From positions 78,887 to 142,886 of the forward strand of contig JAMWCW010000003.1 in the NCBI GenBank assembly GCA_023819145.1: 64,000 bases of DNA, given 5' to 3'. The stretch is from Candidatus Omnitrophota bacterium. GTDB lineage: Bacteria > Omnitrophota > Gorgyraeia > DTHP01. Shown here piece after piece: positions 1 through 64,000 of the stretch. The notes under the pieces are model-generated. The model did not search any database, was not told where the DNA came from, and saw only the letters and a list, made by a program, of their open reading frames with translations. The position numbers and the translations under genes were made by a program. How positions within the stretch are numbered: the first letter of the stretch is position 1; each line of letters begins with the position of its first letter.

Positions 1-2
1 AT

Positions 3-1055
3 ATGGTCTTAGATGATTTATTGGTGCGTTTGGGAGAGTGGCTTAAAGGAGAAGGTTTAAATTCGGATATTGTGATGTCAAGTCGTGTGCGTCTTGCACG
101 CAATGTGGATAAAATACCATTTACTCATTGGGCAAGCAAGAAAGAAAAAGAAGATATTTTGGAGATAATTAAGAATGTTTTGAAAGAGAGCGAGTTTCTA
201 AAAGACGGCATTTTTCTTTTGCTGAAAGAAATTGATGAAATAGACCGAATTTTTCTTTTAGAAAGGCATCTTGTCTCCCATGAGTTTATTCAAAAACCCA
301 ATTCTAAAGCAGTGGCAGTCAGTACAAATGAAATGGTTAGTGGGATGATTAATGAAGAAGACCATCTCCGCCTTCAAGTGATGCAGTCGGGATTTAATAT
401 TTCTGGTGCGTTTGAGATTGCGCGGAAGTTAGATGAGTTTCTTTCTGAGAAGATAAAATTTGCTTTTTCTTCTGAGTGGGGTTATCTTACCGCCTGCCCG
501 ACTAATGTAGGAACAGGTTTGCGTGCTTCGGTTATGCTGCATCTGCCTGTACTTGTATTCACTAAACAGATAAACAAAGTTCTACAGGCAATTACCCGTC
601 TTGGACTTACCGCGCGAGGTTTTTATGGTGAAGGGACGGAAGCAACAGGTAACTTTTTCCAGATATCTAACCAGGTGACTTTAGGACAGAAAGAAGAGGA
701 TATCGTTGATAATTTAGAGAAGATTATTAAACAGGTTGTGGAATATGAACAAAATGCCCGTCAGATGATTATGACCCAGGAAAAAGAAAGGATTACCGAC
801 CGCATCTGGCGTGCTTACGGAGTACTTAAGAATGCCTATATTATCTCTAGCAACGAAACGATAGAACTTCTCTCTCACGTAAGACTGGGTGTAGATTTGG
901 GGATTATTAAAGATATTACTCGTCGACAATTGAACGAACTTTTTATTTTTATTCAGCCCGCCCATCTTCAGAAACTGGAAGGGAAAAAACTTACTCCTCA
1001 ACAACGCGATGTAAAAAGGGCACAGTTAATTCGTAATAAACTGGGAGTGATTTAG
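3..1055 (+). CDS. mcsB: Protein arginine kinase McsB (ATP:guanido phosphotransferase)
   Basis: N-terminus 'SSRVRLARN' and C-terminal guanido-kinase signature; sits immediately upstream of clpC as in Firmicutes. Confidence 0.8.
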   Translation: MVLDDLLVRLGEWLKGEGLNSDIVMSSRVRLARNVDKIPFTHWASKKEKEDILEIIKNVLKESEFLKDGIFLLLKEIDEIDRIFLLERHLVSHEFIQKPNSKAVAVSTNEMVSGMINEEDHLRLQVMQSGFNISGAFEIARKLDEFLSEKIKFAFSSEWGYLTACPTNVGTGLRASVMLHLPVLVFTKQINKVLQAITRLGLTARGFYGEGTEATGNFFQISNQVTLGQKEEDIVDNLEKIIKQVVEYEQNARQMIMTQEKERITDRIWRAYGVLKNAYIISSNETIELLSHVRLGVDLGIIKDITRRQLNELFIFIQPAHLQKLEGKKLTPQQRDVKRAQLIRNKLGVI

Positions 1056-1087
1056 AAAGTTTTCCCTACCCCCAAAGAGGTTTTTAT

Positions 1088-1116
1088 TTGAAATTAGCTT
1101 TTTTGTGTGTTATTAT
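1088..1116 (+). promoter_or_regulatory. Sigma70-like promoter upstream of clpC: TTGAAA-N17-TATTAT with a TGn extended -10
   Basis: TTGAAA at 1088-1093, 17-nt spacer, TGTTATTAT at 1108-1116; about 35 nt upstream of the clpC ATG, with an AGGAGG RBS at 1137-1142. Confidence 0.45.
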
Positions 1117-1149
1117 ATCTCTATAAAATAAAAAACAGGAGGATAAATT

Positions 1150-3600
1150 ATGTTTAATCGATTTACCGAGAGAGCGAGGAAGGTAGTATTGTTGGCAAAG
1201 GAAGAAGCGCGGCGTTTTAACCACGATTATATTGGTACCGAGCACATCCTTTTGGGGCTAATTCGTGAAGGAGAGGGCGTGGCGGCAGCAGTATTGCAAA
1301 ATTTGGGTTTGAATTTGGAAGGTATTCGGTTAGAGGTGGAGAAGATTGTTCAACCTGGCCCCAGCACCGTGGTTTCTGGAGACATTCCGTTTACACCGAA
1401 GGCAAAAAAGGTTATTGAGTTGGCCATGGAAGAGGCGCGTTCCTTGGGTCATAACTATATCGGAACAGAGCATCTACTTTTAGGTTTGATTCGTGAAGGA
1501 GAAGGGGTGGCAGCCCAGGTATTAGTTAATTTAGGATTAGACCTTACTAAGGTAAGAAGAGCGGTGATGGAACTTTTGGGAGCGGGTAGTTCTGGAAGTT
1601 CAATGTATGGGACTCCCGCTGGGCAGAAGACAAAAACCCCTGCCCTTGATGCTTTTGGCAGAGACCTTACTCAGTTGGCACGGGAGAATAAACTTGATCC
1701 GGTAATTGGAAGGAAAGAAGAGATTGAACGCGTAATGCAGATTTTGAGCCGAAGGACCAAAAATAATCCTGTTCTCTTAGGCGAAGCAGGCGTGGGTAAA
1801 ACTGCAATTGTGGAAGGAGTGGCGCAGAAAATTGTACGGGGAGATTTACCGGAAGTAGTACGCGATAAACGTGTAATTACCTTAGACTTAGCCCTTATGG
1901 TAGCAGGGACAAAATACCGTGGACAATTTGAAGAGCGGATTAAAGCGGTGATGGATGAAATAAAACGCTCCGAAAATGTTATTCTTTTTATAGATGAATT
2001 GCACACCTTGGTAGGGGCGGGCGGTGCGGAGGGAGCAATTGATGCTTCCAATATTTTAAAACCTGCTTTAGCAAGGGGAGAATTACAGTGTATTGGTGCT
2101 ACGACCTTAGATGAATATCGTAAATACATCGAGAAAGATGCAGCCTTAGAACGTCGGTTTCAAACAATTATGGTAGACCCGCCTACGGTTGAAGAGACTA
2201 TAGAAATCCTCAAAGGATTGCGTGACAAATATGAGGCTCACCATCGGGTAAAGATTACTGATGAAGCAATTGTTGCCTCGTCCCGTCTATCCGACCGCTA
2301 TATCTCAGGAAGATTTCTTCCCGATAAGGCAATTGACTTAATTGACGAGGCTGGTTCGCGTGCAAGACTTTCGGTACTTACCCCCCCGTCTGAAATGAAA
2401 GAGTTAGAACAAAGGATAGAACAGCTTACTAAGGAAAAGGAGGCGGCAATAAAAGGGCAAGATTTTGAAAAGGCAGCCCATGTACGGGACCAAGAGAGGC
2501 TTGCGCGTCAAGAACTTGAACAACTCAAACGGGAATGGGAAAAAAAGAAAAACGAAATTCAACCTCAGGTTACAGAAGAAGATATTGCTCAGATTGTTTC
2601 CAAATGGACAGGGATTCCTTTGATTAGATTAGAGCAGAAAGAATCAGAGAAACTTCTCCATGTAGAAGAGGAGATTCATCGGCGAGTAATTGGACAGGAA
2701 GAAGCAATTTCTGCCATTGCTCGCGCAGTCCGTCGTTCTCGCGCAGGGCTTAAAGACCTGCGTCGACCCATTGGTTCCTTCATCTTTCTTGGCCCTACAG
2801 GCGTGGGAAAGACTCTTTTGGGTAAGGCTTTGGCAGAGTTTATGTTTGGTGATGAAGATGCTTTGGTTCAATTGGATATGTCGGAATATATGGAAAAATT
2901 TAATGTTTCACGTCTCGTAGGTGCTCCTCCGGGCTATGTGGGATATGAGGAGGGAGGTCAGCTTACCGAGAAAATAAGGAGAAGACCATATTCAGTTATA
3001 CTTCTTGATGAGATAGAAAAGGCGCATCCTGATGTTTTTAATATTCTCCTTCAGGTATTAGATGAAGGGCGTCTTACAGACAGTTTTGGTAGAAGAGTTG
3101 ATTTCAGAAATACTATCCTTATTATGACTTCGAATATTGGTGCTGAATTTTGGAAGAAGCAGGCTAATCTGGGATTCCGCAGTGAAAAAGAGGAAATAAA
3201 TTACGATACGATAAAGATGAGGCTTTTGGATGAAGTTAAAAGAACATTTAAGCCCGAGTTTATCAATCGTATAGACGATATTATTGTTTTTCGTCCCCTT
3301 ACGCGAGAAGATTTACAGAAGATTGTGGAATTGGAGATTAGTGAGGTTCGCAGAAGGCTGGGAGAACAAGGTTATTTTATAGAATTGACTCCAGAGGCAA
3401 AAGAATTTCTGATTGATAAAGGTTTCGACCCGGTTTTAGGTGCTCGCCCCTTAAGGAGGACAATTCAGCGGTATGTTGAAGACCCTCTTGCTGAAGAAAT
3501 AATTGCCGGTAAATTTAAAGTAGGAGATACGATAAGAATTGTATCCCATGAGCAGAGACTTGAATTTGAGACTGCGAAAGAAAAACAAGTTTTGAGTTAG
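1150..3600 (+). CDS. clpC: ATP-dependent Clp protease ATP-binding subunit ClpC
   Basis: Tandem Clp-N repeats (GTEHILLGL twice), two AAA+ Walker A motifs ([16 protein letters not shown]) and a UVR-like middle domain; 816 aa. Confidence 0.9.
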
Positions 3601-3633
3601 TTTTTACATTGAAGGGCTAGATTATTTATTATA

Positions 3634-5250
3634 ATGCGCAGTCGCATACAGAGAAAAAAGAATATTTTTTTAATATTTTTTTTACTAATCATTGGATTAT
3701 CTTTGTTTATTTATGCAGAGCGTGGGCAATTATTGAACGAAATTAAAGCCTCGATCGAGAAAGAACTCAGTAGACAATTATCCGTTTCTTTAAAAATAGG
3801 AGATTTCAAACATTGGTGGGCGAGGAATTTAAATTTCGGTGACGTTCAGATAACAGATAGCAAAGACTCGTTTTTTATATCCGCCAAAGATGTTTATTTC
3901 AATTTTTCTCTGTGGGATATTTTTTTAAGAAGGAAAAGTGAATCAAAAGATATAGGTTTTTTTGTTAAAGATGCAGCTTTTTTTGTAAAAGGAATAAAGA
4001 TACCTCTCCGCATTATTTCACTAAGCGCAGTTTTGAGTAGTGGGTATTTAGAGATTAAGGAATCGAAAGGAATTCTGGCAGAATTTTTCCCTTTTGAATT
4101 GAAGGCAATTCTGGGTAGCTTTGCCCAAAGAAATCCCAAGATAGACTTAAAGTGCCATTTTGAAAGGGATCCTTCCAGTAGATTTCTTTCTTCTTTTATC
4201 CCAACGTTTATTTATATGAGTGGAGATAGTGAAAAGATTCTTATAGAAGGGTTTAATGACTTAGAAAAACCGGTCTTTCATCTTAGCGGAGAATTTCTTC
4301 CCTTGGTCGGCAGATTTAGTTTGATATTTGAAAAATATCAAGACAATAAAAATTTTCCTCTGCGGATTGAGGGCGATTTTAAAGAAAAAAAGAAATCCAT
4401 AAAAATAATTTTTAATCACTTTCCCTTAATGGATAATAATGAATTGATTTCCAATATTTTTATTGAGGGTGAATATGATTCTCAAGAGAAAATCTTGGAA
4501 GGAAAAGTTTATAGTTCAGGGACACTTTTCAATTTTTTGCCTTTACCCGAATTTGAAGGAAGTTACAGATTAAAGGATGGCATGTTAAATATAGATAGTT
4601 TTAAATGGGCAGATTCTTTATGGCTTGAGGGGGATATAAGATTTTTGGATTTTGTTTCGGGAAACCTCCGCGTTTTGCTCAGGAATCTTAACCTTCTTTA
4701 TTTTGCTTATTTCTATTATCCTAACTGGAATGCCTGGGGAGGAATTTCTGGGGGGATTGATTTGCAAATAAGGGAAGGCAATGTATTTACTAAAGGAAGT
4801 TTTGATTTTACAGAAGGGGAATTTGGGCCATTTAAATTTAAAGGAGGGAAAATTAAATTTGAGGGTGAGAATAGCGTTTTCAGATTAACCGATACGCGGA
4901 TTTATCAAGAAAAAGGATATTTTGACCTTGGTGGCGAGATAGATTTGAAGAAATTAGGGAAATACGATTTTGTAAGAAATATTGTACTCATACCCTATCA
5001 GGAAGGGATGGAATGGCAAGGTTGGCGTGTTTCACAAAAGGACTATACTGATTCCATTATTGCAGACAAAGGTATAGATGAAAAATTTAGCATCCAGTTT
5101 CGTTCTTATATGAAAGATAATCAGGGGATAACAAAGGAAAAAAGCGATGAATTTGGTTTAGAATATAAACTTAAGGAAGATAGAAGTTTGAAACTGCGGT
5201 TAAAAGAAAATGAGGAGATTTTTGGCTTTGAGCGAAAAGTTAGATTCTAA
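3634..5250 (+). CDS. Hypothetical membrane-anchored protein (possibly AsmA/TamB-like envelope protein)
   Basis: Single N-terminal TM helix and a long beta-rich soluble region; adjacent to mlaEFD. Family assignment is tentative. Confidence 0.35.
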   Translation: MRSRIQRKKNIFLIFFLLIIGLSLFIYAERGQLLNEIKASIEKELSRQLSVSLKIGDFKHWWARNLNFGDVQITDSKDSFFISAKDVYFNFSLWDIFLRRKSESKDIGFFVKDAAFFVKGIKIPLRIISLSAVLSSGYLEIKESKGILAEFFPFELKAILGSFAQRNPKIDLKCHFERDPSSRFLSSFIPTFIYMSGDSEKILIEGFNDLEKPVFHLSGEFLPLVGRFSLIFEKYQDNKNFPLRIEGDFKEKKKSIKIIFNHFPLMDNNELISNIFIEGEYDSQEKILEGKVYSSGTLFNFLPLPEFEGSYRLKDGMLNIDSFKWADSLWLEGDIRFLDFVSGNLRVLLRNLNLLYFAYFYYPNWNAWGGISGGIDLQIREGNVFTKGSFDFTEGEFGPFKFKGGKIKFEGENSVFRLTDTRIYQEKGYFDLGGEIDLKKLGKYDFVRNIVLIPYQEGMEWQGWRVSQKDYTDSIIADKGIDEKFSIQFRSYMKDNQGITKEKSDEFGLEYKLKEDRSLKLRLKENEEIFGFERKVRF

Positions 5251-5265
5251 AGATAAAAGATAAAA

Positions 5266-6039
5266 ATGCTTAGATATCTAGGGGAAAAATTTCTTTCTCT
5301 GACAAGTTACTTAGGGAGCATCGGGGTTTTGTGCACCCAGACATTGCTTTTATCTTTCGTCCCCCCATTCCGGCGCAAGAGTGTGTTTGAGCAGATGGCT
5401 AAAATAGGAGTGGAGAGTTTATCTCTTGTCTCTCTTACTTCTCTCTTTACGGGTATGGTTCTTGCTTTGCAAAGTGCTTACCAGATGCAGAAACTGGGAG
5501 CAGAGGTTTATATTTCCTCGCTGGTAGCGCTTTCGATTACTCGGGAGTTGGGTCCGGTTTTAACTGCTCTGGTGGTTGCCGGGAGAATGGGGGCAGCAAT
5601 TACTGCTGAACTGGGGACAATGAAGGTAACCGAACAGATTGACGCCCTGGAAACTTTGGCTACCAACCCTATTAAATATCTTGTAGTTCCGCGGTTCCTT
5701 GCACTTATCACCATGTTGCCTCTTCTTACTGTTTACGCAGATTTTATTGGCATGCTGGGAGGTTTTATGATTGGAGTGGGTAAATTAGGGATTGGGCAAA
5801 ATTTATATATAAGAATGACTTTTAATACCTTGACCTTTAAAGATGTTTTTACAGGACTAATAAAGGCTTTTTTCTTTGCAGTTATTATTGCTATTATTTC
5901 CTGTAGAGAGGGTATGGATACCGAGGGAGGGGCGGAGGGAGTAGGACGTGCTACTACGCGTGCGGTAGTTTTTTCTTTTATTTTGATTATTGCTGCTGAC
6001 TGTTTGTTTACCGCTTTATTCTATTTTATGTACCGATGA
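5266..6039 (+). CDS. mlaE: Phospholipid ABC transporter permease MlaE
   Basis: 257-aa polytopic permease with MlaE/YrbE-like conserved core; followed by ATPase and MCE genes. Confidence 0.75.
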   Translation: MLRYLGEKFLSLTSYLGSIGVLCTQTLLLSFVPPFRRKSVFEQMAKIGVESLSLVSLTSLFTGMVLALQSAYQMQKLGAEVYISSLVALSITRELGPVLTALVVAGRMGAAITAELGTMKVTEQIDALETLATNPIKYLVVPRFLALITMLPLLTVYADFIGMLGGFMIGVGKLGIGQNLYIRMTFNTLTFKDVFTGLIKAFFFAVIIAIISCREGMDTEGGAEGVGRATTRAVVFSFILIIAADCLFTALFYFMYR

Positions 6040-6052
6040 TTCTATAACCTAG

Positions 6053-6814
6053 ATGATAGAAATAATTAACTTGTGTAAATCTTTTGATGGCAAGGTAATT
6101 TTAGATAACCTCAATTTACGCATAAAAACGGGGGAGACTATTGTAATTATTGGCCGTAGCGGATGTGGTAAATCTGTTTTACTTAAGTTAATCATTGGTC
6201 TTTTAAAACCTGATAAAGGAGAGATAATTATTGATGGCGATGACATTACCCGTCTTAGAGGTAAGGAATTGGATAGAAGGCGTATGAAGTTTGGAATGCT
6301 TTTTCAGAGCGCCGCTCTCTTTGATTCCCTAACTGTAAGAGAAAACGTAGGGTTCTTTCTTTACGAACACGGATATGCTGATAAGGATAAGATAGAAGAG
6401 AGAATAAGAGAATGTCTTAGGCTCGTTGGGCTTCCGGGAACGGAGGAGCTTTATCCAGCACAGTTAAGCGGAGGTATGAAGAAAAGAGTTGCTTTAGCCA
6501 GGGCGATATGTATGCATCCGGAGATAATTCTTTATGATGAGCCTACCACAGGTTTAGACCCCATTACTGCCGATGCAATAAATTCTCTTATTGTTGACCT
6601 TCACGATAAGTTAAGAGTAACGGCGGTTGCAGTAACTCACGATATGAAGAGTGCGTTTAGAATTGGGGATAGAATTGCCATGCTTTATAAAGGTAAAATT
6701 ATTACCACAGGCACTCCTGAAGAGATCAATAATACAGAGGATCCTTTGGTAAAGCAATTTATTTTGGGAGAGGCAAAGGGAGTGATGGAAATAGAGGAGG
6801 AAGGGGGGATATAA
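6053..6814 (+). CDS. mlaF: ABC transporter ATP-binding protein MlaF
   Basis: Walker A GRSGCGKS, ABC signature LSGGMKKRVALARA, Walker B ILYDEPTTGLD. Confidence 0.8.
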   Translation: MIEIINLCKSFDGKVILDNLNLRIKTGETIVIIGRSGCGKSVLLKLIIGLLKPDKGEIIIDGDDITRLRGKELDRRRMKFGMLFQSAALFDSLTVRENVGFFLYEHGYADKDKIEERIRECLRLVGLPGTEELYPAQLSGGMKKRVALARAICMHPEIILYDEPTTGLDPITADAINSLIVDLHDKLRVTAVAVTHDMKSAFRIGDRIAMLYKGKIITTGTPEEINNTEDPLVKQFILGEAKGVMEIEEEGGI

Positions 6815-6815
6815 G

Positions 6816-7547
6816 TTGAAGAGGAAGATGTTTGAGTTAAAGGTGGGGATATTTGTTTTAATCGGGTTAATAATTTTGACAATTATTGTACTTTCGATAA
6901 GTGATTTTAAGGCGGCAGTAGGAGGATATTATTTAAAGGTAATTTTTAATTTTGCCAATGGGATTGATATAGGAGCACCTGTGAGGTTAGCGGGAGTTAA
7001 GATTGGAGAGGTAAAAGATTTACAAATTGTTTATGCTCCGGATAATGAATTACCACATGTGGAGTTACTTACTTGGATAGATAAAAAGTTTGTTATTTAT
7101 GATGATTCCACTCCTTATATAAACACCCTCGGCCTTTTGGGAGAAAAATATTTAGAGATTATTCCCGGCGTAAATAAAGAAGGTATTTTAAAACCAGGGG
7201 ATGTTATTTATGGGAAAGATTCGGTTTCCATGGGGCAGATTGCGGAACTGGGTTATAGAATTGCTTCCAAGTTAGAAGATTCTATAAACTCGGTAAACAC
7301 TATTTTGAATGATTCTGAGTTTAAGGTTGCTTTTAAAGAGGTAATTTTAAAAGCACAGAGATTAACTGAAGATTTGGATAAATTGAGTCTCTCCTTACAG
7401 GAGATAGTTGATAAAATTAATCAGGGACGGGGAACGGTGGGAAAATTAATTAGTGAAGAAGGTTTGTACAACGAGATTGAAGGCTTTGTGAAGGATTTGA
7501 AACAACACCCCTGGAAATTGCTTTATCGACCAAAAGTAAGGAAGTAG
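6816..7547 (+). CDS. mlaD: MCE-domain protein MlaD
   Basis: N-terminal TM helix plus MCE domain (VRLAGVKIGEV); start overlaps the mlaF stop. Confidence 0.7.
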   Translation: MKRKMFELKVGIFVLIGLIILTIIVLSISDFKAAVGGYYLKVIFNFANGIDIGAPVRLAGVKIGEVKDLQIVYAPDNELPHVELLTWIDKKFVIYDDSTPYINTLGLLGEKYLEIIPGVNKEGILKPGDVIYGKDSVSMGQIAELGYRIASKLEDSINSVNTILNDSEFKVAFKEVILKAQRLTEDLDKLSLSLQEIVDKINQGRGTVGKLISEEGLYNEIEGFVKDLKQHPWKLLYRPKVRK

Positions 7548-7560
7548 AAGTAAAGGACCT

Positions 7561-8916
7561 ATGGCTAAGAATAAAACTATATTCACCTGTCAGAATTGCG
7601 GATATCGTTCTTTACGCTGGTTGGGGAGATGTCCTGATTGTGAAGAGTGGAATTCTTTTGTAGAAGAAGCAGTTGATTCCTTTGTTTCAGAAGAGCGAGA
7701 AAAATCAGAACTACCCCGTCTTCTCGCAGAGATTAATATTCAGGAAGAAGAAAGAGTTTCTACTGGAATAGAAGAATTTGATCGGCTTTTGGGAGGAGGG
7801 ATTGTTCGGGGTTCAGTAATTCTGGTAGGGGGAAATCCCGGGGTGGGTAAATCTACTATCCTTCTTCAAGTTTCCCATAGTTTGAGCATGAGGGGAAATA
7901 CAGTTTTTTATGTTAGTGGGGAAGAGTCCTTGAACCAGACAAAGATACGTGCAGAGAGGTTGGGTTTAGTGGGAGATAAACTTTTTATAGTTAATGAGAA
8001 TGATGTAGATTTTATAATTGAGGATATTAAAAAAATAAATCCTGGGGTTGTAATTATTGACTCAATACAGATACTCTATAAAAAGGAATTCTCGTCCAGC
8101 ACGGGCACAGTGACTCAAGTACGTGAATGTGCTCAACTACTCACCTCATTAGCTAAAGAGAAGGGAATTTCGATGTTTCTGATTGGGCATGTAACCAAGG
8201 AAGGAGTTTTGGCTGGGCCTAAGGTCTTGGAACATCTGGTGGACACAGTTTTATATTTCGAAGGTGAGGATTTCAGTCAAAGGAGAATATTACGGGCGGT
8301 AAAGAATCGGTTTGGTTCGACTAATGAGATAGCAATCTTTGAAATGTCTGCTAAAGGTTTGATGGAGGTGAGGAATCCTTCAGAGATGTTTTTAGGTGAA
8401 CGTGGAGAAAATATTCCTGGCTCTTTAATCGTTCCTGTTATGGAAGGATTGCGCCCATTATTGGTAGAAATACAGGCATTGGTGGTTTCTTCTCTTCCCG
8501 GGATTGCTCGTAGGCGCTGTATTGGTTTAGATTTTAATCGTATACCATTACTGATTGCAGTAATGGAGAAAAGGTTGGGTTTACATCTTGGTGGTCAAGA
8601 TATTTTTGTCAATGTGGTAGGAGGAATAAAAGTAATGGAACCAGCAGTAGATTTAGGGGTGATTTTGGGGATTGTTTCCAGTTTCCGTAATTTAGCGGTT
8701 TCTAAGGACACAGTGGTTTTGGGAGAAGTGGGGTTAGGTGGAGAGGTGAGGTCGGTAAGTTTTGCGGAACTGCGGATTCAGGAGGCACAGAAACTGGGTT
8801 TTAAGAAGGCGATTTTACCTAAAGGTAACCTTTCTTCCATAAAAGATCTTAAAAAAGATTTTGAGATTAGAGGAGTGAAAAATATTGAAGAAGCAGTAGA
8901 CTTGGTTTTAGGATAA
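7561..8916 (+). CDS. radA: DNA repair protein RadA/Sms
   Basis: N-terminal C4 zinc finger (CQNCGY...CPDCEEW), RecA-like Walker [11 protein letters not shown], Lon-like C-terminal domain. Confidence 0.9.
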
Positions 8917-8939
8917 ATTTATTTAAATGGAGGAATAAA

Positions 8940-9926
8940 ATGGCTATTGTTTTTTTGAGATTTTTTTTTATTATTTGCTCTTCTTTTACAGGGTATTATC
9001 TTGGCAAATGGGGATGGTTTAGTCAGCCTTTATTTGGGTTTTTTGTTGGGCTTTTAATCTCTACTTTGGTTGTAGTACTAGAGATATTTATGCGCAGGGT
9101 CTCTCTACGTGATTTTTTTGCCATAATCTTCGGCCTTATTCTGGGGTTGGTTACTGCAAAACTTTTGGTTTGGATATTAGAACTTTTTCCTCTTGAACCA
9201 AAAATTCTCTCTTCTTTACGCCTTATCTTTACTTTCGTTTTTTCTTACTTGGGGATAGTGATTGCTTTGAAAGGTAAAGAGGAGTTTAGTCTTTTGATTC
9301 CTTATGTGAAACTTTCTCCTCAGAGTCGGAAAGAGGAGATTATAATTCTTGATACCAGTGTAATTATTGATGGAAGAATTGCCGATATTTTTCAGACCCG
9401 CTTTATAGAAGGCAAAGTGGTCATTCCCCGTTTTGTGTTAAAGGAACTTCAGCAAATTGCTGATTCTCAAGACCATCTGCGCAGGACGCGGGGAAGAAGG
9501 GGTTTGGATATTCTTAATCGGATAAAAAAAATTCCGCGTATCGAAGTAAGGATTCATGAGGAAGATTATCTGGATATTCCCGAAGTAGATGCCAAATTGG
9601 TTAAATTGGCAAAGAGTATTGAGGCAAGAATTCTTACAAACGATTATAATCTGAATAAAATTGCCGAACTTCAAGGAGTGACAGTTCTAAATATAAACGA
9701 CCTTGCCAACGCTTTAAAACCGGTGGTTCTTCCTGGGGAAACGATGGTTGTGAAATTGGTAAAGGAAGGCAAGGAGCATAATCAGGCAGTAGCTTATCTC
9801 GACGATGGAACGATGATTGTGGTAGAAGAAGCTCGCCATCTTTTGGGTAAAACGGTGGACATCACAGTTACTTCTGTTCTCCAAACTTCTGCAGGAAGAA
9901 TGATATTTGGTAAAGTGGGTAGATAA
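8940..9926 (+). CDS. PIN/TRAM-domain membrane protein (YacL-like)
   Basis: N-terminal TM helices, PIN domain ([13 protein letters not shown]), C-terminal TRAM-like domain; occupies the radA-downstream position as in Bacillus. Confidence 0.7.
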
Positions 9927-9932
9927 CAATTT

Positions 9933-10256
9933 ATGCTAACCAGAAGACAGCGCAGCTTTCTCCGTTTCTGGATTAGCACAATAATAATTAGCAAAGGGAT
10001 ATTGTTTTTATTGAATAGGTATCTTATTCTTCTCTACGCTATAATTTTTTTTCTTTTCTTTTTAGGTTTTTCCCTGCGAATTCTTAATCTTTATCCTGGG
10101 GAAAAAACCATTAATTTTAGATGGTCTGGCGGTTTTGATAGGGATACTTTTTGTTTTTCTTGCCGGAGTTTTCGCTTCTACAAAGTTAAGATTTCTTTTG
10201 ATTACTCTTTCCTTTCTTATAGTTCTTCCGCATCTGGCTTATATCGTCAAGAATAA
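9933..10256 (+). CDS. Small hypothetical hydrophobic protein (possibly spurious)
   Basis: 107-aa ORF, low complexity, no recognisable motifs. Confidence 0.15.
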   Translation: MLTRRQRSFLRFWISTIIISKGILFLLNRYLILLYAIIFFLFFLGFSLRILNLYPGEKTINFRWSGGFDRDTFCFSCRSFRFYKVKISFDYSFLSYSSSASGLYRQE

Positions 10257-10277
10257 AGATATCTAAATAAAGTTTAT

Positions 10278-11033
10278 TTGTTGAATATCTTCCTTCCTTG
10301 TGCTAAAATTTTCTCTAAAATGAGAATTTCTGCTATTATCCCTTCAGCAGGAAGAGGTAAGCGCTTGAGGGAAAATAAAGATAAAGTTTTTGTTACCCTG
10401 GATAACAAACCCATTATTTATTATACACTTAAGAGTTTAGAAGAAATAGAAGAGATAGGAGAAATTATTTTGGTGGTCAGTGGGCGGTCGTTCATGTATG
10501 CAAAGGATGAATTTCTAAAAAAAATTAGATTTACAAAGGTTAAAAAGGTTGTAAAAGGAGGACCTACACGCACCGATTCTGTATGGAATGGACTTAAAGA
10601 AATAGACAAAACAGCAGATTTAATTTTAGTCCATGATGGGGCAAGGCCTTTTATTAATAAGATTTTACTTAAAAAGGTAATAGAGGCAGGAGCAAGGTTT
10701 GGAGCGGCGGTATTAGGAGTTCCCATTAACGCGACGATAAAAAAGGTTAAAAGCGGTTCAGTCGTAGAGACAGTTTCTCGGGAATATATTTGGGAAACTC
10801 AGACACCGCAGGTGTTTAGAAAAGATTTGATTGTATCTTGTTATCAACAGGCAATTAATGAGGGATTTAAGCCTACTGATGATGCTCAAGTTTTAGAACA
10901 TTATGGGAAAAAGGTTAAGATAGTGGAAGGCAGCATTTTAAATATAAAGATTACTACCCCCGAGGATTTATTTCTGGCAAAGGCAATTTTAAAATATCAA
11001 GTAGCAAAGAAAACGTTTAAGTCAATTCGTTAA
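10278..11033 (+). CDS. ispD: 2-C-methyl-D-erythritol 4-phosphate cytidylyltransferase IspD
   Basis: AIIPSAGRGKR motif; the real start is probably the internal M at about 10320 (MRISAIIPSAG). Confidence 0.85.
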   Translation: MLNIFLPCAKIFSKMRISAIIPSAGRGKRLRENKDKVFVTLDNKPIIYYTLKSLEEIEEIGEIILVVSGRSFMYAKDEFLKKIRFTKVKKVVKGGPTRTDSVWNGLKEIDKTADLILVHDGARPFINKILLKKVIEAGARFGAAVLGVPINATIKKVKSGSVVETVSREYIWETQTPQVFRKDLIVSCYQQAINEGFKPTDDAQVLEHYGKKVKIVEGSILNIKITTPEDLFLAKAILKYQVAKKTFKSIR

Positions 11034-11058
11034 GTTTGTTATGTTCTTTTGAATCACT

Positions 11059-11604
11059 TTGTGTCCTTTTACTAAATTAGCCGGGCTAATAAAATTTTCA
11101 AACTTAACGAATAAAAATTTTGGTTTTTTAGCCATGAGAGTTGGTTTAGGTTATGACATTCATCGCTTAGTAAAAGGGAGAAAACTTTTTCTGGGAGGGG
11201 TAGAGATTCCTTATGAGAAAGGTCTTTTAGGGTACTCCGATGGAGATGTAATCCTACATGCCCTTTCGGACGCACTCCTCGGAGCAATAGGAAAAGGCGA
11301 TATTGGAGAACATTTTCCTAATAATGATCCAAAATATAAAGACATTGCGAGCAGAGAAATTCTTAATTTTGTTTTTAAATTGGTTTTAGCTAAGAGATTT
11401 ATAATCAGGAACTTAGATATTACCTTAATTGCGGAGCATCCAGAGATTTCTAAGTATAAAGAGAAGATGAAAAAAAATATTGGTGGAATTCTTAGAATTT
11501 CTAGGGATAATATTAATATTAAAGCCACGACTCATGAAGGGATTGGTTCTATTGGTAAGGGCGAGGCAATGGCAGCATGGGCAGTGGTATTGTTAGATAA
11601 ATAA
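11059..11604 (+). CDS. ispF: 2-C-methyl-D-erythritol 2,4-cyclodiphosphate synthase IspF
   Basis: RVGLGYDIHRL...GYSDGDV...HA motifs; the real start is likely M at about 11134. Confidence 0.85.
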   Translation: MCPFTKLAGLIKFSNLTNKNFGFLAMRVGLGYDIHRLVKGRKLFLGGVEIPYEKGLLGYSDGDVILHALSDALLGAIGKGDIGEHFPNNDPKYKDIASREILNFVFKLVLAKRFIIRNLDITLIAEHPEISKYKEKMKKNIGGILRISRDNINIKATTHEGIGSIGKGEAMAAWAVVLLDK

Positions 11605-11686
11605 TATTTTTACAAGTCAAGATTTTATATAAGAGGCGAAGAAATTTCCGAAAGCGAAGCAGATTGATGAAAAAAATAATGAAGGA

Positions 11687-12418
11687 GTGATTTATATGTG
11701 GAATATAATTCTGTTAGTTCTTGCAATTTTTGCGATAATTATTGTTTTAATTTCCATTATCTTCCGTCCAGAAATAAAGGCTGCTTCAGAGCGTGACCCG
11801 GCAGCAAAATCGGCTTTGGAAATAATCTTAAATTATCCTAGTCTTCACGCCCTCATTTTTTATCGCATCTCCCATCTTTTCTGGAATCTGAAGATTCCCT
11901 TGATTCCGCGTTGTATTTCGCAGTTTGCCCGTAATGTTACAGGAATCGAGATTCATCCCGGAGCAAAGATTGGCAAAGGGTTTTTTATCGATCACGGTAT
12001 GGGGGTGGTCATTGGAGAAACTACGGTTATTGGAGACAACGTTACTTTATATCAAGGAGTTACTTTAGGGGGAACGGGCAAAGAAAAAGGTAAACGGCAT
12101 CCTACAATTGGGAATAATGTAGTTATTGGAGCAGGGGCGAAGGTTTTGGGAAATATTGTTATTGGCGATAACGTTCAGATTGGAGCAAACGCCGTCGTGA
12201 TAAAGGATGTTCCTTCCAATTGTACAGTAGTAGGGGTTCCGGGGAGAGTTGTAAAGCATGAAGGTGTTCCTGTGCCTACGATTAGTTTAGACCATACTAA
12301 TCTTCCTGATCCCCTGGCGCAAGCGGTTGAACGTTTACAGAGCGAGATTGAATTGATTGAGAAACAGTTGAAAGAATGGAGGACTAAAAAAAGTAGTGAT
12401 AAAGATGATAAATCATAG
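11687..12418 (+). CDS. cysE: Serine O-acetyltransferase CysE (with an unusual N-terminal hydrophobic segment)
   Basis: ERDPAAKS N-terminal motif and hexapeptide-repeat C-terminus. The likely true start is ATG 11696, after a GAAGGAG RBS. The first ~25 aa form a TM-like helix. Confidence 0.8.
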
Positions 12419-12480
12419 ATTATAAATCCCCTACTTCTAAACAGATTGATTCTTAGTATTTATGGTTTTGGGTAAATGGG

Positions 12481-13920
12481 ATGGGAATAAGGATTTTTAA
12501 TACATTAACTGGCAAAAAAGAAATTTTTAGACCTATAAATAAGGGTAAGGTGAGGATCTATGTTTGTGGTCCTACAGTTTATGATGAACCGCACATTGGA
12601 CATCTACGTTCTGCCTACATTTTTGAAGTAATCAGACGATATTTGATTTTCAGAGGATATAAGGTTAAATTTGTAAAAAATATTACCGATGTTGATGATA
12701 AGATAATTGAAAAGGCAAAAGAAGAAATTAAATCACTATCTACTAATCCTCAGCCCCCAGTAGATTTAAAGAGTAAAGTTAGGGAAGTAGCAGAAAGGTA
12801 TCTCAAGAAATATCACGAAGCGATGGAAGTTTTTGGTATAACTCCTCCAGATGTAGAGCCGAAAGTAACCGAACATATTCCCGAGATATTAAAAATTATA
12901 GAAGGGCTAATTAAGAAAGGTTTTGCTTATGAAAAAGAAGGTGATGTGTATTTCCGAGTAAAAAGGTTTTCTCGTTATGGTAAGTTGTCAAATCAGAGCA
13001 CGGAAGAATTAATTACTGGTGCACGTGTTGAACCAGACGATAAAAAAGAAGACCCTCTGGATTTTGCTCTCTGGAAGAAAGCTAAAGAAGATGAACCAAG
13101 CTGGCAGACTCCGTGGGGAGAAGGTCGTCCTGGATGGCATATAGAATGTTCTGCAATGAGTATGCGATATTTAGGGAAGAATTTTGATGTGCATGGAGGA
13201 GGTAAAGATTTAATCTTTCCTCACCATGAAAATGAAATTGCTCAAGCCGAAGTTTATACCCGGAAAAGATTTGCCAACTACTGGATTCATAATGGTCTAT
13301 TGACTATAAATGGCGAAAAAATGGCGAAGTCTCTGGGAAACTTTATCTCTGCAGATGAGATTTTCAAAAGGTATCATCCCGAGGTTTTGAAACTTTTTTT
13401 TCTCTCTGCGCATTACAGCCATCCCATAGATTTTAGTGATAAGAAAATGGATGAGGCAAAAAGGGCACGAGAGAGATTTTATATATTACTTAGGAAAATA
13501 GATGAAAGCATACCATTTAACGCTCACCAGTCACCAGTTAAGAAAAAAAAGTCAGCGACTGCTGTTGATAGGTTTCGGAAAGAATTTGTATCCGCGATGG
13601 ATGATGATTTTAATACTTGCCGTGCGTTAGCAGTTCTTTTTGAAATGGTAAATTTTGCTAATAAAAGTCTCGATAAAAAAAGTATTCTTATAGAGGTAAA
13701 GAGATTACTTTTAGATTTAGGCAAAATATTTGGTTTGTTTGAGAGACAAGAGAGAGAGGAGGTATTAGAGAGTTTAATGAAATTGATTATTTATATCAGA
13801 CAGGCTCTGCGCGAAAGAAAGGATTATACTTTAGCGGATAAAATAAGAAAGGATTTAAAAGAAATAGGGATAATTTTGGAAGACGATGCGAAAAATACAA
13901 GCTGGCGTTTCGAAGCGTAA
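12481..13920 (+). CDS. cysS: Cysteinyl-tRNA synthetase
   Basis: HIGH motif (PHIGHLRS), KMSKS motif (KMAKSLGN); 479 aa; directly downstream of cysE. Confidence 0.9.
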   Translation: MGIRIFNTLTGKKEIFRPINKGKVRIYVCGPTVYDEPHIGHLRSAYIFEVIRRYLIFRGYKVKFVKNITDVDDKIIEKAKEEIKSLSTNPQPPVDLKSKVREVAERYLKKYHEAMEVFGITPPDVEPKVTEHIPEILKIIEGLIKKGFAYEKEGDVYFRVKRFSRYGKLSNQSTEELITGARVEPDDKKEDPLDFALWKKAKEDEPSWQTPWGEGRPGWHIECSAMSMRYLGKNFDVHGGGKDLIFPHHENEIAQAEVYTRKRFANYWIHNGLLTINGEKMAKSLGNFISADEIFKRYHPEVLKLFFLSAHYSHPIDFSDKKMDEAKRARERFYILLRKIDESIPFNAHQSPVKKKKSATAVDRFRKEFVSAMDDDFNTCRALAVLFEMVNFANKSLDKKSILIEVKRLLLDLGKIFGLFERQEREEVLESLMKLIIYIRQALRERKDYTLADKIRKDLKEIGIILEDDAKNTSWRFEA

Positions 13921-13935
13921 TACAAAAAATTTATT

Positions 13936-14865
13936 ATGAAAGTACGCACAAAGGAAACTTTAACTGCTTACTTATTTCTTTTGCCCAATTTCTTAGGATT
14001 TTTGGTTTTTACCTCTCTTCCTGTAATTTTTTCTCTAATTTTGAGTTTTTTTGATTGGGATATATTGAATCCTCCCAAATTTGTGGGTTTAGGTAATTTT
14101 ATAAAACTGTTGGGTTTTAGTTTTACTGATAAAACACTCACTTTCAATGATCCTCATTTCTGGTATTATGTTTTTAATACTGTTTTTCTGATGCTGGTAA
14201 TTCCTCTGGAGATATTTGGGGCGCTAGTTATTGCTTTAGCCTTAAATCAAAGAATTCGGGGTATTGTTTTTTATCGCACTATTTTTTATTTGCCTTATAT
14301 CTCCTCGGGTGTCGCTACGGCAATAATATGGAGGGGGATTTTAAACCCGGATTTCGGTCTTCTTAATACAATTATTGCCAAGTTGGGTAATTTTTTGCAT
14401 TTAAGTTTTCAAGGGCCGAATTGGCTCTCTCATCCTTTTTGGGCAAGGATTTCTATGATGCTTGTAGGGCTATGGACAATTATTGGAGGAAATAACTGCC
14501 TTCTTTTTTTGGCTGCTCTTCAGGGGATCCCACGCGACTTATACGAAGCGGCGGAGATAGATGGAGCAAATTCCTGGCAGAAATTCTGGAGAATTACCTG
14601 GCCGATGATTTCCCCGACGACCTTCTTTATTGCCATTATGAGTATTATAGGAGGTTTTCAAGGTGGTTTTATGCTTGCCTATATTATGACCGGTGGTGGA
14701 CCGGGAGGAGCGACTACTACCATTGAATATTATATTTTTAATAACCTCTATACCTTCCAAAAAGCAGGTTATGCTGCCAGCATTGCTTGGGTTTTATTTT
14801 TGATAATTCTTTTCTTCACAAGACTTTCCTGGAAGTTTGGAGGCAAAAAAGTAGAATATCATTGA
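13936..14865 (+). CDS. Carbohydrate ABC transporter permease (MalF/UgpA type)
   Basis: Six TM segments, EAA-loop (EAAEIDGA). Confidence 0.7.
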   Translation: MKVRTKETLTAYLFLLPNFLGFLVFTSLPVIFSLILSFFDWDILNPPKFVGLGNFIKLLGFSFTDKTLTFNDPHFWYYVFNTVFLMLVIPLEIFGALVIALALNQRIRGIVFYRTIFYLPYISSGVATAIIWRGILNPDFGLLNTIIAKLGNFLHLSFQGPNWLSHPFWARISMMLVGLWTIIGGNNCLLFLAALQGIPRDLYEAAEIDGANSWQKFWRITWPMISPTTFFIAIMSIIGGFQGGFMLAYIMTGGGPGGATTTIEYYIFNNLYTFQKAGYAASIAWVLFLIILFFTRLSWKFGGKKVEYH

Positions 14866-14929
14866 AATATGAATAAGGTTTAAAGAAGATGAAAAAGTTG
14901 ATTTTATAACCGCGGAAGAGTCCAAGAAA

Positions 14930-15772
14930 ATGAAGAGAAGAAGGGAATTTTTAAAGAAATTTACGGTATATGTTTTACTTTCTTTGATTGGTGTAAGCAT
15001 GGTCTTACCATTCTTATGGATGGTTTCTACTTCACTTAAAGAAGCCGAAGCGGTATTTATACAAGTAAAGCCGTGGTGGCGTAACTGGATTCCTCAGAAA
15101 ATTGTCTGGGCTAACTATTATCGTGCTTGGAAGGCAGTTCCTTTTGGTAGGTTTTATCTCAACAGTATTATTGTAGCTTTTTGTGTTACTATAGGAGTAG
15201 TTTTTACCAGTTCGTTTGCTGCTTATGCCTTTAGCCGACTAAATTTCCCTGGAAGGGACAAATTGTTTTTTGCATACATCGCTACAATGATGATACCTGG
15301 TTCAGTAATCATAATTCCCCAGTTTGCTTTAATAAGAATTATGGGATGGATTGATACTTACCGGGCTTTAATTATTCCTGCTATGTTTACCGCCTTTGGG
15401 ACATTTCTTTTGAGGCAGTTTTTTATGACCATACCCAAAGACCTTGAAGATGCAGCTAAAATTGATGGTTGTGGTTATTTTGGGATTTATTGGAGAATTA
15501 TTCTGCCCCTCTCCAAACCAGCATTATCTACACTTACCATTTTCACCTTTCAGGGTAATTGGGGTTCTTTTATGTGGCCTCTTCTTGTTACCAATAGAAC
15601 CGAATTACGTACCCTTCCCATTGGTTTAGAGTATTTTAAGAGTCAGTATACCACTGACTGGACTCTACTTATGGCAGGTTCAGTAATGGTCATTCTTCCC
15701 ATAATACTCCTTTTTATCTTTAATCAACGATTTTTTGTAGAAGGAGTAAAACTGAGTGGTATAAAGGGTTAA
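14930..15772 (+). CDS. Carbohydrate ABC transporter permease (MalG/UgpE type)
   Basis: EAA-loop (DAAKIDGCG); paired with the upstream permease; no SBP or ATPase gene nearby. Confidence 0.7.
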   Translation: MKRRREFLKKFTVYVLLSLIGVSMVLPFLWMVSTSLKEAEAVFIQVKPWWRNWIPQKIVWANYYRAWKAVPFGRFYLNSIIVAFCVTIGVVFTSSFAAYAFSRLNFPGRDKLFFAYIATMMIPGSVIIIPQFALIRIMGWIDTYRALIIPAMFTAFGTFLLRQFFMTIPKDLEDAAKIDGCGYFGIYWRIILPLSKPALSTLTIFTFQGNWGSFMWPLLVTNRTELRTLPIGLEYFKSQYTTDWTLLMAGSVMVILPIILLFIFNQRFFVEGVKLSGIKG

Positions 15773-15791
15773 CGTATTTAAAACAAATTTT

Positions 15792-16409
15792 ATGAAAAGG
15801 GGAATATTTATTACTTTTGAAGGTCCGGAAGGTAGTGGTAAATCTACCCATGCAAAAAGATTATCTAGTTTTTTAAAGAGCAAAGGACATTCTGTAATTC
15901 TTCTGAGAGAACCCGGGGGGACAAAGATAAGCGAAGAAATAAGGAGGATTCTATTGGATAAAAGAAATAAGAAAATAGATAGTAAAACGGAGGCACTTCT
16001 CTATCTGGCTGCGCGCGCCCAGTTAGTTAAGGAAAAAATAACCCCTGCTTTAAAAAGCGGTAGAATTGTTATTTTGGACCGTTTTCAAGATTCTACTATT
16101 GTTTATCAGGGACACGGCGGAGGATTGGATTTATCCCTTCTGGATAAACTGGGTAGATTTGTCACGGAAGGATTAATTCCTGATTTGACTTTTCTTCTTG
16201 ATATAAATACCAAAGAAGGTTTAAGAAGATGCGGTCTAAAAGACCGCATGGAGAAAAAATCTTTTTCCTTCCATCAAAGGGTAAGAAAAGGATATTTAGA
16301 ATTGGCTAAAAAAAACCCAAAAAGATTTTTTCTGATAGAAGTAGATAGAGATATTGATGCCGTTAGTAAAAGAATAGAGAAAAAAGTTTTGGAAATAATT
16401 TCAAGATGA
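15792..16409 (+). CDS. tmk: Thymidylate kinase
   Basis: FEGPEGSGKST P-loop, DRF motif, 205 aa. Confidence 0.85.
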   Translation: MKRGIFITFEGPEGSGKSTHAKRLSSFLKSKGHSVILLREPGGTKISEEIRRILLDKRNKKIDSKTEALLYLAARAQLVKEKITPALKSGRIVILDRFQDSTIVYQGHGGGLDLSLLDKLGRFVTEGLIPDLTFLLDINTKEGLRRCGLKDRMEKKSFSFHQRVRKGYLELAKKNPKRFFLIEVDRDIDAVSKRIEKKVLEIISR

Positions 16410-17365
16410 GAAAAACAATTTTCCAAGAAAGCATAATTAATCTTTTGATAAACTCTTTTAAACAGAATAAGCTTAGTCATGCCTATATTTTTTTAGGACC
16501 GGAGGGAGTAGGCAAAGCTTTTACCGCAAAGTATTTTGCCCAATTTGTTAATTGCGAAAATAAAGACATTAGTCCCTGTTTTAGATGTTCAAATTGCATC
16601 AAGATTGAGAATGGCAATCACCCCGATGTGCATTGGGTAAGACCAGAGGATAATTCTCAAGGTATAAAAATTGAAGCAATTCGCAACCTGCAAGAGAGAG
16701 TTTCCCTTAAGCCCTATGAGGCAAAATTCAAAATATTTGTTATTGAAAAAGCCGACTTTATTTTGGAAGACGCGGGTAATTGCCTGCTCAAGACTTTAGA
16801 AGAACCACCCGGTAATTCCCTTTTGATTCTTCTTGCTGAAGAAAGGGAGAGATTTCTTCCTACAATCATATCTCGTTGCCAATTAGTAAGATTTCCTTTA
16901 TTAAAGAGAGAAATTATAGAAAAATTTCTCCAAGATAATTATCATTTGGATAAAATAAAAACTTATTTTTATAGTAAGCTTGCAGAAGGAAGCATAGGGA
17001 AAGCTATTACCTTGGTGAATTCTCATTATATAAATAAACGCAATTTAGTATTGGAAAATTTTTTGAAAAATAAAGAATTAGGCAATGAGTTGCTCTGGAA
17101 AGAAAAGAGAAATTTTTTAGAGGCTTTAAGTCTGTTAAGTGGAATATTTAGAGATGTGCTTTTAGAAAAATTTGGCTTAGACAATCTAATTATAAATATA
17201 GACCAGAAAGATTTAATTAGGGAGATAACGCTTCTTTATTCCCCTAAAGAGTTATATAATTTAATTGACAGATTTATTTTTTATTATGGCTTTATCCAGC
17301 ACAATGCTAATTTGCGACTGGCCTTTACTAATTTAGAGATGGATTTAGAGCGGAAAACAGGATGA
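16406..17365 (+). CDS. holB: DNA polymerase III delta-prime subunit
   Basis: GPEGVGK Walker-like motif, Cys4 zinc module, SRC motif (ISRCQL); overlaps the tmk stop. Confidence 0.8.
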   Translation: MRKTIFQESIINLLINSFKQNKLSHAYIFLGPEGVGKAFTAKYFAQFVNCENKDISPCFRCSNCIKIENGNHPDVHWVRPEDNSQGIKIEAIRNLQERVSLKPYEAKFKIFVIEKADFILEDAGNCLLKTLEEPPGNSLLILLAEERERFLPTIISRCQLVRFPLLKREIIEKFLQDNYHLDKIKTYFYSKLAEGSIGKAITLVNSHYINKRNLVLENFLKNKELGNELLWKEKRNFLEALSLLSGIFRDVLLEKFGLDNLIINIDQKDLIREITLLYSPKELYNLIDRFIFYYGFIQHNANLRLAFTNLEMDLERKTG

Positions 17366-17412
17366 ATTTTGCTAAACTATAAATATTATTATTTATTAGG
17401 AGGGCACATTTT

Positions 17413-18201
17413 ATGTTAGTGGCGCAGATAAAATTGAGAGAAGCGGGTAAAATTTCTCTTTTTGAGATAAGCGGAGAGATAAAACCGAAGATAGGAGATT
17501 TTGTGATTGTTGAACAGGATCGAGGTCTTGATTATGGACAGGTTCTTTCTGACCCAGAGACGGTTACAGATGTAGCCCAGGAAGAACCGGTATATAAAAT
17601 AGTGCGCATCGCTACCGCCGATGATTTAAGTCAAATAAATAAGAATAAACGCCGAATAAAAGGGGTTATAAATCTGTGTCTTAAAAAAATTGCTGAGCAT
17701 AAATTGGATATGAAATTGGTAGATGCGGAATATTCATTTGACCGCACAAAAATTATTTTTTATTTTACTGCCGAAGGAAGAATTGATTTCCGAGAACTAG
17801 TAAAAGATTTAGCCAAGGCATTTAAGGTAAGAATTGAATTGCGTCAGATTGGAGTGAGAGACGAAGCAAAAATGCTTGGAGGATTCGGCCCTTGTGGGAG
17901 GACTTTATGTTGTGCCACTTTCTTAAAAGATTTTGAACCGGTTACGATGCGGATGGCGAAAGACCAGAATTTACCCCTTAACCCCACGAAAATTTCTGGC
18001 TTATGTGGAAGGTTGATGTGTTGTTTAAGTTATGAAGCAGGATTGTATAAAGAGTTTTTACGCGGCCTACCTAAAGTGGGTGAATGGATAACAGTAGAAG
18101 GAGGGGTTAGGGGAAAGGTAGTGGAGTTAAATATTCTGAAACGAACTGCTACATTAGAATTAGAAGACGGAAGAAGAATAAATATAAGCTACAAGAAATA
18201 A
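17413..18201 (+). CDS. ricT: PSP1 domain protein RicT/YaaT
   Basis: PSP1 C-terminal domain with the conserved Cys cluster (CGRTLCC...CGRLMCCLSYE). Confidence 0.8.
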   Translation: MLVAQIKLREAGKISLFEISGEIKPKIGDFVIVEQDRGLDYGQVLSDPETVTDVAQEEPVYKIVRIATADDLSQINKNKRRIKGVINLCLKKIAEHKLDMKLVDAEYSFDRTKIIFYFTAEGRIDFRELVKDLAKAFKVRIELRQIGVRDEAKMLGGFGPCGRTLCCATFLKDFEPVTMRMAKDQNLPLNPTKISGLCGRLMCCLSYEAGLYKEFLRGLPKVGEWITVEGGVRGKVVELNILKRTATLELEDGRRINISYKK

Positions 18202-18352
18202 ATCCGAATGTCAAATTTTCGAAATCCGAAACCGGATTAGTTAAACCCTAAATCTTTAATTCAAGAACCCAAAAGATTTGATTTATTTAGGATTTAGAGT
18301 CTTGAACTTAGAGTTTGAACCGTATTTGTACTTGTTTTGAAATTATAAAGGA

Positions 18353-19873
18353 ATGGATAAGTTATATATCACTACACCGCTTTACTATGTTAACGCTACT
18401 CCCCATATTGGTCATTCTTATACCAATATTGCTGCCGATTGTTTAGCAAGGTTTATGCGTCTTAAAGGTAAAGAGGTATATTTTTTAACCGGAACCGATG
18501 AACATGGTCAGAAAATTTTTCGTTCTGCGCAAAATTCCGGTAAGAGTCCTCAGGAATTTGTAAACAGCATTGTTCCTCATTTTATTGATTTATGGAAAAC
18601 CCTTTCCATTTCTTATAATGACTTTATTCGCACTACTGAAGAAAGACACAAAAAGACAGTAAGTTTTGCTTTATCAAATCTTTATGATAAAAAAGATATT
18701 TACCTTACAGAATATAGTGGTTGGTATTGTACTCCCTGTGAAACATTCTGGACAGAGACCCAACTTGATTCTCCCCTTTGTCCTGATTGCCTGCGACCTT
18801 TAGAGGAACTAAAAGAAAAAAATTATTTTTTTCGTTTAGAAAAATACCGCAATTGGTTAATTAAACATATTGAGGAACACGCTTCTTTCATAAAACCCAT
18901 AAGCCGTAGAAACGAAATTCTTAAATTTTTAGAAAAACCCCTCAATGACTTATGCATTTCTCGTCCAAGAACACGTTTAGAATGGGGAATTCCTATCCCT
19001 TTTGATTCCGGATATGTTACCTATGTTTGGTTTGATGCTTTAATTAACTACATTTCCGCAATTGGTTTTGGTCAAGATGAGGGAAAATTTAGGAAATATT
19101 GGCCTTGTGATATTCATTTAGTAGGGAAAGATATTTTACGCCAGCATACAATTTACTGGCCAATAATGCTTCATGCTTTAGGAATTGAACTTCCAAAAAC
19201 TGTTTTTGCTCATGGTTGGTGGATGGTAGGAGAAGGGAAGATGTCTAAATCTAAAGGAAATATTGTTGACCCATTGGAGATGGTTAAAAAGCATGGTGAA
19301 GATGCCTATCGTTATTTTCTTTTAAGAGAAATTCCTTTTGGTCAAGATGGAAATTTTAGCGAGTCTGCTTTAATTTCACGCATAAATTCCGATTTAGCCA
19401 ATGATTTGGGGAATTTATATTTTAGGACCTTTGGAATGCTTGAAAAGTATTTTTCAGGAAAAATTCCTGAAGTTTCTCCTTTAGATAAAGTTTTTAAAGA
19501 AAAATTGGGAAAATTACCTCAAGAGTTAGAAGAAGCAATAGAAGATTTAAACTTTCAAGAAATGCTTATTTCTATTTGGGAGTTAGTTAATCTTGCCAAT
19601 AAATTTATTGAAGATTCTCGCCCTTGGGAACTTTCCAAAGAAAAAAAGATAGATGAACTTTCCTCCTTTCTGTATAACCTTATAGAAATTCTGCGTATTG
19701 TAACCATCTGTGTTTATCCCTTTATGCCTAAGTTTGCAGAAAAAGTCTGGAGACAATTAGGACAAAGAAAAGAACTTCAAGAAGTAAGTTTCTCAGAAAT
19801 TTATCAATGGGGTTTATCTATTCCAGGTACAGAAATAGAAAAAGGAACCCCTCTATTCCCAAGAATTATTTAA
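18353..19873 (+). CDS. metG: Methionyl-tRNA synthetase (short form)
   Basis: HIGH (PHIGHSYT) and KMSKS motifs, Cys4 knuckle; 506 aa. Confidence 0.9.
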   Translation: MDKLYITTPLYYVNATPHIGHSYTNIAADCLARFMRLKGKEVYFLTGTDEHGQKIFRSAQNSGKSPQEFVNSIVPHFIDLWKTLSISYNDFIRTTEERHKKTVSFALSNLYDKKDIYLTEYSGWYCTPCETFWTETQLDSPLCPDCLRPLEELKEKNYFFRLEKYRNWLIKHIEEHASFIKPISRRNEILKFLEKPLNDLCISRPRTRLEWGIPIPFDSGYVTYVWFDALINYISAIGFGQDEGKFRKYWPCDIHLVGKDILRQHTIYWPIMLHALGIELPKTVFAHGWWMVGEGKMSKSKGNIVDPLEMVKKHGEDAYRYFLLREIPFGQDGNFSESALISRINSDLANDLGNLYFRTFGMLEKYFSGKIPEVSPLDKVFKEKLGKLPQELEEAIEDLNFQEMLISIWELVNLANKFIEDSRPWELSKEKKIDELSSFLYNLIEILRIVTICVYPFMPKFAEKVWRQLGQRKELQEVSFSEIYQWGLSIPGTEIEKGTPLFPRII

Positions 19874-20516
19874 GGGATAACCGAAATCGGTAAGATAAAA
19901 ATTAAATGGGATATAAAAGATAAATATATTATAGAGAGGGTTTTAGGACATTACCAAAAATTTCTCTCTAAAAGTAAGAAAAAGGATATTGAGCTTAAGG
20001 TCTATAACCGAAATTTTTCCTTCCTAAAAAATTCCCTCTGATCACTACGCAAAGCTGGGATTATTTAAGAACAAAAGATAAATTATATTTTTGTTTTTCT
20101 CGTGGAGAAAATAGTTCGGTTGCTTGCGTATCTTGTGATTTTAAAAAGATAGATTTTTATACCCCTAACAAACATGGCCAATTACTTCTTTATCTTTTCC
20201 CTGAACTTCTTTATAGTCTAATTCTTCCTGAATTCAATGGCCTTCTAATTCATGCCGGTGGGGTAAAATTAAATAAAAAAATATTTGTTTTTTAGCCCCT
20301 ACAGAAGGAGGAAAATCAACTTTAGCAAAGCTTGCTTTAAAGAAAGGTTTTCCTGTTTTAAATAACGACCGCATAATTTTAAGAAAAATTAGAAATAAAT
20401 TTATTGCCTTTGGTAATCCTTGGCATGGTGAAGTAAGAAAGACTTCCTCGGATTATGGTAAGATAAAAGAATTATTCTTCTTAGAAAAGGCAGAGAAAAT
20501 TATATTAAGGAAATAA
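19874..20516 (+). pseudogene. HprK-related kinase (RiPP-cluster-associated HPr kinase-like P-loop protein), disrupted by at least two frameshifts
   Basis: Three frame segments translate to ...KWDIKDKYIIERVLGHYQKF..., ...LLIHAGGVKLNKKIFVF* and ...TEGGKSTLAKLALKKGFPVLNNDRIIL.... This matches the HPr kinase C-terminal fold (LxHASxV ... GxSGxGKSTLA). The frame switches fall in A6/A7 homopolymers at about 20026-20031 and 20275-20281. Confidence 0.45.
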
Positions 20517-20677
20517 ATAAACAAGAAATGTTTCTTTACCTTTTAGGAAATACTTTCTGTTTTAGGGGAGATAAAGACCATTACAAAAAGTTGTAGATAT
20601 TATTTTAGAATTGATAGATAATATAAAAGGATATACTTTAGGTTTTGACCCCACTGTAAGTATCTGGAGGTATTTAG

Positions 20678-20977
20678 ATGAAAGATTTAGATAAAGTTTT
20701 CAAGAAAAATACTGAGCTTGCCTGGAGAATAATTGATAATGAGACAATGATCATCCCCCTTGATGAGCAAACTGTAGATACCGAAAAAATTGAAGTTTTA
20801 AATCCTACTGCAACGTGTATCTGGGAATTAATTAATGGGGAAAATACATTAAAGGAGATAATTGAAAAAATATGTGAAGAATATGAAATTGAATATGAAG
20901 AGGCGGAAAAAGAGGTGCTCGGATTTATAAGAGATCTAAGGAATAAGAATTTGATTACCTTAGGAGGTGAGCGATGA
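20678..20977 (+). CDS. PqqD-family peptide chaperone (RiPP recognition element)
   Basis: 99-aa acidic protein with PqqD-like core (ETMIIPLD...VLNPTATCIWELINGENTLKEII...GFIRDLRNKNLI); stop overlaps the next ATG (ATGA). Confidence 0.65.
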   Translation: MKDLDKVFKKNTELAWRIIDNETMIIPLDEQTVDTEKIEVLNPTATCIWELINGENTLKEIIEKICEEYEIEYEEAEKEVLGFIRDLRNKNLITLGGER

Positions 20978-21111
20978 AGAAAAATAAGAAGAAATGGGAG
21001 AAGCCCAAGGTGAAAGAGATGAAGCTAAGGAGGGGAATAAGTCTTTACCTTTGCGACAAGTTTCCCCAGACGGCGCCCTACCATGATATTTGTGCTTCAG
21101 ACTTCTCATGA
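20974..21111 (+). CDS. Candidate RiPP precursor peptide, 45 aa (MKKNKKKWEKPKVKEMKLRRGISLYLCDKFPQTAPYHDICASDFS)
   Basis: Not in the six-frame track (<60 aa). AGGAGGTG RBS at 20962-20969 is 4 nt upstream; ATG is coupled to the PqqD stop; 22 nt before the radical-SAM gene. Lys-rich leader-like N-terminus, two Cys in the C-terminal half. Confidence 0.4.
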   Translation: MKKNKKKWEKPKVKEMKLRRGISLYLCDKFPQTAPYHDICASDFS

Positions 21112-21133
21112 TTTATACTAAAATTATATATGT

Positions 21134-22173
21134 ATGGTCTCAATTTGGTACAGAGGTGTTTTAAATAGAGTTACTGAAAATCTTATTCCTTTTCACTGCC
21201 TCTTAGAGCTTACCTACAGATGCAATCTCAAATGCCTGCACTGTTATGTGGTAAGGGATACTCAAAAAGAACTTACCACTCAGCAATTCTTAAGTATCTT
21301 AGATCAACTTAAGGAATTAGGAACTTTGTATCTCATCATTTCTGGAGGAGAACCGTTAGTAAGAACTTATTTTTTTGAAATTTGCAAACACGCTAAGAAG
21401 AATAATTTTGCATTACGAATATTTACGAATGCTTCCCTAATTAATACAAATATTGCGGAGAGGATTAGAGAACTTAAACCTTTAGTAGTAGAGGTGGGTT
21501 TATACGGGTTTGAAAAGACGCACGATGAAATAACCTAGGTTAGAGGTTCGTTCAAAAAGACTGTAGAAGGAATAAAGCTATTTAAGAAAAGAAATATCCC
21601 AGTTCTGGCAAAATGCGCTCTTTTAAATAAAAATATTTATGAAATTTGGAAATTGAAAGATTTTGTAGAAAAGGAGTTAAAAATAAAAATGCGGGGTATA
21701 GGAGGAGGTTTAGCTTTATCACCTTGTGATAATGGAGACTTAAGACCTTTAAATTATCTACCTACAGATGAGCAATTGAAATGGTATATGAAAGAAGAAA
21801 AAATATCTGAGGAGGAATCAAAACAGCCACCGGATTTTAGAAAACGCCGACTTAATTTTAACCTTTGTGGTTCAGGGATAAGCACTGTTAATATTACTCC
21901 CCATGGAGAAATCAATCCCTGTGTGCAAATAAGAACAAAAAATAAAATAAAATAAATCACAGAAGTATCAAAGATATCTGGCAAAATGCAGAGGAGTTTA
22001 AGTTACTTAGGCAAACGAAGATTAGAGATTTAGAAGAATGTCAAGATTGTGAATATGAAAAATATTGTTTCCGCTGTGCCGGGATTTCCTATCTACTTAC
22101 CGCTTCCTTCATCAAATCCTATCCTGATGCCTGCAGGCAAGCACGTATAAGAAAAGAAATTTACGAGGGCTAA
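21134..22173 (+). pseudogene. Radical SAM/SPASM-domain peptide-modifying enzyme, interrupted by an in-frame TAG (21536-21538) and a frameshift in an A-rich run (~21940-21956)
   Basis: CNLKCLHC (CxxxCxxC), GGEPL, HDEIT*VRGSFKKTVEGIKLF, and SPASM motifs (CGSGISTVNITPHGEINPC; CQDCEYEKYCFRCAG) in a shifted frame. Confidence 0.6.
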
Positions 22174-22246
22174 TTTATTTTACAACCATCTTCTTTCCTG
22201 CTATAATTTTAAACTAACTATTTCCTACTAACTACTATCTCCTAAT

Positions 22247-23614
22247 ATGTTAATTGATACCCATTGTCATTTGGATTTTTCAGAATTTGATAAGGATAGA
22301 GACGAGGTAATAAACCGTGCAAAGGATAGAGGAGTAAAATATTTTATTAATGTTTCCTCCGATTATTCTTCTAATTTAAAAAGTTTAGAGTTAGCTAACA
22401 AATACCCTGAAATTTATGTCTCTTTAGGAATCCATCCCCATTATGCTAAAGATGTGGATGAGAGTATTTTTGAAAGAATTAGAGAATTAGCTAAGGAAAA
22501 TAAGAAAGTAATAGCCATTGGAGAAGTTGGGCTTGATTTTTATAAAAATATCTCTCCAAAAGAAATTCAATTAGAAATTTTCAAGCGATTTTTAGAATTG
22601 GCAGAGGAATTAAATTTGCCCGTAATTGTCCATAATCGGAATGCCCCTAAAGAAATTTTAGAAGTAATTAAAAAATTTTCTTTGAAGGGAGTTTTTCATT
22701 GTTTTTCTGGAGACAACGATTTTCTAAAAGAGGTTCTTAATTTAGGTTTTTATATTTCTTTTACTGCTAATATAACTTATCCCAACGCAGAAAATCTCTG
22801 TGAGATAGTAAAAGAAACTCCCATTGAAAAAATACTTCTTGAGACCGACTCTCCCTTTTTATCCCCTCAAGAAAAGAGAGGTTTGCGTAATGAACCAGCA
22901 AATTTGGTCTATTTAGTTGAGAAATTAGCAGAATTAAAAGGTTTAAGCAAAGAAGACATTATACGCATTAGCGGTTTGAATGCAGTTCAATTATTTAGAC
23001 TTCCGTTTGAAGATAAACCAAAAATTGTTTATCCCATAAGAGATTCTCTATATGTAAATATCACCAATCGCTGTACAAACAATTGCTCTTTTTGTGTAAG
23101 GTTTTATACTGACTATGTTAAAGGGCACAACTTAAAATTAAGAAATGAGCCATCTTTTGAGGAAATTATAAAAGAATTAGAAAAAGAAGATTTCAGAAAA
23201 TATAAAGAAGGGGTTTTTTGCGGTTATGGAGAACCTTTTCTAAGACTTGAGATAGTTAAAAAAGTAGCAAAATATCTAAAAGATAAAGGGATTCGGGTAA
23301 GAGTTAATACCAATGGGCAAGGAAACTTAATTCATAAAAGAAACACTGTTCCTGAATTAAAAGATTTAATTGATGAGGTTTTTGTAAGTTTAAATGTGGA
23401 TAATGAGGAAAGTTATGCTAAAATATGTAAGCCTGATTTTAAGGAGGGTGTTTTTAATAAAATAAAAGAATTTATCTTAGAGTGCAAAAAATACATCCCT
23501 TATGTTACAATTACTTTTATAGATTTACCAGAGGTAGATTTAGAAAGATGTGAGAAGATTGCTAAAGAATTGGGAGTTAATCTTAGAATTAGAAGATTAC
23601 ATCAGGTGGGATAG
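22247..23614 (+). CDS. tatD: TatD-family hydrolase fused to a C-terminal radical-SAM domain
   Basis: N-terminal TatD motifs (IDTHCHLDF...GEVGLD...HCFSG...ETDSPF). C-terminal ~200 aa carries NRCTNNCSFC (CxxxCxxC), GYGEPF and NTNG motifs, as in the TatD-associated radical-SAM protein family. Confidence 0.75.
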   Translation: MLIDTHCHLDFSEFDKDRDEVINRAKDRGVKYFINVSSDYSSNLKSLELANKYPEIYVSLGIHPHYAKDVDESIFERIRELAKENKKVIAIGEVGLDFYKNISPKEIQLEIFKRFLELAEELNLPVIVHNRNAPKEILEVIKKFSLKGVFHCFSGDNDFLKEVLNLGFYISFTANITYPNAENLCEIVKETPIEKILLETDSPFLSPQEKRGLRNEPANLVYLVEKLAELKGLSKEDIIRISGLNAVQLFRLPFEDKPKIVYPIRDSLYVNITNRCTNNCSFCVRFYTDYVKGHNLKLRNEPSFEEIIKELEKEDFRKYKEGVFCGYGEPFLRLEIVKKVAKYLKDKGIRVRVNTNGQGNLIHKRNTVPELKDLIDEVFVSLNVDNEESYAKICKPDFKEGVFNKIKEFILECKKYIPYVTITFIDLPEVDLERCEKIAKELGVNLRIRRLHQVG

Positions 23615-23623
23615 ATATTAAGA

Positions 23624-23666
23624 ATTCGTAATCCGTAACTCGTAATCCGTAATTCGAAACGAAATT
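23624..23666. repeat. Tandem 14-bp direct repeat (TCGTAATCCGTAAC x2) plus a TTCGAAAC tail; member of a dispersed intergenic motif family
   Basis: attcgtaatccgtaactcgtaatccgtaattcgaaacg read directly; related copies at 18201-18238, 26866-26886 and 32591-32617. Confidence 0.5.
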
Positions 23667-24698
23667 ATGTTTAAAAAATTGATTTTGGAAAATCAGGTTT
23701 ATTTTTTACTCTTGTTTTTAAGTTTGGTTTTGGGTATTTTTTCTTATCTAAATCGCGATTACTTAGGAATATCGCCGTTAGAAGAAGCTTTTAAAGGAGA
23801 AATTTCGCAATATGAAAACATTAGTTCCGAAGGTTTTGTTAAAAATATCGAACAGAATATTCAGATTTCTTATCTTCTAAAAATTACTTTTTTCGTTGGG
23901 TTTTTATTTTTTATAATGGGGGTATATTTTTGTTTTTCTTTTTTATTTGCTTTATTTAGAGGAAAGGTCACGCTTTTTTCTCAAGATTTCCCTGCTGTAA
24001 ATTGGCAAATTTTAGATATTTTTCGGGTAGTTATAGTCATAATTTTCTTTACAAGTTTTTTAAAGGTAATTGAGCCAATTTTTTTTAGAATATTTGGAAT
24101 TAACATCTTTGTCCGTTTTATGCTCCATGTCCTATTGTTTGACATTTTTTGCTTGGGGTTAATTATCTATTTTGTATATCAAAAACATCGCTCAACGCTT
24201 ATCAGTCTTGGTCTGGGCTTGAGTAATTTTATAAACAATATTTTGCTTGCTTTCCTTCACTATTTAGGAGTAATTCCTCTTCTGTTTTTATCTATATTTT
24301 TCTCTTTTTCTTTCACTCAACTCTTTAAATATAAACCGGAAATTTCTCCGCTCTTCTATTTCTTTTTTCTTCCTCAGCCAAAATTACTGATTTTCTTTAC
24401 TACAATTTTTATTGCGATTATCGGTCCCGTAATCGAAGAGATTTTCTTTAGAGGGTTTTGCTATCCCGCTTTACGCAGTAAAATTGGTCCTTTAAAGGCA
24501 ATGGTTTTAGTTTCTTTATTTTTTGCACTTTTACATATGAATGTGATAGGCTTTTTACCCATTTTTACTTTGGGTTTACTTCTTGTTTATCTCTATGAGA
24601 AGACACATTCCCTTTTCTCTTCAATTGGTGTACATATAATTCATAATAGTTTAATTCTCTATCTTGTTTTTCTCTATCGAGCTCTTTTGCTAAAATGA
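23667..24698 (+). CDS. CPBP-family intramembrane glutamic protease (CAAX protease/bacteriocin-processing family)
   Basis: Polytopic membrane protein with the EExxxR motif (VIEEIFFRGF) and FxxxH motif (FFALLHMN). Confidence 0.75.
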   Translation: MFKKLILENQVYFLLLFLSLVLGIFSYLNRDYLGISPLEEAFKGEISQYENISSEGFVKNIEQNIQISYLLKITFFVGFLFFIMGVYFCFSFLFALFRGKVTLFSQDFPAVNWQILDIFRVVIVIIFFTSFLKVIEPIFFRIFGINIFVRFMLHVLLFDIFCLGLIIYFVYQKHRSTLISLGLGLSNFINNILLAFLHYLGVIPLLFLSIFFSFSFTQLFKYKPEISPLFYFFFLPQPKLLIFFTTIFIAIIGPVIEEIFFRGFCYPALRSKIGPLKAMVLVSLFFALLHMNVIGFLPIFTLGLLLVYLYEKTHSLFSSIGVHIIHNSLILYLVFLYRALLLK

Positions 24699-25801
24699 GT
24701 TCTCGGCTAGCCATTTTAAAGTGTTTTGATTACTCCCCTGCATTTATATCAGAGTCAATAGAAAAACTTTTTTATCTTTTAGGGGGGATAGAGAAGTTTG
24801 TTAAACCACAGGATAAAATTTTTATTAAACCCAACCTTTTATCAGCAACCTCCCCCCACAGAGGAATAACTACCCATCCTTTATTGGTTAAGGAAGTGGC
24901 AAAGAGATTCAAAGAAAAAGGAGCAGAAGTGTTTATTGGAGATAGTCCTGGGGGAGGGATAAATATCGATGAGGTTTATGAAAAAACGGGAATGCAAAAG
25001 GTTGCTAAAGAACTGGGATTAGAATTGGTTAAATTTGATAAGATTAAAAAGGTTAAAAATTACCCTCTTGCAGAGATAGTTCTTACATGCGATCGTTTTA
25101 TTTCCCTGCCAAAATTAAAGACACATTCCCTAATGGTAATTACGGGAGGAATAAAAAATTCTTTTGGACTTGTTCCGGGCATATATAAAACCGAGCTGCA
25201 TTTAAGGTTTCCTCGTCCAAAAGAATTTAGTAAAGTTATTGTAGATGTATTCAGTTTAAGAAAACCGGATTTGGTAATTGTAGATGGAGTTGTTTCTATG
25301 GCAGGAGAAGGTCCGGCGGGAGGAGTCTTGAAAAATACAGGAATAATTCTAGGAAGTTCTGATGCGGTAGCAATAGATTCGGTTCTGGCAAAACTTATGG
25401 GAATTAATCCCTTTAAAATTCCTACTATCTACGAAGCATATAAAAGAGGATTGGGGAAAGTAGATAAAATAGAAATGATGGGCGAGGATTTGAATTCCGT
25501 TTTATTTAAAGATTTTTCCTTACCTCGCTATTCTTTTCTCAATATTATTCCTCAAACAATTCTCAAATTGGGGGGAAGCTTAATTAGAACTTATCCTTTT
25601 ATAAATGATGTTCTATGTCAAAGGTGTGGGATTTGTATTAAAGGGTGTCCTGCAGGAGCAATTAAAATGGCGTCCCAAAAGATAACAATTGATTATAAAT
25701 TTTGTATAAAATGCCTCTGCTGTTATGAATTCTGTCCTCATAAAGCAATTTCTTTAAAGAAGGGAATTCTTTTAAAGTTATTGGACTTGGTAAGGAGATA
25801 A
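24695..25801 (+). CDS. DUF362-domain iron-sulfur protein with tandem 4Fe-4S ferredoxin motifs
   Basis: CQRCGICIKGCP and CIKCLCCYEFCP ferredoxin-type clusters; start overlaps the CPBP stop (ATGA). Confidence 0.65.
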   Translation: MSSRLAILKCFDYSPAFISESIEKLFYLLGGIEKFVKPQDKIFIKPNLLSATSPHRGITTHPLLVKEVAKRFKEKGAEVFIGDSPGGGINIDEVYEKTGMQKVAKELGLELVKFDKIKKVKNYPLAEIVLTCDRFISLPKLKTHSLMVITGGIKNSFGLVPGIYKTELHLRFPRPKEFSKVIVDVFSLRKPDLVIVDGVVSMAGEGPAGGVLKNTGIILGSSDAVAIDSVLAKLMGINPFKIPTIYEAYKRGLGKVDKIEMMGEDLNSVLFKDFSLPRYSFLNIIPQTILKLGGSLIRTYPFINDVLCQRCGICIKGCPAGAIKMASQKITIDYKFCIKCLCCYEFCPHKAISLKKGILLKLLDLVRR

Positions 25802-25825
25802 ATTTGTGCTATTATAAAAATAGAA

Positions 25826-26863
25826 ATGTCTTTTCAAACATTAAAGTGGCACAAAAATAAATTAATTTTACTTGACCAGCGAAGACTCCCTTTTGAATGT
25901 ATTTATGTCGAATGTGAAGATTTAAAAAGTGTCTGGAAGGCAATTAATACGCTTACCGTAAGGGGCGCGCCGCTTATTGGAATAACTGCAGGTTTTGGAG
26001 TATATTTGGGGGTGAAGGATTCTTCTGCCCAGCATCACTCTTCCTTTAAAAAAGATTTTGATAAAGTAGTCTCCTATTTAGCTACTTCTCGCCCTACAGC
26101 AGTAAATCTTTCTTGGGTATTAGAAAGGATGAAAAATTTAGTGGAGAAAGAGAAAGATAAGCCTATTAAAGAATTAAAAAAAATAATCCTTAAAGAAGCG
26201 GAAAAAATTATGGAAGAAGAGAAACTTGCTTGCAGAAAACTTGCTGAATGGGGGGCGAAGTTGATTAACGATGGTGAAAGAATCCTTACTTATTGTAACA
26301 CAGGAATGTTAGCTACAGTTGAATATGGAACAGCTTTGGGAGCCATTTATCGGGCAAAGGAGAAAGGGAAAAATATAGAGGTTTTTGTTTGTGAAACAAG
26401 ACCATTTTTACAAGGAGCAAGATTAACTGCTTGGGAGTTGAAAGAAAATAAAGTTCCTTTTACTTTAATTTGTGATAATATGGTAGGAACTTTAATTGCC
26501 CGAGGTAAAGTAGATAAGATTTTTGTAGGTTCTGACAGAACTGTAGCTAACGGGGATACTGCCAATAAGATAGGAACCTATAATCTTGCAGTTATTTCTT
26601 ATTACCATAAAATACCTTTCTATGTAGCTTGTCCTTTGTCAAGTTTCGATTTTAGAATTAAAAGCGGTAAAGATATTCCCATTGAAGAAAGACCCCAAGA
26701 GGAGATGCTCTATATAAGGGATAAACGCATTGCTCCCTATGGAGTAAAAGCATATTATCCTTGTTTTGATATTACTCCAGGAGAACTAATTACTGCCATT
26801 GTTACAGAAAAAGGTATATTTAAACCACCGTATACAAAGAGTTTACAAAAGTTAAAACTCTAA
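25826..26863 (+). CDS. mtnA: S-methyl-5-thioribose-1-phosphate isomerase (MtnA/eIF-2B-like)
   Basis: eIF-2B alpha/beta/delta-fold motifs (TYCNTG, VGSDR, ANKIGTY); 345 aa. Confidence 0.75.
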   Translation: MSFQTLKWHKNKLILLDQRRLPFECIYVECEDLKSVWKAINTLTVRGAPLIGITAGFGVYLGVKDSSAQHHSSFKKDFDKVVSYLATSRPTAVNLSWVLERMKNLVEKEKDKPIKELKKIILKEAEKIMEEEKLACRKLAEWGAKLINDGERILTYCNTGMLATVEYGTALGAIYRAKEKGKNIEVFVCETRPFLQGARLTAWELKENKVPFTLICDNMVGTLIARGKVDKIFVGSDRTVANGDTANKIGTYNLAVISYYHKIPFYVACPLSSFDFRIKSGKDIPIEERPQEEMLYIRDKRIAPYGVKAYYPCFDITPGELITAIVTEKGIFKPPYTKSLQKLKL

Positions 26864-26909
26864 ATACGAAATCCGAAATTCGAAACTGTTAAATAAAGGA
26901 GTAGAAAAA

Positions 26910-27821
26910 TTGAAGAGGAGGATAAACGTAGAGGATATTGGTGAGTTTGGACTTATAAATTATTTAAGTAAAACCATTAAGGATAATAAATCAGTAGTTA
27001 AAGGAATTGGCGAGGATGCAGCAGTGATAAATTATTCTAAAACAAAATACTTGCTTTTTACTACAGATATGCTTATAGAGAATGTGCATTTTAAAATAAA
27101 AGAATCCAGTCCTTATCAGATTGGCTGGAAGGCTTTAGGTTGTTCTTTATCGGACATTGCGAGTATGGGGGGAATACCTCTTTATGCTCTAATTTCCTTA
27201 GGAGTTCCTAAAAATTTATCTTTTGATTTTATTAAAGGCATTTATTCAGGAATTAGAAAATTGGCAAATATTTTTAAGGTAAATATTGTGGGTGGAGATA
27301 CAGATAGAGCAGATAAGTTAATTGTTGATGTATTTTTAGTTGGTGAAGTAGAAAAAAAGAAGGTAGTTTATCGTAGTGGGGCAAAGGTAAACGACATCAT
27401 TGCGGTTACGGGGAGTTTGGGAAATAGTTACAAAATAAAAAAACATCTCAAATTTTTACCCCGGATAAAAGAAGCAAGATTTTTGGTTAATAATTTCAAA
27501 ATAAATTCAATGATTGATGTTTCTGATGGTTTAAGTACTGATTTGTTTCATATTTTAAGAGAAAGTAAAAAGGGGGCAATAATCTTTGACAAAAAACTTC
27601 CTTTAGCAAGAAAGGCTACTATTGAGCAGGCTTTAAATGAGGGAGAGGATTTTGAGCTTTTGTTTACCCTTTCAGAAAAAGAGGCAATAAGACTTTCTAA
27701 AAATAAGAAAATAGCCGTTCGTTTTATTGGAAAAGTTACTGAAGATAGTGGAAAGATTATATTTTATAGTAGAAAAGGTGTTATAAACGGAATAAGACCC
27801 AAAGGTTTTAGGCATTTTTAG
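26910..27821 (+). CDS. thiL: Thiamine-monophosphate kinase (PurM-like superfamily)
   Basis: N-terminal EFGLI motif and AIR-synthase-related fold; 303 aa. Confidence 0.65.
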   Translation: MKRRINVEDIGEFGLINYLSKTIKDNKSVVKGIGEDAAVINYSKTKYLLFTTDMLIENVHFKIKESSPYQIGWKALGCSLSDIASMGGIPLYALISLGVPKNLSFDFIKGIYSGIRKLANIFKVNIVGGDTDRADKLIVDVFLVGEVEKKKVVYRSGAKVNDIIAVTGSLGNSYKIKKHLKFLPRIKEARFLVNNFKINSMIDVSDGLSTDLFHILRESKKGAIIFDKKLPLARKATIEQALNEGEDFELLFTLSEKEAIRLSKNKKIAVRFIGKVTEDSGKIIFYSRKGVINGIRPKGFRHF

Positions 27822-28283
27822 ATGAAAGTTTTTATTACTAAAAGCGAAGCGGAGACAAAAAAACTTGGGGAAAATTTAGGGAAAAATTTAATTTCTGGAG
27901 ATGTTCTTTGCTTAGTTGGAGAACTTGGTTCAGGAAAAACGGTTTTGGTAAAAGGGATTGCTCGGGGCTTGGGAATCTTGGAAGAGCTTATAAACAGTCC
28001 TTCATTTATTCTGATTAGGGAATATTCTTCAAAATTAAACCTTTATCACTTTGACCTTTATCGATTGAAGACATTGGGAGAAATAGAATCCCTGGGTTGG
28101 GAAGAATATTTATCCAAAAAAGGGGTTTTGGTTATTGAGTGGGCAGACAAAATGGAGGAAGTTTTACCTCAGGAACACTTGCGTATTGAGATGAAAATTT
28201 TTAGCGAAAAAAAGAGAAAAATTAAGCTAATTCCTAAAGGAAAAAGATATAAAGAGTTGATTAGGAAATTAAAATTTAGTTAA
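27822..28283 (+). CDS. tsaE: tRNA t6A37 biosynthesis ATPase TsaE (YjeE)
   Basis: P-loop GELGSGKT, 153 aa, immediately upstream of tsaB. Confidence 0.8.
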   Translation: MKVFITKSEAETKKLGENLGKNLISGDVLCLVGELGSGKTVLVKGIARGLGILEELINSPSFILIREYSSKLNLYHFDLYRLKTLGEIESLGWEEYLSKKGVLVIEWADKMEEVLPQEHLRIEMKIFSEKKRKIKLIPKGKRYKELIRKLKFS

Positions 28284-28291
28284 TCTGTGTT

Positions 28292-28975
28292 ATGAAAATA
28301 CTTAGTTTAGATTCTTCTACAAAAATTTTAACCATGGCAATAAACGAGAGTCGTGATGTTGTTTTTGAGATTGAACGCGAAGCAGAATTTAGCTGTAATA
28401 AGCTTTTATTTTCTTTACTTAAAGAAATGTTTGAGAAGACCAGAATTTCTTTAAAAGATATTGAGCTTTTTGCTGTAGGCATAGGACCAGGTTCATTCAC
28501 AGGAGTGCGTGTGGCTTTGAGTGTCATGAAAACATTCTCTTATTTGAAAAATAAACCTATAATAGGAATTTCTACTTTAGATACTATTGCCTCAAACCTT
28601 AAAGGCGAAGTTAAAGAATTGATTTGCCCCATAATGGATGCCAAAAGGGAAAAACTCTATAGTGCTATTTATCGCAAAGTGGATGAGAAATTAGAAAGAA
28701 TTTCTGATTATTTATTGATTTCTTTAATTGATTTGTTCGAGAAATTAGATAAGGATGTTTTTTTCTTGGGAGATGGAGTTAATCTTTACCGAAAGGAAAT
28801 TATTAGAAATAGACCAGAAGCCAAAATAGCCAGTTATAATTTATATTACCCTAAGGCAGGAAATTTAGGTATAATTGCTTATGAACGTTTTAAGGAAGGA
28901 AAAGTTGACTCAGTTTTTGAACTTCTACCTTTATATCTTTATCCTAAGGAATGCAGTATAAAAACTAAGAACTGA
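28292..28975 (+). CDS. tsaB: tRNA t6A37 biosynthesis protein TsaB (YeaZ)
   Basis: MKILSLDSST N-terminus and Kae1/YeaZ-type ASKHA fold; 227 aa. Confidence 0.8.
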   Translation: MKILSLDSSTKILTMAINESRDVVFEIEREAEFSCNKLLFSLLKEMFEKTRISLKDIELFAVGIGPGSFTGVRVALSVMKTFSYLKNKPIIGISTLDTIASNLKGEVKELICPIMDAKREKLYSAIYRKVDEKLERISDYLLISLIDLFEKLDKDVFFLGDGVNLYRKEIIRNRPEAKIASYNLYYPKAGNLGIIAYERFKEGKVDSVFELLPLYLYPKECSIKTKN

Positions 28976-28976
28976 A

Positions 28977-30122
28977 ATGGGAGAGATTATTGATATAAAA
29001 ATAAAAAGATATAGTCGGCAAACCTGGGCAGAGGTTGATTTGTCTTCTTTAGGATTTAATCTTAAGCAGATAAAAAACATTTTATCTTCCGAGACAAAGA
29101 TTATGCCCATTGTTAAAGCAGATGCCTATGGGCATGGTTTGGTTGAGGTAAGTAGGTATCTTGTCTCACAAGGAACAGAACAGTTGGGGATTGCGACGGT
29201 AGATGAAGGAATTGAATTAAGAGAAAATGGATTAGGCATATCTTTGTTTCTATTAGGCAATATTTTCCCTGAAGAGGCCGAAGCAGTTATTGAATACAAT
29301 CTTATTCCTACTTTGTGTAACTTAGAAGTAGCCCAAAGGCTCAATGAAGTAGCCCAAGAAAAAAATATTTTTGTAAAAACACATGTTAAGATTGATACGG
29401 GGATGGGAAGAATTGGAGTCTCTTATAAAGAAGCAAAGGAATTTTTCTTAAAAATTAAAGAATTTTCTCATTTAGTTATAGAAGGTCTCTGGACGCATTT
29501 TGCCTCCGCAGAAGATGACTCTTTTACTAGTCTTCAGCTTACAAGATTTAATTTTGTTTTAGAAAGTTTGAAACAATTAGGAATTGGCTTTAACTATATC
29601 CATACCGCAAATTCCATGGCTCTATTTAGAAATAGAGAAACACATTTTAATTTAGTTAGACCGGGAATTACTCTTTATGGAGTTTATCCCGATGTTTCTT
29701 TAAGAGAAATTGTAGAGTTAAAGCCAGCAATGAGTTTAAAGACAAAGATTGTTTTTTTAAAAAAAGTTTATCAAGGAGAGCCAATTAGTTATGGAAGGAC
29801 ATTTTTTACTCAGAGAGAAAGTCTTATCGCTACCTTACCTATTGGTTACGGAGATGGATATAATTGGCTTCTATCCAATAAAGGAAGAGTATTAGTAAGG
29901 GGTCAATATGCTCCTATTGTAGGAAGGGTTTGCATGGACCAGATAATGGTTGATGTGACTGATATCCCCGGAGTTTCTTTAGGAGATGAGGTAGTTTTAT
30001 TGGGTAGGCAAGGAGATTTAGAAATTACTGCTGAAGATCTAGCAGAGCTTTCAGGAACCATTTCCTATGAAGTTCTTTGTAGAATTGGGTCAAGGGTTCC
30101 GCGAATATACAAGGGTGTCTAA
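28977..30122 (+). CDS. alr: Alanine racemase
   Basis: PLP-binding region (VKADAYGHG), 381 aa. Confidence 0.9.
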   Translation: MGEIIDIKIKRYSRQTWAEVDLSSLGFNLKQIKNILSSETKIMPIVKADAYGHGLVEVSRYLVSQGTEQLGIATVDEGIELRENGLGISLFLLGNIFPEEAEAVIEYNLIPTLCNLEVAQRLNEVAQEKNIFVKTHVKIDTGMGRIGVSYKEAKEFFLKIKEFSHLVIEGLWTHFASAEDDSFTSLQLTRFNFVLESLKQLGIGFNYIHTANSMALFRNRETHFNLVRPGITLYGVYPDVSLREIVELKPAMSLKTKIVFLKKVYQGEPISYGRTFFTQRESLIATLPIGYGDGYNWLLSNKGRVLVRGQYAPIVGRVCMDQIMVDVTDIPGVSLGDEVVLLGRQGDLEITAEDLAELSGTISYEVLCRIGSRVPRIYKGV

Positions 30123-30771
30123 ATTTAATTTTAAAAATTTAGATAAAATTATTGAGATTTTACGTAAAGAGGTAAGACAGTATCGCAAGCCGGTAGTAAG
30201 TTTTGTTGCCGATTATTCAAAAAACAACCCCTTCTTAGTTTTAATTTCTTGTCTTCTATCTTTAAGGACTCAAGATAAAACTACGGATAAAGCTACTAAA
30301 GGATTATTTTCCTTGGCAACAACTCCTCAAGAGATGTTAAGACTTTCATTAAGAGAAATTGAGAAAGCAATCTATCCTGTAGGATTTTATCGAGTTAAGG
30401 CAAGAAATATCAAAAGGATCTGTAAAATTTTAATTGATAGGTTTGATGGTAAGGTGCCTAGTGATTTAGAAACACTTCTATCTTTACCGGGGGTAGGAAG
30501 AAAGACTGCCAATTTGGTATTAACCGAAGGGTTTAATAAATTGGGGATTTGTGTAGATACGCATGTGCATCGAATTTCTAATCGCTTAGGGTTTGTAGAG
30601 ACAAAAACCGCCAAAGAAAGCGAGTTTGCTCTACGCAAATTATTACCCCAAAAATACTGGAAAGAATTTAACTATCTTTTGGTTACCTACGGGCAGAATG
30701 TCTGTAAACCCCTAAGACCATTGTGTGCTAAGTGTAAAATTTATACTTATTGTTTGAGAAAAGGAGTATAA
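30067..30771 (+). CDS. nth: Endonuclease III (HhH-GPD DNA glycosylase with 4Fe-4S cluster)
   Basis: HhH motif (LPGVGRKTANLVL), catalytic Lys/Asp region, C-terminal CX6CX2CX5C. The track start overlaps alr; the real start is probably near 30125. Confidence 0.8.
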   Translation: MKFFVELGQGFREYTRVSKFNFKNLDKIIEILRKEVRQYRKPVVSFVADYSKNNPFLVLISCLLSLRTQDKTTDKATKGLFSLATTPQEMLRLSLREIEKAIYPVGFYRVKARNIKRICKILIDRFDGKVPSDLETLLSLPGVGRKTANLVLTEGFNKLGICVDTHVHRISNRLGFVETKTAKESEFALRKLLPQKYWKEFNYLLVTYGQNVCKPLRPLCAKCKIYTYCLRKGV

Positions 30772-30779
30772 TTATATAA

Positions 30780-31508
30780 GTGGAGCAATTTTTTATAGAG
30801 AAAGAGAATATAAAAGGAGATTGTCTTTTTATAAGAGAGTCAGAGGCCCATCACCTAAAGGATGTTTTGAGATACAAAAAAGGAGGGATTTTAAATCTCT
30901 TTGATGGAGAAGGTGGGGTATATCGAGGAGAAATTTTAGAGTTAAGAGGGAAAGAAGTAAAGGTAAAAATATTAAATAAAAAATGCAAAGAGAAAAATCC
31001 ACCCTTTTTCCACTTAGTGCAAGCAATTCCCAAAAGAGAAAAGATGGATTTAGTTGTTGAGAAAGTTACAGAGTTAGGAGTTGAGGAAATCATTCCAGTA
31101 ATTACTGAAAGAACTGTAATTCTTCCTGATAGAGAAAAGGGGGAAAAGCTTCTTGAACGTTGGAGAAAAATTTCTCTTTCGGCAGTAAAACAATCAAAAA
31201 GACTTTTTTTACCCAAAATAAATGAGATTAAAGAATGGTCTCAAGTTTTTAAAGAAATACCCGCTTCAGCGAGTTTATTTATTCCTTCTTTAGAAGAAAA
31301 GGGAATAGCTTTTAAGGAGATTGATTGGGGGAAGCTTAGTAAAGATATTTATATCTTTATTGGTCCCGAAGGAGATTTCACAAAAAAAGAAATCCAGAAG
31401 GCAAAAGAAAAAGGAGCAATTCCTGTGAGTTTAGGAGAGGCGGTTTTAAGAAGCGAGACTGCGGCAATATATTTATTATCGGTTTTAAATTATGAACTGA
31501 AATCCTAA
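30780..31508 (+). CDS. rsmE: 16S rRNA (uracil1498-N3)-methyltransferase RsmE
   Basis: PUA-like N-terminus and SPOUT C-terminus (IFIGPEGDFT); GTG start. Confidence 0.75.
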   Translation: MEQFFIEKENIKGDCLFIRESEAHHLKDVLRYKKGGILNLFDGEGGVYRGEILELRGKEVKVKILNKKCKEKNPPFFHLVQAIPKREKMDLVVEKVTELGVEEIIPVITERTVILPDREKGEKLLERWRKISLSAVKQSKRLFLPKINEIKEWSQVFKEIPASASLFIPSLEEKGIAFKEIDWGKLSKDIYIFIGPEGDFTKKEIQKAKEKGAIPVSLGEAVLRSETAAIYLLSVLNYELKS

Positions 31509-31509
31509 G

Positions 31510-32598
31510 ATGAAAAAAAGGCGTATTGGAATATTAACCGGTGGAGGAGATTGTCCGGGAATAAATGCGGTAATCCGGGCAGTAGTAAAAACTGCCATAA
31601 ATAATTATGGATGGGAGATTATAGGCATTGAGGATGGTTATTTAGGTTTGATTGAAAACCGCATAAGAGTCCTCACTTATGATGATGTTTCAGGAATTTT
31701 GACTTTAGGAGGGACAATCTTGGGAACTTCTAATAAGACCAATCCCTTTGCTCAGCCTGTTAAATTTAAGAAAAGAGTTATTTTCCGTGACCTCTCCAAA
31801 CGCTGTATAGAGAATTTTAAAAAGATGCGCTTAGAATCGCTGGTCTGTATTGGCGGAGACGGAACCCTGAGGATTGCTTATAAATTTCTTGAGAAAGGGC
31901 TTCCGATAATTGGAATTCCTAAAACCATTGACAATGATGTTTGGAAAACAGACTTAACTTTTGGTTTTGATTCGGCAGTAATAACTGCAACCGAGGCAAT
32001 AGATAAGATCCATACTACCGCCCAGTCACATCACCGCGTAATGATTGTGGAAGTGATGGGAAGGTATGCAGGATGGCTTGCTTTATCATCAGGAATTGCT
32101 GCTGGGGGAGATATAATTTTAATTCCTGAAATTCCCTTTGAGATTGGTAAGATTTGTGAGAAAGTAAAAGAGAGAAATAAAAAAGGGAAGAGATTCAGTA
32201 TCATTGTGGTCGCAGAAGGAGCTCATCTTAAAGGGGGGAAGATGGTTGTGCAGAAAGTAGTAAAGGATAGTCCCGATCCCTTGAGATTAGGAGGAATAGG
32301 GAATTTATTGTCAGAGGAAATTGAAGAAAAAACAGGTATTGAATGCCGCGTGACTGTTTTGGGGCATCTTTTGAGAGGAGGGAGTCCATCTCCTTTTGAT
32401 AGAATTTTAGGCTCAAGGTTTGGAGAATATAGCATAAATTTGATTAAGGGATATAATTTTGGGCAAATGGTTGCTCTGCAAGGAAAAGAGGTGATTTCGG
32501 TGCCTTTAAAGGAGGCGGTGAGTCAGATTAAAAAAGTTCCTCTCGACCATCAATTAATTAAAGTTGCTCTTTCAGTAGGAACATATTTTGGGATTTAG
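31510..32598 (+). CDS. pfkA: 6-phosphofructokinase
   Basis: ILTGGGDCPGINAV and GGDGT motifs; 362 aa. Confidence 0.85.
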   Translation: MKKRRIGILTGGGDCPGINAVIRAVVKTAINNYGWEIIGIEDGYLGLIENRIRVLTYDDVSGILTLGGTILGTSNKTNPFAQPVKFKKRVIFRDLSKRCIENFKKMRLESLVCIGGDGTLRIAYKFLEKGLPIIGIPKTIDNDVWKTDLTFGFDSAVITATEAIDKIHTTAQSHHRVMIVEVMGRYAGWLALSSGIAAGGDIILIPEIPFEIGKICEKVKERNKKGKRFSIIVVAEGAHLKGGKMVVQKVVKDSPDPLRLGGIGNLLSEEIEEKTGIECRVTVLGHLLRGGSPSPFDRILGSRFGEYSINLIKGYNFGQMVALQGKEVISVPLKEAVSQIKKVPLDHQLIKVALSVGTYFGI

Positions 32599-33814
32599 GA
32601 ATTCGGATTTCGAATTTAAACTTATGAAGAGAAGCGTTAAATTTTATACTTTTGGCTGTAAGGCAAATCAGTATGATACGCAGGTTTTACGAGAAAAATT
32701 TCTTTCCCAAGGTTTTGTAGAAACAGATAATGGTTTTGCTGATGTGTATGTAGTAAATACCTGTGTAGTTACAAAAAGGGCAGAATCGGAGTGCCAAGTT
32801 TTGTTAAATAAATTAAAAAGAAAATTTCCTTATAAAGAGGTTATTCTTAAGGGATGCTTAAAGAGGCTTATAGAAAAAGAGCATAAGGATAAACGGTTCT
32901 CTAAGGACTTGGCAGAAGAAAAGATTACCTTTTTTGCAAAACACAAACGTGCATTTCTAAAAATTCAAGATGGATGTGATAATTTTTGTGCTTATTGCAT
33001 CGTTCCTTATGTAAGGGGAAAATCGACTAGTAAACCTAAGGAATTAGTCATCGAGGAGTTTAAGGGACTTTTGAGAAACGGCTACAAAGAGGTTGTTTTG
33101 ACGGGAATTTGTTTGGGGGATTACGGCAAGGATTTTTTGCCTCCCTCAACCCTTGTGGCATTACTGAAAGAATTAGAGTCTATAGAAGGAATTTTTCGTA
33201 TCCGTTTAAGTTCTCTTGATCCCCAGTATATCGATAATGAGCTGATTGATTTTTTGGCAAAATCTAAGAAAATTTGTCCTCATTTACATATTCCTTTTCA
33301 AAGCGGAGACGATTTTATTTTAAGAAAAATGAACCGTAAATATAGAAGCGATTTTGCTTATGATATAATAAAAAGAATAAGAAAGAAAATACCGGGGATA
33401 ATTTTTACTACTGATATTATGGTAGGTTTTCCTCAGGAAAAAGAAGAAAATTTTAGTAACACTTTAACACTTTTAGAATATTTAAAACCCCTTAAGATTC
33501 ACATTTTTAGATTCAGTCCGCGTCCAGGAACACCAGCGGAAAGTTTTCTTGGAAGAGTTAATTTAAAAGAGGAATTAGAAAGATTTAATTTGCTAAAAGA
33601 GTTGGATAAAAAATTTCGCGATTTTAATTTGAGAAAGTTTTTGAATAGAAAAATTTCTTTGCTTGTTGAAAGAAGAATTTCAAAGGGGGTATTTTCAGGG
33701 CACAGTGAGCATTACTTTAATGTGCTTCTAGAAGCTGAGGGAAAATTAATTGGTGAAATTGCTGAGGTAAAGGGAAAAGAAATCAAAGAAGATAGGCTTC
33801 TGTGTACTTTATAA
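32588..33814 (+). CDS. Radical-SAM tRNA methylthiotransferase (MtaB/MiaB family)
   Basis: MTTase N-terminal Cys triad, radical-SAM CAYCIVPY, C-terminal TRAM domain; the true start is probably MKRSVKF at about 32624. Confidence 0.8.
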   Translation: MGFRNSDFEFKLMKRSVKFYTFGCKANQYDTQVLREKFLSQGFVETDNGFADVYVVNTCVVTKRAESECQVLLNKLKRKFPYKEVILKGCLKRLIEKEHKDKRFSKDLAEEKITFFAKHKRAFLKIQDGCDNFCAYCIVPYVRGKSTSKPKELVIEEFKGLLRNGYKEVVLTGICLGDYGKDFLPPSTLVALLKELESIEGIFRIRLSSLDPQYIDNELIDFLAKSKKICPHLHIPFQSGDDFILRKMNRKYRSDFAYDIIKRIRKKIPGIIFTTDIMVGFPQEKEENFSNTLTLLEYLKPLKIHIFRFSPRPGTPAESFLGRVNLKEELERFNLLKELDKKFRDFNLRKFLNRKISLLVERRISKGVFSGHSEHYFNVLLEAEGKLIGEIAEVKGKEIKEDRLLCTL

Positions 33815-33885
33815 AGTATAGGCTACTTTTGGTAAGTTGGTGTATTTAAGTGGTTTATGTGCCAAATTTTTAAGAAGTGCTTACC

Positions 33886-33914
33886 TTGACAAAAAGGGTA
33901 TTGTGTGTTATAAT
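33886..33914 (+). promoter_or_regulatory. Near-consensus sigma70 promoter: TTGACA-N17-TATAAT with a TGn extended -10
   Basis: TTGACA 33886-33891, 17-nt spacer, TGTTATAAT 33906-33914; GGGAG RBS and TTG start of cvpA 17 nt downstream. Confidence 0.55.
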
Positions 33915-33930
33915 TAGAAGGGAGTAGAGA

Positions 33931-34446
33931 TTGTTTCCCAATTTATTAAAGGAATTCAACTGGGTTGATGCAGTTGTTTTAATCTTTATTATTCGCGGGA
34001 TTTTTCGAGGAGCAAAGAATGGGTTTGTCCTTGAGGTCCTGAGTTTAAGCGGTTGGTGTGTTGCTTTATATTTGGCGCTTAAGTTTTATAAAACAATAGC
34101 CTCTACCCTTCATGAACGCACAGAAATTCCCCTTGTGCTGAATGAAGTTTTTATCTTTGGAGGAATTATTATAACCACCATATTACTGGCTAATTTTTTA
34201 GGGCAGATTCTTAAGCGCATAGTAAGGATAAAAGTTGTTGAGAGAATAAGTTTCTATGGTGGAGCGATTTTTGGAGTTTTAAAGGCTTGCGTAATTTTAA
34301 GTGCTCTTTTTTATTTCTTAGGAATCTTGGGTATTTCTTACATTAATAAATCTATACAAGAGAGGTCATTAAGTGGTAGAGCAATTACAAAGTTAGCCAG
34401 TGTTGTTTATCGGAATTTAGGAGCAGTTATAGCGGAAAGTAAATAG
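33931..34446 (+). CDS. cvpA: CvpA-family membrane protein (colicin V production protein)
   Basis: 171 aa, four TM helices, CvpA-like N-terminal FNWVD(A/I)xx motif. Confidence 0.65.
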   Translation: MFPNLLKEFNWVDAVVLIFIIRGIFRGAKNGFVLEVLSLSGWCVALYLALKFYKTIASTLHERTEIPLVLNEVFIFGGIIITTILLANFLGQILKRIVRIKVVERISFYGGAIFGVLKACVILSALFYFLGILGISYINKSIQERSLSGRAITKLASVVYRNLGAVIAESK

Positions 34447-34456
34447 GAGGTGAAAA

Positions 34457-35413
34457 TTGAAACTAAAAACACTATATGAATCGGTGGTAAGAGAGGGAAT
34501 AGAACTTGACCCGCGAGGAAAGGAGAAGGTTCTTAAGACCTTGGAACGGGCAAAAAAGGAATACTCCTCTTTAAAAGAAGAAGAGAAAAAAAAGTTTGAT
34601 TTAGAAAAATTGCGTAATCCTTATTCAGATACAAGAATATTAAACGGAGACCCCGAGCGAGAAGTAAAAACTATCCTTGCAGGAATAGATATGGAAGTAA
34701 GCGAGGTTTTACTTGCGGATAGGTTGAAAGAAAGAGGAAAGAAAATAGATTTGATTATGTCTCATCACCCTGAAGGTCGTGCTTTAGCAGGATTCTACGA
34801 AGTTATGCGGATGCAGGCAGATATTTTGAATAAAATGGGTGTTCCTATTACCGTTGCTGAAGGACTCTTAGGGGAAAGAATTAAAGAAGTGGAGAGAAAG
34901 GTTCTTCCCTTAAATCACACCAGAGCGGTAGATGCTGCGAAGTTGTTGAATTTAGCATTTATCTGTGTACATACTCCTGCGGATAACTGTGTTACAAGTT
35001 TCTTGCAAAAATTGATAGATAAGAAAAAACCGGAGTTTTTAGGTGATATAGTGGAGATACTTCTGGAAATCCCTGAGTATAAATTAGCAGAAGCAAACAA
35101 TGCTGGTCCACAGATTCTTATCGGAGATAGAAATAAGAGAACCGGGAAGATTTTTGTAGAGATGACCGGTGGGACTGAGGGTTCAAAAGATATTTTTAGC
35201 AGACTTGCCCAGGCAGGAGTAGGAACGATTGTTGCTATGCATCTTTCTGAGGAACATTTTAATAAGGCAAAAAGTGAACATATAAATGTAGTTATTGCCG
35301 GCCATATTGCTTCGGATTCGTTGGGATTAAATCTGATTTTGGATGTTTTAGAGAAAGGTGAAAGAATGGAAGTGATTACCTGTTCGGGTTTTCAGAGAGT
35401 AAAACATAGCTAA
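34457..35413 (+). CDS. Nif3-family (YqfO-like) dinuclear metal-centre protein
   Basis: DLIMSHHP and AGHxxSD motifs in two halves; sits upstream of dnaG-rpoD as yqfO does in Bacillus. Family assignment is moderate. Confidence 0.5.
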   Translation: MKLKTLYESVVREGIELDPRGKEKVLKTLERAKKEYSSLKEEEKKKFDLEKLRNPYSDTRILNGDPEREVKTILAGIDMEVSEVLLADRLKERGKKIDLIMSHHPEGRALAGFYEVMRMQADILNKMGVPITVAEGLLGERIKEVERKVLPLNHTRAVDAAKLLNLAFICVHTPADNCVTSFLQKLIDKKKPEFLGDIVEILLEIPEYKLAEANNAGPQILIGDRNKRTGKIFVEMTGGTEGSKDIFSRLAQAGVGTIVAMHLSEEHFNKAKSEHINVVIAGHIASDSLGLNLILDVLEKGERMEVITCSGFQRVKHS

Positions 35414-35472
35414 AGATTATAAATACGCAGATTAAGATTTTTTCATAAAAAGGTAAACAAATTTACAACATT

Positions 35473-37245
35473 ATGGCAGGTTTTATTGGGGATAATGTGA
35501 TTGATGAAATCCTTTCAAGGGTTGATATAGTAGAGTTTATTTCTTCTTACTTTCCTTTGAAGAAAACGGGGAGAAACTTTAAGACAATTTGTCCTTTTCA
35601 TAAGGAAAAAACACCCTCTTTTATTGTAAGTCCAGATAAGCAGATTTTTCATTGTTTCGGTTGTAATGAGGGAGGAAATGCAATACACTTTTTGATGCGT
35701 TATGAACATTTAGAGTTTCCTGAGGCAGTAAAAATCCTAGCTAAACGGGCAGGAGTGGTTATTCCCGAAATCAGGAAGGAATCTAAAGGAGTTCTTGATG
35801 TATATAAGATAAACAATTTAGCAATGCAGTTTTATCACAATATTTTGCTTAATTCTTCTCAAAGCGAAGGGATAAGAAAGTATCTTTCAAAGAGGGGTTT
35901 GGAAAAAGCGACGTGGGAGAAGTTTAAATTAGGTTTTGCTCCAACAGAGGGAAATATTTTGAGAAATTTCCTAAAAAATAAAGGAGTAGCTATGGATTTA
36001 GCAGAGAGGACAGGTTTGATTGTTCATAGAATAGAAAAAGATGGCTACTTCGATTTCTTTCACGGAAGAATTATCTTCCCCATATTTGATATCCGACAAA
36101 GGGTTATTGGCTTTGGAGGAAGAATTCTCGATGATTCTTTGCCGAAATATATCAATACTCCCGAGACAATTGCCTATAAGAAGGGAGAAAATCTCTATGG
36201 GTTAAATTTTACGCGCGAATCAATTCGTGAAAAGGGTGTGGTGATTATTGTAGAAGGATACATGGATTTAATTTCTCTTTATCAAGCAGGGGTAAACAAC
36301 GTTGTTGCTACCTTAGGAACCGCTTTGACTCCAGAGCAGGCACGTTTGATAAAAAGACATACCTCTTCGGTAGTTATTGTTTATGATGGAGACAAAGCTG
36401 GTGAATCTGCTTCCTTGAGAGGGATAGAAGTTTTATTAGAGAGTGGTTTAGAGGTAAGGTTGGTAGCGCTACCTCAGGGTTTTGACCCTGATAGTTTCGT
36501 GCGTTTGAAAGGGAAAGATAATTTTAATAGACTACTTAAAGAAGCAAAAAATATTCTTGAGTATAAGCTACAAACTTTGACACCTCATTATGATATTCGA
36601 AAAATAGAAGATAAGGTTAAGTTGATTAAAGAGATACTACCGACACTGTCTAAAATAGAGAATAAAATAATGCTTTCAGAATTTGTTAAACAATTGGCAG
36701 ACAAACTTTCTGTTTCTGAGGAAAGTGTTTGGATTGAGTTTAAGAAGATTTGTTCTAAGAATAAAAATTTTGAACAGAAGGGTTTTTCTTTGCCAGAGAC
36801 AAACACCGTAATTCCTTCTATCCGAGAGGCAGAGATAACGCTTTTAAAAATTATGCTCAAAGATAAATCCTTAATCAAGGAAGCAAAAGCACTTTTGGGT
36901 GAGGAAGAGTTTCTTAGCCCACAAATAAAAAATATCATAGGTTTACTTTATACTCTTGCGGAAGAAAATAAGCCTATAGAGCCAGCAAGAGTTGTAAATT
37001 ATCTTGGTGAAGTTTCTGCAAATAAGGTGTTTACGCGTTTATTGGTAGAAGAAGATTTTGGAGAAGCAGAACAGAAATTTGATACCGTTTTTTCCGATTG
37101 TGTAAAGAAGTTAAAAGAAGACAACCGTCGGAAAATTTGTTTAAGGCTTAAGGAAGAAATAAGCGATGCTCAGAAGAAAGGTGACACGGAGCGCATTGAG
37201 GAATTGCTTAAAGAATTTAATGCCTTAGCACGACAGAGGGATTGA
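35473..37245 (+). CDS. dnaG: DNA primase
   Basis: Zinc-binding domain ([11 protein letters not shown]...HCFGC), TOPRIM domain (EGYMD...DGDKAG); 590 aa. Confidence 0.9.
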
Positions 37246-37246
37246 G

Positions 37247-38818
37247 ATGAAAGAGTATAGTTTAAAACAAACAAGATCGGAAAACATACGCAAGCTTCTC
37301 AGTTTAGGTAAAGATAAGGGGTATCTTACCTACGATGAGGTAAACGATATTATCCCTGAGGATGTAGTTTCTTCTGAGGAAATAGATGAGATCTTGCGTA
37401 TTCTGGGAAATGAGAATATTGAGATAGTCGACTCGGTGAAAGAAATAAAACCCGTTTCCTTGCCTGAGGAAGAAGTAGAAACGGTAGAAGAAGGCGAGCC
37501 TCTCCCTGAGGTATTCCCGATGGAGGACCCCGTGAGGATGTATCTTAGGCAGATGGGGCAAATTCCTCTTCTTACCCGTGAAGAAGAGATTTCTTTGGCT
37601 AAAAGGATTGAGGAGGGGGAGAAAATTTATCGTCAGGCAGTTCTAGATTCAAGAGTTGCCAAGAAGCTTATATTGGAAATTATTGATGAAATTTTGGGAG
37701 GGAAACTCAATTTAGAAGAGTTTATAGATGAAGAACCTTCTATGGCGCGAGAAGATACGATTAAACGTCTTGAGAAACTTGCTAAGAAATTGAAACAGAC
37801 ACGCGAAAGAGATAAGATTATTAAGATCGTTAACCAATTTCTTCTTACCCCCTCTGCGATTGAGGAAACTGCGAAAAGGATGAAACTACTCTGTGACGAG
37901 ATAGAAAAAATAAATCGCAAAATTTACAATTTCAGAAAAAAACGCAAACGTACAATAACTGCTCTCTTGATGCGCGAGAAGAAAAAAATTGAACTTATCT
38001 TTGGTGAGTCCTATGAGAGAATTAAAGAACGGATGGTAGACATCAAGAAAAAAGAATTGCGCTATCTAAGAGCAAAGAGGGCATTAGTAGAGGCAAACCT
38101 TCGTCTGGTAGTGAGTATTGCTAAAAAATACACCAACAAAGGATTGTCTTTCTTGGACCTCATTCAAGAAGGAAACATTGGCTTGATGCGAGCGGTGGAT
38201 AAATTTGAATATCGTCGAGGATATAAATTCTCTACCTATGCCACGTGGTGGATTCGCCAGGCGATTACTAGGGCAATTGCTGATCAATCGCGGACAATTA
38301 GGATACCAGTGCATATGACGGAAACAATTAATAAGCTTATTCGCGTCTCTCGGAATATCGTGCAGGAAAAAGGAAGGGAGCCTACCGCTGAAGAGATTGC
38401 TAAAGAGATGAAGATGCCTGTGGATAGGGTAAGAGGGATATTGAAAATTGCGCAGGAACCCATTTCATTACAGACACCAGTTGGCGATGAAGGAGATACG
38501 CATTTTGGAGACTTTATTGAGGATAAAACCGCAGTATCTCCCGCAAATGCTACTGCCTACTCTTTGCTTAAAGAGCAGTTAGAATCCGTGCTTGATACCC
38601 TTACGGATAAAGAGAAAAGGGTGCTTAAATATCGTTTTGGAATTGGTGATGGCTGTCCGCGAACCTTAGAGGAGGTCGGAGCGCTTTTTAGGGTTACCCG
38701 TGAACGGGTGCGTCAGATTGAGGCGAAGGCATTGCGCAAGCTCCGCCATCCTATACGCAGTAGAAGGTTAAAGAATTTTATAGATATGGTCCTTTCCCAG
38801 CAGAAGCAGACCTTATGA
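37247..38818 (+). CDS. rpoD: RNA polymerase sigma factor RpoD (sigma70/SigA)
   Basis: Regions 1.2 to 4 are present ([11 protein letters not shown]; region 2 [21 protein letters not shown]...[13 protein letters not shown]; region 4 TLEEVG); 523 aa. Confidence 0.9.
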
Positions 38819-38836
38819 ATTAGGTTAATATAAGCA

Positions 38837-38959
38837 ATGCGTTGGATATTGATGTTGTTGATTTTTTTGGTATTGAGCGGTTGTAGTAGGGGAAAATTTT
38901 CTATGCAGGATGGTTCAGCAAAATTTTCCTTTCCCTTTGAGCTTCCTAAGAAAGAGTAA
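38837..38959 (+). CDS. Possible 40-aa lipoprotein (MRWILMLLIFLVLSGCSRGK...), not in the ORF track
   Basis: Signal peptide with an LSGC lipobox; its stop overlaps the ATG of the next gene (TAATG). Confidence 0.2.
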   Translation: MRWILMLLIFLVLSGCSRGKFSMQDGSAKFSFPFELPKKE

Positions 38960-39462
38960 TGAAGAATAAAAGAGGGAAAATGCAGGTATTAGTAGTGTAT
39001 TATTCAAGGACGGGTAATACTAAGCGTTTAGCAGAGGAGATTGCAAAGGGCGTTAGAGAAGTAGAAGGTGTAGACTGCTTGTTAAAAGAGATTTCCCAAG
39101 TAACAAAAGAAGATTTTCTTAATTCTCAAGGAATTATTGCAGGTTCTCCTGTTTATTTTGGGACGATGGCAGGGGAGTTAAAAGAAATTTTTGATAAATT
39201 TGTAGGCATAAGAAGTAAGATGGAGAACAAAATAGGTGCAGCCTTTACTACCAGTGGAGACCAAGCCGGAGGAAAAGAAACTACCTTAATGTCCATAATT
39301 CAGGCAATGCTTATTTATGGAATGATTATTGTGGGTGATCCTTTGGATGCTACAGGACACTATGGAGTTTCTTGTTGCGGAAGTCCTGATAAAGAAACAT
39401 TAGATAATGCAATAAAATTGGGAAGAAGAGTTGCAACTTTAGTGGGAAAATTATATTCTTAA
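38959..39462 (+). CDS. Flavodoxin-like fold protein (WrbA/NAD(P)H:quinone oxidoreductase-like)
   Basis: VVYYSRTGNT FMN-binding N-terminus, SPVYFG motif; 167 aa. Confidence 0.6.
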   Translation: MKNKRGKMQVLVVYYSRTGNTKRLAEEIAKGVREVEGVDCLLKEISQVTKEDFLNSQGIIAGSPVYFGTMAGELKEIFDKFVGIRSKMENKIGAAFTTSGDQAGGKETTLMSIIQAMLIYGMIIVGDPLDATGHYGVSCCGSPDKETLDNAIKLGRRVATLVGKLYS

Positions 39463-39498
39463 TTAATAAGGTCATAAAGCATAAAGAAGGAGAGCGAA

Positions 39499-40464
39499 AT
39501 GGCAGTAAAAGAGTTAGTTTTAGAGAAATTGGATGTGAATAAATTTATTGAAGAAAAGGTAAAAGAGATTAAAGAAACTGTAGGTAAAGAGATTGCTATA
39601 AACGCTTTATCAGGTGGGGTAGATTCTTCAGTAGTTACCATGCTTGGGTTCAAGGCCCTTGGAGAACGTCTTAAAACATATTTTATAGAGAATGGACTAA
39701 TGCGTGAGGGAGAGTCAGAGAAGGTAGTGTCTCTCTTTAAGCGCTTAGGGGTTCCAGTAGAGATTATAGACGCACGTAAAGAATTTTTTTCTGCTTTAAA
39801 GGGAATAACTGATCCTGAGGAGAAGCGCGAGGCCATTACCAGAGCATTCTATCGTGATGTTTTTGTAAAGTTGGTGAAAAAAACAGGAGCAAAGTTTCTT
39901 CTGCATGGAACAATTTATACGGATATTGAGGAAACGGTAGCGGGGATAAAAAGACAGCACAACATATTAGAACAATTGGGCATAGATACCGAAGAACAAT
40001 TTGGTTACAGAGTTATTGAACCGCTTTTACAATTGCGTAAACCTGCGGTGCGAGAAGTTGCTCGAGCTTTGGGTTTGCCGGAGGAAATATACAAAAGACC
40101 TCCTTTTCCCGGTCCTGCCCTCTCTGCGAGAGTGATTGGAGAAGTTACCCCCGAGAAAATTAATTTAGTAAGAAAGTCAACAAAAATTGTTGAGGAAGAA
40201 CTTTCTGAGGTAGGAGCTTTTCAGTATTTGGCAGTTTTACATGAAGATAAAGTTACGGGGATAAAAAACGGAAAAAGAGAGTTTGGTTACCAGATTGAAG
40301 TAAGGTGTTGGGATAGTAAAGATGCGGTAACCGCTTCACCTACGGAACTTTCTTATGAAATATTATTTAGGCTAGCAGAGAAAATTACTGAAGCGATTCC
40401 TCAAGTAGTAAGTGTAACTTATAATATAACTTCTAAACCTCCTTCTACCATAGAAGTGGTTTAG
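39499..40464 (+). CDS. GMP synthase PP-loop ATP-pyrophosphatase subunit (GuaA subunit B-like), stand-alone
   Basis: SGGVDSSV PP-loop, FIENGLMREGE, DPEEKREAI, LHGTIYTDIEE, FPGPALSARVIGEVT; these match the GuaA C-terminal domain. No glutamine amidotransferase subunit is adjacent. Confidence 0.65.
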   Translation: MAVKELVLEKLDVNKFIEEKVKEIKETVGKEIAINALSGGVDSSVVTMLGFKALGERLKTYFIENGLMREGESEKVVSLFKRLGVPVEIIDARKEFFSALKGITDPEEKREAITRAFYRDVFVKLVKKTGAKFLLHGTIYTDIEETVAGIKRQHNILEQLGIDTEEQFGYRVIEPLLQLRKPAVREVARALGLPEEIYKRPPFPGPALSARVIGEVTPEKINLVRKSTKIVEEELSEVGAFQYLAVLHEDKVTGIKNGKREFGYQIEVRCWDSKDAVTASPTELSYEILFRLAEKITEAIPQVVSVTYNITSKPPSTIEVV

Positions 40465-40471
40465 GTTAAAG

Positions 40472-40675
40472 ATGAGCGATATTTTTAAGATTTTATTGAT
40501 TCTTTTTATGCTCCTTTTTCTTCTTCCGTCGTTTATTCGCTTAGCAGGTAATTTCTTTGAGCATTTGGTTTTCGGTAATATGACAAAGACTGAGTTCCTA
40601 GAACATTTTCGCGAGTTTAGTTATGGCCCTACTTTAGATTTCTATAAGGATTTATTCTATAAACTAGCCCACTAG
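40472..40675 (+). CDS. Small hypothetical membrane protein
   Basis: 67 aa, one TM helix, no motifs. Confidence 0.15.
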   Translation: MSDIFKILLILFMLLFLLPSFIRLAGNFFEHLVFGNMTKTEFLEHFREFSYGPTLDFYKDLFYKLAH

Positions 40676-40839
40676 AATTAGGCTTCTGTTTCCCAAATAT
40701 CAACGGAGCCTCTTTCAAGATTACCTTTCCTAAAGAATATCTTTCCTACCTTGACAAAACATTCGATATAAGCCATATCTTATATGTAAGAATGTCTGAG
40801 AATTTTTTCCGATTTAAAATGAATCTTTCGTGATTTAGG

Positions 40840-42909
40840 ATGTTCAAAAATTTATTATATATCATTATAATTATTGCTTATTCTGTTTTTTCTCCGTATA
40901 TATCTGAGGCAAGGCGGAGTAAAGATAGTAGAGCCTCTGCTATAACACCTTACGCATATGAAATCCGTTTTAATAAAGCAAACCATACCTATACCGTTAA
41001 TGGCGAAAAATACCCTTCTGTCCATGCAATCTTAAACCTTTTGGATAAGCCAGCACTTATCCCTTGGGCGATTAAAACGGTAATCACATATTTAGCAGAG
41101 AATAATATAACTCCCAATCCCAAAGATTCTTACCGCTATTATCAAGAGGCTTTGAGAGAAAGGGATAGAGCAGCGACAACCGGGACAGAGACGCACAGTT
41201 TTATAAGCCAAGCATTAAGTGGGCAGAAACATGCTTCCAGTTCACAAGACACCGCTCCTTATGTATCCTTAGCTGATAGAGGAGGTTTTCAGGCTGCATT
41301 TGCGAAATGGTTTAATGAGGCGCAACCAACCTTGGTTGCTTCAGAGGCAGTAGTAATATCACCTACCTATAAGTACGCAGGAACTATAGATGCGCTTTGT
41401 TTAATTCAAGGAGAATTGTGGCTAGTTGATTTTAAGACTTCCCCGAAAATTTACGATGACCATATTCTCCAGATAGCAGCCTATCGTCAGGCAATAGAAG
41501 AAATGGGTGGGTATTGGGTTTTATCAGGGGATAAGTATGTTTTTCATTCGTTGGAGGGCAAAAGAATTGCTCATACAGGTATAGTGCGTTTAGATAAAAG
41601 TAGTGGAGAAGTTGAATTTAAGAAATTAACAGAAGAAGAATACAGTGTGGCAGTAAATAAATTTCTGCTTTTGAGTAAGTATTATAATTTACATAATCCA
41701 GAAGATGTTTCCCGTTTTGGAGTAGTTGCGCCTTCGGGGTTAGAGGATAAGGCAACAGCAACTAATATTTTTGATAATCTGCTTGGCCTTGTCATCCAGG
41801 CAATGCGCGATTGTGGAACGACTGAAGAGGAAATTAGTAGATACATTGCCGAGGAACCTTATTTTTTCTTTCTTCCCGAAGTAAGAGCTATTTTACCCAA
41901 CGCCATTATGGCATTAAAGAATTACGGCATAGGAAGTTTTTCTGAACAGTGGAAAGTTTTTAAAGAGATTATTGATAATACCCGCCACAGAGATGTCAAA
42001 TATAGTGCTACATTTCTTGAAGTCCTCACAGACAGATTAATTAAAGGTGAGAAATTGGAAGATATTTTAAGGGATTTTAAAGATATGTGGCATTTTGGTT
42101 TTGTTTGGGCTACACGCTTTTCCAAAAAAAGCTGGGACAGTTTGATTACCAACAGGAAATATTTGGAAGAGAAGATACAGCAAGGTTTGCCTATTACTTA
42201 TCCCAACCCTCTGGCAATTCAAATTTATCCTGTAAGCGATTTCAATGGAGCTTTTAATAGTGATTTAGAAACCAGCGCTCTTATAGACCATGGGTATTTT
42301 GTGCTATATTACGAGGTGGATAATTTATTTGAGTTGTTAACAGCATTAGTAGATTCTACTGACCCTCAAAATGGTGTTAAGGCCTCTATAATTTGTTTGA
42401 ATGGTCATGGTAATCCCCAGGAAGTAGGAGAATATATTGCTGATTTATCTGATTTTAGGCTATTAGAAAAGTTTGGAGTAAAAGAATGCCTAGAAGAAGG
42501 AGGTTCTATAATTCTCTACTCCTGTGATACGGGTATTAACGGAGGTATAGTCAGTGCGCTATTTAATTTATTCCGACAGGCTAATTATATTTATGCTCCC
42601 ACAGGCAGACCCACTGGCTTAAAAATACAGTTTGATATTAATGGGGGGATAATCGAGGTTGAATATGAAGGTTCAGAGGTATATGATTTATTCAAGGAAC
42701 CAATTTACCAAAAGCCCACCGCCGAAGATATCCAAAGAGAGATTAGGTTATATTACGGTCTACTGGGGATTGACTTTAGAAAAATAAACATTCCGCAGTT
42801 GGTTTCCGAAATACAACGAGAGATTGAATTGCAATTTTATATGTTGGGATATATTATTTTTTCCGATTATCTCTCTCTCATCTATCAAACCTGCGATAAA
42901 TACAAATAA
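40840..42909 (+). CDS. Secreted multidomain protein: N-terminal PD-(D/E)XK (RecB/lambda-exonuclease/Cas4-like) nuclease domain plus C-terminal module with a His-Gly...Cys dyad
   Basis: Signal peptide MFKNLLYIIIIIAYSVFSPYISEA. Nuclease motifs GTETH, GTIDAL, LVDFKTS, QIAAYRQA (D...D-x-K...QxxxY). C-terminal module contains ICLNGHGNPQ ... ILYSCDTG. Confidence 0.5.
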   Translation: MFKNLLYIIIIIAYSVFSPYISEARRSKDSRASAITPYAYEIRFNKANHTYTVNGEKYPSVHAILNLLDKPALIPWAIKTVITYLAENNITPNPKDSYRYYQEALRERDRAATTGTETHSFISQALSGQKHASSSQDTAPYVSLADRGGFQAAFAKWFNEAQPTLVASEAVVISPTYKYAGTIDALCLIQGELWLVDFKTSPKIYDDHILQIAAYRQAIEEMGGYWVLSGDKYVFHSLEGKRIAHTGIVRLDKSSGEVEFKKLTEEEYSVAVNKFLLLSKYYNLHNPEDVSRFGVVAPSGLEDKATATNIFDNLLGLVIQAMRDCGTTEEEISRYIAEEPYFFFLPEVRAILPNAIMALKNYGIGSFSEQWKVFKEIIDNTRHRDVKYSATFLEVLTDRLIKGEKLEDILRDFKDMWHFGFVWATRFSKKSWDSLITNRKYLEEKIQQGLPITYPNPLAIQIYPVSDFNGAFNSDLETSALIDHGYFVLYYEVDNLFELLTALVDSTDPQNGVKASIICLNGHGNPQEVGEYIADLSDFRLLEKFGVKECLEEGGSIILYSCDTGINGGIVSALFNLFRQANYIYAPTGRPTGLKIQFDINGGIIEVEYEGSEVYDLFKEPIYQKPTAEDIQREIRLYYGLLGIDFRKINIPQLVSEIQREIELQFYMLGYIIFSDYLSLIYQTCDKYK

Positions 42910-43061
42910 AAAAACAAAATAATAGCTATTCTTTCCCGCCATAGATTGCCACACTTGACAGGTGTAGATTTGTCAGCCATATTTTATATAGAAGGTATAT
43001 TTATGGATTTATTTAAATAGTTGCGGGAATAAAGAGTTGGGATAAAAAGGATAATCATCAA

Positions 43062-44108
43062 ATGAACAATTTTAGGTTTAAAATCTTTAGACAGTTATGT
43101 TTGTATATTGCCTTGGGTATGTTCTGTGCAAGTCCTGTTTTTGCTCGTCGGACAAAATATGCAACAAGCGAGATGAAAAATGCGGTTTTTTTATCAGTAG
43201 AAGAAAGTAGACAATTGGGAGCAGAAATTATCAGGAGATTGTCTATAGGAGATACATATCAAGGTGAAATTTTGTATGGCAGAGATGATGGGGAGGGAAG
43301 GGTTTTTAATAACGAAAGCATTGATTTTGAATATGATTATCAAGGGAAATATGTACGTCTCGGTCCTCTTGTATTCTTAAATACAGAAAAAGAGGGTTTT
43401 TCTTGGAAGGAAATTTACGCCTGTTTAGGGGAAGAATTTTTGAAAAAATACGGCAGAAATATTATTTTTTATGTCTCTCCTGATAACCATTGGCAGTCAC
43501 GAATAGAAGTAATAGATTTTTTCTATAAGATTCCCCTTCCTTTTATAGATTTTACAACTCTGTCTGCTATTGTGGGCATGCTTAAGAACGGTGTTCAGGA
43601 TAAAGTGGTGGCAGATATCGGTTCTGGATTTGGGATTCTATCCTTAGTAGCTTTGCGTTTAGGAGCAAAAGAAATCTTTGCAGTAGAGGCTGAAGAATAT
43701 TGCTTGGAAAAAGCAGAGGAGATAATCCGCTTAAATGGTTATAGGTTAGGTATAGACGGGGAGGTGAAACTATTTCACCATACAGTTACTGAAGAAGATA
43801 TTTATCTAGGGTTACCACAAGAGGTTATAAATAGAGTAGAGCTAATTATATCCAATACAGGTCCATATTATTATCGACTACCTGCGTGGATTATAGAACA
43901 AGCGGCTATGTTTCCCTCTTGTCGTGCGATAATTTTGACCCATTATAAATCCTCCCGCCAAGATGGGGAGGAGGTTGGCGAAAGTGAAATCATCGCCCTC
44001 ATGAAGAGATTTGGTTTTGCTTATAATAAACATATTTTATTTTTTCCTATCGAGAAGGGAGCAATCCAAGGAGAAAGAGTAATAACTGTATTTTCAGGAT
44101 ATAGATAG
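43062..44108 (+). CDS. Signal-peptide-bearing class I SAM-dependent methyltransferase (PrmA-like)
   Basis: Signal peptide ...GMFCASPVFA; motif I VADIGSGFGILSLVALRLGAKEIFAVEAEE; 348 aa. Confidence 0.55.
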   Translation: MNNFRFKIFRQLCLYIALGMFCASPVFARRTKYATSEMKNAVFLSVEESRQLGAEIIRRLSIGDTYQGEILYGRDDGEGRVFNNESIDFEYDYQGKYVRLGPLVFLNTEKEGFSWKEIYACLGEEFLKKYGRNIIFYVSPDNHWQSRIEVIDFFYKIPLPFIDFTTLSAIVGMLKNGVQDKVVADIGSGFGILSLVALRLGAKEIFAVEAEEYCLEKAEEIIRLNGYRLGIDGEVKLFHHTVTEEDIYLGLPQEVINRVELIISNTGPYYYRLPAWIIEQAAMFPSCRAIILTHYKSSRQDGEEVGESEIIALMKRFGFAYNKHILFFPIEKGAIQGERVITVFSGYR

Positions 44109-44126
44109 AAGTAAACTTTTATTTAT

Positions 44127-45044
44127 ATGAAAGAAACGATAAAAATATTGGTTTTACTACTGGAAGTATTTCTTTTTACAGTTCGTTGTTGGGCATTGGT
44201 TGAATTAAATAGCAATTCTCAAGAAACTAATATCAGCGCAGTAATAGCGCCATATTCCGCCCCTCTTACAATTATAGGAGCACAAGATAAAGATAGCCAG
44301 GGTAGCAAAGAATGGCGGATTTATCTTGATGTTTCTAAATTTATCGAACTTTGGTCTCAAGAAGAGTATTTGCCGTTTGGTAAATATCAGCAATTAAAAT
44401 TGCTTACTACTTTAGAATTATATAAGGATAGAATTTCTCCCCGTTATAGTCAGGGAGAGATTAATGCGGTAGAAGCCTTTAGGAAGATATTAAAAGATGG
44501 CTATATAGATAGACAGACAATGGTAATTGTGGATATGGGAGGAGCGCATAGTGTAGCGGTGGCGATGGAGTTGGTTAAGCAATTGAGATTTCGCCCGATA
44601 ATTTTAGCGGATGTGGAACCATTGTGGCCAATGGGTTCGAATGTGCATGCAATTCAGGAATTGGCTACTTTACTTTATTTTTCTGCAGAGTTTGCAAAAA
44701 TTAAACCAACATTAACTCAAGATGCACCTCCTGTTTTTATTTTAGATTTACATCGTGGGGATAGACCTAGCATGCATAGGTCTTTAGATAATACTTATGT
44801 CATTGAGCCAGAGGAATTGCCTACGGTAGAGGAACTTTGGGCAAATGATGTTCATAAGGTGGTGATAATTAGAGAAGGGATGGGAACAAAAAGCAATGCG
44901 GGTTATCTAGATAATGTTGATTTCGGTCAACGGATTAAAGATTACGCTGTAAATGAAATAGAAGTTAAATTTTTTGAAATTAACCCTTGGCCTGATTTGG
45001 ATATTATTTTAGAAGAAATTAGAAGATTAAATGTATCTCCTTAA
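44127..45044 (+). CDS. Hypothetical exported protein
   Basis: Signal peptide (LLLEVFLFTVRCWA); 305 aa; no recognisable catalytic motif. Confidence 0.3.
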   Translation: MKETIKILVLLLEVFLFTVRCWALVELNSNSQETNISAVIAPYSAPLTIIGAQDKDSQGSKEWRIYLDVSKFIELWSQEEYLPFGKYQQLKLLTTLELYKDRISPRYSQGEINAVEAFRKILKDGYIDRQTMVIVDMGGAHSVAVAMELVKQLRFRPIILADVEPLWPMGSNVHAIQELATLLYFSAEFAKIKPTLTQDAPPVFILDLHRGDRPSMHRSLDNTYVIEPEELPTVEELWANDVHKVVIIREGMGTKSNAGYLDNVDFGQRIKDYAVNEIEVKFFEINPWPDLDIILEEIRRLNVSP

Positions 45045-45154
45045 AATCTATCCTTATTACTTGCAAACTAGTCTTTAGAATGTGAAAATATAGATAATTG
45101 GAGCATGTTGTATTAAAAAACAAGAGGTAAAGTTTCTCAAAATAATGGGCTAAA

Positions 45155-45568
45155 ATGCATGTAACTAAGAATGAGACTTTAAATATCGTAAGAAAAATAA
45201 GCGGATTTATATTAATTTTTATTTTATTTGAAATTTTTAAAATAGTAAATTGTTCCGAGTGGATTGAGTTTTCTTTACAGCGTAGAATTAAAGAACCCGG
45301 CGTTAGAAAAAGCTATACTCTTACTCTGGATAATCTAAAAATCGGTGAAAGAGCTATAATAGATTCTTTTGCTGAACCGGGGAGGGGTTATCGGTTGCGT
45401 TTAGCGAGCATGGGGTTGCGCGTAGGGTCTATGATAAAGGTTCTTTATAAAGAACCATTTAAAGGTCCGGTTTTAATAGAAGTAGATGGTAGCAGAATAG
45501 CCATTGGTAGGAATTTAGCAGAAAAGATAAATGTTATAGTAGAGCGTGATGCGAAGGCGCAGAAATGA
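45155..45568 (+). CDS. Membrane-anchored FeoA-like (SH3-like) domain protein
   Basis: N-terminal TM helix, then a FeoA-like pattern (LDNLKIGERAIIDSF...RLASMGLRVGSMIKVLYKEPFKGPVLIEVDGSRIAIGRNLAEKI); no feoB nearby. Confidence 0.4.
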   Translation: MHVTKNETLNIVRKISGFILIFILFEIFKIVNCSEWIEFSLQRRIKEPGVRKSYTLTLDNLKIGERAIIDSFAEPGRGYRLRLASMGLRVGSMIKVLYKEPFKGPVLIEVDGSRIAIGRNLAEKINVIVERDAKAQK

Positions 45569-45631
45569 TATAGAATCTAAAGGTATTTTATCTGCAGGAT
45601 GCTTTCTTTAACTTCCTTTTGTTAGCCCGCC

Positions 45632-45660
45632 TTGACGGTACATGTTTTTAATGCTATTCT
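45632..45660 (+). promoter_or_regulatory. Putative sigma70 promoter TTGACG-N17-TATTCT
   Basis: Read directly; 30 nt upstream of ORF 45694. Confidence 0.3.
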
Positions 45661-45693
45661 TTGATAAGGGGGGCTTTTATTTTTTAATGTAAG

Positions 45694-47073
45694 ATGAAAA
45701 AAACAGACTTGGTCAGGATGGTTTTTAGATTTAAACCTTTATATATTTTGGGTTTATTATCTTTGCAAACTTTATTACTTACCCCCCAGCGGGTTGGATT
45801 ATCTCAGATTACTCTTTTAATAAGAAGGGTTAAATTCAGCGAAGAGATAAGAGAAGGTTTATATCCTTTTCCTTTATCAGCTGAAGAATTACAGGAAGCT
45901 ATAGAAAACCTTTCTCCCGCGAGATGGTATTCCCGTACAGCGGTTATACCCCTGGGTAACGGCTTTGTGCAGGCAGTTAAGTTTCTCAAGAAAGGAGAAT
46001 CTATTACTGAACTAACACAGGAAGCAAGTATGATACAAGAGTTAAGAGATAAGGGTATAGAAATTTCTCCTTTGTTAGTCAAGGGTGAAGACGGTGAGTA
46101 TATTTTTGAATATAGAGGTAAATTTCTTTATGTTCCCGAGGAAGTGGATGCTTCGGGCAAATACATAAGCTATATTGTACCGCAGGAATACTTTATTTAT
46201 CCTGAGAATATCAACGACCCAGAGAAAATGATGGAGTGTGCATTGCTTTCTCTGAGCCAGTTTGCCAGATTGCTTAAAGCAGGTTATCTCCATCGGTCTC
46301 TTTCTCCGCTTACCCATGAGCAAAATAGTGGCAGAGAATGGTTATGGAACTATGTACCTATCGGCGGGATAGAAAATCTTCAGGATAGCCTTAAATATGC
46401 CAATATGGGATTGGCAGGACTTAGAGATTTTGCGCATGTTTCTGAGATTATTCCTGATGACTACCTTTATTTTTCCGTGGGGCAGGCGCTCTGTGAATGG
46501 GCAATAACCATTACCTATCATTCGCTTAAGAATGGATTTAGCCAAAGCCAGACATTTAATATTTTAGCCGCAGGTTTCGAGAGGTTTTTATCGGAGTGGG
46601 AATTGGATATTAAAATTGTGGAAGAAAATATTGATAAATTAGAGTCGTTTGTGAGCTTAGTTAGGCAGGAAATTAAAAACAATGCTCTATCTTCCCAAAA
46701 TGACGGTGGAAAACCTACCATAAATAATCTAGTTGGTTTTGTAAAGAAGATAATGGAGAAAATGAAGGAATCTTCCCTATATAGTCAATGGGAAACAGCA
46801 ACAGTGCGGGTGGAATATGTCTCCTTTGAAGAATTGGATAGAAATTTTGCTATAGAGCTAAGAGGAAGGATGGTTGTGCAGGAGGGAGAACTGAGATATG
46901 TAACTAATTGGCATAAGCGATGTTTGGAAATTTTTCATATTAGAGACGGTTCTTATCATCGGTACATTGCCCCTGGGAGCATTATAATGCCAAAAGAAAT
47001 ATTTAAGGAGGGAAACATTATTTATGTAGTGGATACAGAGCGAAAATGTATGGTAAAAATTACTCTACCTTAA
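45694..47073 (+). CDS. Hypothetical exported protein
   Basis: Hydrophobic N-terminus; 459 aa; no recognisable domain. Confidence 0.3.
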   Translation: MKKTDLVRMVFRFKPLYILGLLSLQTLLLTPQRVGLSQITLLIRRVKFSEEIREGLYPFPLSAEELQEAIENLSPARWYSRTAVIPLGNGFVQAVKFLKKGESITELTQEASMIQELRDKGIEISPLLVKGEDGEYIFEYRGKFLYVPEEVDASGKYISYIVPQEYFIYPENINDPEKMMECALLSLSQFARLLKAGYLHRSLSPLTHEQNSGREWLWNYVPIGGIENLQDSLKYANMGLAGLRDFAHVSEIIPDDYLYFSVGQALCEWAITITYHSLKNGFSQSQTFNILAAGFERFLSEWELDIKIVEENIDKLESFVSLVRQEIKNNALSSQNDGGKPTINNLVGFVKKIMEKMKESSLYSQWETATVRVEYVSFEELDRNFAIELRGRMVVQEGELRYVTNWHKRCLEIFHIRDGSYHRYIAPGSIIMPKEIFKEGNIIYVVDTERKCMVKITLP

Positions 47074-47138
47074 GAAGATTTGTTTACTTTATTTTCTAAA
47101 GGGAGTATAAATAAAAATAAGTTTTATAAGAGGTTTAA

Positions 47139-47756
47139 ATGAAAATTAGGCATTTTCGAAAAAAGACATTATTTACGGTTTATCTCTGTTTAACTTTCGT
47201 AATTTGCTTTTTTTCTTTTTCTAGCCACAGTTGCCCAGGAAATCTGGAGGTCTCTCTCGGAGCAAGGCGAATTAAAGACATAGTAGGAGCGTTTTCCCTC
47301 TCTCCTTCTATAAACGCCGTTCATAAACTAATTGTTTTAGATAAGCAAAAGATAGTGGTTGTCGATGGGGATACCCTGCACTATGATGATGAAAGAGTTA
47401 GGCTACTGGGAGTTGATTGTCCTGAACTTGCAACAGATACTTTTGGAGGGAGAGGACAAGAACCCTATGCCACAGAAGCCAAGGATTTTGTAATTAAGCG
47501 CTTACAGGAAGGGACAAGGATAGAATTAGTTTTAATTGAGGAGCAGGATAAATACGGAAGAAGTTTAGGACACATTTTTATTGATGGGGAATCCCTTTCT
47601 TTAGAATTAATAAGGAGGGGGTTAGGGTATGAAACCGTTTCCCGTTATGGAGATAATGGGTTTACAGAATTATCCGCTCAAATCTTAGAGGCGGCAAAGA
47701 AAATAACTCCTTCCTTTGAGAATCCTTCTGAATGGCGGAAGAAAAACAGAAGATAA
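47139..47756 (+). CDS. Secreted thermonuclease (staphylococcal nuclease/SNase family)
   Basis: Signal peptide; SNase motifs VVDGDTL...VRLLGVDCPE...GQEPYATEAKDF...YGRSLGHIF. Confidence 0.75.
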   Translation: MKIRHFRKKTLFTVYLCLTFVICFFSFSSHSCPGNLEVSLGARRIKDIVGAFSLSPSINAVHKLIVLDKQKIVVVDGDTLHYDDERVRLLGVDCPELATDTFGGRGQEPYATEAKDFVIKRLQEGTRIELVLIEEQDKYGRSLGHIFIDGESLSLELIRRGLGYETVSRYGDNGFTELSAQILEAAKKITPSFENPSEWRKKNRR

Positions 47757-47827
47757 GGCTCGGGGCTGTTAAAATTTTTGGTATAGGGGTTTATTTACCG
47801 GTTGAGTAAATTATTTGACAGCTTCTC

Positions 47828-47856
47828 TTGACAAAGTGGATTTTTGAGGATATAGT
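47828..47856 (+). promoter_or_regulatory. Sigma70 promoter TTGACA-N17-TATAGT (a second TTGACA lies 13 nt upstream at 47815)
   Basis: TTGACA 47828-47833, exact 17-nt spacer, TATAGT 47851-47856; about 50 nt upstream of ORF 47909. Confidence 0.5.
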
Positions 47857-47908
47857 TTATTTAGAAAGATGGTTCTTTAATTTTTTATTTTAAAATAGAT
47901 ATTAGGAT

Positions 47909-49246
47909 ATGAAACTGACAAACCAAAAACTAAAATATTTTGTTAAGCCATTCAAGATTCTGCTTATTTTTCTTATCCTTAATCTCTCTTTCGGATATTT
48001 ACACATTGCAGATATTTTTGTTATTTCTGTATTATCTCGTCGCATCAGAGATTTTGATTTCAGCTACATAAGAGGTAGCAAAGAGGCAAAGGTGGAATGG
48101 AAATATTTTGGTTTGACGCCTGCAATGTTTCAACGCATCTTGGACGCACTTATTGAGTCAGGTATTTGTTCAGTTTCAGGGAGGAAAGGGGTAATTTTTA
48201 TAGGAGGTACTTCCGCGGGAGGAAAATCTCCTGCGACAGATTTTATTACTGCAATGCTTAGAGGATACGGAATAAACGTAAAGTATATCTCTTTGGATAA
48301 TTATTATAAAGACCGTGAGAAGATGCCTACTTCCCCAGATGGCAATTTTGATTTTGATAGTGTTGAGGCTTTAGACATTGATAAATTTCAAAAACACTTG
48401 CATATACTTTTGACTACCTCAGAAGAGATAACGCCTCCTCACTTTGATATGAAGACCGGAAAAAGTAGCGATGGTAAAGATCCGATTCAGCTTCTGGAAG
48501 GAGAAGTTTTGATTGTAGAAGGAATTCATGCCTTGACTCCTCGGATGACTAATAAAGAGCGAGATGGGGATATTATTCCTCCAGAGGTGGTAAGGCTTAT
48601 GTTTTTTGTGAATGCTGAACGAGATACGCGTTTACCGCGGAGAATGGTGAGAGATAGTGAAGTGCGGGGGTATATTCCCGAAGCAACTATCTGGAATTGG
48701 GATAAGATAGTTGTGCCTGGAGAGGATAATCATATTATTCCCGGGAAAATTGAGGCTTTAAAATTGGCAGAAGAGCGAGGACAGAAGATAATTGAAATTG
48801 ATACAACTCTTCCTTTGGATAAGATAAGTGATATCCAGCCTTTGGGAGAGGTGTTTAGAGAAAGTTTAATTCAGGCCGGAGAAAGAATGGGGAAGTTAAT
48901 TCCGCTTTTAGAAAAAGAAGATTTTTATTCGCTTATCTCGCAGGTTCAAGGTAGTGAGTTAAGTAAAAGTTTGGTTGCTTTTCTAAAGATAAAAAGCCAT
49001 CAGGATAGGATTAGAGATTTATTGCGCAGTTTAGACAGTGAGTCAGAGAAAGGATTTATTAAGATAATAGGAGAAGGTACGCCAGATCAAATTTTGGAAT
49101 TTCTAAGCGAGACTTTGCTTCGTTATTCCACTAACACTTCCTTTAGGGAAGAGATGAACTTACTCCGGTTAGACCTTTTGGGTGCAATGCGCTATGTAGC
49201 AAGAAGAATAGATGAATTACGCAATAAATATTTTTCTATCCCTTAA
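47909..49246 (+). CDS. Membrane-anchored uridine kinase/phosphoribulokinase-family P-loop kinase with a ~250-aa C-terminal extension
   Basis: N-terminal TM helix; GGTSAGGKS P-loop; ISLDNYYKD and LIVEGIHALTP motifs match the Udk family. Confidence 0.55.
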   Translation: MKLTNQKLKYFVKPFKILLIFLILNLSFGYLHIADIFVISVLSRRIRDFDFSYIRGSKEAKVEWKYFGLTPAMFQRILDALIESGICSVSGRKGVIFIGGTSAGGKSPATDFITAMLRGYGINVKYISLDNYYKDREKMPTSPDGNFDFDSVEALDIDKFQKHLHILLTTSEEITPPHFDMKTGKSSDGKDPIQLLEGEVLIVEGIHALTPRMTNKERDGDIIPPEVVRLMFFVNAERDTRLPRRMVRDSEVRGYIPEATIWNWDKIVVPGEDNHIIPGKIEALKLAEERGQKIIEIDTTLPLDKISDIQPLGEVFRESLIQAGERMGKLIPLLEKEDFYSLISQVQGSELSKSLVAFLKIKSHQDRIRDLLRSLDSESEKGFIKIIGEGTPDQILEFLSETLLRYSTNTSFREEMNLLRLDLLGAMRYVARRIDELRNKYFSIP

Positions 49247-49306
49247 CAGCTTTTTAGTTTCGATTTTTGTATAAATAAAATTATTTCTTAAATATACTCT
49301 ACAGAT

Positions 49307-49939
49307 ATGAAGCTAAAAGTATTAAAAGAGATTATTGGGTATTTAGAATTAGTTATTTTATTTTCGTTATTTCTTAACAGGTCTAATCTTCTTAGAGATG
49401 GCGCATTTATTGGGATAAGAAGGGTAAAAGAGGTTTTACAGACGCAAGTAAGGAATAGAAGCAGAGAGCTTGTTGGTTTATTTAAAACAGAAAATGGGCT
49501 TGGGTATAAAATCTATAGAGAAGAAATTCTGCCTCTTATGTTAGCGGGTCCTTCACAAGCAATACCCTTTACAGTGGAAATGAGAGCGATGATAGCAGAG
49601 GTAAATAGTGATGCAGATAGTGGTGAAGAAATGGTGGCGGGAAGGATATCTTTATATATCCCTCAGATACCCTATATAAATATAGCCGAAATTGAGGTTA
49701 ATATAGCTTCCCCTTATAAAGACTCAGGAATTTTAAATAAACTGTTTAGTTTAATTTTAAAAGAAGCACGTAATCGCGGATTTAGTCATTTAAGAATGGC
49801 CACAACATCTTTAAGTTCCGGAGAGATATTTATTTTTCTTAAACAAGAGGAAGCACACGGTATTATTTCCCATCTTACCTTCTATCCGCTACAAGATGGT
49901 CTGGTTTTTATTGGTTTTGATATTGCCAATCGGGAATAA
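49307..49939 (+). CDS. Hypothetical protein (possible GNAT-like acetyltransferase fold)
   Basis: Weak GNAT-like C-terminal pattern (ILNKLFSLILKEARNRGFSHLRM); low confidence. Confidence 0.25.
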   Translation: MKLKVLKEIIGYLELVILFSLFLNRSNLLRDGAFIGIRRVKEVLQTQVRNRSRELVGLFKTENGLGYKIYREEILPLMLAGPSQAIPFTVEMRAMIAEVNSDADSGEEMVAGRISLYIPQIPYINIAEIEVNIASPYKDSGILNKLFSLILKEARNRGFSHLRMATTSLSSGEIFIFLKQEEAHGIISHLTFYPLQDGLVFIGFDIANRE

Positions 49940-50013
49940 ACCATAATTTAACCCCTTTCTCAAAAAACATTTGTAAATCCCTTGCTCTTTTGTTATACTT
50001 TAAGGGAAATTAA

Positions 50014-50706
50014 GTGGGGTTATTCATTTTATCTTTATTCTTAAATTTCACAATGATTATTTCTCAACTAAAACCGTGGAAGGAAATAAGTTCTTATTTT
50101 AAAAAAGGTGAAAAATTATTTATTATAGGGTGCGGTGAATGTTCTACCACTTGCAAATCAGGGGGAGAATTTGAGGTTTTAGCGATTAAAGAAAAATTAG
50201 AAAAAGAAGGATATAGAGTAGCAGGATACTCCATTCCTAAATCTCCTTGTATTTCTGCACAGATAAAGATTGAATTGGCAAAACACAGCAAGGAAATTGC
50301 GGAAGCAGATTCTTTTTTGATTATGGCCTGTGGTTTAGGGGTGCAATCGGTTAAAATAAATCTGCGCCAGGATAAAATTATCCATCCCGCAACCAATACT
50401 TTGTTTATGGGGGCAGTCGATTCTACGGGTTTAGGATTTTTTGAATACTGTTCTGCCTGCGGGGATTGTATTCTAGAATTTACCGCAGGAATTTGTCCGA
50501 TTACCCGTTGTGCTAAGGGATTATTAAATGGTCCCTGCGGTGGACAAAATAAGGGGAAATGTGAAGCAGATAGGAACAAAGACTGCGCTTGGATTTTAAT
50601 CTATGAAGAACTAAAAAAAGCGAATAAATTGGACCTTTTGAAAAAGATAAAACCACCCCGTAATTATGGAGGAATGATTCGTCCGCAGGTGTTAGTATTG
50701 AAATAA
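50014..50706 (+). CDS. MTHFR C-terminal-like (MetV-type) Cys-rich metal-binding protein
   Basis: [15 protein letters not shown] and the characteristic [12 protein letters not shown] motif; 230 aa; no metF adjacent. Confidence 0.55.
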
Positions 50707-50719
50707 TCTTTCTTATAGT

Positions 50720-51286
50720 ATGGATAAAATAAAGATAGAGCAAGCAATTCGGGATATATTGGAAGCAATCGGGGAAAATCCTCGGAGAAAAGACCTGCAG
50801 GAAACACCTCGTCGGGTAGCAGAAATGTATGCAGAAGTGTTTTCGGGCATTAAAAAAGACCCTACACGAGAATTAGAAGTTATCTTAGACCAAAAGCACG
50901 ATGAAATAATTTTACTTAGAGATATTCCTCTTTACAGTTTTTGCGAACATCATCTTCTTCCCTTTATAGGGAAGGTGCATATAGCTTACCTTCCTAAAGG
51001 AGGGAGGGTAACGGGCTTGAGCAAGCTGGTAAGAGTAATTGAGGTTCTTTCTAAGCGTCTTCAGGTTCAAGAAAGACTCACCACTCAGATTGCCGACATT
51101 GTGATGAAAAAACTTCGGCCACTAGGAGTCATGGTGGTGGTGGAAGCGGAACATCTCTGCCTTTCGATGAGAGGGGTAAAAAAATCGGGTATTCTCACTG
51201 TAACTTCTGCAGTAAGAGGGATTTTCAAGGAGAATGAAAAAACCCGCTCAGAAGCGATGATGCTTATTAAAGGCGAACGGAGATAG
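50720..51286 (+). CDS. folE: GTP cyclohydrolase I
   Basis: [16 protein letters not shown] and GLSKL motifs; 188 aa. Confidence 0.9.
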
Positions 51287-51301
51287 TATTTACTACTTTA
51301 T

Positions 51302-52489
51302 ATGGTTACGGAGAAGAAAAGAATTTTAGTGGTGGATGATGAAGAGAATATGCGTTCTGCACTCTTTGATGTGCTGGAGATAGAAGGTTACGCGGTTAGT
51401 ACCAGCGCGGATAAAGAGGAGGCTTTAAGACTCCTCCATAATATTGAATTTGACCTCTTGCTTTTAGACCTCCGTTTAAAAGGAAGCAGTGGTCTTGATT
51501 TAATCTCTGCAGTTAAGGAAATAAAACCCCACATTGCGGTCATAGTTATAACAGGCTATCCTAATTTAGATTCGGCAATTGAATCCCTGCGGTTAGGAAT
51601 TTCTGACTATCTTTTAAAACCCATAAGCATAGAGAGTCTCAAAGCATCTATTCAGAACGCTCTCCTTCAAAAAGATAAAGAGAGACAAAAATCCTACCTT
51701 CTTAAGAAGTTAGAAGAGGCAGAGAAGAAAAGCGCAAAACTTGAAGAAACCTTATCGCAGGCAACCAAATTAATTTCTTTGGGGAAAATCGCTCCTTCTA
51801 TGTTCCATGAAGTAAAAAATCTTTTGGGGATTATGAATATATCTATTTATTATATAAAAAAAAGCATGGATACAAAAGACCCGAAGGTTAAGAAACACAT
51901 TGAGATTATTGAAAAGGAAATAGAACATTCCAACCAAATTATTATGGGGATGCTGGAGCTTTCACGCCGACAAGAAGATAAATATACTCTTTGTGATATA
52001 AATCAGTTAACGGAAGAAGCACTCTCTTTGCTAGCTCATGAACTGGAACTAAAAGGGATTAAAATTATTAAAGAGTACGCTGAGCATTTACCTTTTATTC
52101 CCTGTGAGCCTCACCAGATAAAACAGGTTTTTATCAATATTGTTCTCAATGCCCAAGATGCGATGCCCAAGGGTGGAGAATTGCGTGTTAAGACAGGTAG
52201 AGATAACGATTCTTTATACATAAAATTTATGGATACAGGTTGCGGAATAAAGAAAGGTGATTTGGAAAAAATTTTTACCCCCTTTTTTACCACCAAGAAA
52301 GAAAGCGGTGGTATGGGGTTGGGATTAGTAGTAAGTCAGGATATTGTGAAGAGATACGAAGGCACCATTTTAGTTGAGAGCATAGAAAATAAAGGCTCTA
52401 TCTTTACGGTTAGGTTTCCCATTAATAAGAAGTCCGCGGCGGAAGAAGAAAAGATAGAGAAAGAAAATAGTCTTTGCAATGGAACATAA
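51302..52489 (+). CDS. Sensor histidine kinase with N-terminal receiver (REC) domain
   Basis: REC (VVDDEENMR...DLLLLDLRLKG), HisKA H-box (FHEVKNLLG), HATPase_c (GMGLGLVV); no TM segments. Confidence 0.8.
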   Translation: MVTEKKRILVVDDEENMRSALFDVLEIEGYAVSTSADKEEALRLLHNIEFDLLLLDLRLKGSSGLDLISAVKEIKPHIAVIVITGYPNLDSAIESLRLGISDYLLKPISIESLKASIQNALLQKDKERQKSYLLKKLEEAEKKSAKLEETLSQATKLISLGKIAPSMFHEVKNLLGIMNISIYYIKKSMDTKDPKVKKHIEIIEKEIEHSNQIIMGMLELSRRQEDKYTLCDINQLTEEALSLLAHELELKGIKIIKEYAEHLPFIPCEPHQIKQVFINIVLNAQDAMPKGGELRVKTGRDNDSLYIKFMDTGCGIKKGDLEKIFTPFFTTKKESGGMGLGLVVSQDIVKRYEGTILVESIENKGSIFTVRFPINKKSAAEEEKIEKENSLCNGT

Positions 52490-53993
52490 TTTGGGTGCAA
52501 AAATTTTAGTAGTTGACGACGACCCTTTGATTTTGGAAACATTGAGAGATATATTAGATCTCGGGGGGTTTCAGACAATTTTATCCGCAGAGGCTCAAGA
52601 GGGCCTTGCTTTGATAAAGAGAGACAACATAGATTTGGTAATTACCGATATCAAGATGCCGACGATGAGTGGGATAGAGTTTCTGCGTTTAGTTAAAGAG
52701 ATTGACTTAGAAATCCCGGTGGTTATTATTACTGGTTTCGCTTCTTTGGAAACCGCTATCGAGGCGATTCGTGAAGGCGCTTATGATTATATAATTAAGC
52801 CTTTTGAGGTGGAAAAAATAATCGCGATTATTCAACGTGCGATAAAAGAGAGGAAGTTAACAGAGAAAAATAAAAACTTGCTGCGCGACCTCAAAGAAAC
52901 TGCCAGGGAATTGGATAAGCGTCTTCAGCAACTTTTTCATTTAGACAGGGTAAGTCGGACTATTTGTTCTGATTTTGAGTTGGAAGAATTTTTGCATGAC
53001 CTTTTAAACGCTACTGCCTCGGCAATAAATGCTAAAACAGGTTCACTTATGCTTTTTGATGATGAGGAAGGATGTTTGAGGATAAAAGCGCTTAAAGGAT
53101 TAAACCAAGCGCTCTTTGAGACAATAAAATTGAGAAAAGGGGAAGGCATCCCCGGTTTAGTTATGGAGAAGGCGAATATTATTTCTAGTGAAGATATTCG
53201 GAAAAGTAATTTAAATTTGGGGAAAATTGACTGGGAAATTTATCAATCTCCAAATTTCATCAGTATACCTATAAAGGGGAAGAATCGAATCTGGGGTGTT
53301 TTAAACTTGAGTGGTTGGGGAGAAGGTTTTTCTTTTAGTGAAGTTGATTTAAGACTACTTAGTATCCTTACTTCACAGGCTTGGGTTGCCATCGAGAATA
53401 GTAAATTAAATGGAGAATTGCAAAATTCTTACATCCATACCCTCCAGGTATTAGCCAATGCCATTGAAGCCAAATGTAAATATACACGCGGGCATTCTGA
53501 AAGAGTCACAAAATATGCTCTTCGATTTGCTATGCAATTAAAACTTTCAGAAAGAGAGATTAAGAAGATTCAATTTGCCTGTGGTGTACATGACATTGGC
53601 AAAATAAATATTTCGGATTCTATACTCAGTAAAACTACTCGCCTTGATGAAGAAGAATGGAAGATTATGCGTGAACATCCCAAAAAAGGAGTGGAGATTC
53701 TTATCCCTTTAGGGTTATTAAAAGAACTTATTCCCTTGGTGAAATATCACCACGAGCATTATGATGGGAATGGTTATCCGGAAGGTTTGAGAGAAAAAGA
53801 AATTCCTTTTGAAGCAAGAATTCTTACTCTTTTGGATGCCTATGATGCAATGACCTCCAGTCGTCCCTATAGGAAGAAAATGAGCAAAGAAAACGCCTTG
53901 AAAGAGATAGAAGATAATTTAGGTAAACAATTTGATCCTGAATTAGGAGAGAAATTTCTCAAAATCCATCACACCGTAGGAATTTTAGAGTGA
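52479..53993 (+). CDS. Response regulator with REC-GAF-HD-GYP domains (c-di-GMP phosphodiesterase type)
   Basis: REC (VVDDDPLIL...DLVITDIKMP), GAF region, HD-GYP (HSERV...CGVHDIGK...HHEHYDGNGYPEGL). Overlaps the upstream kinase by 11 nt. Confidence 0.8.
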   Translation: MEHNLGAKILVVDDDPLILETLRDILDLGGFQTILSAEAQEGLALIKRDNIDLVITDIKMPTMSGIEFLRLVKEIDLEIPVVIITGFASLETAIEAIREGAYDYIIKPFEVEKIIAIIQRAIKERKLTEKNKNLLRDLKETARELDKRLQQLFHLDRVSRTICSDFELEEFLHDLLNATASAINAKTGSLMLFDDEEGCLRIKALKGLNQALFETIKLRKGEGIPGLVMEKANIISSEDIRKSNLNLGKIDWEIYQSPNFISIPIKGKNRIWGVLNLSGWGEGFSFSEVDLRLLSILTSQAWVAIENSKLNGELQNSYIHTLQVLANAIEAKCKYTRGHSERVTKYALRFAMQLKLSEREIKKIQFACGVHDIGKINISDSILSKTTRLDEEEWKIMREHPKKGVEILIPLGLLKELIPLVKYHHEHYDGNGYPEGLREKEIPFEARILTLLDAYDAMTSSRPYRKKMSKENALKEIEDNLGKQFDPELGEKFLKIHHTVGILE

Positions 53994-54163
53994 ACTTTGT
54001 TTAAGTTATATTTTTAGATTAATTTCCTACCTTTTTTCGAGAGTTTCATTTATAAGTTTTTTTATAAATCAAGTACTTATCTATCATAAACTTTTCGGGA
54101 ACGTGGGTAAGAACTTTGTGAAAGATAAGAAAATGAGAATAGTGTTTAAATTAAAAGATAACC

Positions 54164-54763
54164 ATGGATAAGGAATTGAGAGAGATAAAATTAGGCGAGG
54201 TAGAGGTCTATTTTTCATATTCCCAGCCTCCGCAGCAGAATTACTTCGTTCTTTCTGAAGAAATTCAGGGTTTTGGGGTTTTTTGTGAGGATAAAAAATG
54301 TAAAAAAGAGTGTTCCCAAGGTGATTGCTCAGGAAAATTAAAAGTAGAAACCAGCGAGCTAGTTTTGGGAAAGGGAACTGTTAGGGCATTGAAATTTAGC
54401 TACGAAGGAGAAGGGAGATTATGGTTCTGGTTTGGTCCGGCGATGAGGGAAATTTTTAGCTTAGAAACAAAAATTCTCTTGGAAGTTCTAGCTAAGGATA
54501 ATATAAGCGGTTATATGATAATTACTGAATTAGTAGTTAGTGAAACCGAGGAGGTTCTTGGTTCTTATAACATTACGGAGAATTTGAGATGCCGTAATCA
54601 ATGGAATGTAGTAGAGATTCCTTTGGGAGTAGGAGGTTTTAATATAGACTGGTTTAAACTTGCTAAACCCGGAACTTTCACTTTAGCAGTTAAAATCCTG
54701 CCTTTAGAAAACGAGAAAGAACCAAAAGGTAGTCTTTACTTTCGAAGCTTGATTATAAAATAG
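54164..54763 (+). CDS. Hypothetical protein
   Basis: 199 aa, Cys cluster CKKECSQGDCSG, otherwise no motifs. Confidence 0.3.
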   Translation: MDKELREIKLGEVEVYFSYSQPPQQNYFVLSEEIQGFGVFCEDKKCKKECSQGDCSGKLKVETSELVLGKGTVRALKFSYEGEGRLWFWFGPAMREIFSLETKILLEVLAKDNISGYMIITELVVSETEEVLGSYNITENLRCRNQWNVVEIPLGVGGFNIDWFKLAKPGTFTLAVKILPLENEKEPKGSLYFRSLIIK

Positions 54764-54780
54764 CCTTATACATAAATCTC

Positions 54781-56346
54781 TTGCAGTTTAATACCTATTT
54801 TCATAAAATATTACCTATGCTTTCCAAAGTTTATTCTGCTTCGGTTTTAGGTTTAGAAGCCTATGGAGTGGAGATTGAGGTGGATGTGGTAGGAGGAATT
54901 CCTACGGTTGCTGTGGTAGGACTTCCGGATACTGCAGTTAAAGAGTCCAAAGATAGGGTTAAGGCAGCAATAAAAAATTCTCAATTTGCATATCCTCCGC
55001 GGAAAATTACCGTAAATCTTGCTCCTGCAGATATAAAAAAAGAAGGCCCGAGTTTTGACCTGCCTATTGCTATAGGTATTATTGCTGCTACCTCTCAGAT
55101 AAATTCGGAAAGATTAAAAGAATTTGTTGTTTTAGGAGAGCTTGCGCTTAATGGTGAGGTAAGAAAGATAAAAGGAGTTTTACCCATTGCTTTATATTTA
55201 AAGAATGGTCCTTTGAGAAAGTTGATTCTCCCTTTGGATAATGCGAAAGAGGCAGCAGTGGTAGAGGGAATTGAAGTTTATGCGGTGAGAAGCTTATCGG
55301 AGGCAGTGGCTTTTTTAAATGGGGCAATAGAGATTATTCCATATAAACTGGATAGGGAGGAATTGTTAAAGAGATTATCCCATTACGAAGTGGATTTCTC
55401 TGAGGTTAAAGGACAAGAATTCGTTAAACGCGCTTTAGAGATAGCTGCTACGGGTTACCATAACATCCTTATGATTGGGCCACCCGGTGGGGGTAAAACT
55501 ATGCTGGCAAAGAGACTCCCTACCATCCTTCCGGAAATGACTTGGGAGGAGTGTCTGGAAACCACACGGATCTATAGTGTAGCAGGAGCTATTTCTTCAG
55601 GAGAGGCACTGGTTACCGAGAGGCCATTTCGCATTGTTCATCACACCGCTTCGGACATTGCTCTTGTCGGAGGAGGGGCAATTCCTAAGCCCGGAGAAGT
55701 GAGCCTTGCTCACAATGGTATTTTATTTTTAGATGAACTTCCGGAGTTTCATCGAGATGCCTTAGAAGTTTTGCGACAGCCATTGGAAGATGGGAAAATT
55801 ACCATTTCTCGTGCCAGTAGGACATTGACTTTTTTTTCCCGTTTCCTACTCTGTGCCACTATGAATCCTTGCCCTTGTGGTTATTTTGGTTCATCTCGTG
55901 AATGCCATTGTACTCCTCGGAGGATTCAGCAATATCGTGCGAAGATTTCCGGACCCCTTCTTGACCGCATTGATATTCATATAGAAGTTCCTGCTCTAAA
56001 ATATAAAGAACTCTTGGGTAAACAAGAAGGGGAATCTTCTTCAGAGATAAGGAAAAGGGTGAATAGAGCAAGAAAGATACAACTTAAGCGTTTAAAAAGC
56101 TCAGGCATAAATTTTAATTCACAAATGAATAGTCGCTTGATAAAGAAATTCTGTCAGTTAGGAAAAGAGTCTCAAGAGTTATTAAAAATGGCAATTGATG
56201 AATTGGGAATTTCTGCCCGCGCGTATGACAAAATACTGAAAGTGGCACGAACTATCGCTGACTTAGCGGGTAGAGAAAATATACTCCCAGAACATATCTC
56301 CGAAGCAATCCAATATAGGACTCTGGATAGAAATCTCTGGATGTGA
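54781..56346 (+). CDS. comM: Mg-chelatase-like AAA+ ATPase YifB/ComM
   Basis: ChlI-like N-terminal domain, Walker A GPPGGGKT, C-terminal Mg-chelatase domain; likely start MLSKVYSA at about 54817. Confidence 0.85.
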   Translation: MQFNTYFHKILPMLSKVYSASVLGLEAYGVEIEVDVVGGIPTVAVVGLPDTAVKESKDRVKAAIKNSQFAYPPRKITVNLAPADIKKEGPSFDLPIAIGIIAATSQINSERLKEFVVLGELALNGEVRKIKGVLPIALYLKNGPLRKLILPLDNAKEAAVVEGIEVYAVRSLSEAVAFLNGAIEIIPYKLDREELLKRLSHYEVDFSEVKGQEFVKRALEIAATGYHNILMIGPPGGGKTMLAKRLPTILPEMTWEECLETTRIYSVAGAISSGEALVTERPFRIVHHTASDIALVGGGAIPKPGEVSLAHNGILFLDELPEFHRDALEVLRQPLEDGKITISRASRTLTFFSRFLLCATMNPCPCGYFGSSRECHCTPRRIQQYRAKISGPLLDRIDIHIEVPALKYKELLGKQEGESSSEIRKRVNRARKIQLKRLKSSGINFNSQMNSRLIKKFCQLGKESQELLKMAIDELGISARAYDKILKVARTIADLAGRENILPEHISEAIQYRTLDRNLWM

Positions 56347-56375
56347 TTAATAAATAGATTAAAGGGAGGGTAATA

Positions 56376-57308
56376 ATGAAGGATTTTAAAAAGATTATAC
56401 GTCCGCTGCTGGGGTTATTTATTTTAGTTTTAATCTTCTTCAGCATTGTTTCTTTAGTAACGATTTTTCCATCAAAAGGGTTCGCTAAGCGATGGGAATT
56501 TAAAAAGATATATACAAAAGCATTAGAGGAGGAAAAAAGAGGAAGTCTCGGCAAAGCGATAGAATATTTAGAGAAGATAGATGATAGTTTTGGAAAGGAT
56601 AAAAAAATTTATAATGCTTGGTTTAAACTCGCTTTGCTTTATGAGAAGGCTAATCGCTTCTTAGAAGCAAAAAAGCTTTTAGAAAAGATAATCTTAGAAT
56701 CGGGGACAGGAGACATCATTAAGAAAGCCCAAGAAGAATTGGGTAAGCTTAATATAAAGATTATTTTTTCTCCTCTTGTCACCGAAAACGCTTTTCTTTA
56801 TGAAGTAAAAGAAGGGGATTCACTAATTAAAATTGCTCAACGGTTTAATACTACCGTAGAACTTATTAGAAAGGCAAATAATCTTAAAGAAGATGCCTTT
56901 CTTCGCCCAGGGATGAAACTAAAAATAACTAAAGAAAAATTTTCTGTTTTGGTAGATAAATCTCAGAATACCCTTACCCTTAAGGCAGATGATAGAGTGG
57001 TTAAAGTATATACCGTTTCCACCGGTCTAAATAATATCACTCCTGTGGGTACCTTTAAAATTATTAACAAAATTACCAAGCCGGTATGGTATAAAGATGG
57101 TAAAGTTATTTCCCCGGATGATCCGGAAAATATTTTAGGAAGTCACTGGTTAGGAATTTCTGAACGCGGATACGGCATACATGGAACAACCCAACCCGAG
57201 ACAATTGGCAAGCATGTTACTCAAGGTTGCGTAAGGATGTATAATCATGATGTAGAAGAACTCTATATTATTTTGCCTATCGGAACGGAAGTAACCATTA
57301 TGGAATAA
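56376..57308 (+). CDS. LysM-domain L,D-transpeptidase (YkuD family)
   Basis: N-terminal TM anchor, LysM (YEVKEGDSLIKIAQRFNTTVELIRKANNL), catalytic HGT...GCVRM motif. Confidence 0.8.
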   Translation: MKDFKKIIRPLLGLFILVLIFFSIVSLVTIFPSKGFAKRWEFKKIYTKALEEEKRGSLGKAIEYLEKIDDSFGKDKKIYNAWFKLALLYEKANRFLEAKKLLEKIILESGTGDIIKKAQEELGKLNIKIIFSPLVTENAFLYEVKEGDSLIKIAQRFNTTVELIRKANNLKEDAFLRPGMKLKITKEKFSVLVDKSQNTLTLKADDRVVKVYTVSTGLNNITPVGTFKIINKITKPVWYKDGKVISPDDPENILGSHWLGISERGYGIHGTTQPETIGKHVTQGCVRMYNHDVEELYIILPIGTEVTIME

Positions 57309-57447
57309 GAATATTTTTATTCCGCACTAGAAAAAACCTATTTGGGATAGAGGGGGGGGGAAGAACAGTTCTTCTGAAAGTTTGTTTCCCAAAGTCGCAG
57401 CGGTAAAGCTGTGGTTAGATGTTTACTAATTAACGAAGGTTACTAAA

Positions 57448-58407
57448 ATGAATGGACTTGATTTTGAGAAACCGATTATAGAATTAGAGCGAAGAATTGA
57501 AGAATTAAGAAAATTTTCTGAGGCAAAGAAGATAGACCTTTCTATAGAGATAAAACGCCTCGAAGATAAACTTGAGACCATCCGGCATAATATCTTTGAG
57601 AATCTTACTCCTTGGCAGAGAGTTCAGATTGCAAGGCATCCTTCACGACCTTATACCTTGGATTACATAAATATGATGATGACTGATTTCATAGAATTTC
57701 ATGGAGATAGACTCTTTGGTGATGACAAAGCAATCGTGTGTGGTTTTGCCCGCTTGGAAAAGACAAAAGTCTGTGTCCTGGGGCATCAGAAAGGAAGAGA
57801 TACAAAAGAAAATATCTATCGTAATTTTGGCTGTGCTCACCCAGAAGGATACCGTAAGGCAATGCGTTTAATGCAGATGGCAGAGAAATTTAGAATCCCA
57901 GTAATTGTTTTTATCGATACTCCCGGTGCTTACCCGGGAATTGGAGCAGAAGAAAGAGGGCAAGCACATTCTATTGCTTATAATCTAAGAGAAATGGTTA
58001 ACCTCAAAATTCCCATCATTGTGATAGTGATCGGTGAAGGAGGCAGTGGTGGGGCTTTGGGAATAGGCATCGGAGACAAACTTCTTATTTTAGAGAATGC
58101 TTACTATTCAGTAATTTCTCCCGAAGGTTGTGCTGCAATTTTATGGAGAGAACGTTCTAAAGCGAGTGAAGCAGCAGAGGCATTAAAACTAACTGCTGAA
58201 GACTTATTGGAATTGGGTATTGTGGATGAAGTGCTGGCTGAACCTTTAGGAGGGGCACACCATGACCCTCAGGAGACTGCCGAGACAATTAAGAAAGCTT
58301 TAAAGAGGTATCTGAAAGAACTTTCAGAAATTCCTGTAGAAGAACTGTTGAGTAGACGCTACGATAAATACCGGAAGATAGGATTATGGGAGGAGAAAAA
58401 CGGATGA
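57448..58407 (+). CDS. accA: Acetyl-CoA carboxylase carboxyltransferase alpha subunit
   Basis: DTPGAYPG and [10 protein letters not shown] motifs; 319 aa. Confidence 0.9.
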
Positions 58408-58441
58408 ATACGGCTTGAAAAAGATATAAAAATAGATACGG

Positions 58442-60091
58442 ATGAAAACGATTGTTGAAATTTTTTCAGAAGCAACAGAAAAATTTAAAGATAGAGTAGG
58501 AATACAGATGGTCTCTGATGGGGAAAAAGAGGCCATTTTTTATGCTCAGATTCGGTTGAAGGTAGAGAAAATCATTTGGCGATTGAAGAATTGGGGTATA
58601 GAGAAAGGAACTCCTATTGGCATTTTGTCGGAGAATCGTCCCGAATGGGTCTATGCTTATTTTGCCATTTTAAGTGCAGGGGGAGTAGTAGTAGGTATTG
58701 ATATCAATCTGAAGCCACAGGAAATTTTATTCATTCTTCAGCACGCGGAGATAAAGATCATCTTTGTGTCTAAAAATAACCTCCCTATAATCTCAGAGAT
58801 GGACAAAAGCTCTTTACTTGAGAAAATAATTTGTTTTGATGATGGGGAGGGAGATGGGATATGCCGTCTCTCTGATATTCTTAAGGAAGATTTTGCATTT
58901 TTACCTTCTACTGAAGTTTCAGTAGATGACCTTGCGATGCTTGTTTACACATCCGGAACAACCGGTAATCCTAAGGCGGTTATGCTTAGCCACCGTAACA
59001 TTACGAGCAATATAAAAATGATACGCAAGATTTTTCAATGGGATTGGCGGGACAATTTTTTGTCCCTTTTACCCCTTTCTCATATGTTTGAGCTCACCTG
59101 CGGATTACTTGCTCCATTCTCTTCGGGAGCGAAGATTACTTATATCAGTTCATTGAGACCCGATTATATTTTAGATACGATGAAGGACGAGAAGGTAACT
59201 TTTGTGATGGTAGTCCCTGGCATATTACGTTTAATCCGTATGGAGATATTAAAACACATAAAACAAATTTCCCTAAAGAAAAAACTTATTTTTTATTTAT
59301 GTTTTGGAATCTGTGCGGTATTTCGGTTGTTTAATTTAAATTTGGGTAAGATAATGTTTAAAAAAATCCATGAGCGCTTTGGCAGGAGTTTAAAATTTTT
59401 TGTCAGTGGAGGAGCTCCTTTGTCTCCTTTTATTATTTGGTGGTTTGATGTTTTGGGGATTACAATATTACAGGGCTATGGACTAACCGAAGCTTCTCCC
59501 GTTATTTCTGTGAATACTCCTTTAGAAAACCGCATCGGTTCAGTAGGAAAACCTCTTCCGGGTATAGAGGTAAGAATCGAGAACGATTTCGCTACGGGAG
59601 AAGTATTGGTAAGGGGTGAAAATGTAATGCTTGGCTATTATAAAAATACCCAGGAGTCAAAAAGCGCTTTGAGAGACAATTGGCTCTATACGGGTGATAT
59701 AGGAAGAATAGATAGCCATGGTTTTCTCTATATTCTGGGAAGAGAAAAAAATGTAATTGTTTTGGAATCGGGGTTAAAAGTTTATCCTGAAGAATTAGAA
59801 GAAGAATTACTCAAGAAACCCGCGATTCGTGAAGTATGCGTCATTGGTAAGAGAGAGTTTGGTTATCCCGAGGAGAAGGTATATGCCTTAATTGTTCCTC
59901 ATGAAGAATACCTGGGTTTGACGTTAGATAAAGATTTAGATAAAATAAGGGAGTTTTTGGAGAAAGAGGTAAAGGCTTTAAACGAACGTTTGGCTGCCTA
60001 TAAGCACATCCGTGGATTTGAGATACGCAAGGACCTTCCCAAAACTGCCACCCGAAAAATAAAGAAAGAACTAGTTAAAAATACGCTTTAA
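58442..60091 (+). CDS. Long-chain-fatty-acid--CoA ligase (AMP-binding enzyme)
   Basis: AMP-binding signature LVYTSGTTGNPKAVMLSHRN, GYGLTE, and a C-terminal lid with conserved Lys. Confidence 0.8.
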   Translation: MKTIVEIFSEATEKFKDRVGIQMVSDGEKEAIFYAQIRLKVEKIIWRLKNWGIEKGTPIGILSENRPEWVYAYFAILSAGGVVVGIDINLKPQEILFILQHAEIKIIFVSKNNLPIISEMDKSSLLEKIICFDDGEGDGICRLSDILKEDFAFLPSTEVSVDDLAMLVYTSGTTGNPKAVMLSHRNITSNIKMIRKIFQWDWRDNFLSLLPLSHMFELTCGLLAPFSSGAKITYISSLRPDYILDTMKDEKVTFVMVVPGILRLIRMEILKHIKQISLKKKLIFYLCFGICAVFRLFNLNLGKIMFKKIHERFGRSLKFFVSGGAPLSPFIIWWFDVLGITILQGYGLTEASPVISVNTPLENRIGSVGKPLPGIEVRIENDFATGEVLVRGENVMLGYYKNTQESKSALRDNWLYTGDIGRIDSHGFLYILGREKNVIVLESGLKVYPEELEEELLKKPAIREVCVIGKREFGYPEEKVYALIVPHEEYLGLTLDKDLDKIREFLEKEVKALNERLAAYKHIRGFEIRKDLPKTATRKIKKELVKNTL

Positions 60092-60099
60092 GATTTATA

Positions 60100-60182
60100 T
60101 GCTGGAGGTGGGAGTTGAACCCACACGGGTGTAACCCCACCGGTTTTTGAGACCGGCGTGTATGCCATTCCACCACTCCAGC
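60100..60182 (-). tRNA. tRNA-Leu (anticodon CAA), class II with long variable arm
   Basis: Reverse complement GCTGGAG...CTCCAGCA folds into a cloverleaf. 7-bp acceptor stem; anticodon stem CCGGT/ACCGG with loop CTCAAAA; long variable arm; GTTCAACTC T-loop. Confidence 0.75.
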
Positions 60183-60221
60183 ATTAATTCTTATACCCAT
60201 AAACTCTACTACCACTTTTTA

Positions 60222-60635
60222 CTAGTGAAGCACCTGTCTATTTTTTGCTCCTTGACGTAATTGCAAGGCTCGAGGAGGTCCGATAATCGCAGAGTAAATT
60301 ATGGCAGTTTCTAATTCATGGGGAGAGATTGTTTCTCCCTTTTCTGTTTTAGATAGTTTTATTTCTTCAACCTTTTCTTTTTTTTCTAAGTTTATCTCTT
60401 GAATTTTTTCAACTTCTAATTCTTGCGCTTTTTCTTTTTCTTCAAACACTACCTCTGCAGGAAGATTTTCTTCCCCGTAGGGTATTTCCAGAGTTTCCAA
60501 AAGGTCTTCTAAGGGGTTTTTGGGGGAAGTTTTTTCTTCAACAGGTGTATGTCTTTTCTTGCGTTCTAAAATTTGTCCCACCGATTGTAAGACAAAGAGG
60601 ATAACGATAAAAAATAGAAAAAATAAATTCTCCAT
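60222..60635 (-). CDS. Hypothetical N-terminally anchored Glu/Lys-rich protein
   Basis: One TM helix followed by a charged low-complexity region; downstream of floA on the - strand. Confidence 0.3.
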   Translation of the reverse strand: MENLFFLFFIVILFVLQSVGQILERKKRHTPVEEKTSPKNPLEDLLETLEIPYGEENLPAEVVFEEKEKAQELEVEKIQEINLEKKEKVEEIKLSKTEKGETISPHELETAIIYSAIIGPPRALQLRQGAKNRQVLH

Positions 60636-60683
60636 TACCTAAATTACCTCTTTACAAACGGATTGTTATAGATAAATTTATAT

Positions 60684-61667
60684 TTAATCTTTTTCTTTCT
60701 TTTTCTCCTCAGTCGGTTTACCAATTCGCTCCCGCATCTCCGTATCTGCTTGGATGTTTCGTAGCGAATAATAATCCATTACTCCCAGTTTTCCCTCTTT
60801 AAAGGCATAAGCAATTGCTTTAGGAATTTCTGCCTCTGCTTCTACCACCTTTGCTCGCATCTCTTGGACGCGTGCTTTCATTTCCTGCTCTTGGGCTACG
60901 GCAAGAGCCCTTCTTGTCTCCGCTTTTGCCTGGGCAACTTTTAAATCTGCTTCTGCCTGGTCTGCCTGAAGCTGAGCGCCGATATTTTTCCCTACATCAA
61001 CATCCGCAATATCAATGGAAAGAATCTCAAAAGCAGTGCCCGAATCCAACCCTTTTGCCAAAACAGTTTTAGAAATTAAATCAGGGTTCTCTAAAACATT
61101 TTTATAACTCTCGGCAGAACCGATGGTAGTAACAATTCCTTCCCCAACACGGGCGATAATCGTTTCCTCAGTTGCTCCTCCTACCAGCCGTTCGATATTG
61201 GCACGCACCGTTACGCGTGCTTTTGCCTTTAATTCTATGCCATCTTTGGCGACTGCTGCCAGAACTCCTTCTTTAGGGGCATCAATTACTTTGGGATTTA
61301 CTGAAGTTTTCACTGCATCCAAAACATCCCGTCCCGCAAGGTCGATAGCACAGGCCCGTTCAAATTTTAAGTCGAGATTTGCTTTATCTGCAGAGATTAA
61401 TGCTTTAACGACACGAATTACGTCTCCGCCTGCAAGATAATGCGCTTCTAATCCATCCAATTTTATAGAAAGCCCAGCTTTATGGAGCATAATTAGACCG
61501 GGAACAATAATCCGCGGGTCAACATTGCGTAGGCGCATGCCGATTAGACTGAAGATAGAAATTCTTACTCCTGCGGCAATAGCCGCAATCCAGAGTCGCA
61601 CGGGAATGAAATAGCCAAAGAGAAAAAGCGTTGCTACAATAACTATAGCGATGACAAATACAGGCAT
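60684..61667 (-). CDS. floA: Flotillin-like protein FloA (SPFH/band-7, YqfA family)
   Basis: Near-colinear match by eye to the FloA family pattern (GVRISIF..GMRLR...AHYLAGG...[10 protein letters not shown]...[11 protein letters not shown]...[19 protein letters not shown]...QADQAEAD). Confidence 0.85.
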
Positions 61668-61707
61668 TTTGCACCTCCATTCTTGGTTAAATGTTAACTG
61701 GTTTTAA

Positions 61708-62187
61708 CTAAATTTGTTTGACGATGACACGATTGCCTTCTGTTTTTATGACTAAAACTTGTTTATTCTGTTCAATGAATACCCCTCCTTCAGAGAGTGC
61801 ATCGATTCTTTTCCCTTCAATTAAGCATATTCCAACAGGGCGAAGAGGTGAGATGGTTTTCCCTATTTTGTTGACTAAACTACTTAAATCGCCTTTAAAG
61901 GGTTTAAAACCTGCTTCTTTCGTTTCCTGATGTTCCAAACGGAGTTTTTTCCAGATTTTGGTTTTGGGAAAGAGCCTCCATGATAAAATAATAAGCATCA
62001 AACTGCCTAAAGAAACAATCAATCCTAATCCAAGGTTTAATTTTGTCCAAGCGAAATAGGAAGCAAGGATTAAAGAGGCAATTCCACTCATTCCCAGTAT
62101 GCCAAAACCGGGAATAATTAAAATCTCAATGGCTAAAAGCACATAGCCTAATAAAATAAGCGTTAAAACCAATAACCAATTAGGCAT
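61708..62187 (-). CDS. NfeD-family membrane protein (short form, OB-fold C-terminus)
   Basis: Three TM helices plus a C-terminal beta-barrel (GKTISPLRPVGICLIEGKRIDALSEG); paired with floA. Confidence 0.7.
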   Translation of the reverse strand: MPNWLLVLTLILLGYVLLAIEILIIPGFGILGMSGIASLILASYFAWTKLNLGLGLIVSLGSLMLIILSWRLFPKTKIWKKLRLEHQETKEAGFKPFKGDLSSLVNKIGKTISPLRPVGICLIEGKRIDALSEGGVFIEQNKQVLVIKTEGNRVIVKQI

Positions 62188-62221
62188 TATCTTATTCCTT
62201 GATTTATTTGTAAATCAGGAA

Positions 62222-63739
62222 TTAAATCGATTTAACTACTACTTTTGCTCCTTCGATACTTATGACTTTTACCTCTTTATCCTTTTCAATAAATTCACCT
62301 TCGCTGATTACATCCAGGACTTTTCCCGAGAATTCTGCCTTACCCGATGGTCTAAGATAGGTAATAGTTTTACCTATTTTACCGATTAAATTTTCTTTAG
62401 TCAAATCAATAGTACTGTAACCTTCTTCTTTAGATTCTTTCTCTTGTAAAATTATTCTTTTCCAGAGTCCGGTGCGAGGAAGAAAATTTATGGACAACAG
62501 TAACACTACCAAAGTAGCAAAGAAAGAGTAAACAACAACCTGAAATGCTTGAAGTAGTTCTCTGTGCGGGGTATGCAAGGGGTGTTTAATTAAAGCTAAG
62601 AAAATGCTAACCAAAAGCAGTATTCCTCCTGAGATTCCTGCGAAGCCAAATCCGGGAAAGACAAAAATTTCTAAAAAGATTAGAATCAGTGCAAGGATGA
62701 AAAATATTATCTCCGTCCAGTTTGCTAGACCTACAAGATAATGTCCCCAGAAAAATAGTGCTAAAGAAATTACCCCCAAGGTTCCTGCTATCCCCCAGCC
62801 AGGGATTTTTATCTCAAAGATAATTCCCAAGAAACCCAACGTTAAAAGTAAGGAACTCACAATTGGATGGGTCAAGAAGCGCACCAGATTTTCCGACCAG
62901 CTGGGTTTAGGTTCAAACATTTCTTTTTCTTTTAGATTTAAAAACGCAAGGAGTTCTTCGCGCTGAGAAATAATTTTTTTTACCATCCCCAATTCTTTTG
63001 CCTCTTCGGCAGTGAGATTGAGAAGTTTACCTTTTTCTGTCACGGTTTTTATTATTTTTATTTTTTCTTCTCCCAGTTCACTTTTTTTCTCTGCAACTTC
63101 CTCAGGGTAAAGGATAAAATTTTCTTCACCGATTCTTACCAATTTTAATTCTAAATCTTTATCCACAAAAGCCTCTGCCAATTTAGGACTGTGTTTATTT
63201 GCTTCTGCGGTAGCTTTAAATTTCGCTCTTAAAGCGGAAATGGTTTTTTCGTCTTTTACTTCTTCTTCATTACCCATGCCTATGGCACGGGGTTCTGCGG
63301 AGCCAATACTTGAACCAGGAGTCATGTAAATTTCTTCACAGGCAAGAGAAATCAATGCCCCTGCAGACCAGGCTTCACCTAACACAAATGCCTTTACGGG
63401 AATGGGCTTTAGCTCTTCCAAGGATTTAACAATTTCCCCAGCAGCATCCACTCTTCCCCCAAAAGTATCAATCTCTACTATTACTGCAGAGGCGTGTTCT
63501 TCCTTTGCTTCTCTGGTTACGCGTTTAACAAATGCCGAAAGCCCCAAGTCAATTACCCCTTTTATGGGGACGACATAAACCGCACTTTTTTCCTGACTAT
63601 ATCCGGAATTTAATAACCCCCCTAACCCGTAACCAAGAACCAGTAACCAAAGAAATAATTTGGGAAATCTCTTAAAAATCTGTGCAATCATAGTTATTAA
63701 TATACCATTCAAATCTGGATGTGTCAATTGTATTGACAT
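62222..63739 (-). CDS. NfeD-family membrane-bound ClpP-class serine protease (YqeZ-like long form)
   Basis: ClpP-like domain (VVPIKGVID...EIDTFGGRVDAA...GEAWSAGALISLAC), multi-TM region, C-terminal OB domain. The true start is probably the internal M (MIAQIF...) at 63691. Confidence 0.8.
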   Translation of the reverse strand: MSIQLTHPDLNGILITMIAQIFKRFPKLFLWLLVLGYGLGGLLNSGYSQEKSAVYVVPIKGVIDLGLSAFVKRVTREAKEEHASAVIVEIDTFGGRVDAAGEIVKSLEELKPIPVKAFVLGEAWSAGALISLACEEIYMTPGSSIGSAEPRAIGMGNEEEVKDEKTISALRAKFKATAEANKHSPKLAEAFVDKDLELKLVRIGEENFILYPEEVAEKKSELGEEKIKIIKTVTEKGKLLNLTAEEAKELGMVKKIISQREELLAFLNLKEKEMFEPKPSWSENLVRFLTHPIVSSLLLTLGFLGIIFEIKIPGWGIAGTLGVISLALFFWGHYLVGLANWTEIIFFILALILIFLEIFVFPGFGFAGISGGILLLVSIFLALIKHPLHTPHRELLQAFQVVVYSFFATLVVLLLSINFLPRTGLWKRIILQEKESKEEGYSTIDLTKENLIGKIGKTITYLRPSGKAEFSGKVLDVISEGEFIEKDKEVKVISIEGAKVVVKSI

Positions 63740-63760
63740 AAAAGGGTATTTTTGTTATTT
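63732..63760 (+). promoter_or_regulatory. Putative promoter for tRNA-Ala: TTGACA-N17-TATTTT with TGn (also TATAAT at 63768-63773)
   Basis: Same TTGACA-N17-TGnTAT... architecture as the cvpA and clpC promoters. Its spacer shares the 11-mer AAAAGGGTATT with the 33886 promoter. Confidence 0.4.
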
Positions 63761-63787
63761 TATTTGTCTATAATAGCAAAAATCTTT

Positions 63788-63863
63788 GGGGCCGTAGCTC
63801 AGTTGGGAGAGCAACAGGCTGGCAGTCTGTGGGTCAGGGGTTCAAATCCCCTCGGCTCCACCA
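63788..63863 (+). tRNA. tRNA-Ala (anticodon GGC), CCA encoded
   Basis: GGGGCCGTAGCTCAGTTGGGAGAGC... cloverleaf, G3:U70 alanine identity pair, anticodon loop CTGGCAG, T-loop GGTTCAAATCC, 3' CCA. Confidence 0.85.
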
Positions 63864-63938
63864 TATTGAATTATCCGCATCGCCCTCGCCTTCGGCTCGG
63901 GCTTCGGCAGGCAGATTGGCGAGGAAATTAAAAAGTTT

Positions 63939-64000
63939 ATGAAATCAATTGACACGCTTCAGAAATTTACCCCCACACCAATAAATTATGTATTATGTTT
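63939..64000 (+). CDS. Possible 5' end of a CDS (MKSIDTLQKFTPTPINYVLC...), truncated by the window edge
   Basis: ATG preceded by GAGGAAA 10 nt upstream; too short to classify. Confidence 0.15.
   Translation, partial: MKSIDTLQKFTPTPINYVLC

Follow-up and report, generated by a model that had tools for sequence, protein, structure and literature searches.

In 1990 Mazel et al. reportedly described the STRR heptamers of heterocystous cyanobacteria, with the units CCCCAGT, TTGGTCA and CAACAGT. Heptanucleotide long simple-sequence repeats (LSSRs) are, according to Mrazek, Guo and Shah (2007; as reviewed in PMC4679880 and PMC4692102), the commonest LSSR class in many genomes and mostly non-coding, and polymerase slippage has been proposed as their source. 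In Xanthomonas (GGGAATC) and Nostoc (GGGGAYT), a preference for four units has been attributed to G-quadruplex formation (Rehm et al. 2015; PMC4692102). Direct repeats of TAACTGA are known from marine Beggiatoaceae, Cyanobacteria and Bacteroidetes (MacGregor 2015; PMC4679880), and in Geobacter metallireducens an element consisting of four GGGACCG heptamers in tandem is present in 49 copies, some lying between genes and others inside them (Aklujkar et al. 2009; PMC2700814). The arrays reported here belong to this known class of bacterial heptanucleotide repeats, in which their family, built on AAATCCG, is new; the literature yielded no description of it under DNA, RNA or encoded-peptide strings (SEIRNPK, FGFRISD and others).

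The 64-kb stretch of DNA that was analysed (hereafter the window), part of a 144-kb contig, contains the motifs that the original prediction had reported after ricT, tatD-rSAM, mtnA and pfkA, the last in reverse orientation, and all four were confirmed in the sequence (Table 1). The recurring element is thus real, but its unit is not the single 13-mer TCG(A/T)AATCCG(A/T)AA that had been proposed. It is a heptamer, (Y/A)CG(A/T)AA(Y), repeated head-to-tail. The frequency check suggested for a 9-mer within the motif, when run on the window, gave no significant enrichment (5 matches against 2.07 expected, with 6 of 100 shuffles reaching 5), and the 13-mer with up to two mismatches is likewise not enriched there (12 against 7.5). 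Tests of the tandem register were used in place of these counts, and the 9-mer count proves to be a false negative in the window because the signal sits in the 7-nt tandem register. Two adjacent units, CGWAAYYCGWAA, have 7 exact matches in the window against 0.04 expected, with no shuffle giving more than one, and a four-unit profile at a threshold of at least 17 of 20 core positions retrieves sites 2, 3 and 4 only, against 0.05 expected. Tandem Repeats Finder (TRF) reports period 7 with copy numbers of 4.9 (site 2) and 3.4. All exact two-unit matches fall in spacers, which make up about 6.7% of the window. The four sites are therefore degenerate copies of one dispersed family of short tandem heptanucleotide arrays, as the original prediction had held in supposing a single repeat family and not chance, their unit being AAATCCG or AATCCGT in one permutation or another and their arrays typically having about four units (28-33 bp).

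Table 1. Heptamer arrays and related features of the window, in window coordinates
Feature	Position	Strand	Sequence	Description
Site 1a	18200-18208	+	AAATCCGAA	direct repeat at 18222-18230
Site 1b	18219-18238	+	TCGAAAT CCGAAAC, then CGGATT	two tandem units (18219-18232) and one inverted partner, after ricT
Site 1c	18285-18300	-	ATTTAGGATTTAGAGT	degenerate reversed units
Site 2	23626-23660	+	TCGTAAT CCGTAAC TCGTAAT CCGTAAT TCGAAAC	five units after tatD-rSAM
Site 3	26859-26886	+	TCTAAAT ACGAAAT CCGAAAT TCGAAAC	four units after mtnA; 19/20 core positions
Site 4	32590-32617	-	GGGATTT AGGAATT CGGATTT CGAATTT (plus-strand reading)	four units, reversed, over the pfkA stop; 17/20 core positions
Possible fifth remnant	19881-19894	+	CCGAAAT CGGTAAG	8 nt past the metG stop; one mismatch

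Pfam confirms PSP1/RicT, MetRS, the TatD-radical SAM fusion, a Rce1-like CPBP protein, ThiL, PFK and a MiaB-like protein among the products of the region; no functional theme is common to the genes that flank the arrays. At site 1, the initial two bases of 1a are the final two of the stop codon TAA (18199-18201) of ricT (17413-18201, Pfam PSP1). Site 1b contains the 6-bp hairpin AATCCG-AAAC-CGGATT, the sole pairing kept in the centroid fold. Site 1c is complementary at 81-92% to 18219-18231 and 18242-18260, and site 1 is therefore a decayed inverted pair. Site 2 lies between tatD-rSAM, whose stop codon is at 23612-23614, and the CPBP/Rce1-like gene, in a spacer of 52 nt, and a partial unit extends the array to the ATG at 23667, which has no Shine-Dalgarno sequence. 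At site 3, the decayed first unit contains the mtnA stop TAA (26861-26863); beyond the array come a Shine-Dalgarno sequence, AAAGGAG, and then, at 26910, the thiL start. Site 4 covers the pfkA stop (32596-32598), its first unit corresponding to the ancestral pfkA end (...GGGATTTAG) and the remaining units occupying the spacer of 25 nt that leads to the MiaB-like gene (start codon ATG at 32624). The possible remnant past metG is weak, matching 15 of 20 core positions, which is the chance level, and it also forms a mini-hairpin, ACCGAAATCGGT. Sites 2-4 lie inside one operon (about 22.2-33.8 kb), which is bounded by near-consensus promoters at 22179-22207 and 33886-33914. Three of the four window copies are in sense orientation and within one operon, a sample small enough that they may have a local role.

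Comparison with relatives shows that the arrays at sites 2-4 are insertions of about 25-35 bp gained after the split from relatives at 75-85% protein identity, and the same probably holds for site 1. These relatives lack arrays at all three comparable sites. At the mtnA/thiL junction, L127, L004 and L001 align with a clean gap of 25 columns; the pfkA/miaB-like spacers of L001, L156-158 and L004 are array-free, at 0, 6 or 15 nt; and the tatD/CPBP spacers of L004 and L001 are without the site 2 array. The closest relatives returned were at 67% identity for site 2 (CPBP protein search) and 85% for site 4 (pfkA search). Site 3 was gained before the split from a 97.8% DNA-identical strain, L126, in which the mtnA array is present as TCGAAATCCGAAATCCGAAATTC, purer than in the window, and is translated as an 11-residue MtnA tail; the MtnA C-terminus of P0006 reads ...KLKLEIRNPKFKTAK and that of P0001 ...KLKL. 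The 97.8% identity between the window and L126 extends over 2741 nt without a gap. Within the site 3 array, 4 of about 31 positions differ, that is 13% against 2.2%, or roughly six times the divergence of the flanks. These differences are substitutions only, the unit number being the same in both strains, and the arrays of L001-L003 are identical, so that unit number is constant in two comparisons only.

The same array type occurs in more than 100 other genomes. Mostly as (AAATCCG)n, the family was found as 150 arrays at 120 or more loci from about 16 phyla with GC contents of 31-70%, and also on viral contigs; a perfect 32-33-mer is identical in sequence across genomes of this whole GC range. 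Array size peaks at four units, with 58 arrays of three, 76 of four, 10 of five, two of six and four of seven. With gene positions in 120 loci taken from our own crude ORF caller, 86 of the 150 arrays (57%) fall between genes, in sequence that is about 16% non-coding (p = 6e-30). Orientation is unbiased, both between co-directional genes (22 versus 20) and relative to the downstream gene (37 versus 42). In other genomes too, arrays adjoin stop codons, and there and on viral contigs they also stand directly before start codons, like site 2. In-frame insertions are found in IleRS, PheT, LolD, PEP synthase and other proteins. Close inverted pairs (53) outnumber close direct pairs (8) under a strict unit definition, a relaxed one having been dropped as too permissive, and the inverted arrangement is the commonest elsewhere. 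On viral contigs the family has 22 loci and composition-matched permuted heptamers have 1 and 5, making it 4-20 times commoner. Arrays also cluster locally (six within 8 kb in L098, three to four within 14 kb in the window), and in L021 they lie on both sides of a canonical GC-rich hairpin with a T-tract. The loci, 845 kb in all, contain 133 perfect short tandem repeats of period 7. With the ascertained family left out, 36 remain, compared with 14 for period 4 and one to five each for periods 5, 6 and 8-10. Other heptamers, such as AATCCGC, AATTCCG and AAATCAA, behave alike in the same genomes. Chitinophaga fulva G-6-1-13 is a culturable carrier of the family.

In its AAATCCG/CGAAAT form the repeat is free of both stop and start codons whichever of the six frames is read, and each of its three sense frames yields one hydrophilic heptapeptide, KSEIRNP. 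In the CGTAAT variant, which forms site 2, one frame does contain TAA. Translational inertness was rejected as the cause of recurrence, given that 276 of 1170 heptamer classes share the six-frame absence of stops and starts, and that the equally inert control AATACCG is nevertheless 22 times rarer in viral contigs. Complementarity to rRNA and likeness to the tRNA T-loop (TTCGAATCC against TTCGAAATCC) were considered and set aside as resemblances.

With these properties in hand, the family can be set against the described systems. The LSSRs share with it tandem 7-nt units and a mostly non-coding location, with period 7 dominant in the loci that we examined; the slippage model advanced for them predicts genome-specific units and variable copy number, whereas here one unit spans about 16 phyla with a mode of four. 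By the definition of Mrazek and colleagues the arrays qualify as heptanucleotide LSSRs, showing head-to-tail 7-nt repetition beyond chance and non-coding enrichment; the constancy of unit number in the two close-strain comparisons concerns mechanism and not class membership. The Xanthomonas and Nostoc heptamers have in common with AAATCCG an AATC/GATT core and the four-unit preference. They are, however, G-rich, whereas AAATCCG, with one G in each unit, or one CC on the opposite strand, appears to lack the G-runs for a quadruplex, for which at least four G-tracts of at least three G are required. Since AAATCCG keeps the four-unit mode without G-runs, the four-unit rule is probably caused by something other than G-quadruplex formation.

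TAACTGA arrays resemble those of AAATCCG in being intergenic, in having 2-6 units, in often preceding starts that lack a Shine-Dalgarno sequence, in sometimes covering stop codons or lying in ORF ends, and in a patchy distribution across phyla with no evident transfer mechanism. In the window, this start-proximal placement is seen at site 2 and not at the two others, site 3 being followed by a Shine-Dalgarno sequence and site 4 being reversed. The two differ in that TAACTGA carries stops in all three forward frames and shows a strong forward bias, whereas the AAATCCG form has none in six frames and is unbiased, and in that only AAATCCG has in-frame copies inside conserved proteins. The Geobacter elements share the arrangement of four tandem heptamers, but are GC-rich, were reported from a single genome and were annotated as putative regulatory RNA elements, while AAATCCG is spread over about 16 phyla. 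STRR sequences are, like AAATCCG, tandem heptanucleotides dispersed in non-coding DNA, yet they have different units, belong to one clade and often form longer arrays.

The REP and BIME elements of enterobacteria and pseudomonads are multicopy sequences of about 30 bp that lie after stop codons within operons, often as inverted pairs. Each REP is an imperfect palindrome that folds into a stable stem-loop; its head is a conserved tetranucleotide, and a cognate RAYT (IS200/IS605-like) transposase goes with the family. The arrays approach these elements in size, copy number, post-stop placement and inverted pairing, but a single heptamer array is a non-folding direct repeat where a REP is palindromic. 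Sites 2-4 fold no better than shuffled sequences (z = +0.4 to +1.6, the upper value being that of site 2), while site 1 has its small hairpin and a z of -2.0 for the region 18190-18330. The arrays, direct repeats of 28-35 bp, also fall below the MITE length of about 50-500 bp, and neither target-site duplications nor terminal inverted repeats were seen in the few junctions read by eye. The proposed REP/MITE-like nature thus survives only if the term is taken loosely, for any small insertion present in many copies, as there is no palindrome, no terminal inverted repeats were seen and the size is below that of a MITE. Rfam gave no match to the window arrays, with E values allowed up to 1, nor to those of eight array-rich loci at the gathering threshold.

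Taken together, these observations are best explained, on balance probably correctly, by insertions of a dispersed heptamer family that were gained in the lineage and are now passively decaying, with errors in the 7-nt register as the favoured source. The window copies are most likely passive insertions undergoing decay without specific function, and their placement at gene ends appears to reflect tolerance: because the unit is free of stops and starts and hydrophilic and the genome is compact, insertion would be tolerated only in spacers, extreme 3' ends and surface loops. The arrays would arise by replication or repair errors in the 7-nt register, that is, by slippage or by template switching off an existing array, and template switching would also account for the frequent inverted pairs. 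Against slippage alone stand the recurrence of one heptamer at one length of about 33 nt in phyla of 31-70% GC, its excess on viral contigs over the permuted heptamers, and the expectation of a falling length distribution and of changes in unit number, where we find a mode at four and no such changes. A dedicated trans-acting enzyme may be behind the arrays, and the excess of inverted pairs could reflect selection for hairpins, and hence function, rather than mechanism. Once inserted, copies would decay through point substitution. At mtnA, the array would first have lengthened the protein by 11 residues, as in L126, a later G-to-T change in the first unit probably creating the present stop codon of the window. 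Within the operon, the arrays would widen intercistronic spacers, parting cistrons that overlap or abut in relatives, and may leave an unstructured, A-rich leader ahead of the next gene; only site 1 among the window copies, as a decayed inverted pair, would be able to form a modest hairpin.

A shared protein or RNA binding site had also been suggested. In such a reading, which we regard as unlikely, the arrays would be multivalent platforms with one heptamer per nucleic-acid-binding module, tuning the translation or transcription of neighbouring genes. The modules could be OB-folds on RNA (ribosomal protein S1, cold-shock protein) or, on DNA, heptad-polymerising ribbon-helix-helix proteins like omega of pSM19035. 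Omega-type operators consist of direct and inverted 7-bp heptads, an arrangement with which that of the arrays is compatible. Unstructured, single-stranded arrays directly before starts, among them site 2 with no Shine-Dalgarno sequence, the discrete four-unit size, suggestive of a defined footprint, and the use of the same heptamer across phyla would all agree with binding, and a like idea has been put forward for TAACTGA (MacGregor 2015; PMC4679880). The evidence nevertheless leans the other way. Orientation is unbiased on both measures, copies lie in-frame in IleRS, PheT and LolD, orthologous sites do not conserve them, site 3 diverges faster than its flanks, the flanking genes share no functional theme and no candidate protein was found.

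A comparably improbable alternative is that the AAATCCG cassette (about 4.7 units, 33 bp) is an active micro-element, produced by an unrecognised templated process and carried between phyla by phages. Its writer might be a repeat-synthesising polymerase, a reverse transcriptase or a template-switch repair activity, and the rule of four units of seven, seen also in Xanthomonas, Nostoc and Geobacter, would then be a footprint of that machinery and not of G-quadruplexes or regulation. As a micro-element, a 33-bp cassette would to our knowledge be among the smallest insertions known. More doubtful still is a true non-autonomous mobile element of about 33 bp, dependent on a trans-acting enzyme and spread horizontally, for instance on phages. 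Such an enzyme might be a reverse transcriptase or primase-polymerase that copies from a repeat template, or else a nuclease of the HUH/RAYT type whose substrate is the hairpin of an inverted pair. The perfect 32-33-mer shared by about 16 phyla over 31-70% GC would on this account imply recent arrival in each genome, and the excess in viral contigs over the permuted controls, the insertions in conserved genes, the local clusters and the inverted pairs, which recall REP doublets, point in the same direction. However, the junctions read by eye show no terminal inverted repeats, target-site duplication or conserved flanking motif, no associated gene was found, and the like behaviour of AATCCGC, AATTCCG, AAATCAA and other heptamers argues for a 7-nt process that does not depend on sequence, and against a single templated element.

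That the arrays serve as transcription terminators, as Rho-loading sites or as structures that stabilise the 3' end is a distinctly improbable reading. The arrays do lie directly 3' of stop codons, the sense strand of sites 1-3 is richer in C than in G, hairpins are possible at site 1 and in many inverted pairs elsewhere, and the arrays of L021 flank a canonical terminator-like hairpin. But sites 2-4 are operon-internal, the genes after them abutting or overlapping the preceding gene in relatives, and are without hairpin or T-tract; site 4 is reversed, and Rho-loading sites tend to be longer than 28-35 nt. The original prediction had already judged the elements not to be classical terminators for want of T-tracts; indeed, a GC-rich hairpin with a T/U tract was found at none of the window arrays. 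Chance resemblance among AT-rich, low-complexity spacers, with which the flat 9-mer and 13-mer counts would agree, is ruled out for practical purposes by the two-unit and four-unit enrichment, by the purer site 3 array inherited in the sister strain and by the presence of the array type in so many other genomes.

For annotation, the motifs of the window are most likely insertion scars, and neither regulators nor terminators. Such scars account for the differences of these gene junctions from those of relatives, for the alternative MtnA C-termini of two strains and for the lost translational coupling of some cistrons. More broadly, bacterial heptanucleotide repeats have stood unexplained since 1990 and 2007 and have been treated clade by clade; here one family extends through about 16 phyla and onto viral contigs, distinguished by a common 32-33-mer, a four-unit mode without G-quadruplexes, a strong excess of inverted pairs and insertion in frame into essential enzymes. 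The reasons for a unit of seven and a size of four, and the way in which the arrays spread, can now be addressed by comparative genomics and in Chitinophaga fulva.

All four elements that the original prediction had placed after ricT, tatD-rSAM, mtnA and pfkA (sites 1-4) were found on re-reading the sequence, and when read in register they are unified by a 7-nt unit, (Y/A)CG(A/T)AA(Y), arranged in tandem. The dispersed motif first proposed shows no enrichment in the window, either as the 9-mer alone (5 matches against 2.07 expected) or as the 13-mer with mismatches. CGWAAYYCGWAA occurs 7 times in the window against 0.04 expected, with no more than 1 in any of 100 shuffles, and a four-unit profile at a threshold of at least 17 of 20 core positions recovers only sites 2, 3 and 4 (0.05 expected). 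Every copy lies in a spacer or across a stop codon, spacers comprising about 6.7% of the window, and the names of the neighboring genes are upheld by Pfam (PSP1/RicT, MetRS, TatD-radical-SAM fusion, CPBP/Rce1-like, ThiL, PFK and MiaB-like).

Heptamer arrays and associated features in the window and in compared loci of other genomes
Locus	Feature	Position	Strand	Description
Window	Site 1	18200-18300		AAATCCGAA x2, 22 nt apart; tandem pair of units, 18219-18232; AATCCG-AAAC-CGGATT hairpin; inverted partner, degenerate, 18285-18300
Window	Duplication	18294-18320		14-nt tandem, TTAGAGTCTTGAAC x2, 5' of metG, overlapping the site-1 inverted arm
Window	PqqD-like ORF	20678-20977		Within 19874-22246
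Window	Radical-SAM fragment	21134-21538		Within 19874-22246
Window	Promoter	22179-22207		Near-consensus, TTTACA-17-TATAAT with TG upstream
Window	Leader array	22213-22245		G-free, heptamer-like, ACTAACT-type, 4.7 copies, 3' of the 22179-22207 promoter
Window	TatD + radical-SAM fusion	22247-23614		Single ORF of 455 residues
Window	Site 2	23626-23660	+	TCGTAAT CCGTAAC TCGTAAT CCGTAAT TCGAAAC; partial unit up to ATG at 23667
Window	Site 3	26859-26886	+	TCTAAAT ACGAAAT CCGAAAT TCGAAAC; first unit contains the mtnA stop TAA
Window	Site 4	32590-32617	-	Plus strand GGGATTT AGGAATT CGGATTT CGAATTT; pfkA stop TAG within array
Window	Promoter	33886-33914		Near-consensus
Window	Profile match	44920-44947	-	GCGTAATCTTTAATCCGTTGACCGAAAT, 16/20 core positions of the four-unit profile (0.67 such matches expected by chance); 3' part of ORF 44127-45044
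L126	Contig start	1-100		58 mismatches to the window in the first ~100 nt
L001	TatD and spacer	6946-7832		TatD separate; 110-nt spacer after it encodes an rSAM C-terminus remnant (KCEEIAQGLGVNFQIGKLH)
L001 (also L002, L003)	(AAATCAA)x4 array	16372-16513		Fills the rsmE/pfkA spacer
L073	Inverted (AAATCCG)4 pair	2669-3134
L098	Inverted (AAATCCG)4 pairs	5125-5231; 7482-7587
L123	Inverted (AAATCCG)4 pair	5237-5638
L082	(AAATCCG)4 array	~6390-6420		Upstream of LLTNGIGGMA motif
L110	(AAATCCG)4 array	~3600-3640		Same position as in L082

The source of the window is a Candidatus Omnitrophica MAG of 36.5% GC. Sites 2, 3 and 4 are placed in the intercistronic spacers of one probable operon, given that the two near-consensus promoters flank them and no terminator-like sequence was found in between. 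That the elements are not terminators likewise holds for these three sites, which show neither secondary structure nor a terminator; as RNA they fold no better than shuffles (z = +1.6, +0.65 and +0.36). Only the site-1 region (141 nt) displays modest structure (z = -2.0), and an Rfam search gave no match at the window arrays. The leader array ends within one base of the TatD-rSAM ATG, lacks a Shine-Dalgarno sequence and is similar to the TAACTGA repeats found next to start codons in Beggiatoaceae. Upstream of the fusion gene, the region 19874-22246 contains long stretches without an intact ORF and looks like a decayed RiPP-type cluster; the corresponding place in L001, a relative at 75% identity, has ScmC-like, PqqD, peptidase S8, TPR and rSAM-SPASM genes, all intact. 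The profile match inside ORF 44127-45044 could be a decayed intragenic copy.

Gene order is conserved between the window and its relatives. The close strain L126 aligns without gaps over 2741 nt at 97.8% DNA identity and carries a purer array at the mtnA/thiL junction (TCGAAATCCGAAATCCGAAATTC). Its MtnA is translated through this array and ends in ...KLKLEIRNPKFKTAK; in the window, TAA in place of GAA in the first unit stops the protein at ...KLKL. The array is missing from relatives whose proteins are 80%, 77% and 75% identical, as a clean 25-column gap in the alignment, and their mtnA and thiL genes abut or overlap. Similarly, the pfkA/miaB-like junction of relatives at 82-85% identity has a spacer of 0, 6 or 15 nt and no array, and the ancestral pfkA end, GGGATTTA(A/G), which the site-4 array adjoins, is already one-unit-like. 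The tatD/CPBP spacers (site 2) are unrelated in both relatives compared. At site 3 the window and L126 have the same number of units, but the array differs at 4 of about 31 nt (13%) and the flanks at 2.2%, indicating that the array changes faster than its surroundings. Taken together, the junction comparisons and these rates show that the arrays arose as lineage-specific insertions of about 25-35 bp and later decayed by substitution, with read-through and subsequent truncation at mtnA. The divergent start of the L126 contig could reflect either an artefact of the contig end or recombination with a boundary inside mtnA. In L001 the rsmE/pfkA spacer of the same operon (1 nt in the window) is filled by a different heptamer array, (AAATCAA)4, paired with an inverted partner some 70 nt downstream of it; the array is identical in L001, L002 and L003 (three samples, 99.9-100% identical).

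A scan of a collection with one genome per species, using the single pattern CGWAATCCGWAAYYCGWAA, recovered at least 120 loci. The matches are not chance 19-mers, and most of those listed extend into perfect arrays. Among the matches listed, the commonest array, AAATCCGAAATCCGAAATCCGAAATCCGAAATC (32-33 nt), is identical in sequence across genomes of 31-70% GC. By record title, these matches span at least about 16 phylum-level groups (Acidobacteriota, Verrucomicrobiota, Planctomycetota, Chloroflexota, Bacteroidota, several CPR lineages, Desulfobacterota, Binatota, Nitrospirota, Gemmatimonadota, Myxococcota, Cyanobacteriota, Spirochaetota, Bdellovibrionota, Pseudomonadota and Bacillota) and include one cultured isolate, Chitinophaga fulva G-6-1-13, whose locus (L016) carries the CGTAAT variant. 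In viral contigs (CGAAATC)3 was found in 22 loci, against 1 and 5 for two composition-matched permutations. With gene positions approximated by our own ORF caller, 86 of 150 listed arrays of at least 3 units are intergenic compared to about 16% non-coding DNA (p = 6e-30); many abut stop codons, and no orientation bias was detected between co-directional genes (22 versus 20). The analysis as a whole shows a tandem heptamer family, gained by insertion and tolerated at gene ends.

Another 39 listed arrays lie deep within predicted ORFs, 28 of them in sense orientation; a subset was checked and sits in frame within genuine genes. IleRS gains about 10 residues relative to PDB 8c9e, directly before the DVWF(D/E)SG motif, and LolD likewise has additional residues relative to 7v8l; further cases are PheT, a PEP-utilising enzyme, a glycosyltransferase, an FtsX permease and ArsA. 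Since the unit length of 7 is coprime with 3, all three sense frames yield the same repeated peptide, KSEIRNP. Two Verrucomicrobia MAGs (L082 and L110) share an array in the same place, immediately 5' of the LLTNGIGGMA motif in a large ORF of glycogen-debranching type by eye; it is either an inherited insertion or a hotspot site, and may fuse two formerly separate genes.

Among long simple-sequence repeats, those with heptanucleotide units rank first in abundance in many prokaryotes (Mrazek et al. 2007, as summarised in PMC4679880 and PMC4692102). Described examples include GGGAATC and GGGGAYT arrays (Rehm et al. 2015; PMC4692102), TAACTGA arrays 5' of start codons in Beggiatoaceae, Cyanobacteria and Bacteroidetes, for which horizontal spread was considered possible with no known mechanism (MacGregor 2015; PMC4679880), and four-heptamer GGGACCG elements in Geobacter metallireducens, 49 in number and both intragenic and intergenic (Aklujkar et al. 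2009; PMC2700814). Exact-string literature searches at the DNA, RNA and peptide level returned no description of the AAATCCG-type family, which we therefore class as an apparently undescribed member of a recognised but unexplained class. Its 150 listed arrays comprise 58, 76, 10, 2 and 4 cases with 3, 4, 5, 6 and 7 units, respectively, and the four-unit mode thus extends to a unit containing only one G, a seemingly new point; such a unit would be unable to supply the guanine runs that a quadruplex requires, and a G-quadruplex explanation would therefore not be general.

Among possible origins, a slippage or template-switching process with a 7-nt register explains the data in part; slippage was tied to a 7-nt polymerase contact in the proposal of Mrazek et al. 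(2007), as summarised in the same two papers. It is consistent with a general excess of period 7, which accounts for 133 perfect runs of at least 3 units in 845 kb of matched loci (36 of them outside the ascertained family) compared to 14 for period 4 and 2, 5, 2, 1 and 2 for periods 5, 6, 8, 9 and 10. It also fits the inverted pairs: of adjacent listed arrays within 150 nt, 53 are inverted, against just 8 in direct orientation at 15-150 nt (p = 3e-9), some pairs enclosing short cores, a canonical terminator or entire small genes. However, it does not explain the use of one unit across phyla, the discrete length of about 33 nt or the absence of unit-number variation in two close-strain comparisons. 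A putative specific binding protein or a putative dedicated enzyme writing the arrays is possible. A choice of heptamer for its absence of stop and start codons can be dismissed, this property being found in 276 of the 1170 heptamer classes, a rare control among them.

The window copies themselves are best read as probable passive insertions in decay, whose main effect would be to lengthen spacers and uncouple cistrons. Elsewhere, in an Acidobacteria MAG (SZAS-13) and a Phycisphaerae MAG (L073, L098 and L123), between-gene inverted (AAATCCG)4 pairs enclose a core of about 58 nt that is conserved in part, and other pairs enclose a whole small gene, for a BMC shell protein or for what by eye is a four-helix-bundle protein. 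The mRNA of a gene bracketed in this manner would have a 5' end complementary to its 3' end.

Follow-up and report, generated by a model that had tools for sequence, protein, structure and literature searches.

A probable RiPP-type gene cassette, recently inactivated and vertically inherited, at the metG-tatD junction of an Omnitrophota genome

The interval between metG and tatD in an Omnitrophota MAG most probably holds the true remains of a compact four-gene RiPP-type system that was inactivated recently and has been inherited vertically at this site within one Omnitrophota clade. Within positions 19874-22173 of the window, as we call the whole 64,000-nt stretch that was analysed, a ScmC-like kinase gene, a PqqD gene, a 45-aa ORF and a radical-SAM/SPASM (rSAM/SPASM) gene follow one another in this order. 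All four elements of the quartet described in the earlier note were recovered, with HMM support and orthologues; its comparison with a Firmicutes-like gene order had to be given up, the organism being an Omnitrophota MAG. The features of the locus are the following:

18353-19873, + strand: metG (methionine-tRNA ligase), upstream flank; NF008900 at 726 bits
19874-20691, + strand: ScmC-family HprK/PEPCK-fold P-loop kinase-like pseudogene, in five reading-frame pieces
19874-19876, + strand: lost start codon, GGG against GTG in L001 and ATG in L004 (DNA alignment)
20012-20035, + strand: frameshift 1, net 4-nt deletion; exact site ambiguous, the A6 run at 20026-20031 may be involved
20288-20293, + strand: frameshift 2, 1-nt deletion, T6 against T7 in L001, yielding TAG at 20293-20295
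20301-20321, + strand: P-loop TEGGKST (Walker A) of the kinase-like pseudogene; G-K-S-T invariant in a 40-sequence family alignment
20364-20366, + strand: AAC (Asn) where the N-D-D-R motif has an Asp that is invariant across the family (family alignment)
20494-20498, + strand: frameshift 3, 1-nt deletion (alignment with L001 and L004)
20578-20582, + strand: frameshift 4, 1-nt deletion outside a homopolymer (alignment with L001 and L004)
20678-20977, + strand: PqqD-family gene, stand-alone RiPP recognition element, intact, 99 aa (PF05402; MCM8783654)
20974-21111, + strand: 45-aa Lys-rich precursor-peptide ORF, intact, MKKNKKKWEKPKV... CDK...C...DFS; ATGA overlap with the PqqD stop
21134-22173, + strand: radical-SAM/SPASM peptide maturase pseudogene; CxxxCxxC at 21221-21244, SPASM cysteines in 21860-22140
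21536-21538, + strand: in-frame amber codon, TAG against CAG in L001 and TCT in L004
21939-21957, + strand: rSAM frameshift, one AAAAT unit too many in a repeat, a net gain of 2 nt relative to L001 and L004; TAA at 21953-21955
22179-22207, + strand: promoter-like site TTTACA-17-TATAAT 5' of tatD, 11/12 positions, with TG
22247-23614, + strand: tatD fused to a TIGR04038 radical-SAM domain, downstream flank

The earlier note had raised the prospect of intact versions in related genomes, and the related locus L001 carries an intact cassette at the same metG-tatD junction. In L001 coordinates, its ScmC-like gene spans 3026-3853, PqqD 3837-4124, two precursor ORFs 4136-4294 and 7842-7994, and the rSAM gene 8001-9035. 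The metG gene of the window is 83% identical to its L001 orthologue and its TAA stop directly adjoins the cassette. The promoter-like stretch is also conserved in L001 and belongs to the tatD flank, outside the cassette, within which Rfam and terminator scans found nothing relevant. The rest of the window holds 58 long, densely packed ORFs, all of them unbroken as the earlier note had claimed, and large gaps occur only at the cassette.

To map the lesions of the kinase-like gene we aligned its DNA with that of L001 and of a second related locus, L004. The L001 orthologue matched the window in 5 pieces by tblastn, at 57-73% identity. The start codon has been replaced by GGG, one base is gone just after the metG stop, ahead of this GGG, and no ORF is listed on the + strand between 19874 and 20038. 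The gene was thus rightly described before as broken, and the count of at least two frameshifts rises to four deletions plus the loss of the start codon; the frameshift that had been put in the A7 run at 20275-20281 is placed by the alignment in the T run at 20288-20293 instead.

The rSAM gene likewise lacks in the window the uninterrupted frame of a functional gene, with the amber codon and the single frameshift that had been claimed for it; the former arose as CAG to TAG and the latter is the added AAAAT unit. It is 74% identical to the intact 344-aa protein P0001, and the orthologues P0001-P0010 are all intact, with 323-349 aa. It carries the motif CNLKCLHC at 21221-21244 and in its repaired translation exceeds the cutoffs of PF04055 (80.5 bits) and of the SPASM model PF13186 (30 bits), which bears out the CxxxCxxC plus SPASM architecture proposed before. 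As for a reassignment of TAG, this was discarded, since TAG terminates 15 of the 58 ordinary ORFs in the window.

Altogether, seven disabling lesions relative to intact orthologues lie within 2.3 kb of the 64-kb window, and they are very probably genuine. The competing account is that the organism itself has an undamaged cassette and that sequencing or assembly created the frameshifts and the stop, for instance through homopolymer errors or a chimeric consensus of the MAG. There is a single assembly, the organism being represented by one MAG contig of 144,176 bp, its proteins are all singletons in a collection of 15 billion sequences, one deletion falls in a T7 to T6 run and another possibly in an A6 run, all of which would fit such an account. 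However, the window contains 233 homopolymers of at least 6 bases, of which only 8 are in the cassette, at the same density inside as outside, and the ~225 elsewhere break no other gene. The chance that 5 random indels would all fall within 3.6% of the sequence is ~6e-8. Moreover, the start-codon substitution, the C to T nonsense change and the 5-nt repeat gain are not homopolymer indels, and together with the non-homopolymer deletion at ~20580 they would be atypical as errors. We therefore regard an artefact as very unlikely, and the homopolymer alternative left standing by the earlier note loses its ground.

The reading of the locus as one undergoing pseudogenization, also put forward in that note, is strengthened by a relative-rate test in which amino-acid changes unique to the window or to L001 were counted. 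The ScmC-like protein showed 45 changes unique to the window against 25 unique to L001 (p=0.02) and the rSAM 45 against 20 (p=0.003), while no significant excess was detected for PqqD (5:10 and 10:6), PSP1 (14:16) or metG (29:19). The acceleration is thus restricted to the two broken genes, as is not expected of an artefact, and it accompanies lesions that are confined to the cassette and of which three are not of the homopolymer kind. Both the ScmC-like gene and the rSAM gene hence combine lesions against intact orthologues with relaxed constraint, the two marks of a pseudogene. The Asn that replaces an invariant Asp in the kinase-like protein is a further sign of decay. At sites conserved at the 90% level, the conceptual proteins of the window deviate like typical family members (3/47 and 6/95), a point in favour of the artefact account; for a genuine decay it means that the inactivation is recent and that the acceleration signal is modest.

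The comparison with related loci argues for vertical inheritance. Gene order in the window agrees with that of L001 along a stretch of more than 14 kb, in which the proteins are 57-84% identical; the cassette lies 3' of metG in L165 and 5' of tatD in L168. Decay takes a different form in each of several relatives, a TGG to TAG change in the rSAM gene of L168, an rSAM reduced to its last 75 aa in L167 and a kinase-like gene kept alone in L166, and these losses are parallel and independent. The cassette had previously been seen as wedged into the junction; a recent horizontal insertion between a formerly contiguous metG and tatD would explain its place between two housekeeping genes and would suit the finding of related cassettes elsewhere in more distant Omnitrophota (L006, L007, L166 and L167). 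Nevertheless, the position is the same in L001, cassettes that are either intact or differently decayed lie beside metG and/or tatD in L001, L165 and L168, the GC content of the cassette (32.6%) matches that of its flanks, and its proteins are 61-74% identical to those of L001, within the 57-84% of the neighbours. We consider such an insertion very unlikely, and descent within the clade remains our reading. The L001 and L004 loci also contain S8 peptidases, and no remnants of S8 or TPR genes were found in the window; the loss of an S8 peptidase and a TPR gene was considered as a further sign of decay and rejected, as the simple ScmC-PqqD-peptide-rSAM layout is also that of L006 and L007.

The intact 45-aa ORF, deposited at NCBI as the hypothetical protein MCM8783655, belongs to an Omnitrophota precursor family of 16 distinct peptides that share a KKKWxKP leader and a Cys-x-Lys...Cys core. 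The Lys-rich, leader-like N-terminus pointed out in the earlier note is thereby a conserved trait of a family. In the leader the W and the P are invariant, as is the Cys; a 12-sequence alignment showed K, W, P and Cys to be invariant and the cores to be otherwise divergent. Fifteen of the 16 peptides have the CxK motif, the same number have a second Cys, and 14 of them end in Ser or Thr (binomial P~1e-12, for a background of 10%). A short ORF beside maturase genes, a conserved leader and a core that varies across homologous loci are what is looked for in a RiPP precursor, and all of them are found here. This family of precursors of the Omnitrophota kinase plus rSAM cassettes had not been described before. 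In more distant loci the region upstream of PqqD yielded only a candidate precursor family specific to Acidobacteriota, with no general rule, and the C-terminal Ser/Thr rule fails in these Acidobacteriota candidates.

The PqqD protein scored 61.3 bits against PF05402, for a gathering threshold of 23.4, and is 74% identical to its L001 orthologue; it stays below every NCBIfam cutoff, the nearest being the PQQ-specific TIGR03859 (40.5 against 46). That PqqD and the peptide ORF are intact and coupled through an ATGA could be confirmed, and the overlap recurs in the relative L167. Exact copies of the two proteins were absent from the contig index searched. Most simply, the two surviving ORFs are leftovers that have still not been hit, and their escape is not statistically remarkable (with 7 lesions spread over 2291 nt by chance, the 434 nt of this pair stay free at P~0.23). 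Alternatively, both could still be functional and kept by selection, either to work with enzymes whose genes lie at another genomic site or through a peptide that is used unmodified or processed otherwise. Their intactness, the Shine-Dalgarno-like GGAGG sequences and the ATGA coupling that they keep, the unaccelerated rate of PqqD and the presence of every family hallmark in the peptide speak for this possibility. Against it, chance alone would spare the pair readily, the rate test has low power on a protein as short as PqqD, and within the 64 kb of the window neither a ScmC-like gene, nor a SPASM rSAM, nor an ORF with such a leader occurs a second time. We judge retained function improbable and keep to the view of the pair as leftovers.

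The kinase-like protein has both the fold similarity and the Walker A motif of an HPr kinase/PEPCK-like P-loop protein. It is below the NCBIfam cutoffs and is not a member of HprK-related kinase A or B (HprK_rel_A/B): its matches to TIGR04352 and TIGR04355 (E~4e-4, 19.1-19.5 bits for a cutoff of 200) cover the P-loop region only, and similarly weak P-loop-region matches (E 1e-10 to 1e-3) occur in 31-37 of 40 family members. Of the HMM comparisons suggested in the earlier note, those for PqqD and SPASM hence stand above the Pfam cutoffs and that for HprK-related kinase A/B stays below its own, at ~19 bits against 200; the note's assignment of the quartet is right. The window translation gave no match at E<=0.01 to the ScmC model TIGR04249 (cutoff 125 bits); the L004 orthologue reached 13.7 bits, weak matches were present in 29 of the 40 family members and the best E among the 40 was 5.6e-12. 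Precomputed matches to PF27840 (ScmC) exist for most homologues and are labelled 'faint' or 'weak' for L001, L165, L166 and L167. Our own Pfam scan of the window translation and two intact orthologues gave no ScmC match, with a set of models from which PF27840 was possibly missing, and a profile of the family, run against PDB sequences, matched generic P-loop proteins only.

Outside this clade, ScmC-like, PqqD and rSAM/SPASM genes are widely found together, and an NTP_transf_5 gene often joins them. At E<=1e-30 the kinase-like family comprises 1,778 clusters at 50% identity; of 82 loci with the ScmC-like gene, 68 also contain PqqD and 69 an rSAM gene, and an NTP_transf_5-like ORF was found in 56 of 168 loci. 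A metagenome scan with the ScmC-like alignment gave, among the matches listed, only distant relatives (<=38% identity). We found no prior characterisation of this cassette in a literature search, in agreement with the earlier claim of an uncharacterised class.

Several known systems resemble it in part. In the SynChlorMet cassette, ScmC and ScmD are accompanied by a pair of rSAM/SPASM paralogues, ScmE and ScmF. As defined by TIGR04248 (ScmD), TIGR04249 (ScmC), TIGR04250 (ScmE) and TIGR04251 (ScmF), it likewise joins an HprK-like ScmC-type protein to PqqD and rSAM/SPASM, and among the NCBIfam models ScmE ranks first or second for our rSAM. Still, its cutoffs are far from reached here (ScmC <=13.7 bits against 125, ScmD 30 against 100, ScmE 121-126 against 400, ScmF 68 against 400). 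The window and most related loci have one rSAM instead of the ScmE-ScmF pair, the order is ScmC-PqqD-peptide-rSAM, and the precursor family is distinct and identifiable. The literature searched contained no mention of the SynChlorMet cassette. HprK-related kinases A and B (TIGR04352, TIGR04355) are also partnered by a PqqD protein, PqqD_rel_X (TIGR04353), which is named HPr-rel-A system PqqD family peptide chaperone. Among the rSAM/SPASM maturases that have a stand-alone PqqD partner and the sacti/ranthi-synthases that form thioethers, PqqE with PqqD, MftC with MftB, SkfB, AlbA and CteB share the CxxxCxxC plus SPASM architecture, and the precursor core here has Cys. Our rSAM is without a fused N-terminal RRE and below every equivalog cutoff; those of sactipeptide and ranthipeptide maturases were not reached (AlbA 92 bits against 850, StsB 89 against 625, SkfB 71 against 300), and it is the conserved Cys of the core that would agree with such a thioether chemistry. 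Its closest sequence in the PDB is SkfB (E 2.8e-20, a match that spans the rSAM core only), followed by PqqE, SuiB and CteB.

Congruent parallels for the kinase come from two other peptide classes. Paeninodin-type lasso clusters (PadeK) also contain an HPr-kinase-fold enzyme and a PqqD-type RRE, and a nucleotidyltransferase partner, as is frequent in the wider ScmC-like family, is a further point of likeness. The residue that HprK-like kinases phosphorylate in lasso precursors is the C-terminal Ser (PMC8498205), a target that parallels the Ser/Thr ending of the 14 precursors noted above. The present cassette, in contrast, encodes neither a lasso cyclase nor a B2 protease, its class is defined by the rSAM/SPASM enzyme, and its kinase activity is a presumed one. 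In the LPP clusters of Bacillota, which encode the kinase LppK, the discrete RRE LppB and the NTP transferase LppN, the HprK-like kinase phosphorylates Ser3 of the precursor core (PMC13381572). A leader peptidase resembling signal peptidase and an exporter of the MsbA type also belong to these clusters, for which no rSAM is mentioned (PMC13381572); they further differ from ours in phylum, in precursor family and in phosphosite (Ser3 against the predicted C-terminus).

From these likenesses we infer a scheme for the intact relatives. The stand-alone PqqD may bind the Lys-rich leader (KKKWxKP-h-x-E), as the conservation of that leader and a precursor gene adjoining or overlapping PqqD indirectly suggest. 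The rSAM/SPASM enzyme, which has no fused recognition domain, would introduce a radical crosslink in the core, for which a thioether formed by either conserved Cys, or by both, is the likeliest candidate. With ATP, the HprK/PEPCK-fold protein would phosphorylate a Ser or Thr of the precursor, most likely the C-terminal one; we predict this activity because the lasso and LPP kinases are HprK-like and because of the C-terminal Ser/Thr in 14/16 precursors. In many distant relatives, the adjacent NTP_transf_5 nucleotidyltransferase could afterwards decorate the phosphate. With both enzymes dead, the window locus can yield no modified product.

It is possible, and we advance it tentatively, that the intact relatives represent a new RiPP class found only in Omnitrophota, in which a peptide with the KKKWxKP leader would be crosslinked at its Cys-x-Lys...Cys core by the rSAM/SPASM enzyme and phosphorylated at its C-terminal Ser/Thr by the HprK-fold, ScmC-type kinase, and that ScmC cassettes broadly make similar products with nucleotidyl or glycosyl decorations; the broad part of this proposal concerns thousands of ScmC plus PqqD plus rSAM (plus NTP_transf_5) cassettes of environmental bacteria. 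A different outcome would be a peptide-derived cofactor, like PQQ or mycofactocin, in place of a secreted or bioactive RiPP. Such a product would account for a minimal cassette without protease or exporter, and the window, L006 and L007 are indeed minimal, with no dedicated peptidase or transporter; the similar scores of the rSAM against the PqqE and MftC models and the stand-alone PqqD point the same way. Nonetheless, the cores are hypervariable beyond CxK, the second Cys and the terminal Ser/Thr, several loci encode two or three divergent precursors, unlike what is seen for cofactors, and L001 and L004 do encode S8 peptidases. We thus find a cofactor product quite unlikely.

Since the copy in the window is dead, its direct value is limited; as a locus, it offers a clean case of the early-stage loss of a biosynthetic cassette from a streamlined candidate-phylum genome. 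The comparison that it allowed assigns a recognisable precursor family to one branch of the ScmC-type cassettes and ties such cassettes to HprK-like peptide kinases whose role in the lasso and LPP pathways has been established by experiment. For a widespread gene set this gives a testable prediction, modifications of +80 Da and -2 Da on defined residues, and, if it were true, a peptide both crosslinked and phosphorylated (then decorated) would be a combination not described before.

Three-frame translation of the metG-tatD interval, 2.37 kb without any long ORF, outlined four genes on the + strand. The 45-aa ORF and the PqqD stop codon overlap (ATGA), confirming the overlap described in the earlier note.

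Genes at the metG/tatD locus of the window
end 19873, +, metG, upstream flank
19874-20691, +, kinase-like gene in five frame pieces (three-frame translation)
20678-20977, +, PqqD gene, intact, 99 aa (MCM8783654)
20974-21111, +, 45-aa ORF, intact (MCM8783655, annotated 'hypothetical protein')
21134-22173, +, radical-SAM (rSAM)/SPASM gene with TAG at 21536-21538 and a frameshift near 21950 (134-aa fragment MCM8783656)
22247-23614, +, 455-aa in-frame fusion of tatD with a 'TatD-associated radical SAM' domain (TIGR04038), downstream flank

The three annotated products are all singleton clusters among ~15 billion proteins. In the window and in L001, the collinear locus of a relative, an Rce1-like/CPBP intramembrane protease and then a DUF362 4Fe-4S protein lie directly 3′ of tatD (window 23667-24698 and 24695-25801; L001 9973-12116). 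CPBP proteins are frequent companions of bacteriocin loci. Unlike the window fusion, the L001 tatD encodes a plain 258-aa TatD, with no TIGR04038 domain before the next gene. The window reads as 54 consecutive long ORFs on the + strand (1-60091) followed by four on the - strand (60222-63739).

HMM scans supported the PqqD assignment (PF05402, 61 bits against a cutoff of 23.4) and, for the repaired protein (the conceptual translation of the broken gene), that of the rSAM/SPASM enzyme (80.5 bits for Radical_SAM, 30 bits for SPASM). The latter has no fused RiPP recognition element; its nearest NCBIfam models, NirJ, ScmE, PqqE and MftC, score far under every cutoff, and its closest solved sequences are SkfB, PqqE, SuiB and CteB. 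The repaired kinase-like protein gave weak matches to HprK-related kinase A/B (~19 bits, E~4e-4), under the NCBIfam cutoff. Similarly, 40 family members matched HprK_rel_B (37/40), HprK_rel_A (31/40), ScmC (29/40) and the true HPr(Ser) kinase model (8/40) weakly, always under cutoff. Nearly all of 53 word-indexed homologues carry precomputed Pfam PF27840 (ScmC) matches, and a full HMMER scan recovered 1,778 50%-identity clusters at E<=1e-30, rising to 11,428 when the threshold is relaxed to E<=1e-10. The invariant positions include a His, a G-K-S-T P-loop, an Asp and the P-W of a GNPWHGE motif, and the AF2 model has a pLDDT of 94.7. The kinase-like protein is of HprK fold and ScmC-like, yet outside the curated families by NCBIfam thresholds.

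The cassette had been taken for an insertion wedged into the metG-tatD junction, a reading that comparison with relatives overturned. The L001 order is holB, PSP1, metG, ScmC-like (275 aa), PqqD, a 52-aa peptide, an S8 peptidase, a TPR protein, MNT/HEPN toxin-antitoxin genes, a second peptide, rSAM, tatD, the Rce1-like gene and DUF362. Flanking orthologues, all full length, share 57-84% identity with the window, and the cassette proteins 61% (kinase-like), 74% (PqqD) and 74% (rSAM); full-length Omnitrophota homologues of the repaired rSAM (323-349 aa) are 65-74% identical, the best match being the one in L001. The cassette is also at metG/tatD in L165 (PSP1, metG, aminotransferase, ScmC-like, PqqD, two peptides) and L168 (peptide, rSAM, VapBC, tatD), and its GC content (32.6%) is like that of the flanks (30-35%); these observations therefore indicate an inherited feature of the clade at this locus. 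In more distant Omnitrophota a compact cassette lies elsewhere, adjoining glmS (L006, L007) or after an epimerase gene (L166, L167).

Alignment with L001 and L004, another relative's locus, mapped seven disabling changes in the window copy.

Lesions in the window cassette (+ strand)
1, kinase-like start codon, GTG/ATG to GGG, with one base missing after the metG stop
2, near 20012-20035, net 4-nt deletion
3, 20288-20293, T7 to T6 deletion
4, near 20494-20498, 1-nt deletion
5, near 20578-20582, 1-nt deletion outside any homopolymer
6, 21536-21538, CAG to TAG (rSAM)
7, 21939-21957, extra AAAAT unit in a repeat, net +2 nt (rSAM)

The third had been placed in an A7 run, which in fact lies ten bases upstream. 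The base missing after the metG stop has brought the N-terminal fragment of the kinase-like pseudogene into the metG frame, with only the TAA stop between them (19871-20038). The window also has Asn (20364-20366) where the family has an invariant Asp in its N-D-D-R motif.

The earlier note had left open whether these were true mutations or homopolymer assembly errors. Homopolymers of >=6 bases are as dense in the window (233; 3.6 per kb) as in the cassette (8; 3.4 per kb), nothing else is broken outside the cassette despite this equal density, and three of the seven lesions are other than homopolymer indels. TAG is the ordinary stop of 15 of the 58 long, tightly packed window ORFs, and large ORF-free stretches are confined to the cassette. 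The only other stretches >250 nt without a long ORF, 9926-10278 and 40464-40840, had no tRNA or Rfam match. We also counted amino-acid changes unique to the window or to L001, with an outgroup. The window:L001 counts were 45:25 for the kinase-like gene (outgroup L165, p=0.02) and 45:20 for rSAM (outgroup L004, p=0.003), but not significantly different for PqqD (5:10 and 10:6) or the flanking PSP1 (14:16) and metG (29:19); relaxed constraint is therefore visible in precisely the two broken genes. At positions 90% conserved across the family, the window proteins showed no excess of deviations (3/47 and 6/95), which argues that inactivation was recent. Pseudogenization is thus the favored reading: the kinase-like and rSAM genes are very probably genuine, young pseudogenes, and this copy of the cassette is predicted to be non-functional. 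That PqqD and the peptide ORF are still whole is not significant: seven lesions would all miss their 434 of 2291 nt with a probability of ~0.23.

Decay recurs among the relatives, where it arose independently. The L168 rSAM carries a TGG to TAG change (L168 280-1317) and its peptide is apparently truncated, the L167 rSAM is cut to its last 75 codons (L167 9364-9591), and L166 kept the kinase-like gene alone (L166 8001-9537), having lost PqqD, peptide and rSAM. Several relatives have toxin-antitoxin modules inserted within or beside the cassette (L001 6568-7744; L004 923-1374 and 2063-2670; L168 1378-1994; L165 6402-6839), namely MNT/HEPN (twice), a HicA toxin with an upstream partner ORF, Phd/ParE, VapBC and a DUF6036-type nucleotidyltransferase.

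Motif and profile searches collected 16 distinct precursor peptides, all from Omnitrophota-type loci. They share the leader M-(K)n-K-K-W-x-K/R-P-h-x-E and an invariant Cys. In 15/16 this Cys precedes x-Lys, 15/16 have a second Cys, and 14/16 end in Ser or Thr (binomial P ~1e-12 at 10% background, 4e-10 at 15% core composition). One of the two exceptions comes from the decayed L168 locus. The window 45-aa ORF has all these hallmarks and ends in Ser. In Acidobacteriota loci, conserved small ORFs just 5′ of PqqD (L053 ~7849-7986; L061 7854-7928; L064 7902-7982; L081 7842-7916), ending in PMPFKLTPGA(L/V)xVTGMQLQ(N/I), are possible precursors of that ScmC/PqqD/rSAM branch. These candidates contain no Cys. 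They also lack a terminal Ser/Thr, so the terminal-site rule may be specific to the Omnitrophota clade.

Across 82 loci from many phyla, PqqD lies <=6 kb from the kinase-like gene in 68 and rSAM in 69, most commonly in the order PqqD-rSAM-ScmC. The cassette classes as a divergent variant of this bioinformatically defined type, with one rSAM. An NTP_transf_5-type nucleotidyltransferase (PF14907; for example L006 344-1519) occurs in 56 of 168 loci, many of them short, and the nearest relatives of the window lack it. This kinase-nucleotidyltransferase pairing also occurs in lasso and LPP clusters. In paeninodin-type lasso clusters an HprK-like kinase phosphorylates the precursor C-terminal Ser, after which the phosphate is glycosylated by a nucleotidyltransferase (PMC8498205); in the LPP family such a kinase acts on Ser3, in clusters that further carry genes for a discrete RRE and an NTP transferase (PMC13381572). 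By analogy with these kinases, we propose that in an intact cassette PqqD would present the leader, the rSAM/SPASM enzyme would crosslink the Cys-containing core and the ScmC-like kinase would phosphorylate the terminal Ser/Thr. Our literature search found no paper describing the ScmC-like/PqqD/peptide/rSAM cassette and no description of the precursor family. The dead window copy lowers the interest of this particular locus, while the comparative findings are still testable.

Follow-up and report, generated by a model that had tools for sequence, protein, structure and literature searches.

Does an open reading frame of only 45 codons, lying between a PqqD gene and a broken radical SAM (rSAM)/SPASM gene, encode a genuine RiPP precursor, and what has become of the cassette around it? 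The question is raised by a stretch of 64,000 nucleotides from a Candidatus Omnitrophota contig, which was analysed at its full length and is referred to here as the window. We consider it likely that the frame is a genuine RiPP precursor gene in a recently decayed cassette, that the peptide is most likely a remnant, and that its maturation can be proposed from intact relatives. The features of the locus are as follows.

19874-20691, plus strand: HPr-kinase-like (ScmC-like) P-loop pseudogene, first gene of the cassette (tblastn with intact homologues)
20678-20977, plus strand: intact discrete PqqD-family RiPP recognition element (RRE), 99 aa (Pfam PF05402)
20962-20969, plus strand: Shine-Dalgarno sequence AGGAGGTG, inside the last PqqD codons (L-G-G-E-R)
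20974-21111, plus strand: precursor peptide gene, 45 aa, MKKNKKKWEKPKVKEMKLRRGISLYLCDKFPQTAPYHDICASDFS (translation and family HMM match)
20995-21012, plus strand: leader motif W-E-K-P-K-V, residues 8-13, predicted RRE-binding element (W and P invariant in close relatives)
21052-21060, plus strand: C27-D28-K29, conserved first Cys with Lys at +2 (family alignment)
21091-21108, plus strand: C-terminal C40-A-S-D-F-S45, last Cys, four residues and terminal Ser (family comparison)
21134-22173, plus strand: rSAM/SPASM maturase pseudogene (71% identical to the intact 344-aa homologue P0002, interrupted twice)

The 45-codon frame and its family

The original prediction, made from the sequence alone, described a 45-aa candidate precursor at 20974-21111 that is coupled to the PqqD gene. 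Its translation is exactly as claimed, with the ATG at 20974 and the TGA at 21109-21111. The Shine-Dalgarno sequence AGGAGGTG that was predicted 4 nt upstream is separated from the ATG by the spacer agcg, the PqqD stop codon (TGA, 20975-20977) overlaps the ATG as ATGA, and a gap of 22 nt leads to the first rSAM ORF, again as described. In the 64 kb this octamer has only three copies, two of which, including that of the peptide gene, directly precede ORF starts. The frame had been called unannotated, which holds for the ORF track used in that prediction but not for the public record: there the entry MCM8783655.1 ('hypothetical protein NC818_02600', Candidatus Omnitrophica MAG) corresponds to it and follows immediately on the PqqD protein MCM8783654.1. 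Neither an Rfam scan nor a scan for promoters and terminators gave anything relevant between 19.7 and 22.4 kb.

The upstream partner is an intact RRE. Its protein scores 61.3 bits with PF05402 (cut-off 23.4), has 24 homologues at 59-77% identity, and finds its best NCBIfam match in the lasso PqqD chaperone model. For the AlphaFold model (mean pLDDT 77), the top PDB matches were the lasso-peptide RREs TbiB1 and B1 (5v1v, 6jx3; TM 0.69-0.82), both solved with their leader peptides bound, followed by PqqD. The PqqD identity is established by the Pfam match together with the fold match of the predicted structure.

Dozens of spurious ORFs of 30-70 aa are present in the AT-rich window, so the length of the peptide ORF is by itself not significant, and the case for it is built on its homologues. 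When the 45-aa peptide was searched on its own, by word index in 5.8 billion clusters and with phmmer in 1.84 billion representatives, only the peptide itself was matched. Because the cores are too variable for single-sequence searches, homologues were reached via the neighbouring PqqD and rSAM proteins. A leave-one-out HMM of 11 close relatives, from which the window peptide was excluded, recovered the ORF from the 1,759 segments of the window's six-frame translation at E=2e-9 (34 bits), against 0.28 for the runner-up. With a broad iterated leader HMM (window excluded) the ORF still ranked first, at E=0.018 owing to the Lys-rich bias; the close-clade HMM and not this broad profile is decisive for membership. 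When the peptide and ten relatives were scanned against Pfam and NCBIfam, only sub-threshold matches to PqqA, paeninodin-leader and SSH-motif models appeared, of which the PqqA and paeninodin-leader matches fall on the leader stretch 20995-21012.

As checks of the prediction, homologous small ORFs at PqqD/rSAM loci, conservation of the C-terminal Cys residues and coding selection at synonymous sites had been proposed, and all three were found. Closely related Omnitrophota loci with intact enzymes contain one to four such ORFs beside the PqqD or rSAM gene, all with the leader KKKWxKPx[IVLM], which supports a precursor coupled to PqqD in an rSAM/SPASM RiPP operon. The closest relative of the window peptide (L091, 5511-5669) has the same MetRS-linked position, and the PqqD end LGGER followed by the stop codon, with its embedded Shine-Dalgarno sequence and ATGA overlap, is repeated in L005, L087 and L092-L095. 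In the alignment of 15 close-clade peptides, K6, W8, P11 and the first Cys (C27) are invariant, Lys follows at +2 from this Cys in all but one (14/15; the exception reads C-N-I), and a further Cys as well as a Ser or Thr end are present in every peptide (15/15 each). For instance, the C-terminus reads ...NCASNMS in L007 and ...DCDSNFSS in L091. Within the leader motif codons, synonymous change is saturated and non-synonymous change is low (pS 0.83, pN 0.16), and all four Pro codons are used for the invariant Pro.

More than ten phyla are represented among the 61 distinct relatives of the wider set, which have the leader [W/Y]x[K/R]Px[LIVM] in common, with W at its aromatic position in 31 peptides and Y in 29. 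Among the 60 peptides with the aromatic motif, the first Cys lies 18-22 residues past W/Y in 59, with a Lys following at +1 in 31 and at +2 in 20, and at least two Cys come after the motif in all 60. The cores are hypervariable across the family and contain 2-7 Cys. A terminal Ser or Thr was found in 59/61 peptides (Ser 52, Thr 7), compared to a background of 14% of six-frame segment ends, and the last Cys is 4-5 residues from the terminal residue in 42/61. The window peptide shows every common feature (leader, Cys spacing, Lys, at least two Cys and terminal Ser). Although short ORFs of this length are common in the AT-rich window and single-sequence searches found only the protein itself, we rejected a chance open frame between the PqqD and rSAM genes as having a negligible probability, given the significant profile match, the leader kept despite synonymous turnover, the position, Shine-Dalgarno sequence and ATGA coupling kept in relatives, and the Cys spacing and terminal Ser kept in the 15-peptide alignment and the 61-peptide set. 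The frame of 45 codons genuinely belongs to a precursor-peptide family that is conserved but uncharacterised.

Next to these peptides, a recurrent set of proteins is encoded. In total, 97 loci were fetched, with the rSAM/SPASM enzyme present in each by construction of the set; all four components (kinase-like protein, PqqD, peptide and rSAM) lie within the flanks in 38 and the three proteins in another 22, several of which gave further peptides when inspected by eye. The gene order in L001 and L088 (MetRS, kinase-like, PqqD, peptide ... rSAM, TatD, CPBP, DUF362, MtnA, ThiL) is that of the window. An S24-like peptidase is found in 41 loci and an NTP_transf_5 protein in 21, both of which are missing from the window, and some loci have polysaccharide-export genes nearby. 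Members of the family come from Omnitrophota, Acidobacteriota, Nitrospirota, Desulfobacterota, Chloroflexota, Planctomycetota and further phyla. A profile scan of genome contigs with the rSAM alignment gave no close relative (identity at most 46%), and a metagenome profile scan with the PqqD alignment gave 4 loci only. Literature on SynChlorMet, on HPr kinase with SPASM/radical SAM and on Omnitrophota RiPPs gave no description of the cassette.

Decay of the cassette in the window

The original prediction held that the enzymes are broken, and this was confirmed for the rSAM gene, which has an in-frame TAG and a frameshift. The TAG at 21536-21538 (CAG>TAG) stands where homologues have Gln (ITQV), and the frameshift lies in an A-rich run near 21940-21960. 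Recoding of TAG was rejected as an explanation for the stop in view of this frameshift and of the frameshifted kinase-like neighbour. The gene still encodes CxxxCxxC and all seven SPASM cysteines. Two substitutions (D>Y, L>F) affect the 31 positions that are invariant in the family, which is within the range of intact members (0-3) and therefore indicates that the decay is recent. Intact homologues match PF04055 and PF13186 and have 3+7 invariant Cys, fitting a full SPASM domain. Against solved structures, the family profile matched SkfB best (4.6e-29), then PqqE, SuiB and CteB. The intact enzyme reached no curated family cut-off in NCBIfam (best ScmE, 126 bits vs 400), so that its reaction could be other than thioether formation.

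A second broken gene, at 19874-20691, was not named in the original prediction. Intact homologues of 275-289 aa matched it by tblastn in five pieces (19877-20023, 20035-20292, 20265-20498, 20465-20593 and 20581-20691) in frames 2/1/3/2/1, corresponding to four frameshifts. Its start codon is GGG, where homologues have GTG or ATG, and the near-invariant LNDDR of the family reads LNNDR, with N-D at the D-D position. In an alignment of 19 family members, scans matched HprK_rel_B in 16, ScmC in 14, HprK_rel_A in 13 and HPr(Ser) kinase in 8, with best E-values of only 1e-6 to 1e-11. H128 and K149 are invariant and D166 and D167 near-invariant in this alignment, which corresponds to the His-Lys-Asp-Asp motif of lasso kinases. 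Lasso-tailoring kinases require this motif and act on the Ser at the C-terminus of their precursor (PMC9266682). Since generic P-loop matches dominated the profile search against PDB sequences (HPr kinase only at E=0.2), the kinase-like assignment rests on the NCBIfam/Pfam member scans and on motif conservation.

In the window, five lesions thus fall in the kinase-like gene and two in the rSAM gene, that is 7 in about 1.86 kb, while the remaining 60 kb or so consist of densely packed uninterrupted ORFs. Maturation of the peptide in cis is probably no longer possible. As both enzymes were recently broken, this copy is probably a leftover, and we interpret it most likely as a still-intact remnant and not as a maintained gene. 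The original prediction had pointed out that the chaperone and the peptide remain intact, which is correct for both ORFs but does not constitute evidence of retained function: at the lesion frequency of the two neighbouring pseudogenes, the 434 bp of PqqD and peptide would be expected to contain about 1.6 lesions, and the probability of finding none by chance is about 0.2.

It would nevertheless be conceivable, though we regard it as unlikely, that peptide and PqqD RRE are still functional, with maturation by an intact rSAM/kinase paralogue elsewhere or in a reduced RRE-plus-peptide role. Both ORFs are intact with every family hallmark, and Omnitrophota contigs can bear two cassettes and several precursors (L005). 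Moreover, L092-L095, an independent lineage, have an intact kinase-like gene, PqqD and a 44-aa peptide next to an rSAM remnant of 75 aa, so partial cassettes recur. Besides the chance probability given above, the apparent recency of the decay (rSAM 71% identical to intact homologues) speaks against retained function, as lesions may have lacked time to accumulate in the two small genes. No second copy of any component is found in the 64-kb window, and the sole rSAM homologue of the same submission batch, MCM8791874.1, differs by some 8,200 in accession number and lies on GCA_023819665.1, apparently a different MAG.

It is quite improbable that sequencing or assembly errors account for the lesions and that the cassette is in fact wholly intact and functional. 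Several frameshifts do lie in A or T homopolymer runs, e.g. around 20270-20290 and 21940-21960. However, the equally AT-rich 60 kb or so around the seven lesions contain uninterrupted genes, two of the lesions are substitutions (CAG>TAG in rSAM and GTG/ATG>GGG at the kinase-like start), and an Asp of the catalytic motif is replaced (LNNDR). In addition, both broken genes are without a protein entry in the collection, and the accessions of PqqD and peptide are consecutive. A recently decayed cassette with a leftover peptide gene remains the preferred reading of the window.

Proposed maturation in intact relatives

For relatives with intact enzymes, such as the cassettes of L001/L088 (Ga0078972_1000445), L007 (SAG AM-311-A19, JBHPDM010000014.1) and L038 (CP070807.1), we propose the following pathway. 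The start codon of the peptide overlaps the PqqD stop as ATGA and its Shine-Dalgarno sequence lies within PqqD codons, so that translation of the peptide is coupled to that of PqqD. The PqqD RRE would then bind the leader through KKW-x-K-P-x-[IVLM], as suggested by experimentally defined RRE ligands, whose motif it shares, and by the match of the predicted fold to leader-bound lasso RREs. Experimentally, [Y/W]xxPx[L/V/I/F/A] was shown to be the motif bound by discrete RREs of lasso peptides and of linear polyphosphorylated peptides (LPP) (PMC13381572); the window leader W8-E-K-P11-K-V13 satisfies it, and a discrete PqqD-fold RRE is encoded alongside. The RRE may subsequently present the Cys-containing core to the rSAM/SPASM enzyme. 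Because at least two Cys are universal and the thioether synthase SkfB is the closest solved relative, Cys-derived thioether crosslinks would be the likeliest product, although Cys-based crosslinks in these peptides are speculation.

Next, the HPr-kinase-like protein is predicted to phosphorylate the hydroxyl of the conserved C-terminal Ser/Thr, in analogy to PadeK and ThcoK, which act in this way on precursors of the paeninodin type; the conserved His-Lys-Asp-Asp residues and the terminal Ser/Thr in 59/61 peptides suggest this step. In the LPP system that has been studied, the kinase targets core Ser3 and not the C-terminus (PMC13381572), which counts against the analogy. Finally, leader removal might in many relatives be the task of an S8 or a signal-peptidase-like (S24/S26) protease, and the NTP_transf_5 enzyme may decorate the phosphate, as their co-location suggests. 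The conserved Lys after the first Cys has no role in this scheme.

The family peptides might instead be precursors of a peptide-derived redox cofactor (PQQ/mycofactocin-like) and not of a secreted or bioactive RiPP, but we consider this very improbable. Weak PqqA HMM matches to the leader (12-13 bits), rSAM scores of about 110-122 bits against the mycofactocin maturase and PqqE models, and the many loci that are compact cassettes would fit such a role. The fixed Cys-x4-5-Ser end can likewise be compared to mycofactocin, where MftC acts on a fixed C-terminus. On the other hand, hypervariable cores and 2-4 different precursors per locus are typical of diversifying natural products, the E-x3-Y signature of PqqA is absent (G-I-S-L-Y in the window peptide), and both PqqA and PqqE scores are under the cut-offs. 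Furthermore, with their leader peptidases and nearby polysaccharide-export genes, the loci are similar to the LPP/paeninodin context (PMC13381572).

Returning to the proposed RiPP pathway, we see an even chance that these loci represent an undescribed cross-phylum RiPP class, in which the RRE/HprK-like kinase/signal-peptidase-like protease/NTP_transf_5 module is joined to an rSAM/SPASM enzyme and the products are Cys-crosslinked, (poly)phosphorylated at the C-terminal Ser and possibly further decorated. If true, the family peptides would be the kind of precursor that is missing for ScmC-type (SynChlorMet-like) cassettes. For the window itself the result is modest: a small gene was correctly recognised in an operon that is decaying. 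Of more use is the family, since it has a recognisable signature ([W/Y]xKPx[LIV] leader, a Cys about 20 residues on and then Lys, at least two Cys, terminal Ser) for widespread rSAM/SPASM, PqqD and HPr-kinase-like cassettes, mostly from uncultivated phyla. The proteins of these cassettes reach no curated NCBIfam cut-off and the peptides are unmodelled in Pfam/NCBIfam. The family would also link radical-SAM RiPP chemistry to a peptide-phosphorylation module that has been studied only in lasso peptides and LPPs of Bacillota.

Comparison with known systems

PqqA/PqqD/PqqE shares with the family the W-x-K-P start of the leader, a discrete PqqD and a SPASM rSAM enzyme. The PqqA models match the peptide below their cut-offs and only on the leader (TIGR02107, 12.0 vs 20 bits; PF08042, 12.8 vs 21.1 bits), the E-x3-Y pair is missing in the window peptide, with G instead of E at the aligned position, and the family rSAM enzyme reaches 110 bits against the PqqE cut-off of 381.

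The thioether RaS-RiPPs (SkfA/SkfB, CteA/CteB, SCIFF) similarly combine an rSAM enzyme that has a C-terminal auxiliary-cluster domain with RRE-dependent leader recognition and a Cys-containing core. There, however, the RRE is an N-terminal domain of the enzyme, whereas it is a separate protein in the family, and neither a kinase-like partner nor an invariant terminal Ser is a feature of these systems. The family peptides matched neither SCIFF nor any other curated precursor model, and the maturase scored 78-94 bits with sactipeptide/ranthipeptide models (SCIFF/ScfB, AlbA, SkfB, StsB and others), which have cut-offs of 300-850.

With the SynChlorMet (SCM) cassette (ScmC, ScmD, ScmE, ScmF), the family shares a PqqD homologue, a PqqE-like rSAM/SPASM enzyme and the HPr-kinase-like ScmC. 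Judged by sequence scores, it is a relative of the SCM cassette and not a member, because every score is far under the family cut-off (ScmE 126/400, ScmF 71/400, ScmD 30/100; ScmC at E of at least 2e-11). Ten rSAM enzymes of the wider set also gave no ScmE or ScmF match at E<=1e-30.

Phosphorylated lasso peptides of the paeninodin type (PadeA/PadeK/PadeB1) share with the family a WxxP leader to which a discrete PqqD-like RRE binds, an HPr-kinase homologue that has the His-Lys-Asp-Asp motif, and a conserved Ser at the precursor C-terminus (PMC9266682). The family leaders match the PadeA leader model, although all HMM scores are under the cut-offs. A lasso cyclase (Asn-synthetase-like C protein) and B2 protease were absent from the Pfam-annotated loci L001-L006 and L091-L096 and from the MetRS-TatD interval of the window. 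The rSAM/SPASM enzyme takes the place of the lasso cyclase/B2, and the family cores differ in their 2-7 Cys.

The combination of HprK-like kinase, RRE, [Y/W]xxP leader, SpI-like peptidase and NTP transferase is an experimentally studied module in the LPP of Bacillota (Popov et al. 2026, PMC13381572), with which the wider family shares the signal-peptidase-like (S24/S26) protease, NTP_transf_5 and some polysaccharide-export contexts. Of this core set the window has the RRE and the kinase-like gene but not the peptidase and NTP transferase. LPP clusters are without an rSAM/SPASM enzyme, their leader consensus YxxPxVLxHQxIxFETxxS is shared only in the [W/Y]xxPx[LIV] part, their cores are not Cys-rich, and their kinase acts on core Ser3. 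LPP were reported to be restricted to Bacillota (PMC13381572), whereas the family spans other phyla; the RRE/HprK-like/protease/NTP_transf_5 module has so far been known only from the lasso peptides and LPPs of Bacillota. In the cassette described here, this paeninodin/LPP module is combined with an rSAM enzyme.

The small ORF and its relatives

An unannotated 45-aa precursor peptide, coupled to the PqqD chaperone and lying 22 nt before the radical SAM (rSAM) gene, was proposed in the original prediction. The ORF, its Shine-Dalgarno sequence, the ATGA overlap and the gap were all read in the sequence:

20678..20977, + strand: PqqD ORF, 99 aa; its TGA overlaps the peptide ATG as ATGA
20962-20969, + strand: Shine-Dalgarno octamer AGGAGGTG, four bases 5′ of the peptide ATG
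20974 (ATG) to 21109-21111 (TGA), + strand: precursor peptide ORF, 45 codons, translation MKKNKKKWEKPKVKEMKLRRGISLYLCDKFPQTAPYHDICASDFS (direct reading)

The rSAM ORF starts at 21134, 22 nt 3′ of the peptide ORF. The window contains only three copies of the octamer; two, including that of the peptide, lie just 5′ of an ORF start. As judged from its sequence, the peptide is translationally coupled to PqqD. It is not unannotated, as the public record already holds it as MCM8783655.1 ('hypothetical protein NC818_02600', Candidatus Omnitrophica MAG, 144-kb contig), directly after MCM8783654.1 (PqqD). Since the ORF listing of the window contains dozens of spurious ORFs of 30-70 aa, the length of the peptide ORF alone is weak evidence.

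Single-sequence searches with the peptide matched only the peptide itself, and relatives were therefore reached via the neighbouring PqqD and rSAM genes. At E≤1e-10 the reconstructed rSAM protein had 848 homologues; those nearest to it (65-73% identity) are intact proteins of Omnitrophota MAGs and metagenomes. PqqD had 24 homologues (59-77% identity). Searching the fetched contigs that encode these homologues, we found one to four small ORFs per locus adjoining the PqqD or rSAM gene. In an intact relative, Ga0078972_1000445 (L001/L088), the gene order is that of the window: MetRS, HPr-kinase-like gene, PqqD, small ORF, further genes, rSAM, TatD, CPBP protease, DUF362, MtnA and ThiL. The PqqD end '...LGGER*', with an embedded Shine-Dalgarno and an overlapping small ORF, recurs in six loci (L005, L087 and L092-L095).

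An alignment of 15 small-ORF peptides shows K6, W8, P11 and C27 in every sequence and K29 in nearly every one. The nearest relative of the window peptide is MKKNARKKWERPRVEEVKVGKQSAVHTACDKTSQRRPESGGWIIDCDSNFSS (locus L091, 5511-5669), which is likewise MetRS-linked. An HMM of 11 close peptides, with the window left out, matched the window ORF at E=2e-9, compared to 0.28 for the runner-up among 1,759 six-frame segments. In the codons of the KKKWxKPx[IV] motif, pS was 0.83 and pN 0.16, and the invariant Pro is encoded by each of the four Pro codons, which argues that selection acts on the protein and not on the DNA. These data indicate that the window ORF belongs to a conserved peptide family whose leader is under protein-level selection. 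The proposal thus withstood the refuting test named in the original prediction, namely a small ORF that is unconserved or free of coding selection.

Decay of the cassette

The 2.4 kb between MetRS (18353..19873) and the TatD-rSAM fusion gene is the sole stretch of the window without a long intact gene. The rSAM/SPASM gene 3′ of the peptide is 71% identical to intact 344-aa homologues and is interrupted twice.

19874..20691, + strand: HPr-kinase-like (ScmC-like) pseudogene 5′ of PqqD; five aligned pieces in frames 2/1/3/2/1, that is four frameshifts, relative to intact homologues of 275-289 aa; start codon GGG, compared to GTG or ATG in relatives
21536-21538: rSAM nonsense lesion, in-frame TAG where homologues have Gln
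near 21950: one rSAM frameshift, in an A-rich run
22247..23614, + strand: TatD-rSAM fusion ORF, 455 aa; TatD nuclease TIGR00010 (279 bits) and 'TatD-associated radical SAM' TIGR04038 (256 bits)

The fusion is unrelated to the RiPP cassette, though its second rSAM domain directly adjoins it; in the syntenic L001, TatD is unfused (258 aa). The housekeeping order tmk, holB, PSP1, metG, cassette, tatD is alike in the window, L001 and L091. Up to about 60.1 kb the window genes are nearly all on the + strand, and thereafter on the − strand (60222..63739).

That the lesions stem from assembly error is unlikely, because two of them are substitutions and not homopolymer indels and the remainder of the window is without breaks. 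The decay appears recent, since none of the ten cluster cysteines has been lost from the rSAM remnant and only 2 of its 31 invariant positions are changed, which is within the range of intact members. In addition to the lesions that break the frame, each pseudogene has substitutions at family-invariant residues: D>N in the catalytic DD pair of the kinase-like pseudogene (LNNDR, 20266-20270 region) and D>Y in the invariant R-x-D-F-F of the rSAM remnant (RTYFF, near 21355-21369).

The observation that chaperone and peptide are intact while the enzymes are broken was confirmed, but not as a sign of function. The flanking enzyme genes carry seven lesions over about 1.86 kb; at that density, about 1.6 would be expected in the 434 bp of PqqD and peptide, and the probability of none is about 0.2, so finding them intact does not argue for retained function. 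Within the 64-kb window, a second copy was found for none of the cassette components; one rSAM homologue comes from the same submission batch, apparently on a different assembly. Most likely, the window cassette is a recently inactivated minimal copy in which the small genes have not yet been struck.

Related loci are also affected. In L092-L095 the kinase-like gene, PqqD and the peptide remain, with rSAM cut to a 75-aa remnant (C-terminal in L092, 6553-6780, and also in L093 and L095, next to an intact 44-aa peptide). The kinase-like gene of L005 (3077-3905) is broken into two ORFs, and the second peptide copy of L096 (3889-3996) has ACG in place of the ATG of its sister copy. Decay in L092/L093/L095, L005 and L096 is independent, and partial decay recurs. 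Toxin-antitoxin or abortive-infection-type genes, including MNT/HepT, HicA, Phd/ParE, AbiEii and DUF6036, are repeatedly inserted between PqqD/peptide and the rSAM gene in Omnitrophota cassettes (L001 3568-4744; L004 923-1374 and 2063-2670; L005 492-1077; L006 335-913 and 1458-2043; L091 6150-6587). The Omnitrophota cassette looks like an insertion hot spot.

The wider family and its partner proteins

Another 80 loci, more distant in rSAM identity (27-46%), came from a scan of GTDB representatives. They span many phyla, among them Omnitrophota, Acidobacteriota, Nitrospirota, Desulfobacterota, Chloroflexota, Planctomycetota, Verrucomicrobiota and Bacillota. By an iterated leader HMM and inspection by eye, 61 distinct peptides were gathered. 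They have in common the leader [W/Y]x[K/R]Px[LIVM], which opens with W (31 peptides) or Y (29 peptides). Counted from this aromatic residue, the first Cys comes 18-22 residues later in 59 of 60 peptides, and it is followed by Lys at +1 (31 peptides) or +2 (20 peptides). Past the leader motif, each of the 60 counted peptides contains 2 to 7 Cys, and the last Cys is 4-5 residues from the end in 42/61. The C-terminal residue is Ser in 52/61 and Thr in 7/61, compared to a background of 14%. These counts show conserved Cys and a terminal Ser as features of the family, and the window peptide carries all family features (W8, C27 at +19, K29, C40, four residues, S45). Scans of Pfam and NCBIfam gave no model covering the family peptides; PqqA, the paeninodin leader and one RaS-RiPP leader matched below threshold, on the WxKP stretch only. 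Small ORFs missed by the HMM in Acidobacteriota, Chloroflexota and Omnitrophota loci (L010 6152-6331, L012 5987-6166, L015 5923-6093, L018 3087-3254, L026 2954-3226) carry KPYxKP..., two or three Cys and a C-terminal Ser (e.g. ...SCTVAFS, ...NCTTGNLSAS); in this sub-type the N-terminus is longer and less basic.

PqqD matches PF05402 at 61 bits. Its AlphaFold model (pLDDT 77) best matched the leader-bound lasso RREs TbiB1 (5v1v) and B1 (6jx3) at TM 0.69-0.82, with PqqD structures ranking below them. The rSAM enzyme has a radical SAM domain and a full SPASM domain; among solved relatives, its family profile matched SkfB best (4.6e-29), then PqqE, SuiB and CteB. It scored below every NCBIfam cut-off (top ScmE, 126 bits vs 400), as did ten more distant members.

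In most fetched loci the kinase-like gene is co-located with the rSAM gene. Among 19 aligned members, H128 and K149 (in GKST) are invariant and D166-D167 near-invariant; matches were to HprK_rel_B (16), ScmC (14), HprK_rel_A (13), HPr(Ser) kinase (8) and Pfam Hpr_kinase_C (6). A His-Lys-Asp-Asp motif was shown to be required by PadeK and ThcoK, lasso-peptide kinases that phosphorylate the hydroxyl of the precursor's conserved C-terminal Ser (PMC9266682). An S24/S26 signal-peptidase-like protein is encoded in 41 loci and an NTP_transf_5 protein in 21. The two are sometimes fused, and polysaccharide-export genes surround some of the loci. In close Omnitrophota loci, an S8 protease takes the place of the signal-peptidase-like protein. 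In several Omnitrophota loci a Peptidase_S24-NTP_transf_5 fusion directly follows the kinase-like gene (L038, CP070807.1, 7078-8688; L016 3889-5970; L030 3821-6067), and that of L038 is flanked by Poly_export and Wzz/GNVR.

Proposed maturation and known systems

The RRE probably binds the WxKPx[IV] leader and hands the bound peptide on to the enzymes. The further steps are proposed by analogy: the rSAM/SPASM enzyme would crosslink the Cys-containing core, most likely through thioether links, the HprK-like protein would phosphorylate the terminal Ser/Thr, a protease would cut off the leader, and NTP_transf_5 may extend the phosphate. This mechanism leaves the conserved Lys after the first Cys unexplained; the fixed Cys-x4-5-Ser end, for which it does not account either, could be an rSAM target.

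Family conservation, synteny and the RRE and SPASM partners support the predicted precursor of a PqqD/rSAM/SPASM RiPP operon. The peptide works like an RRE-dependent rSAM RiPP precursor and passes the tests of that general kind. The family merits experiment; the window copy itself is most likely a relic.

Membership in named families was rejected in each case: PqqA (test failed, with only the sub-threshold leader match), SCIFF and sactipeptides (tests failed), paeninodin lasso peptides (no cyclase or B2 protease), LPP (rSAM enzyme present, different leader tail, protease and transferase absent from the window) and the SynChlorMet cassette (all scores far below cut-offs). In the literature outside subscription, no paper that connects HprK-like proteins to SPASM enzymes was found. 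An RRE, HprK-like kinase, SpI-like peptidase, NTP transferase and [Y/W]xxP leader were described in 2026 as the core of LPP clusters and the accessory set of paeninodin; that work identified the [Y/W]xxP motif as the ligand of the RRE and demonstrated polyphosphorylation of a Ser by the kinase, and it reported both families as Bacillota-restricted, with radical SAM enzymes unmentioned (PMC13381572). All five elements of this set also occur among loci of the wider family described here.
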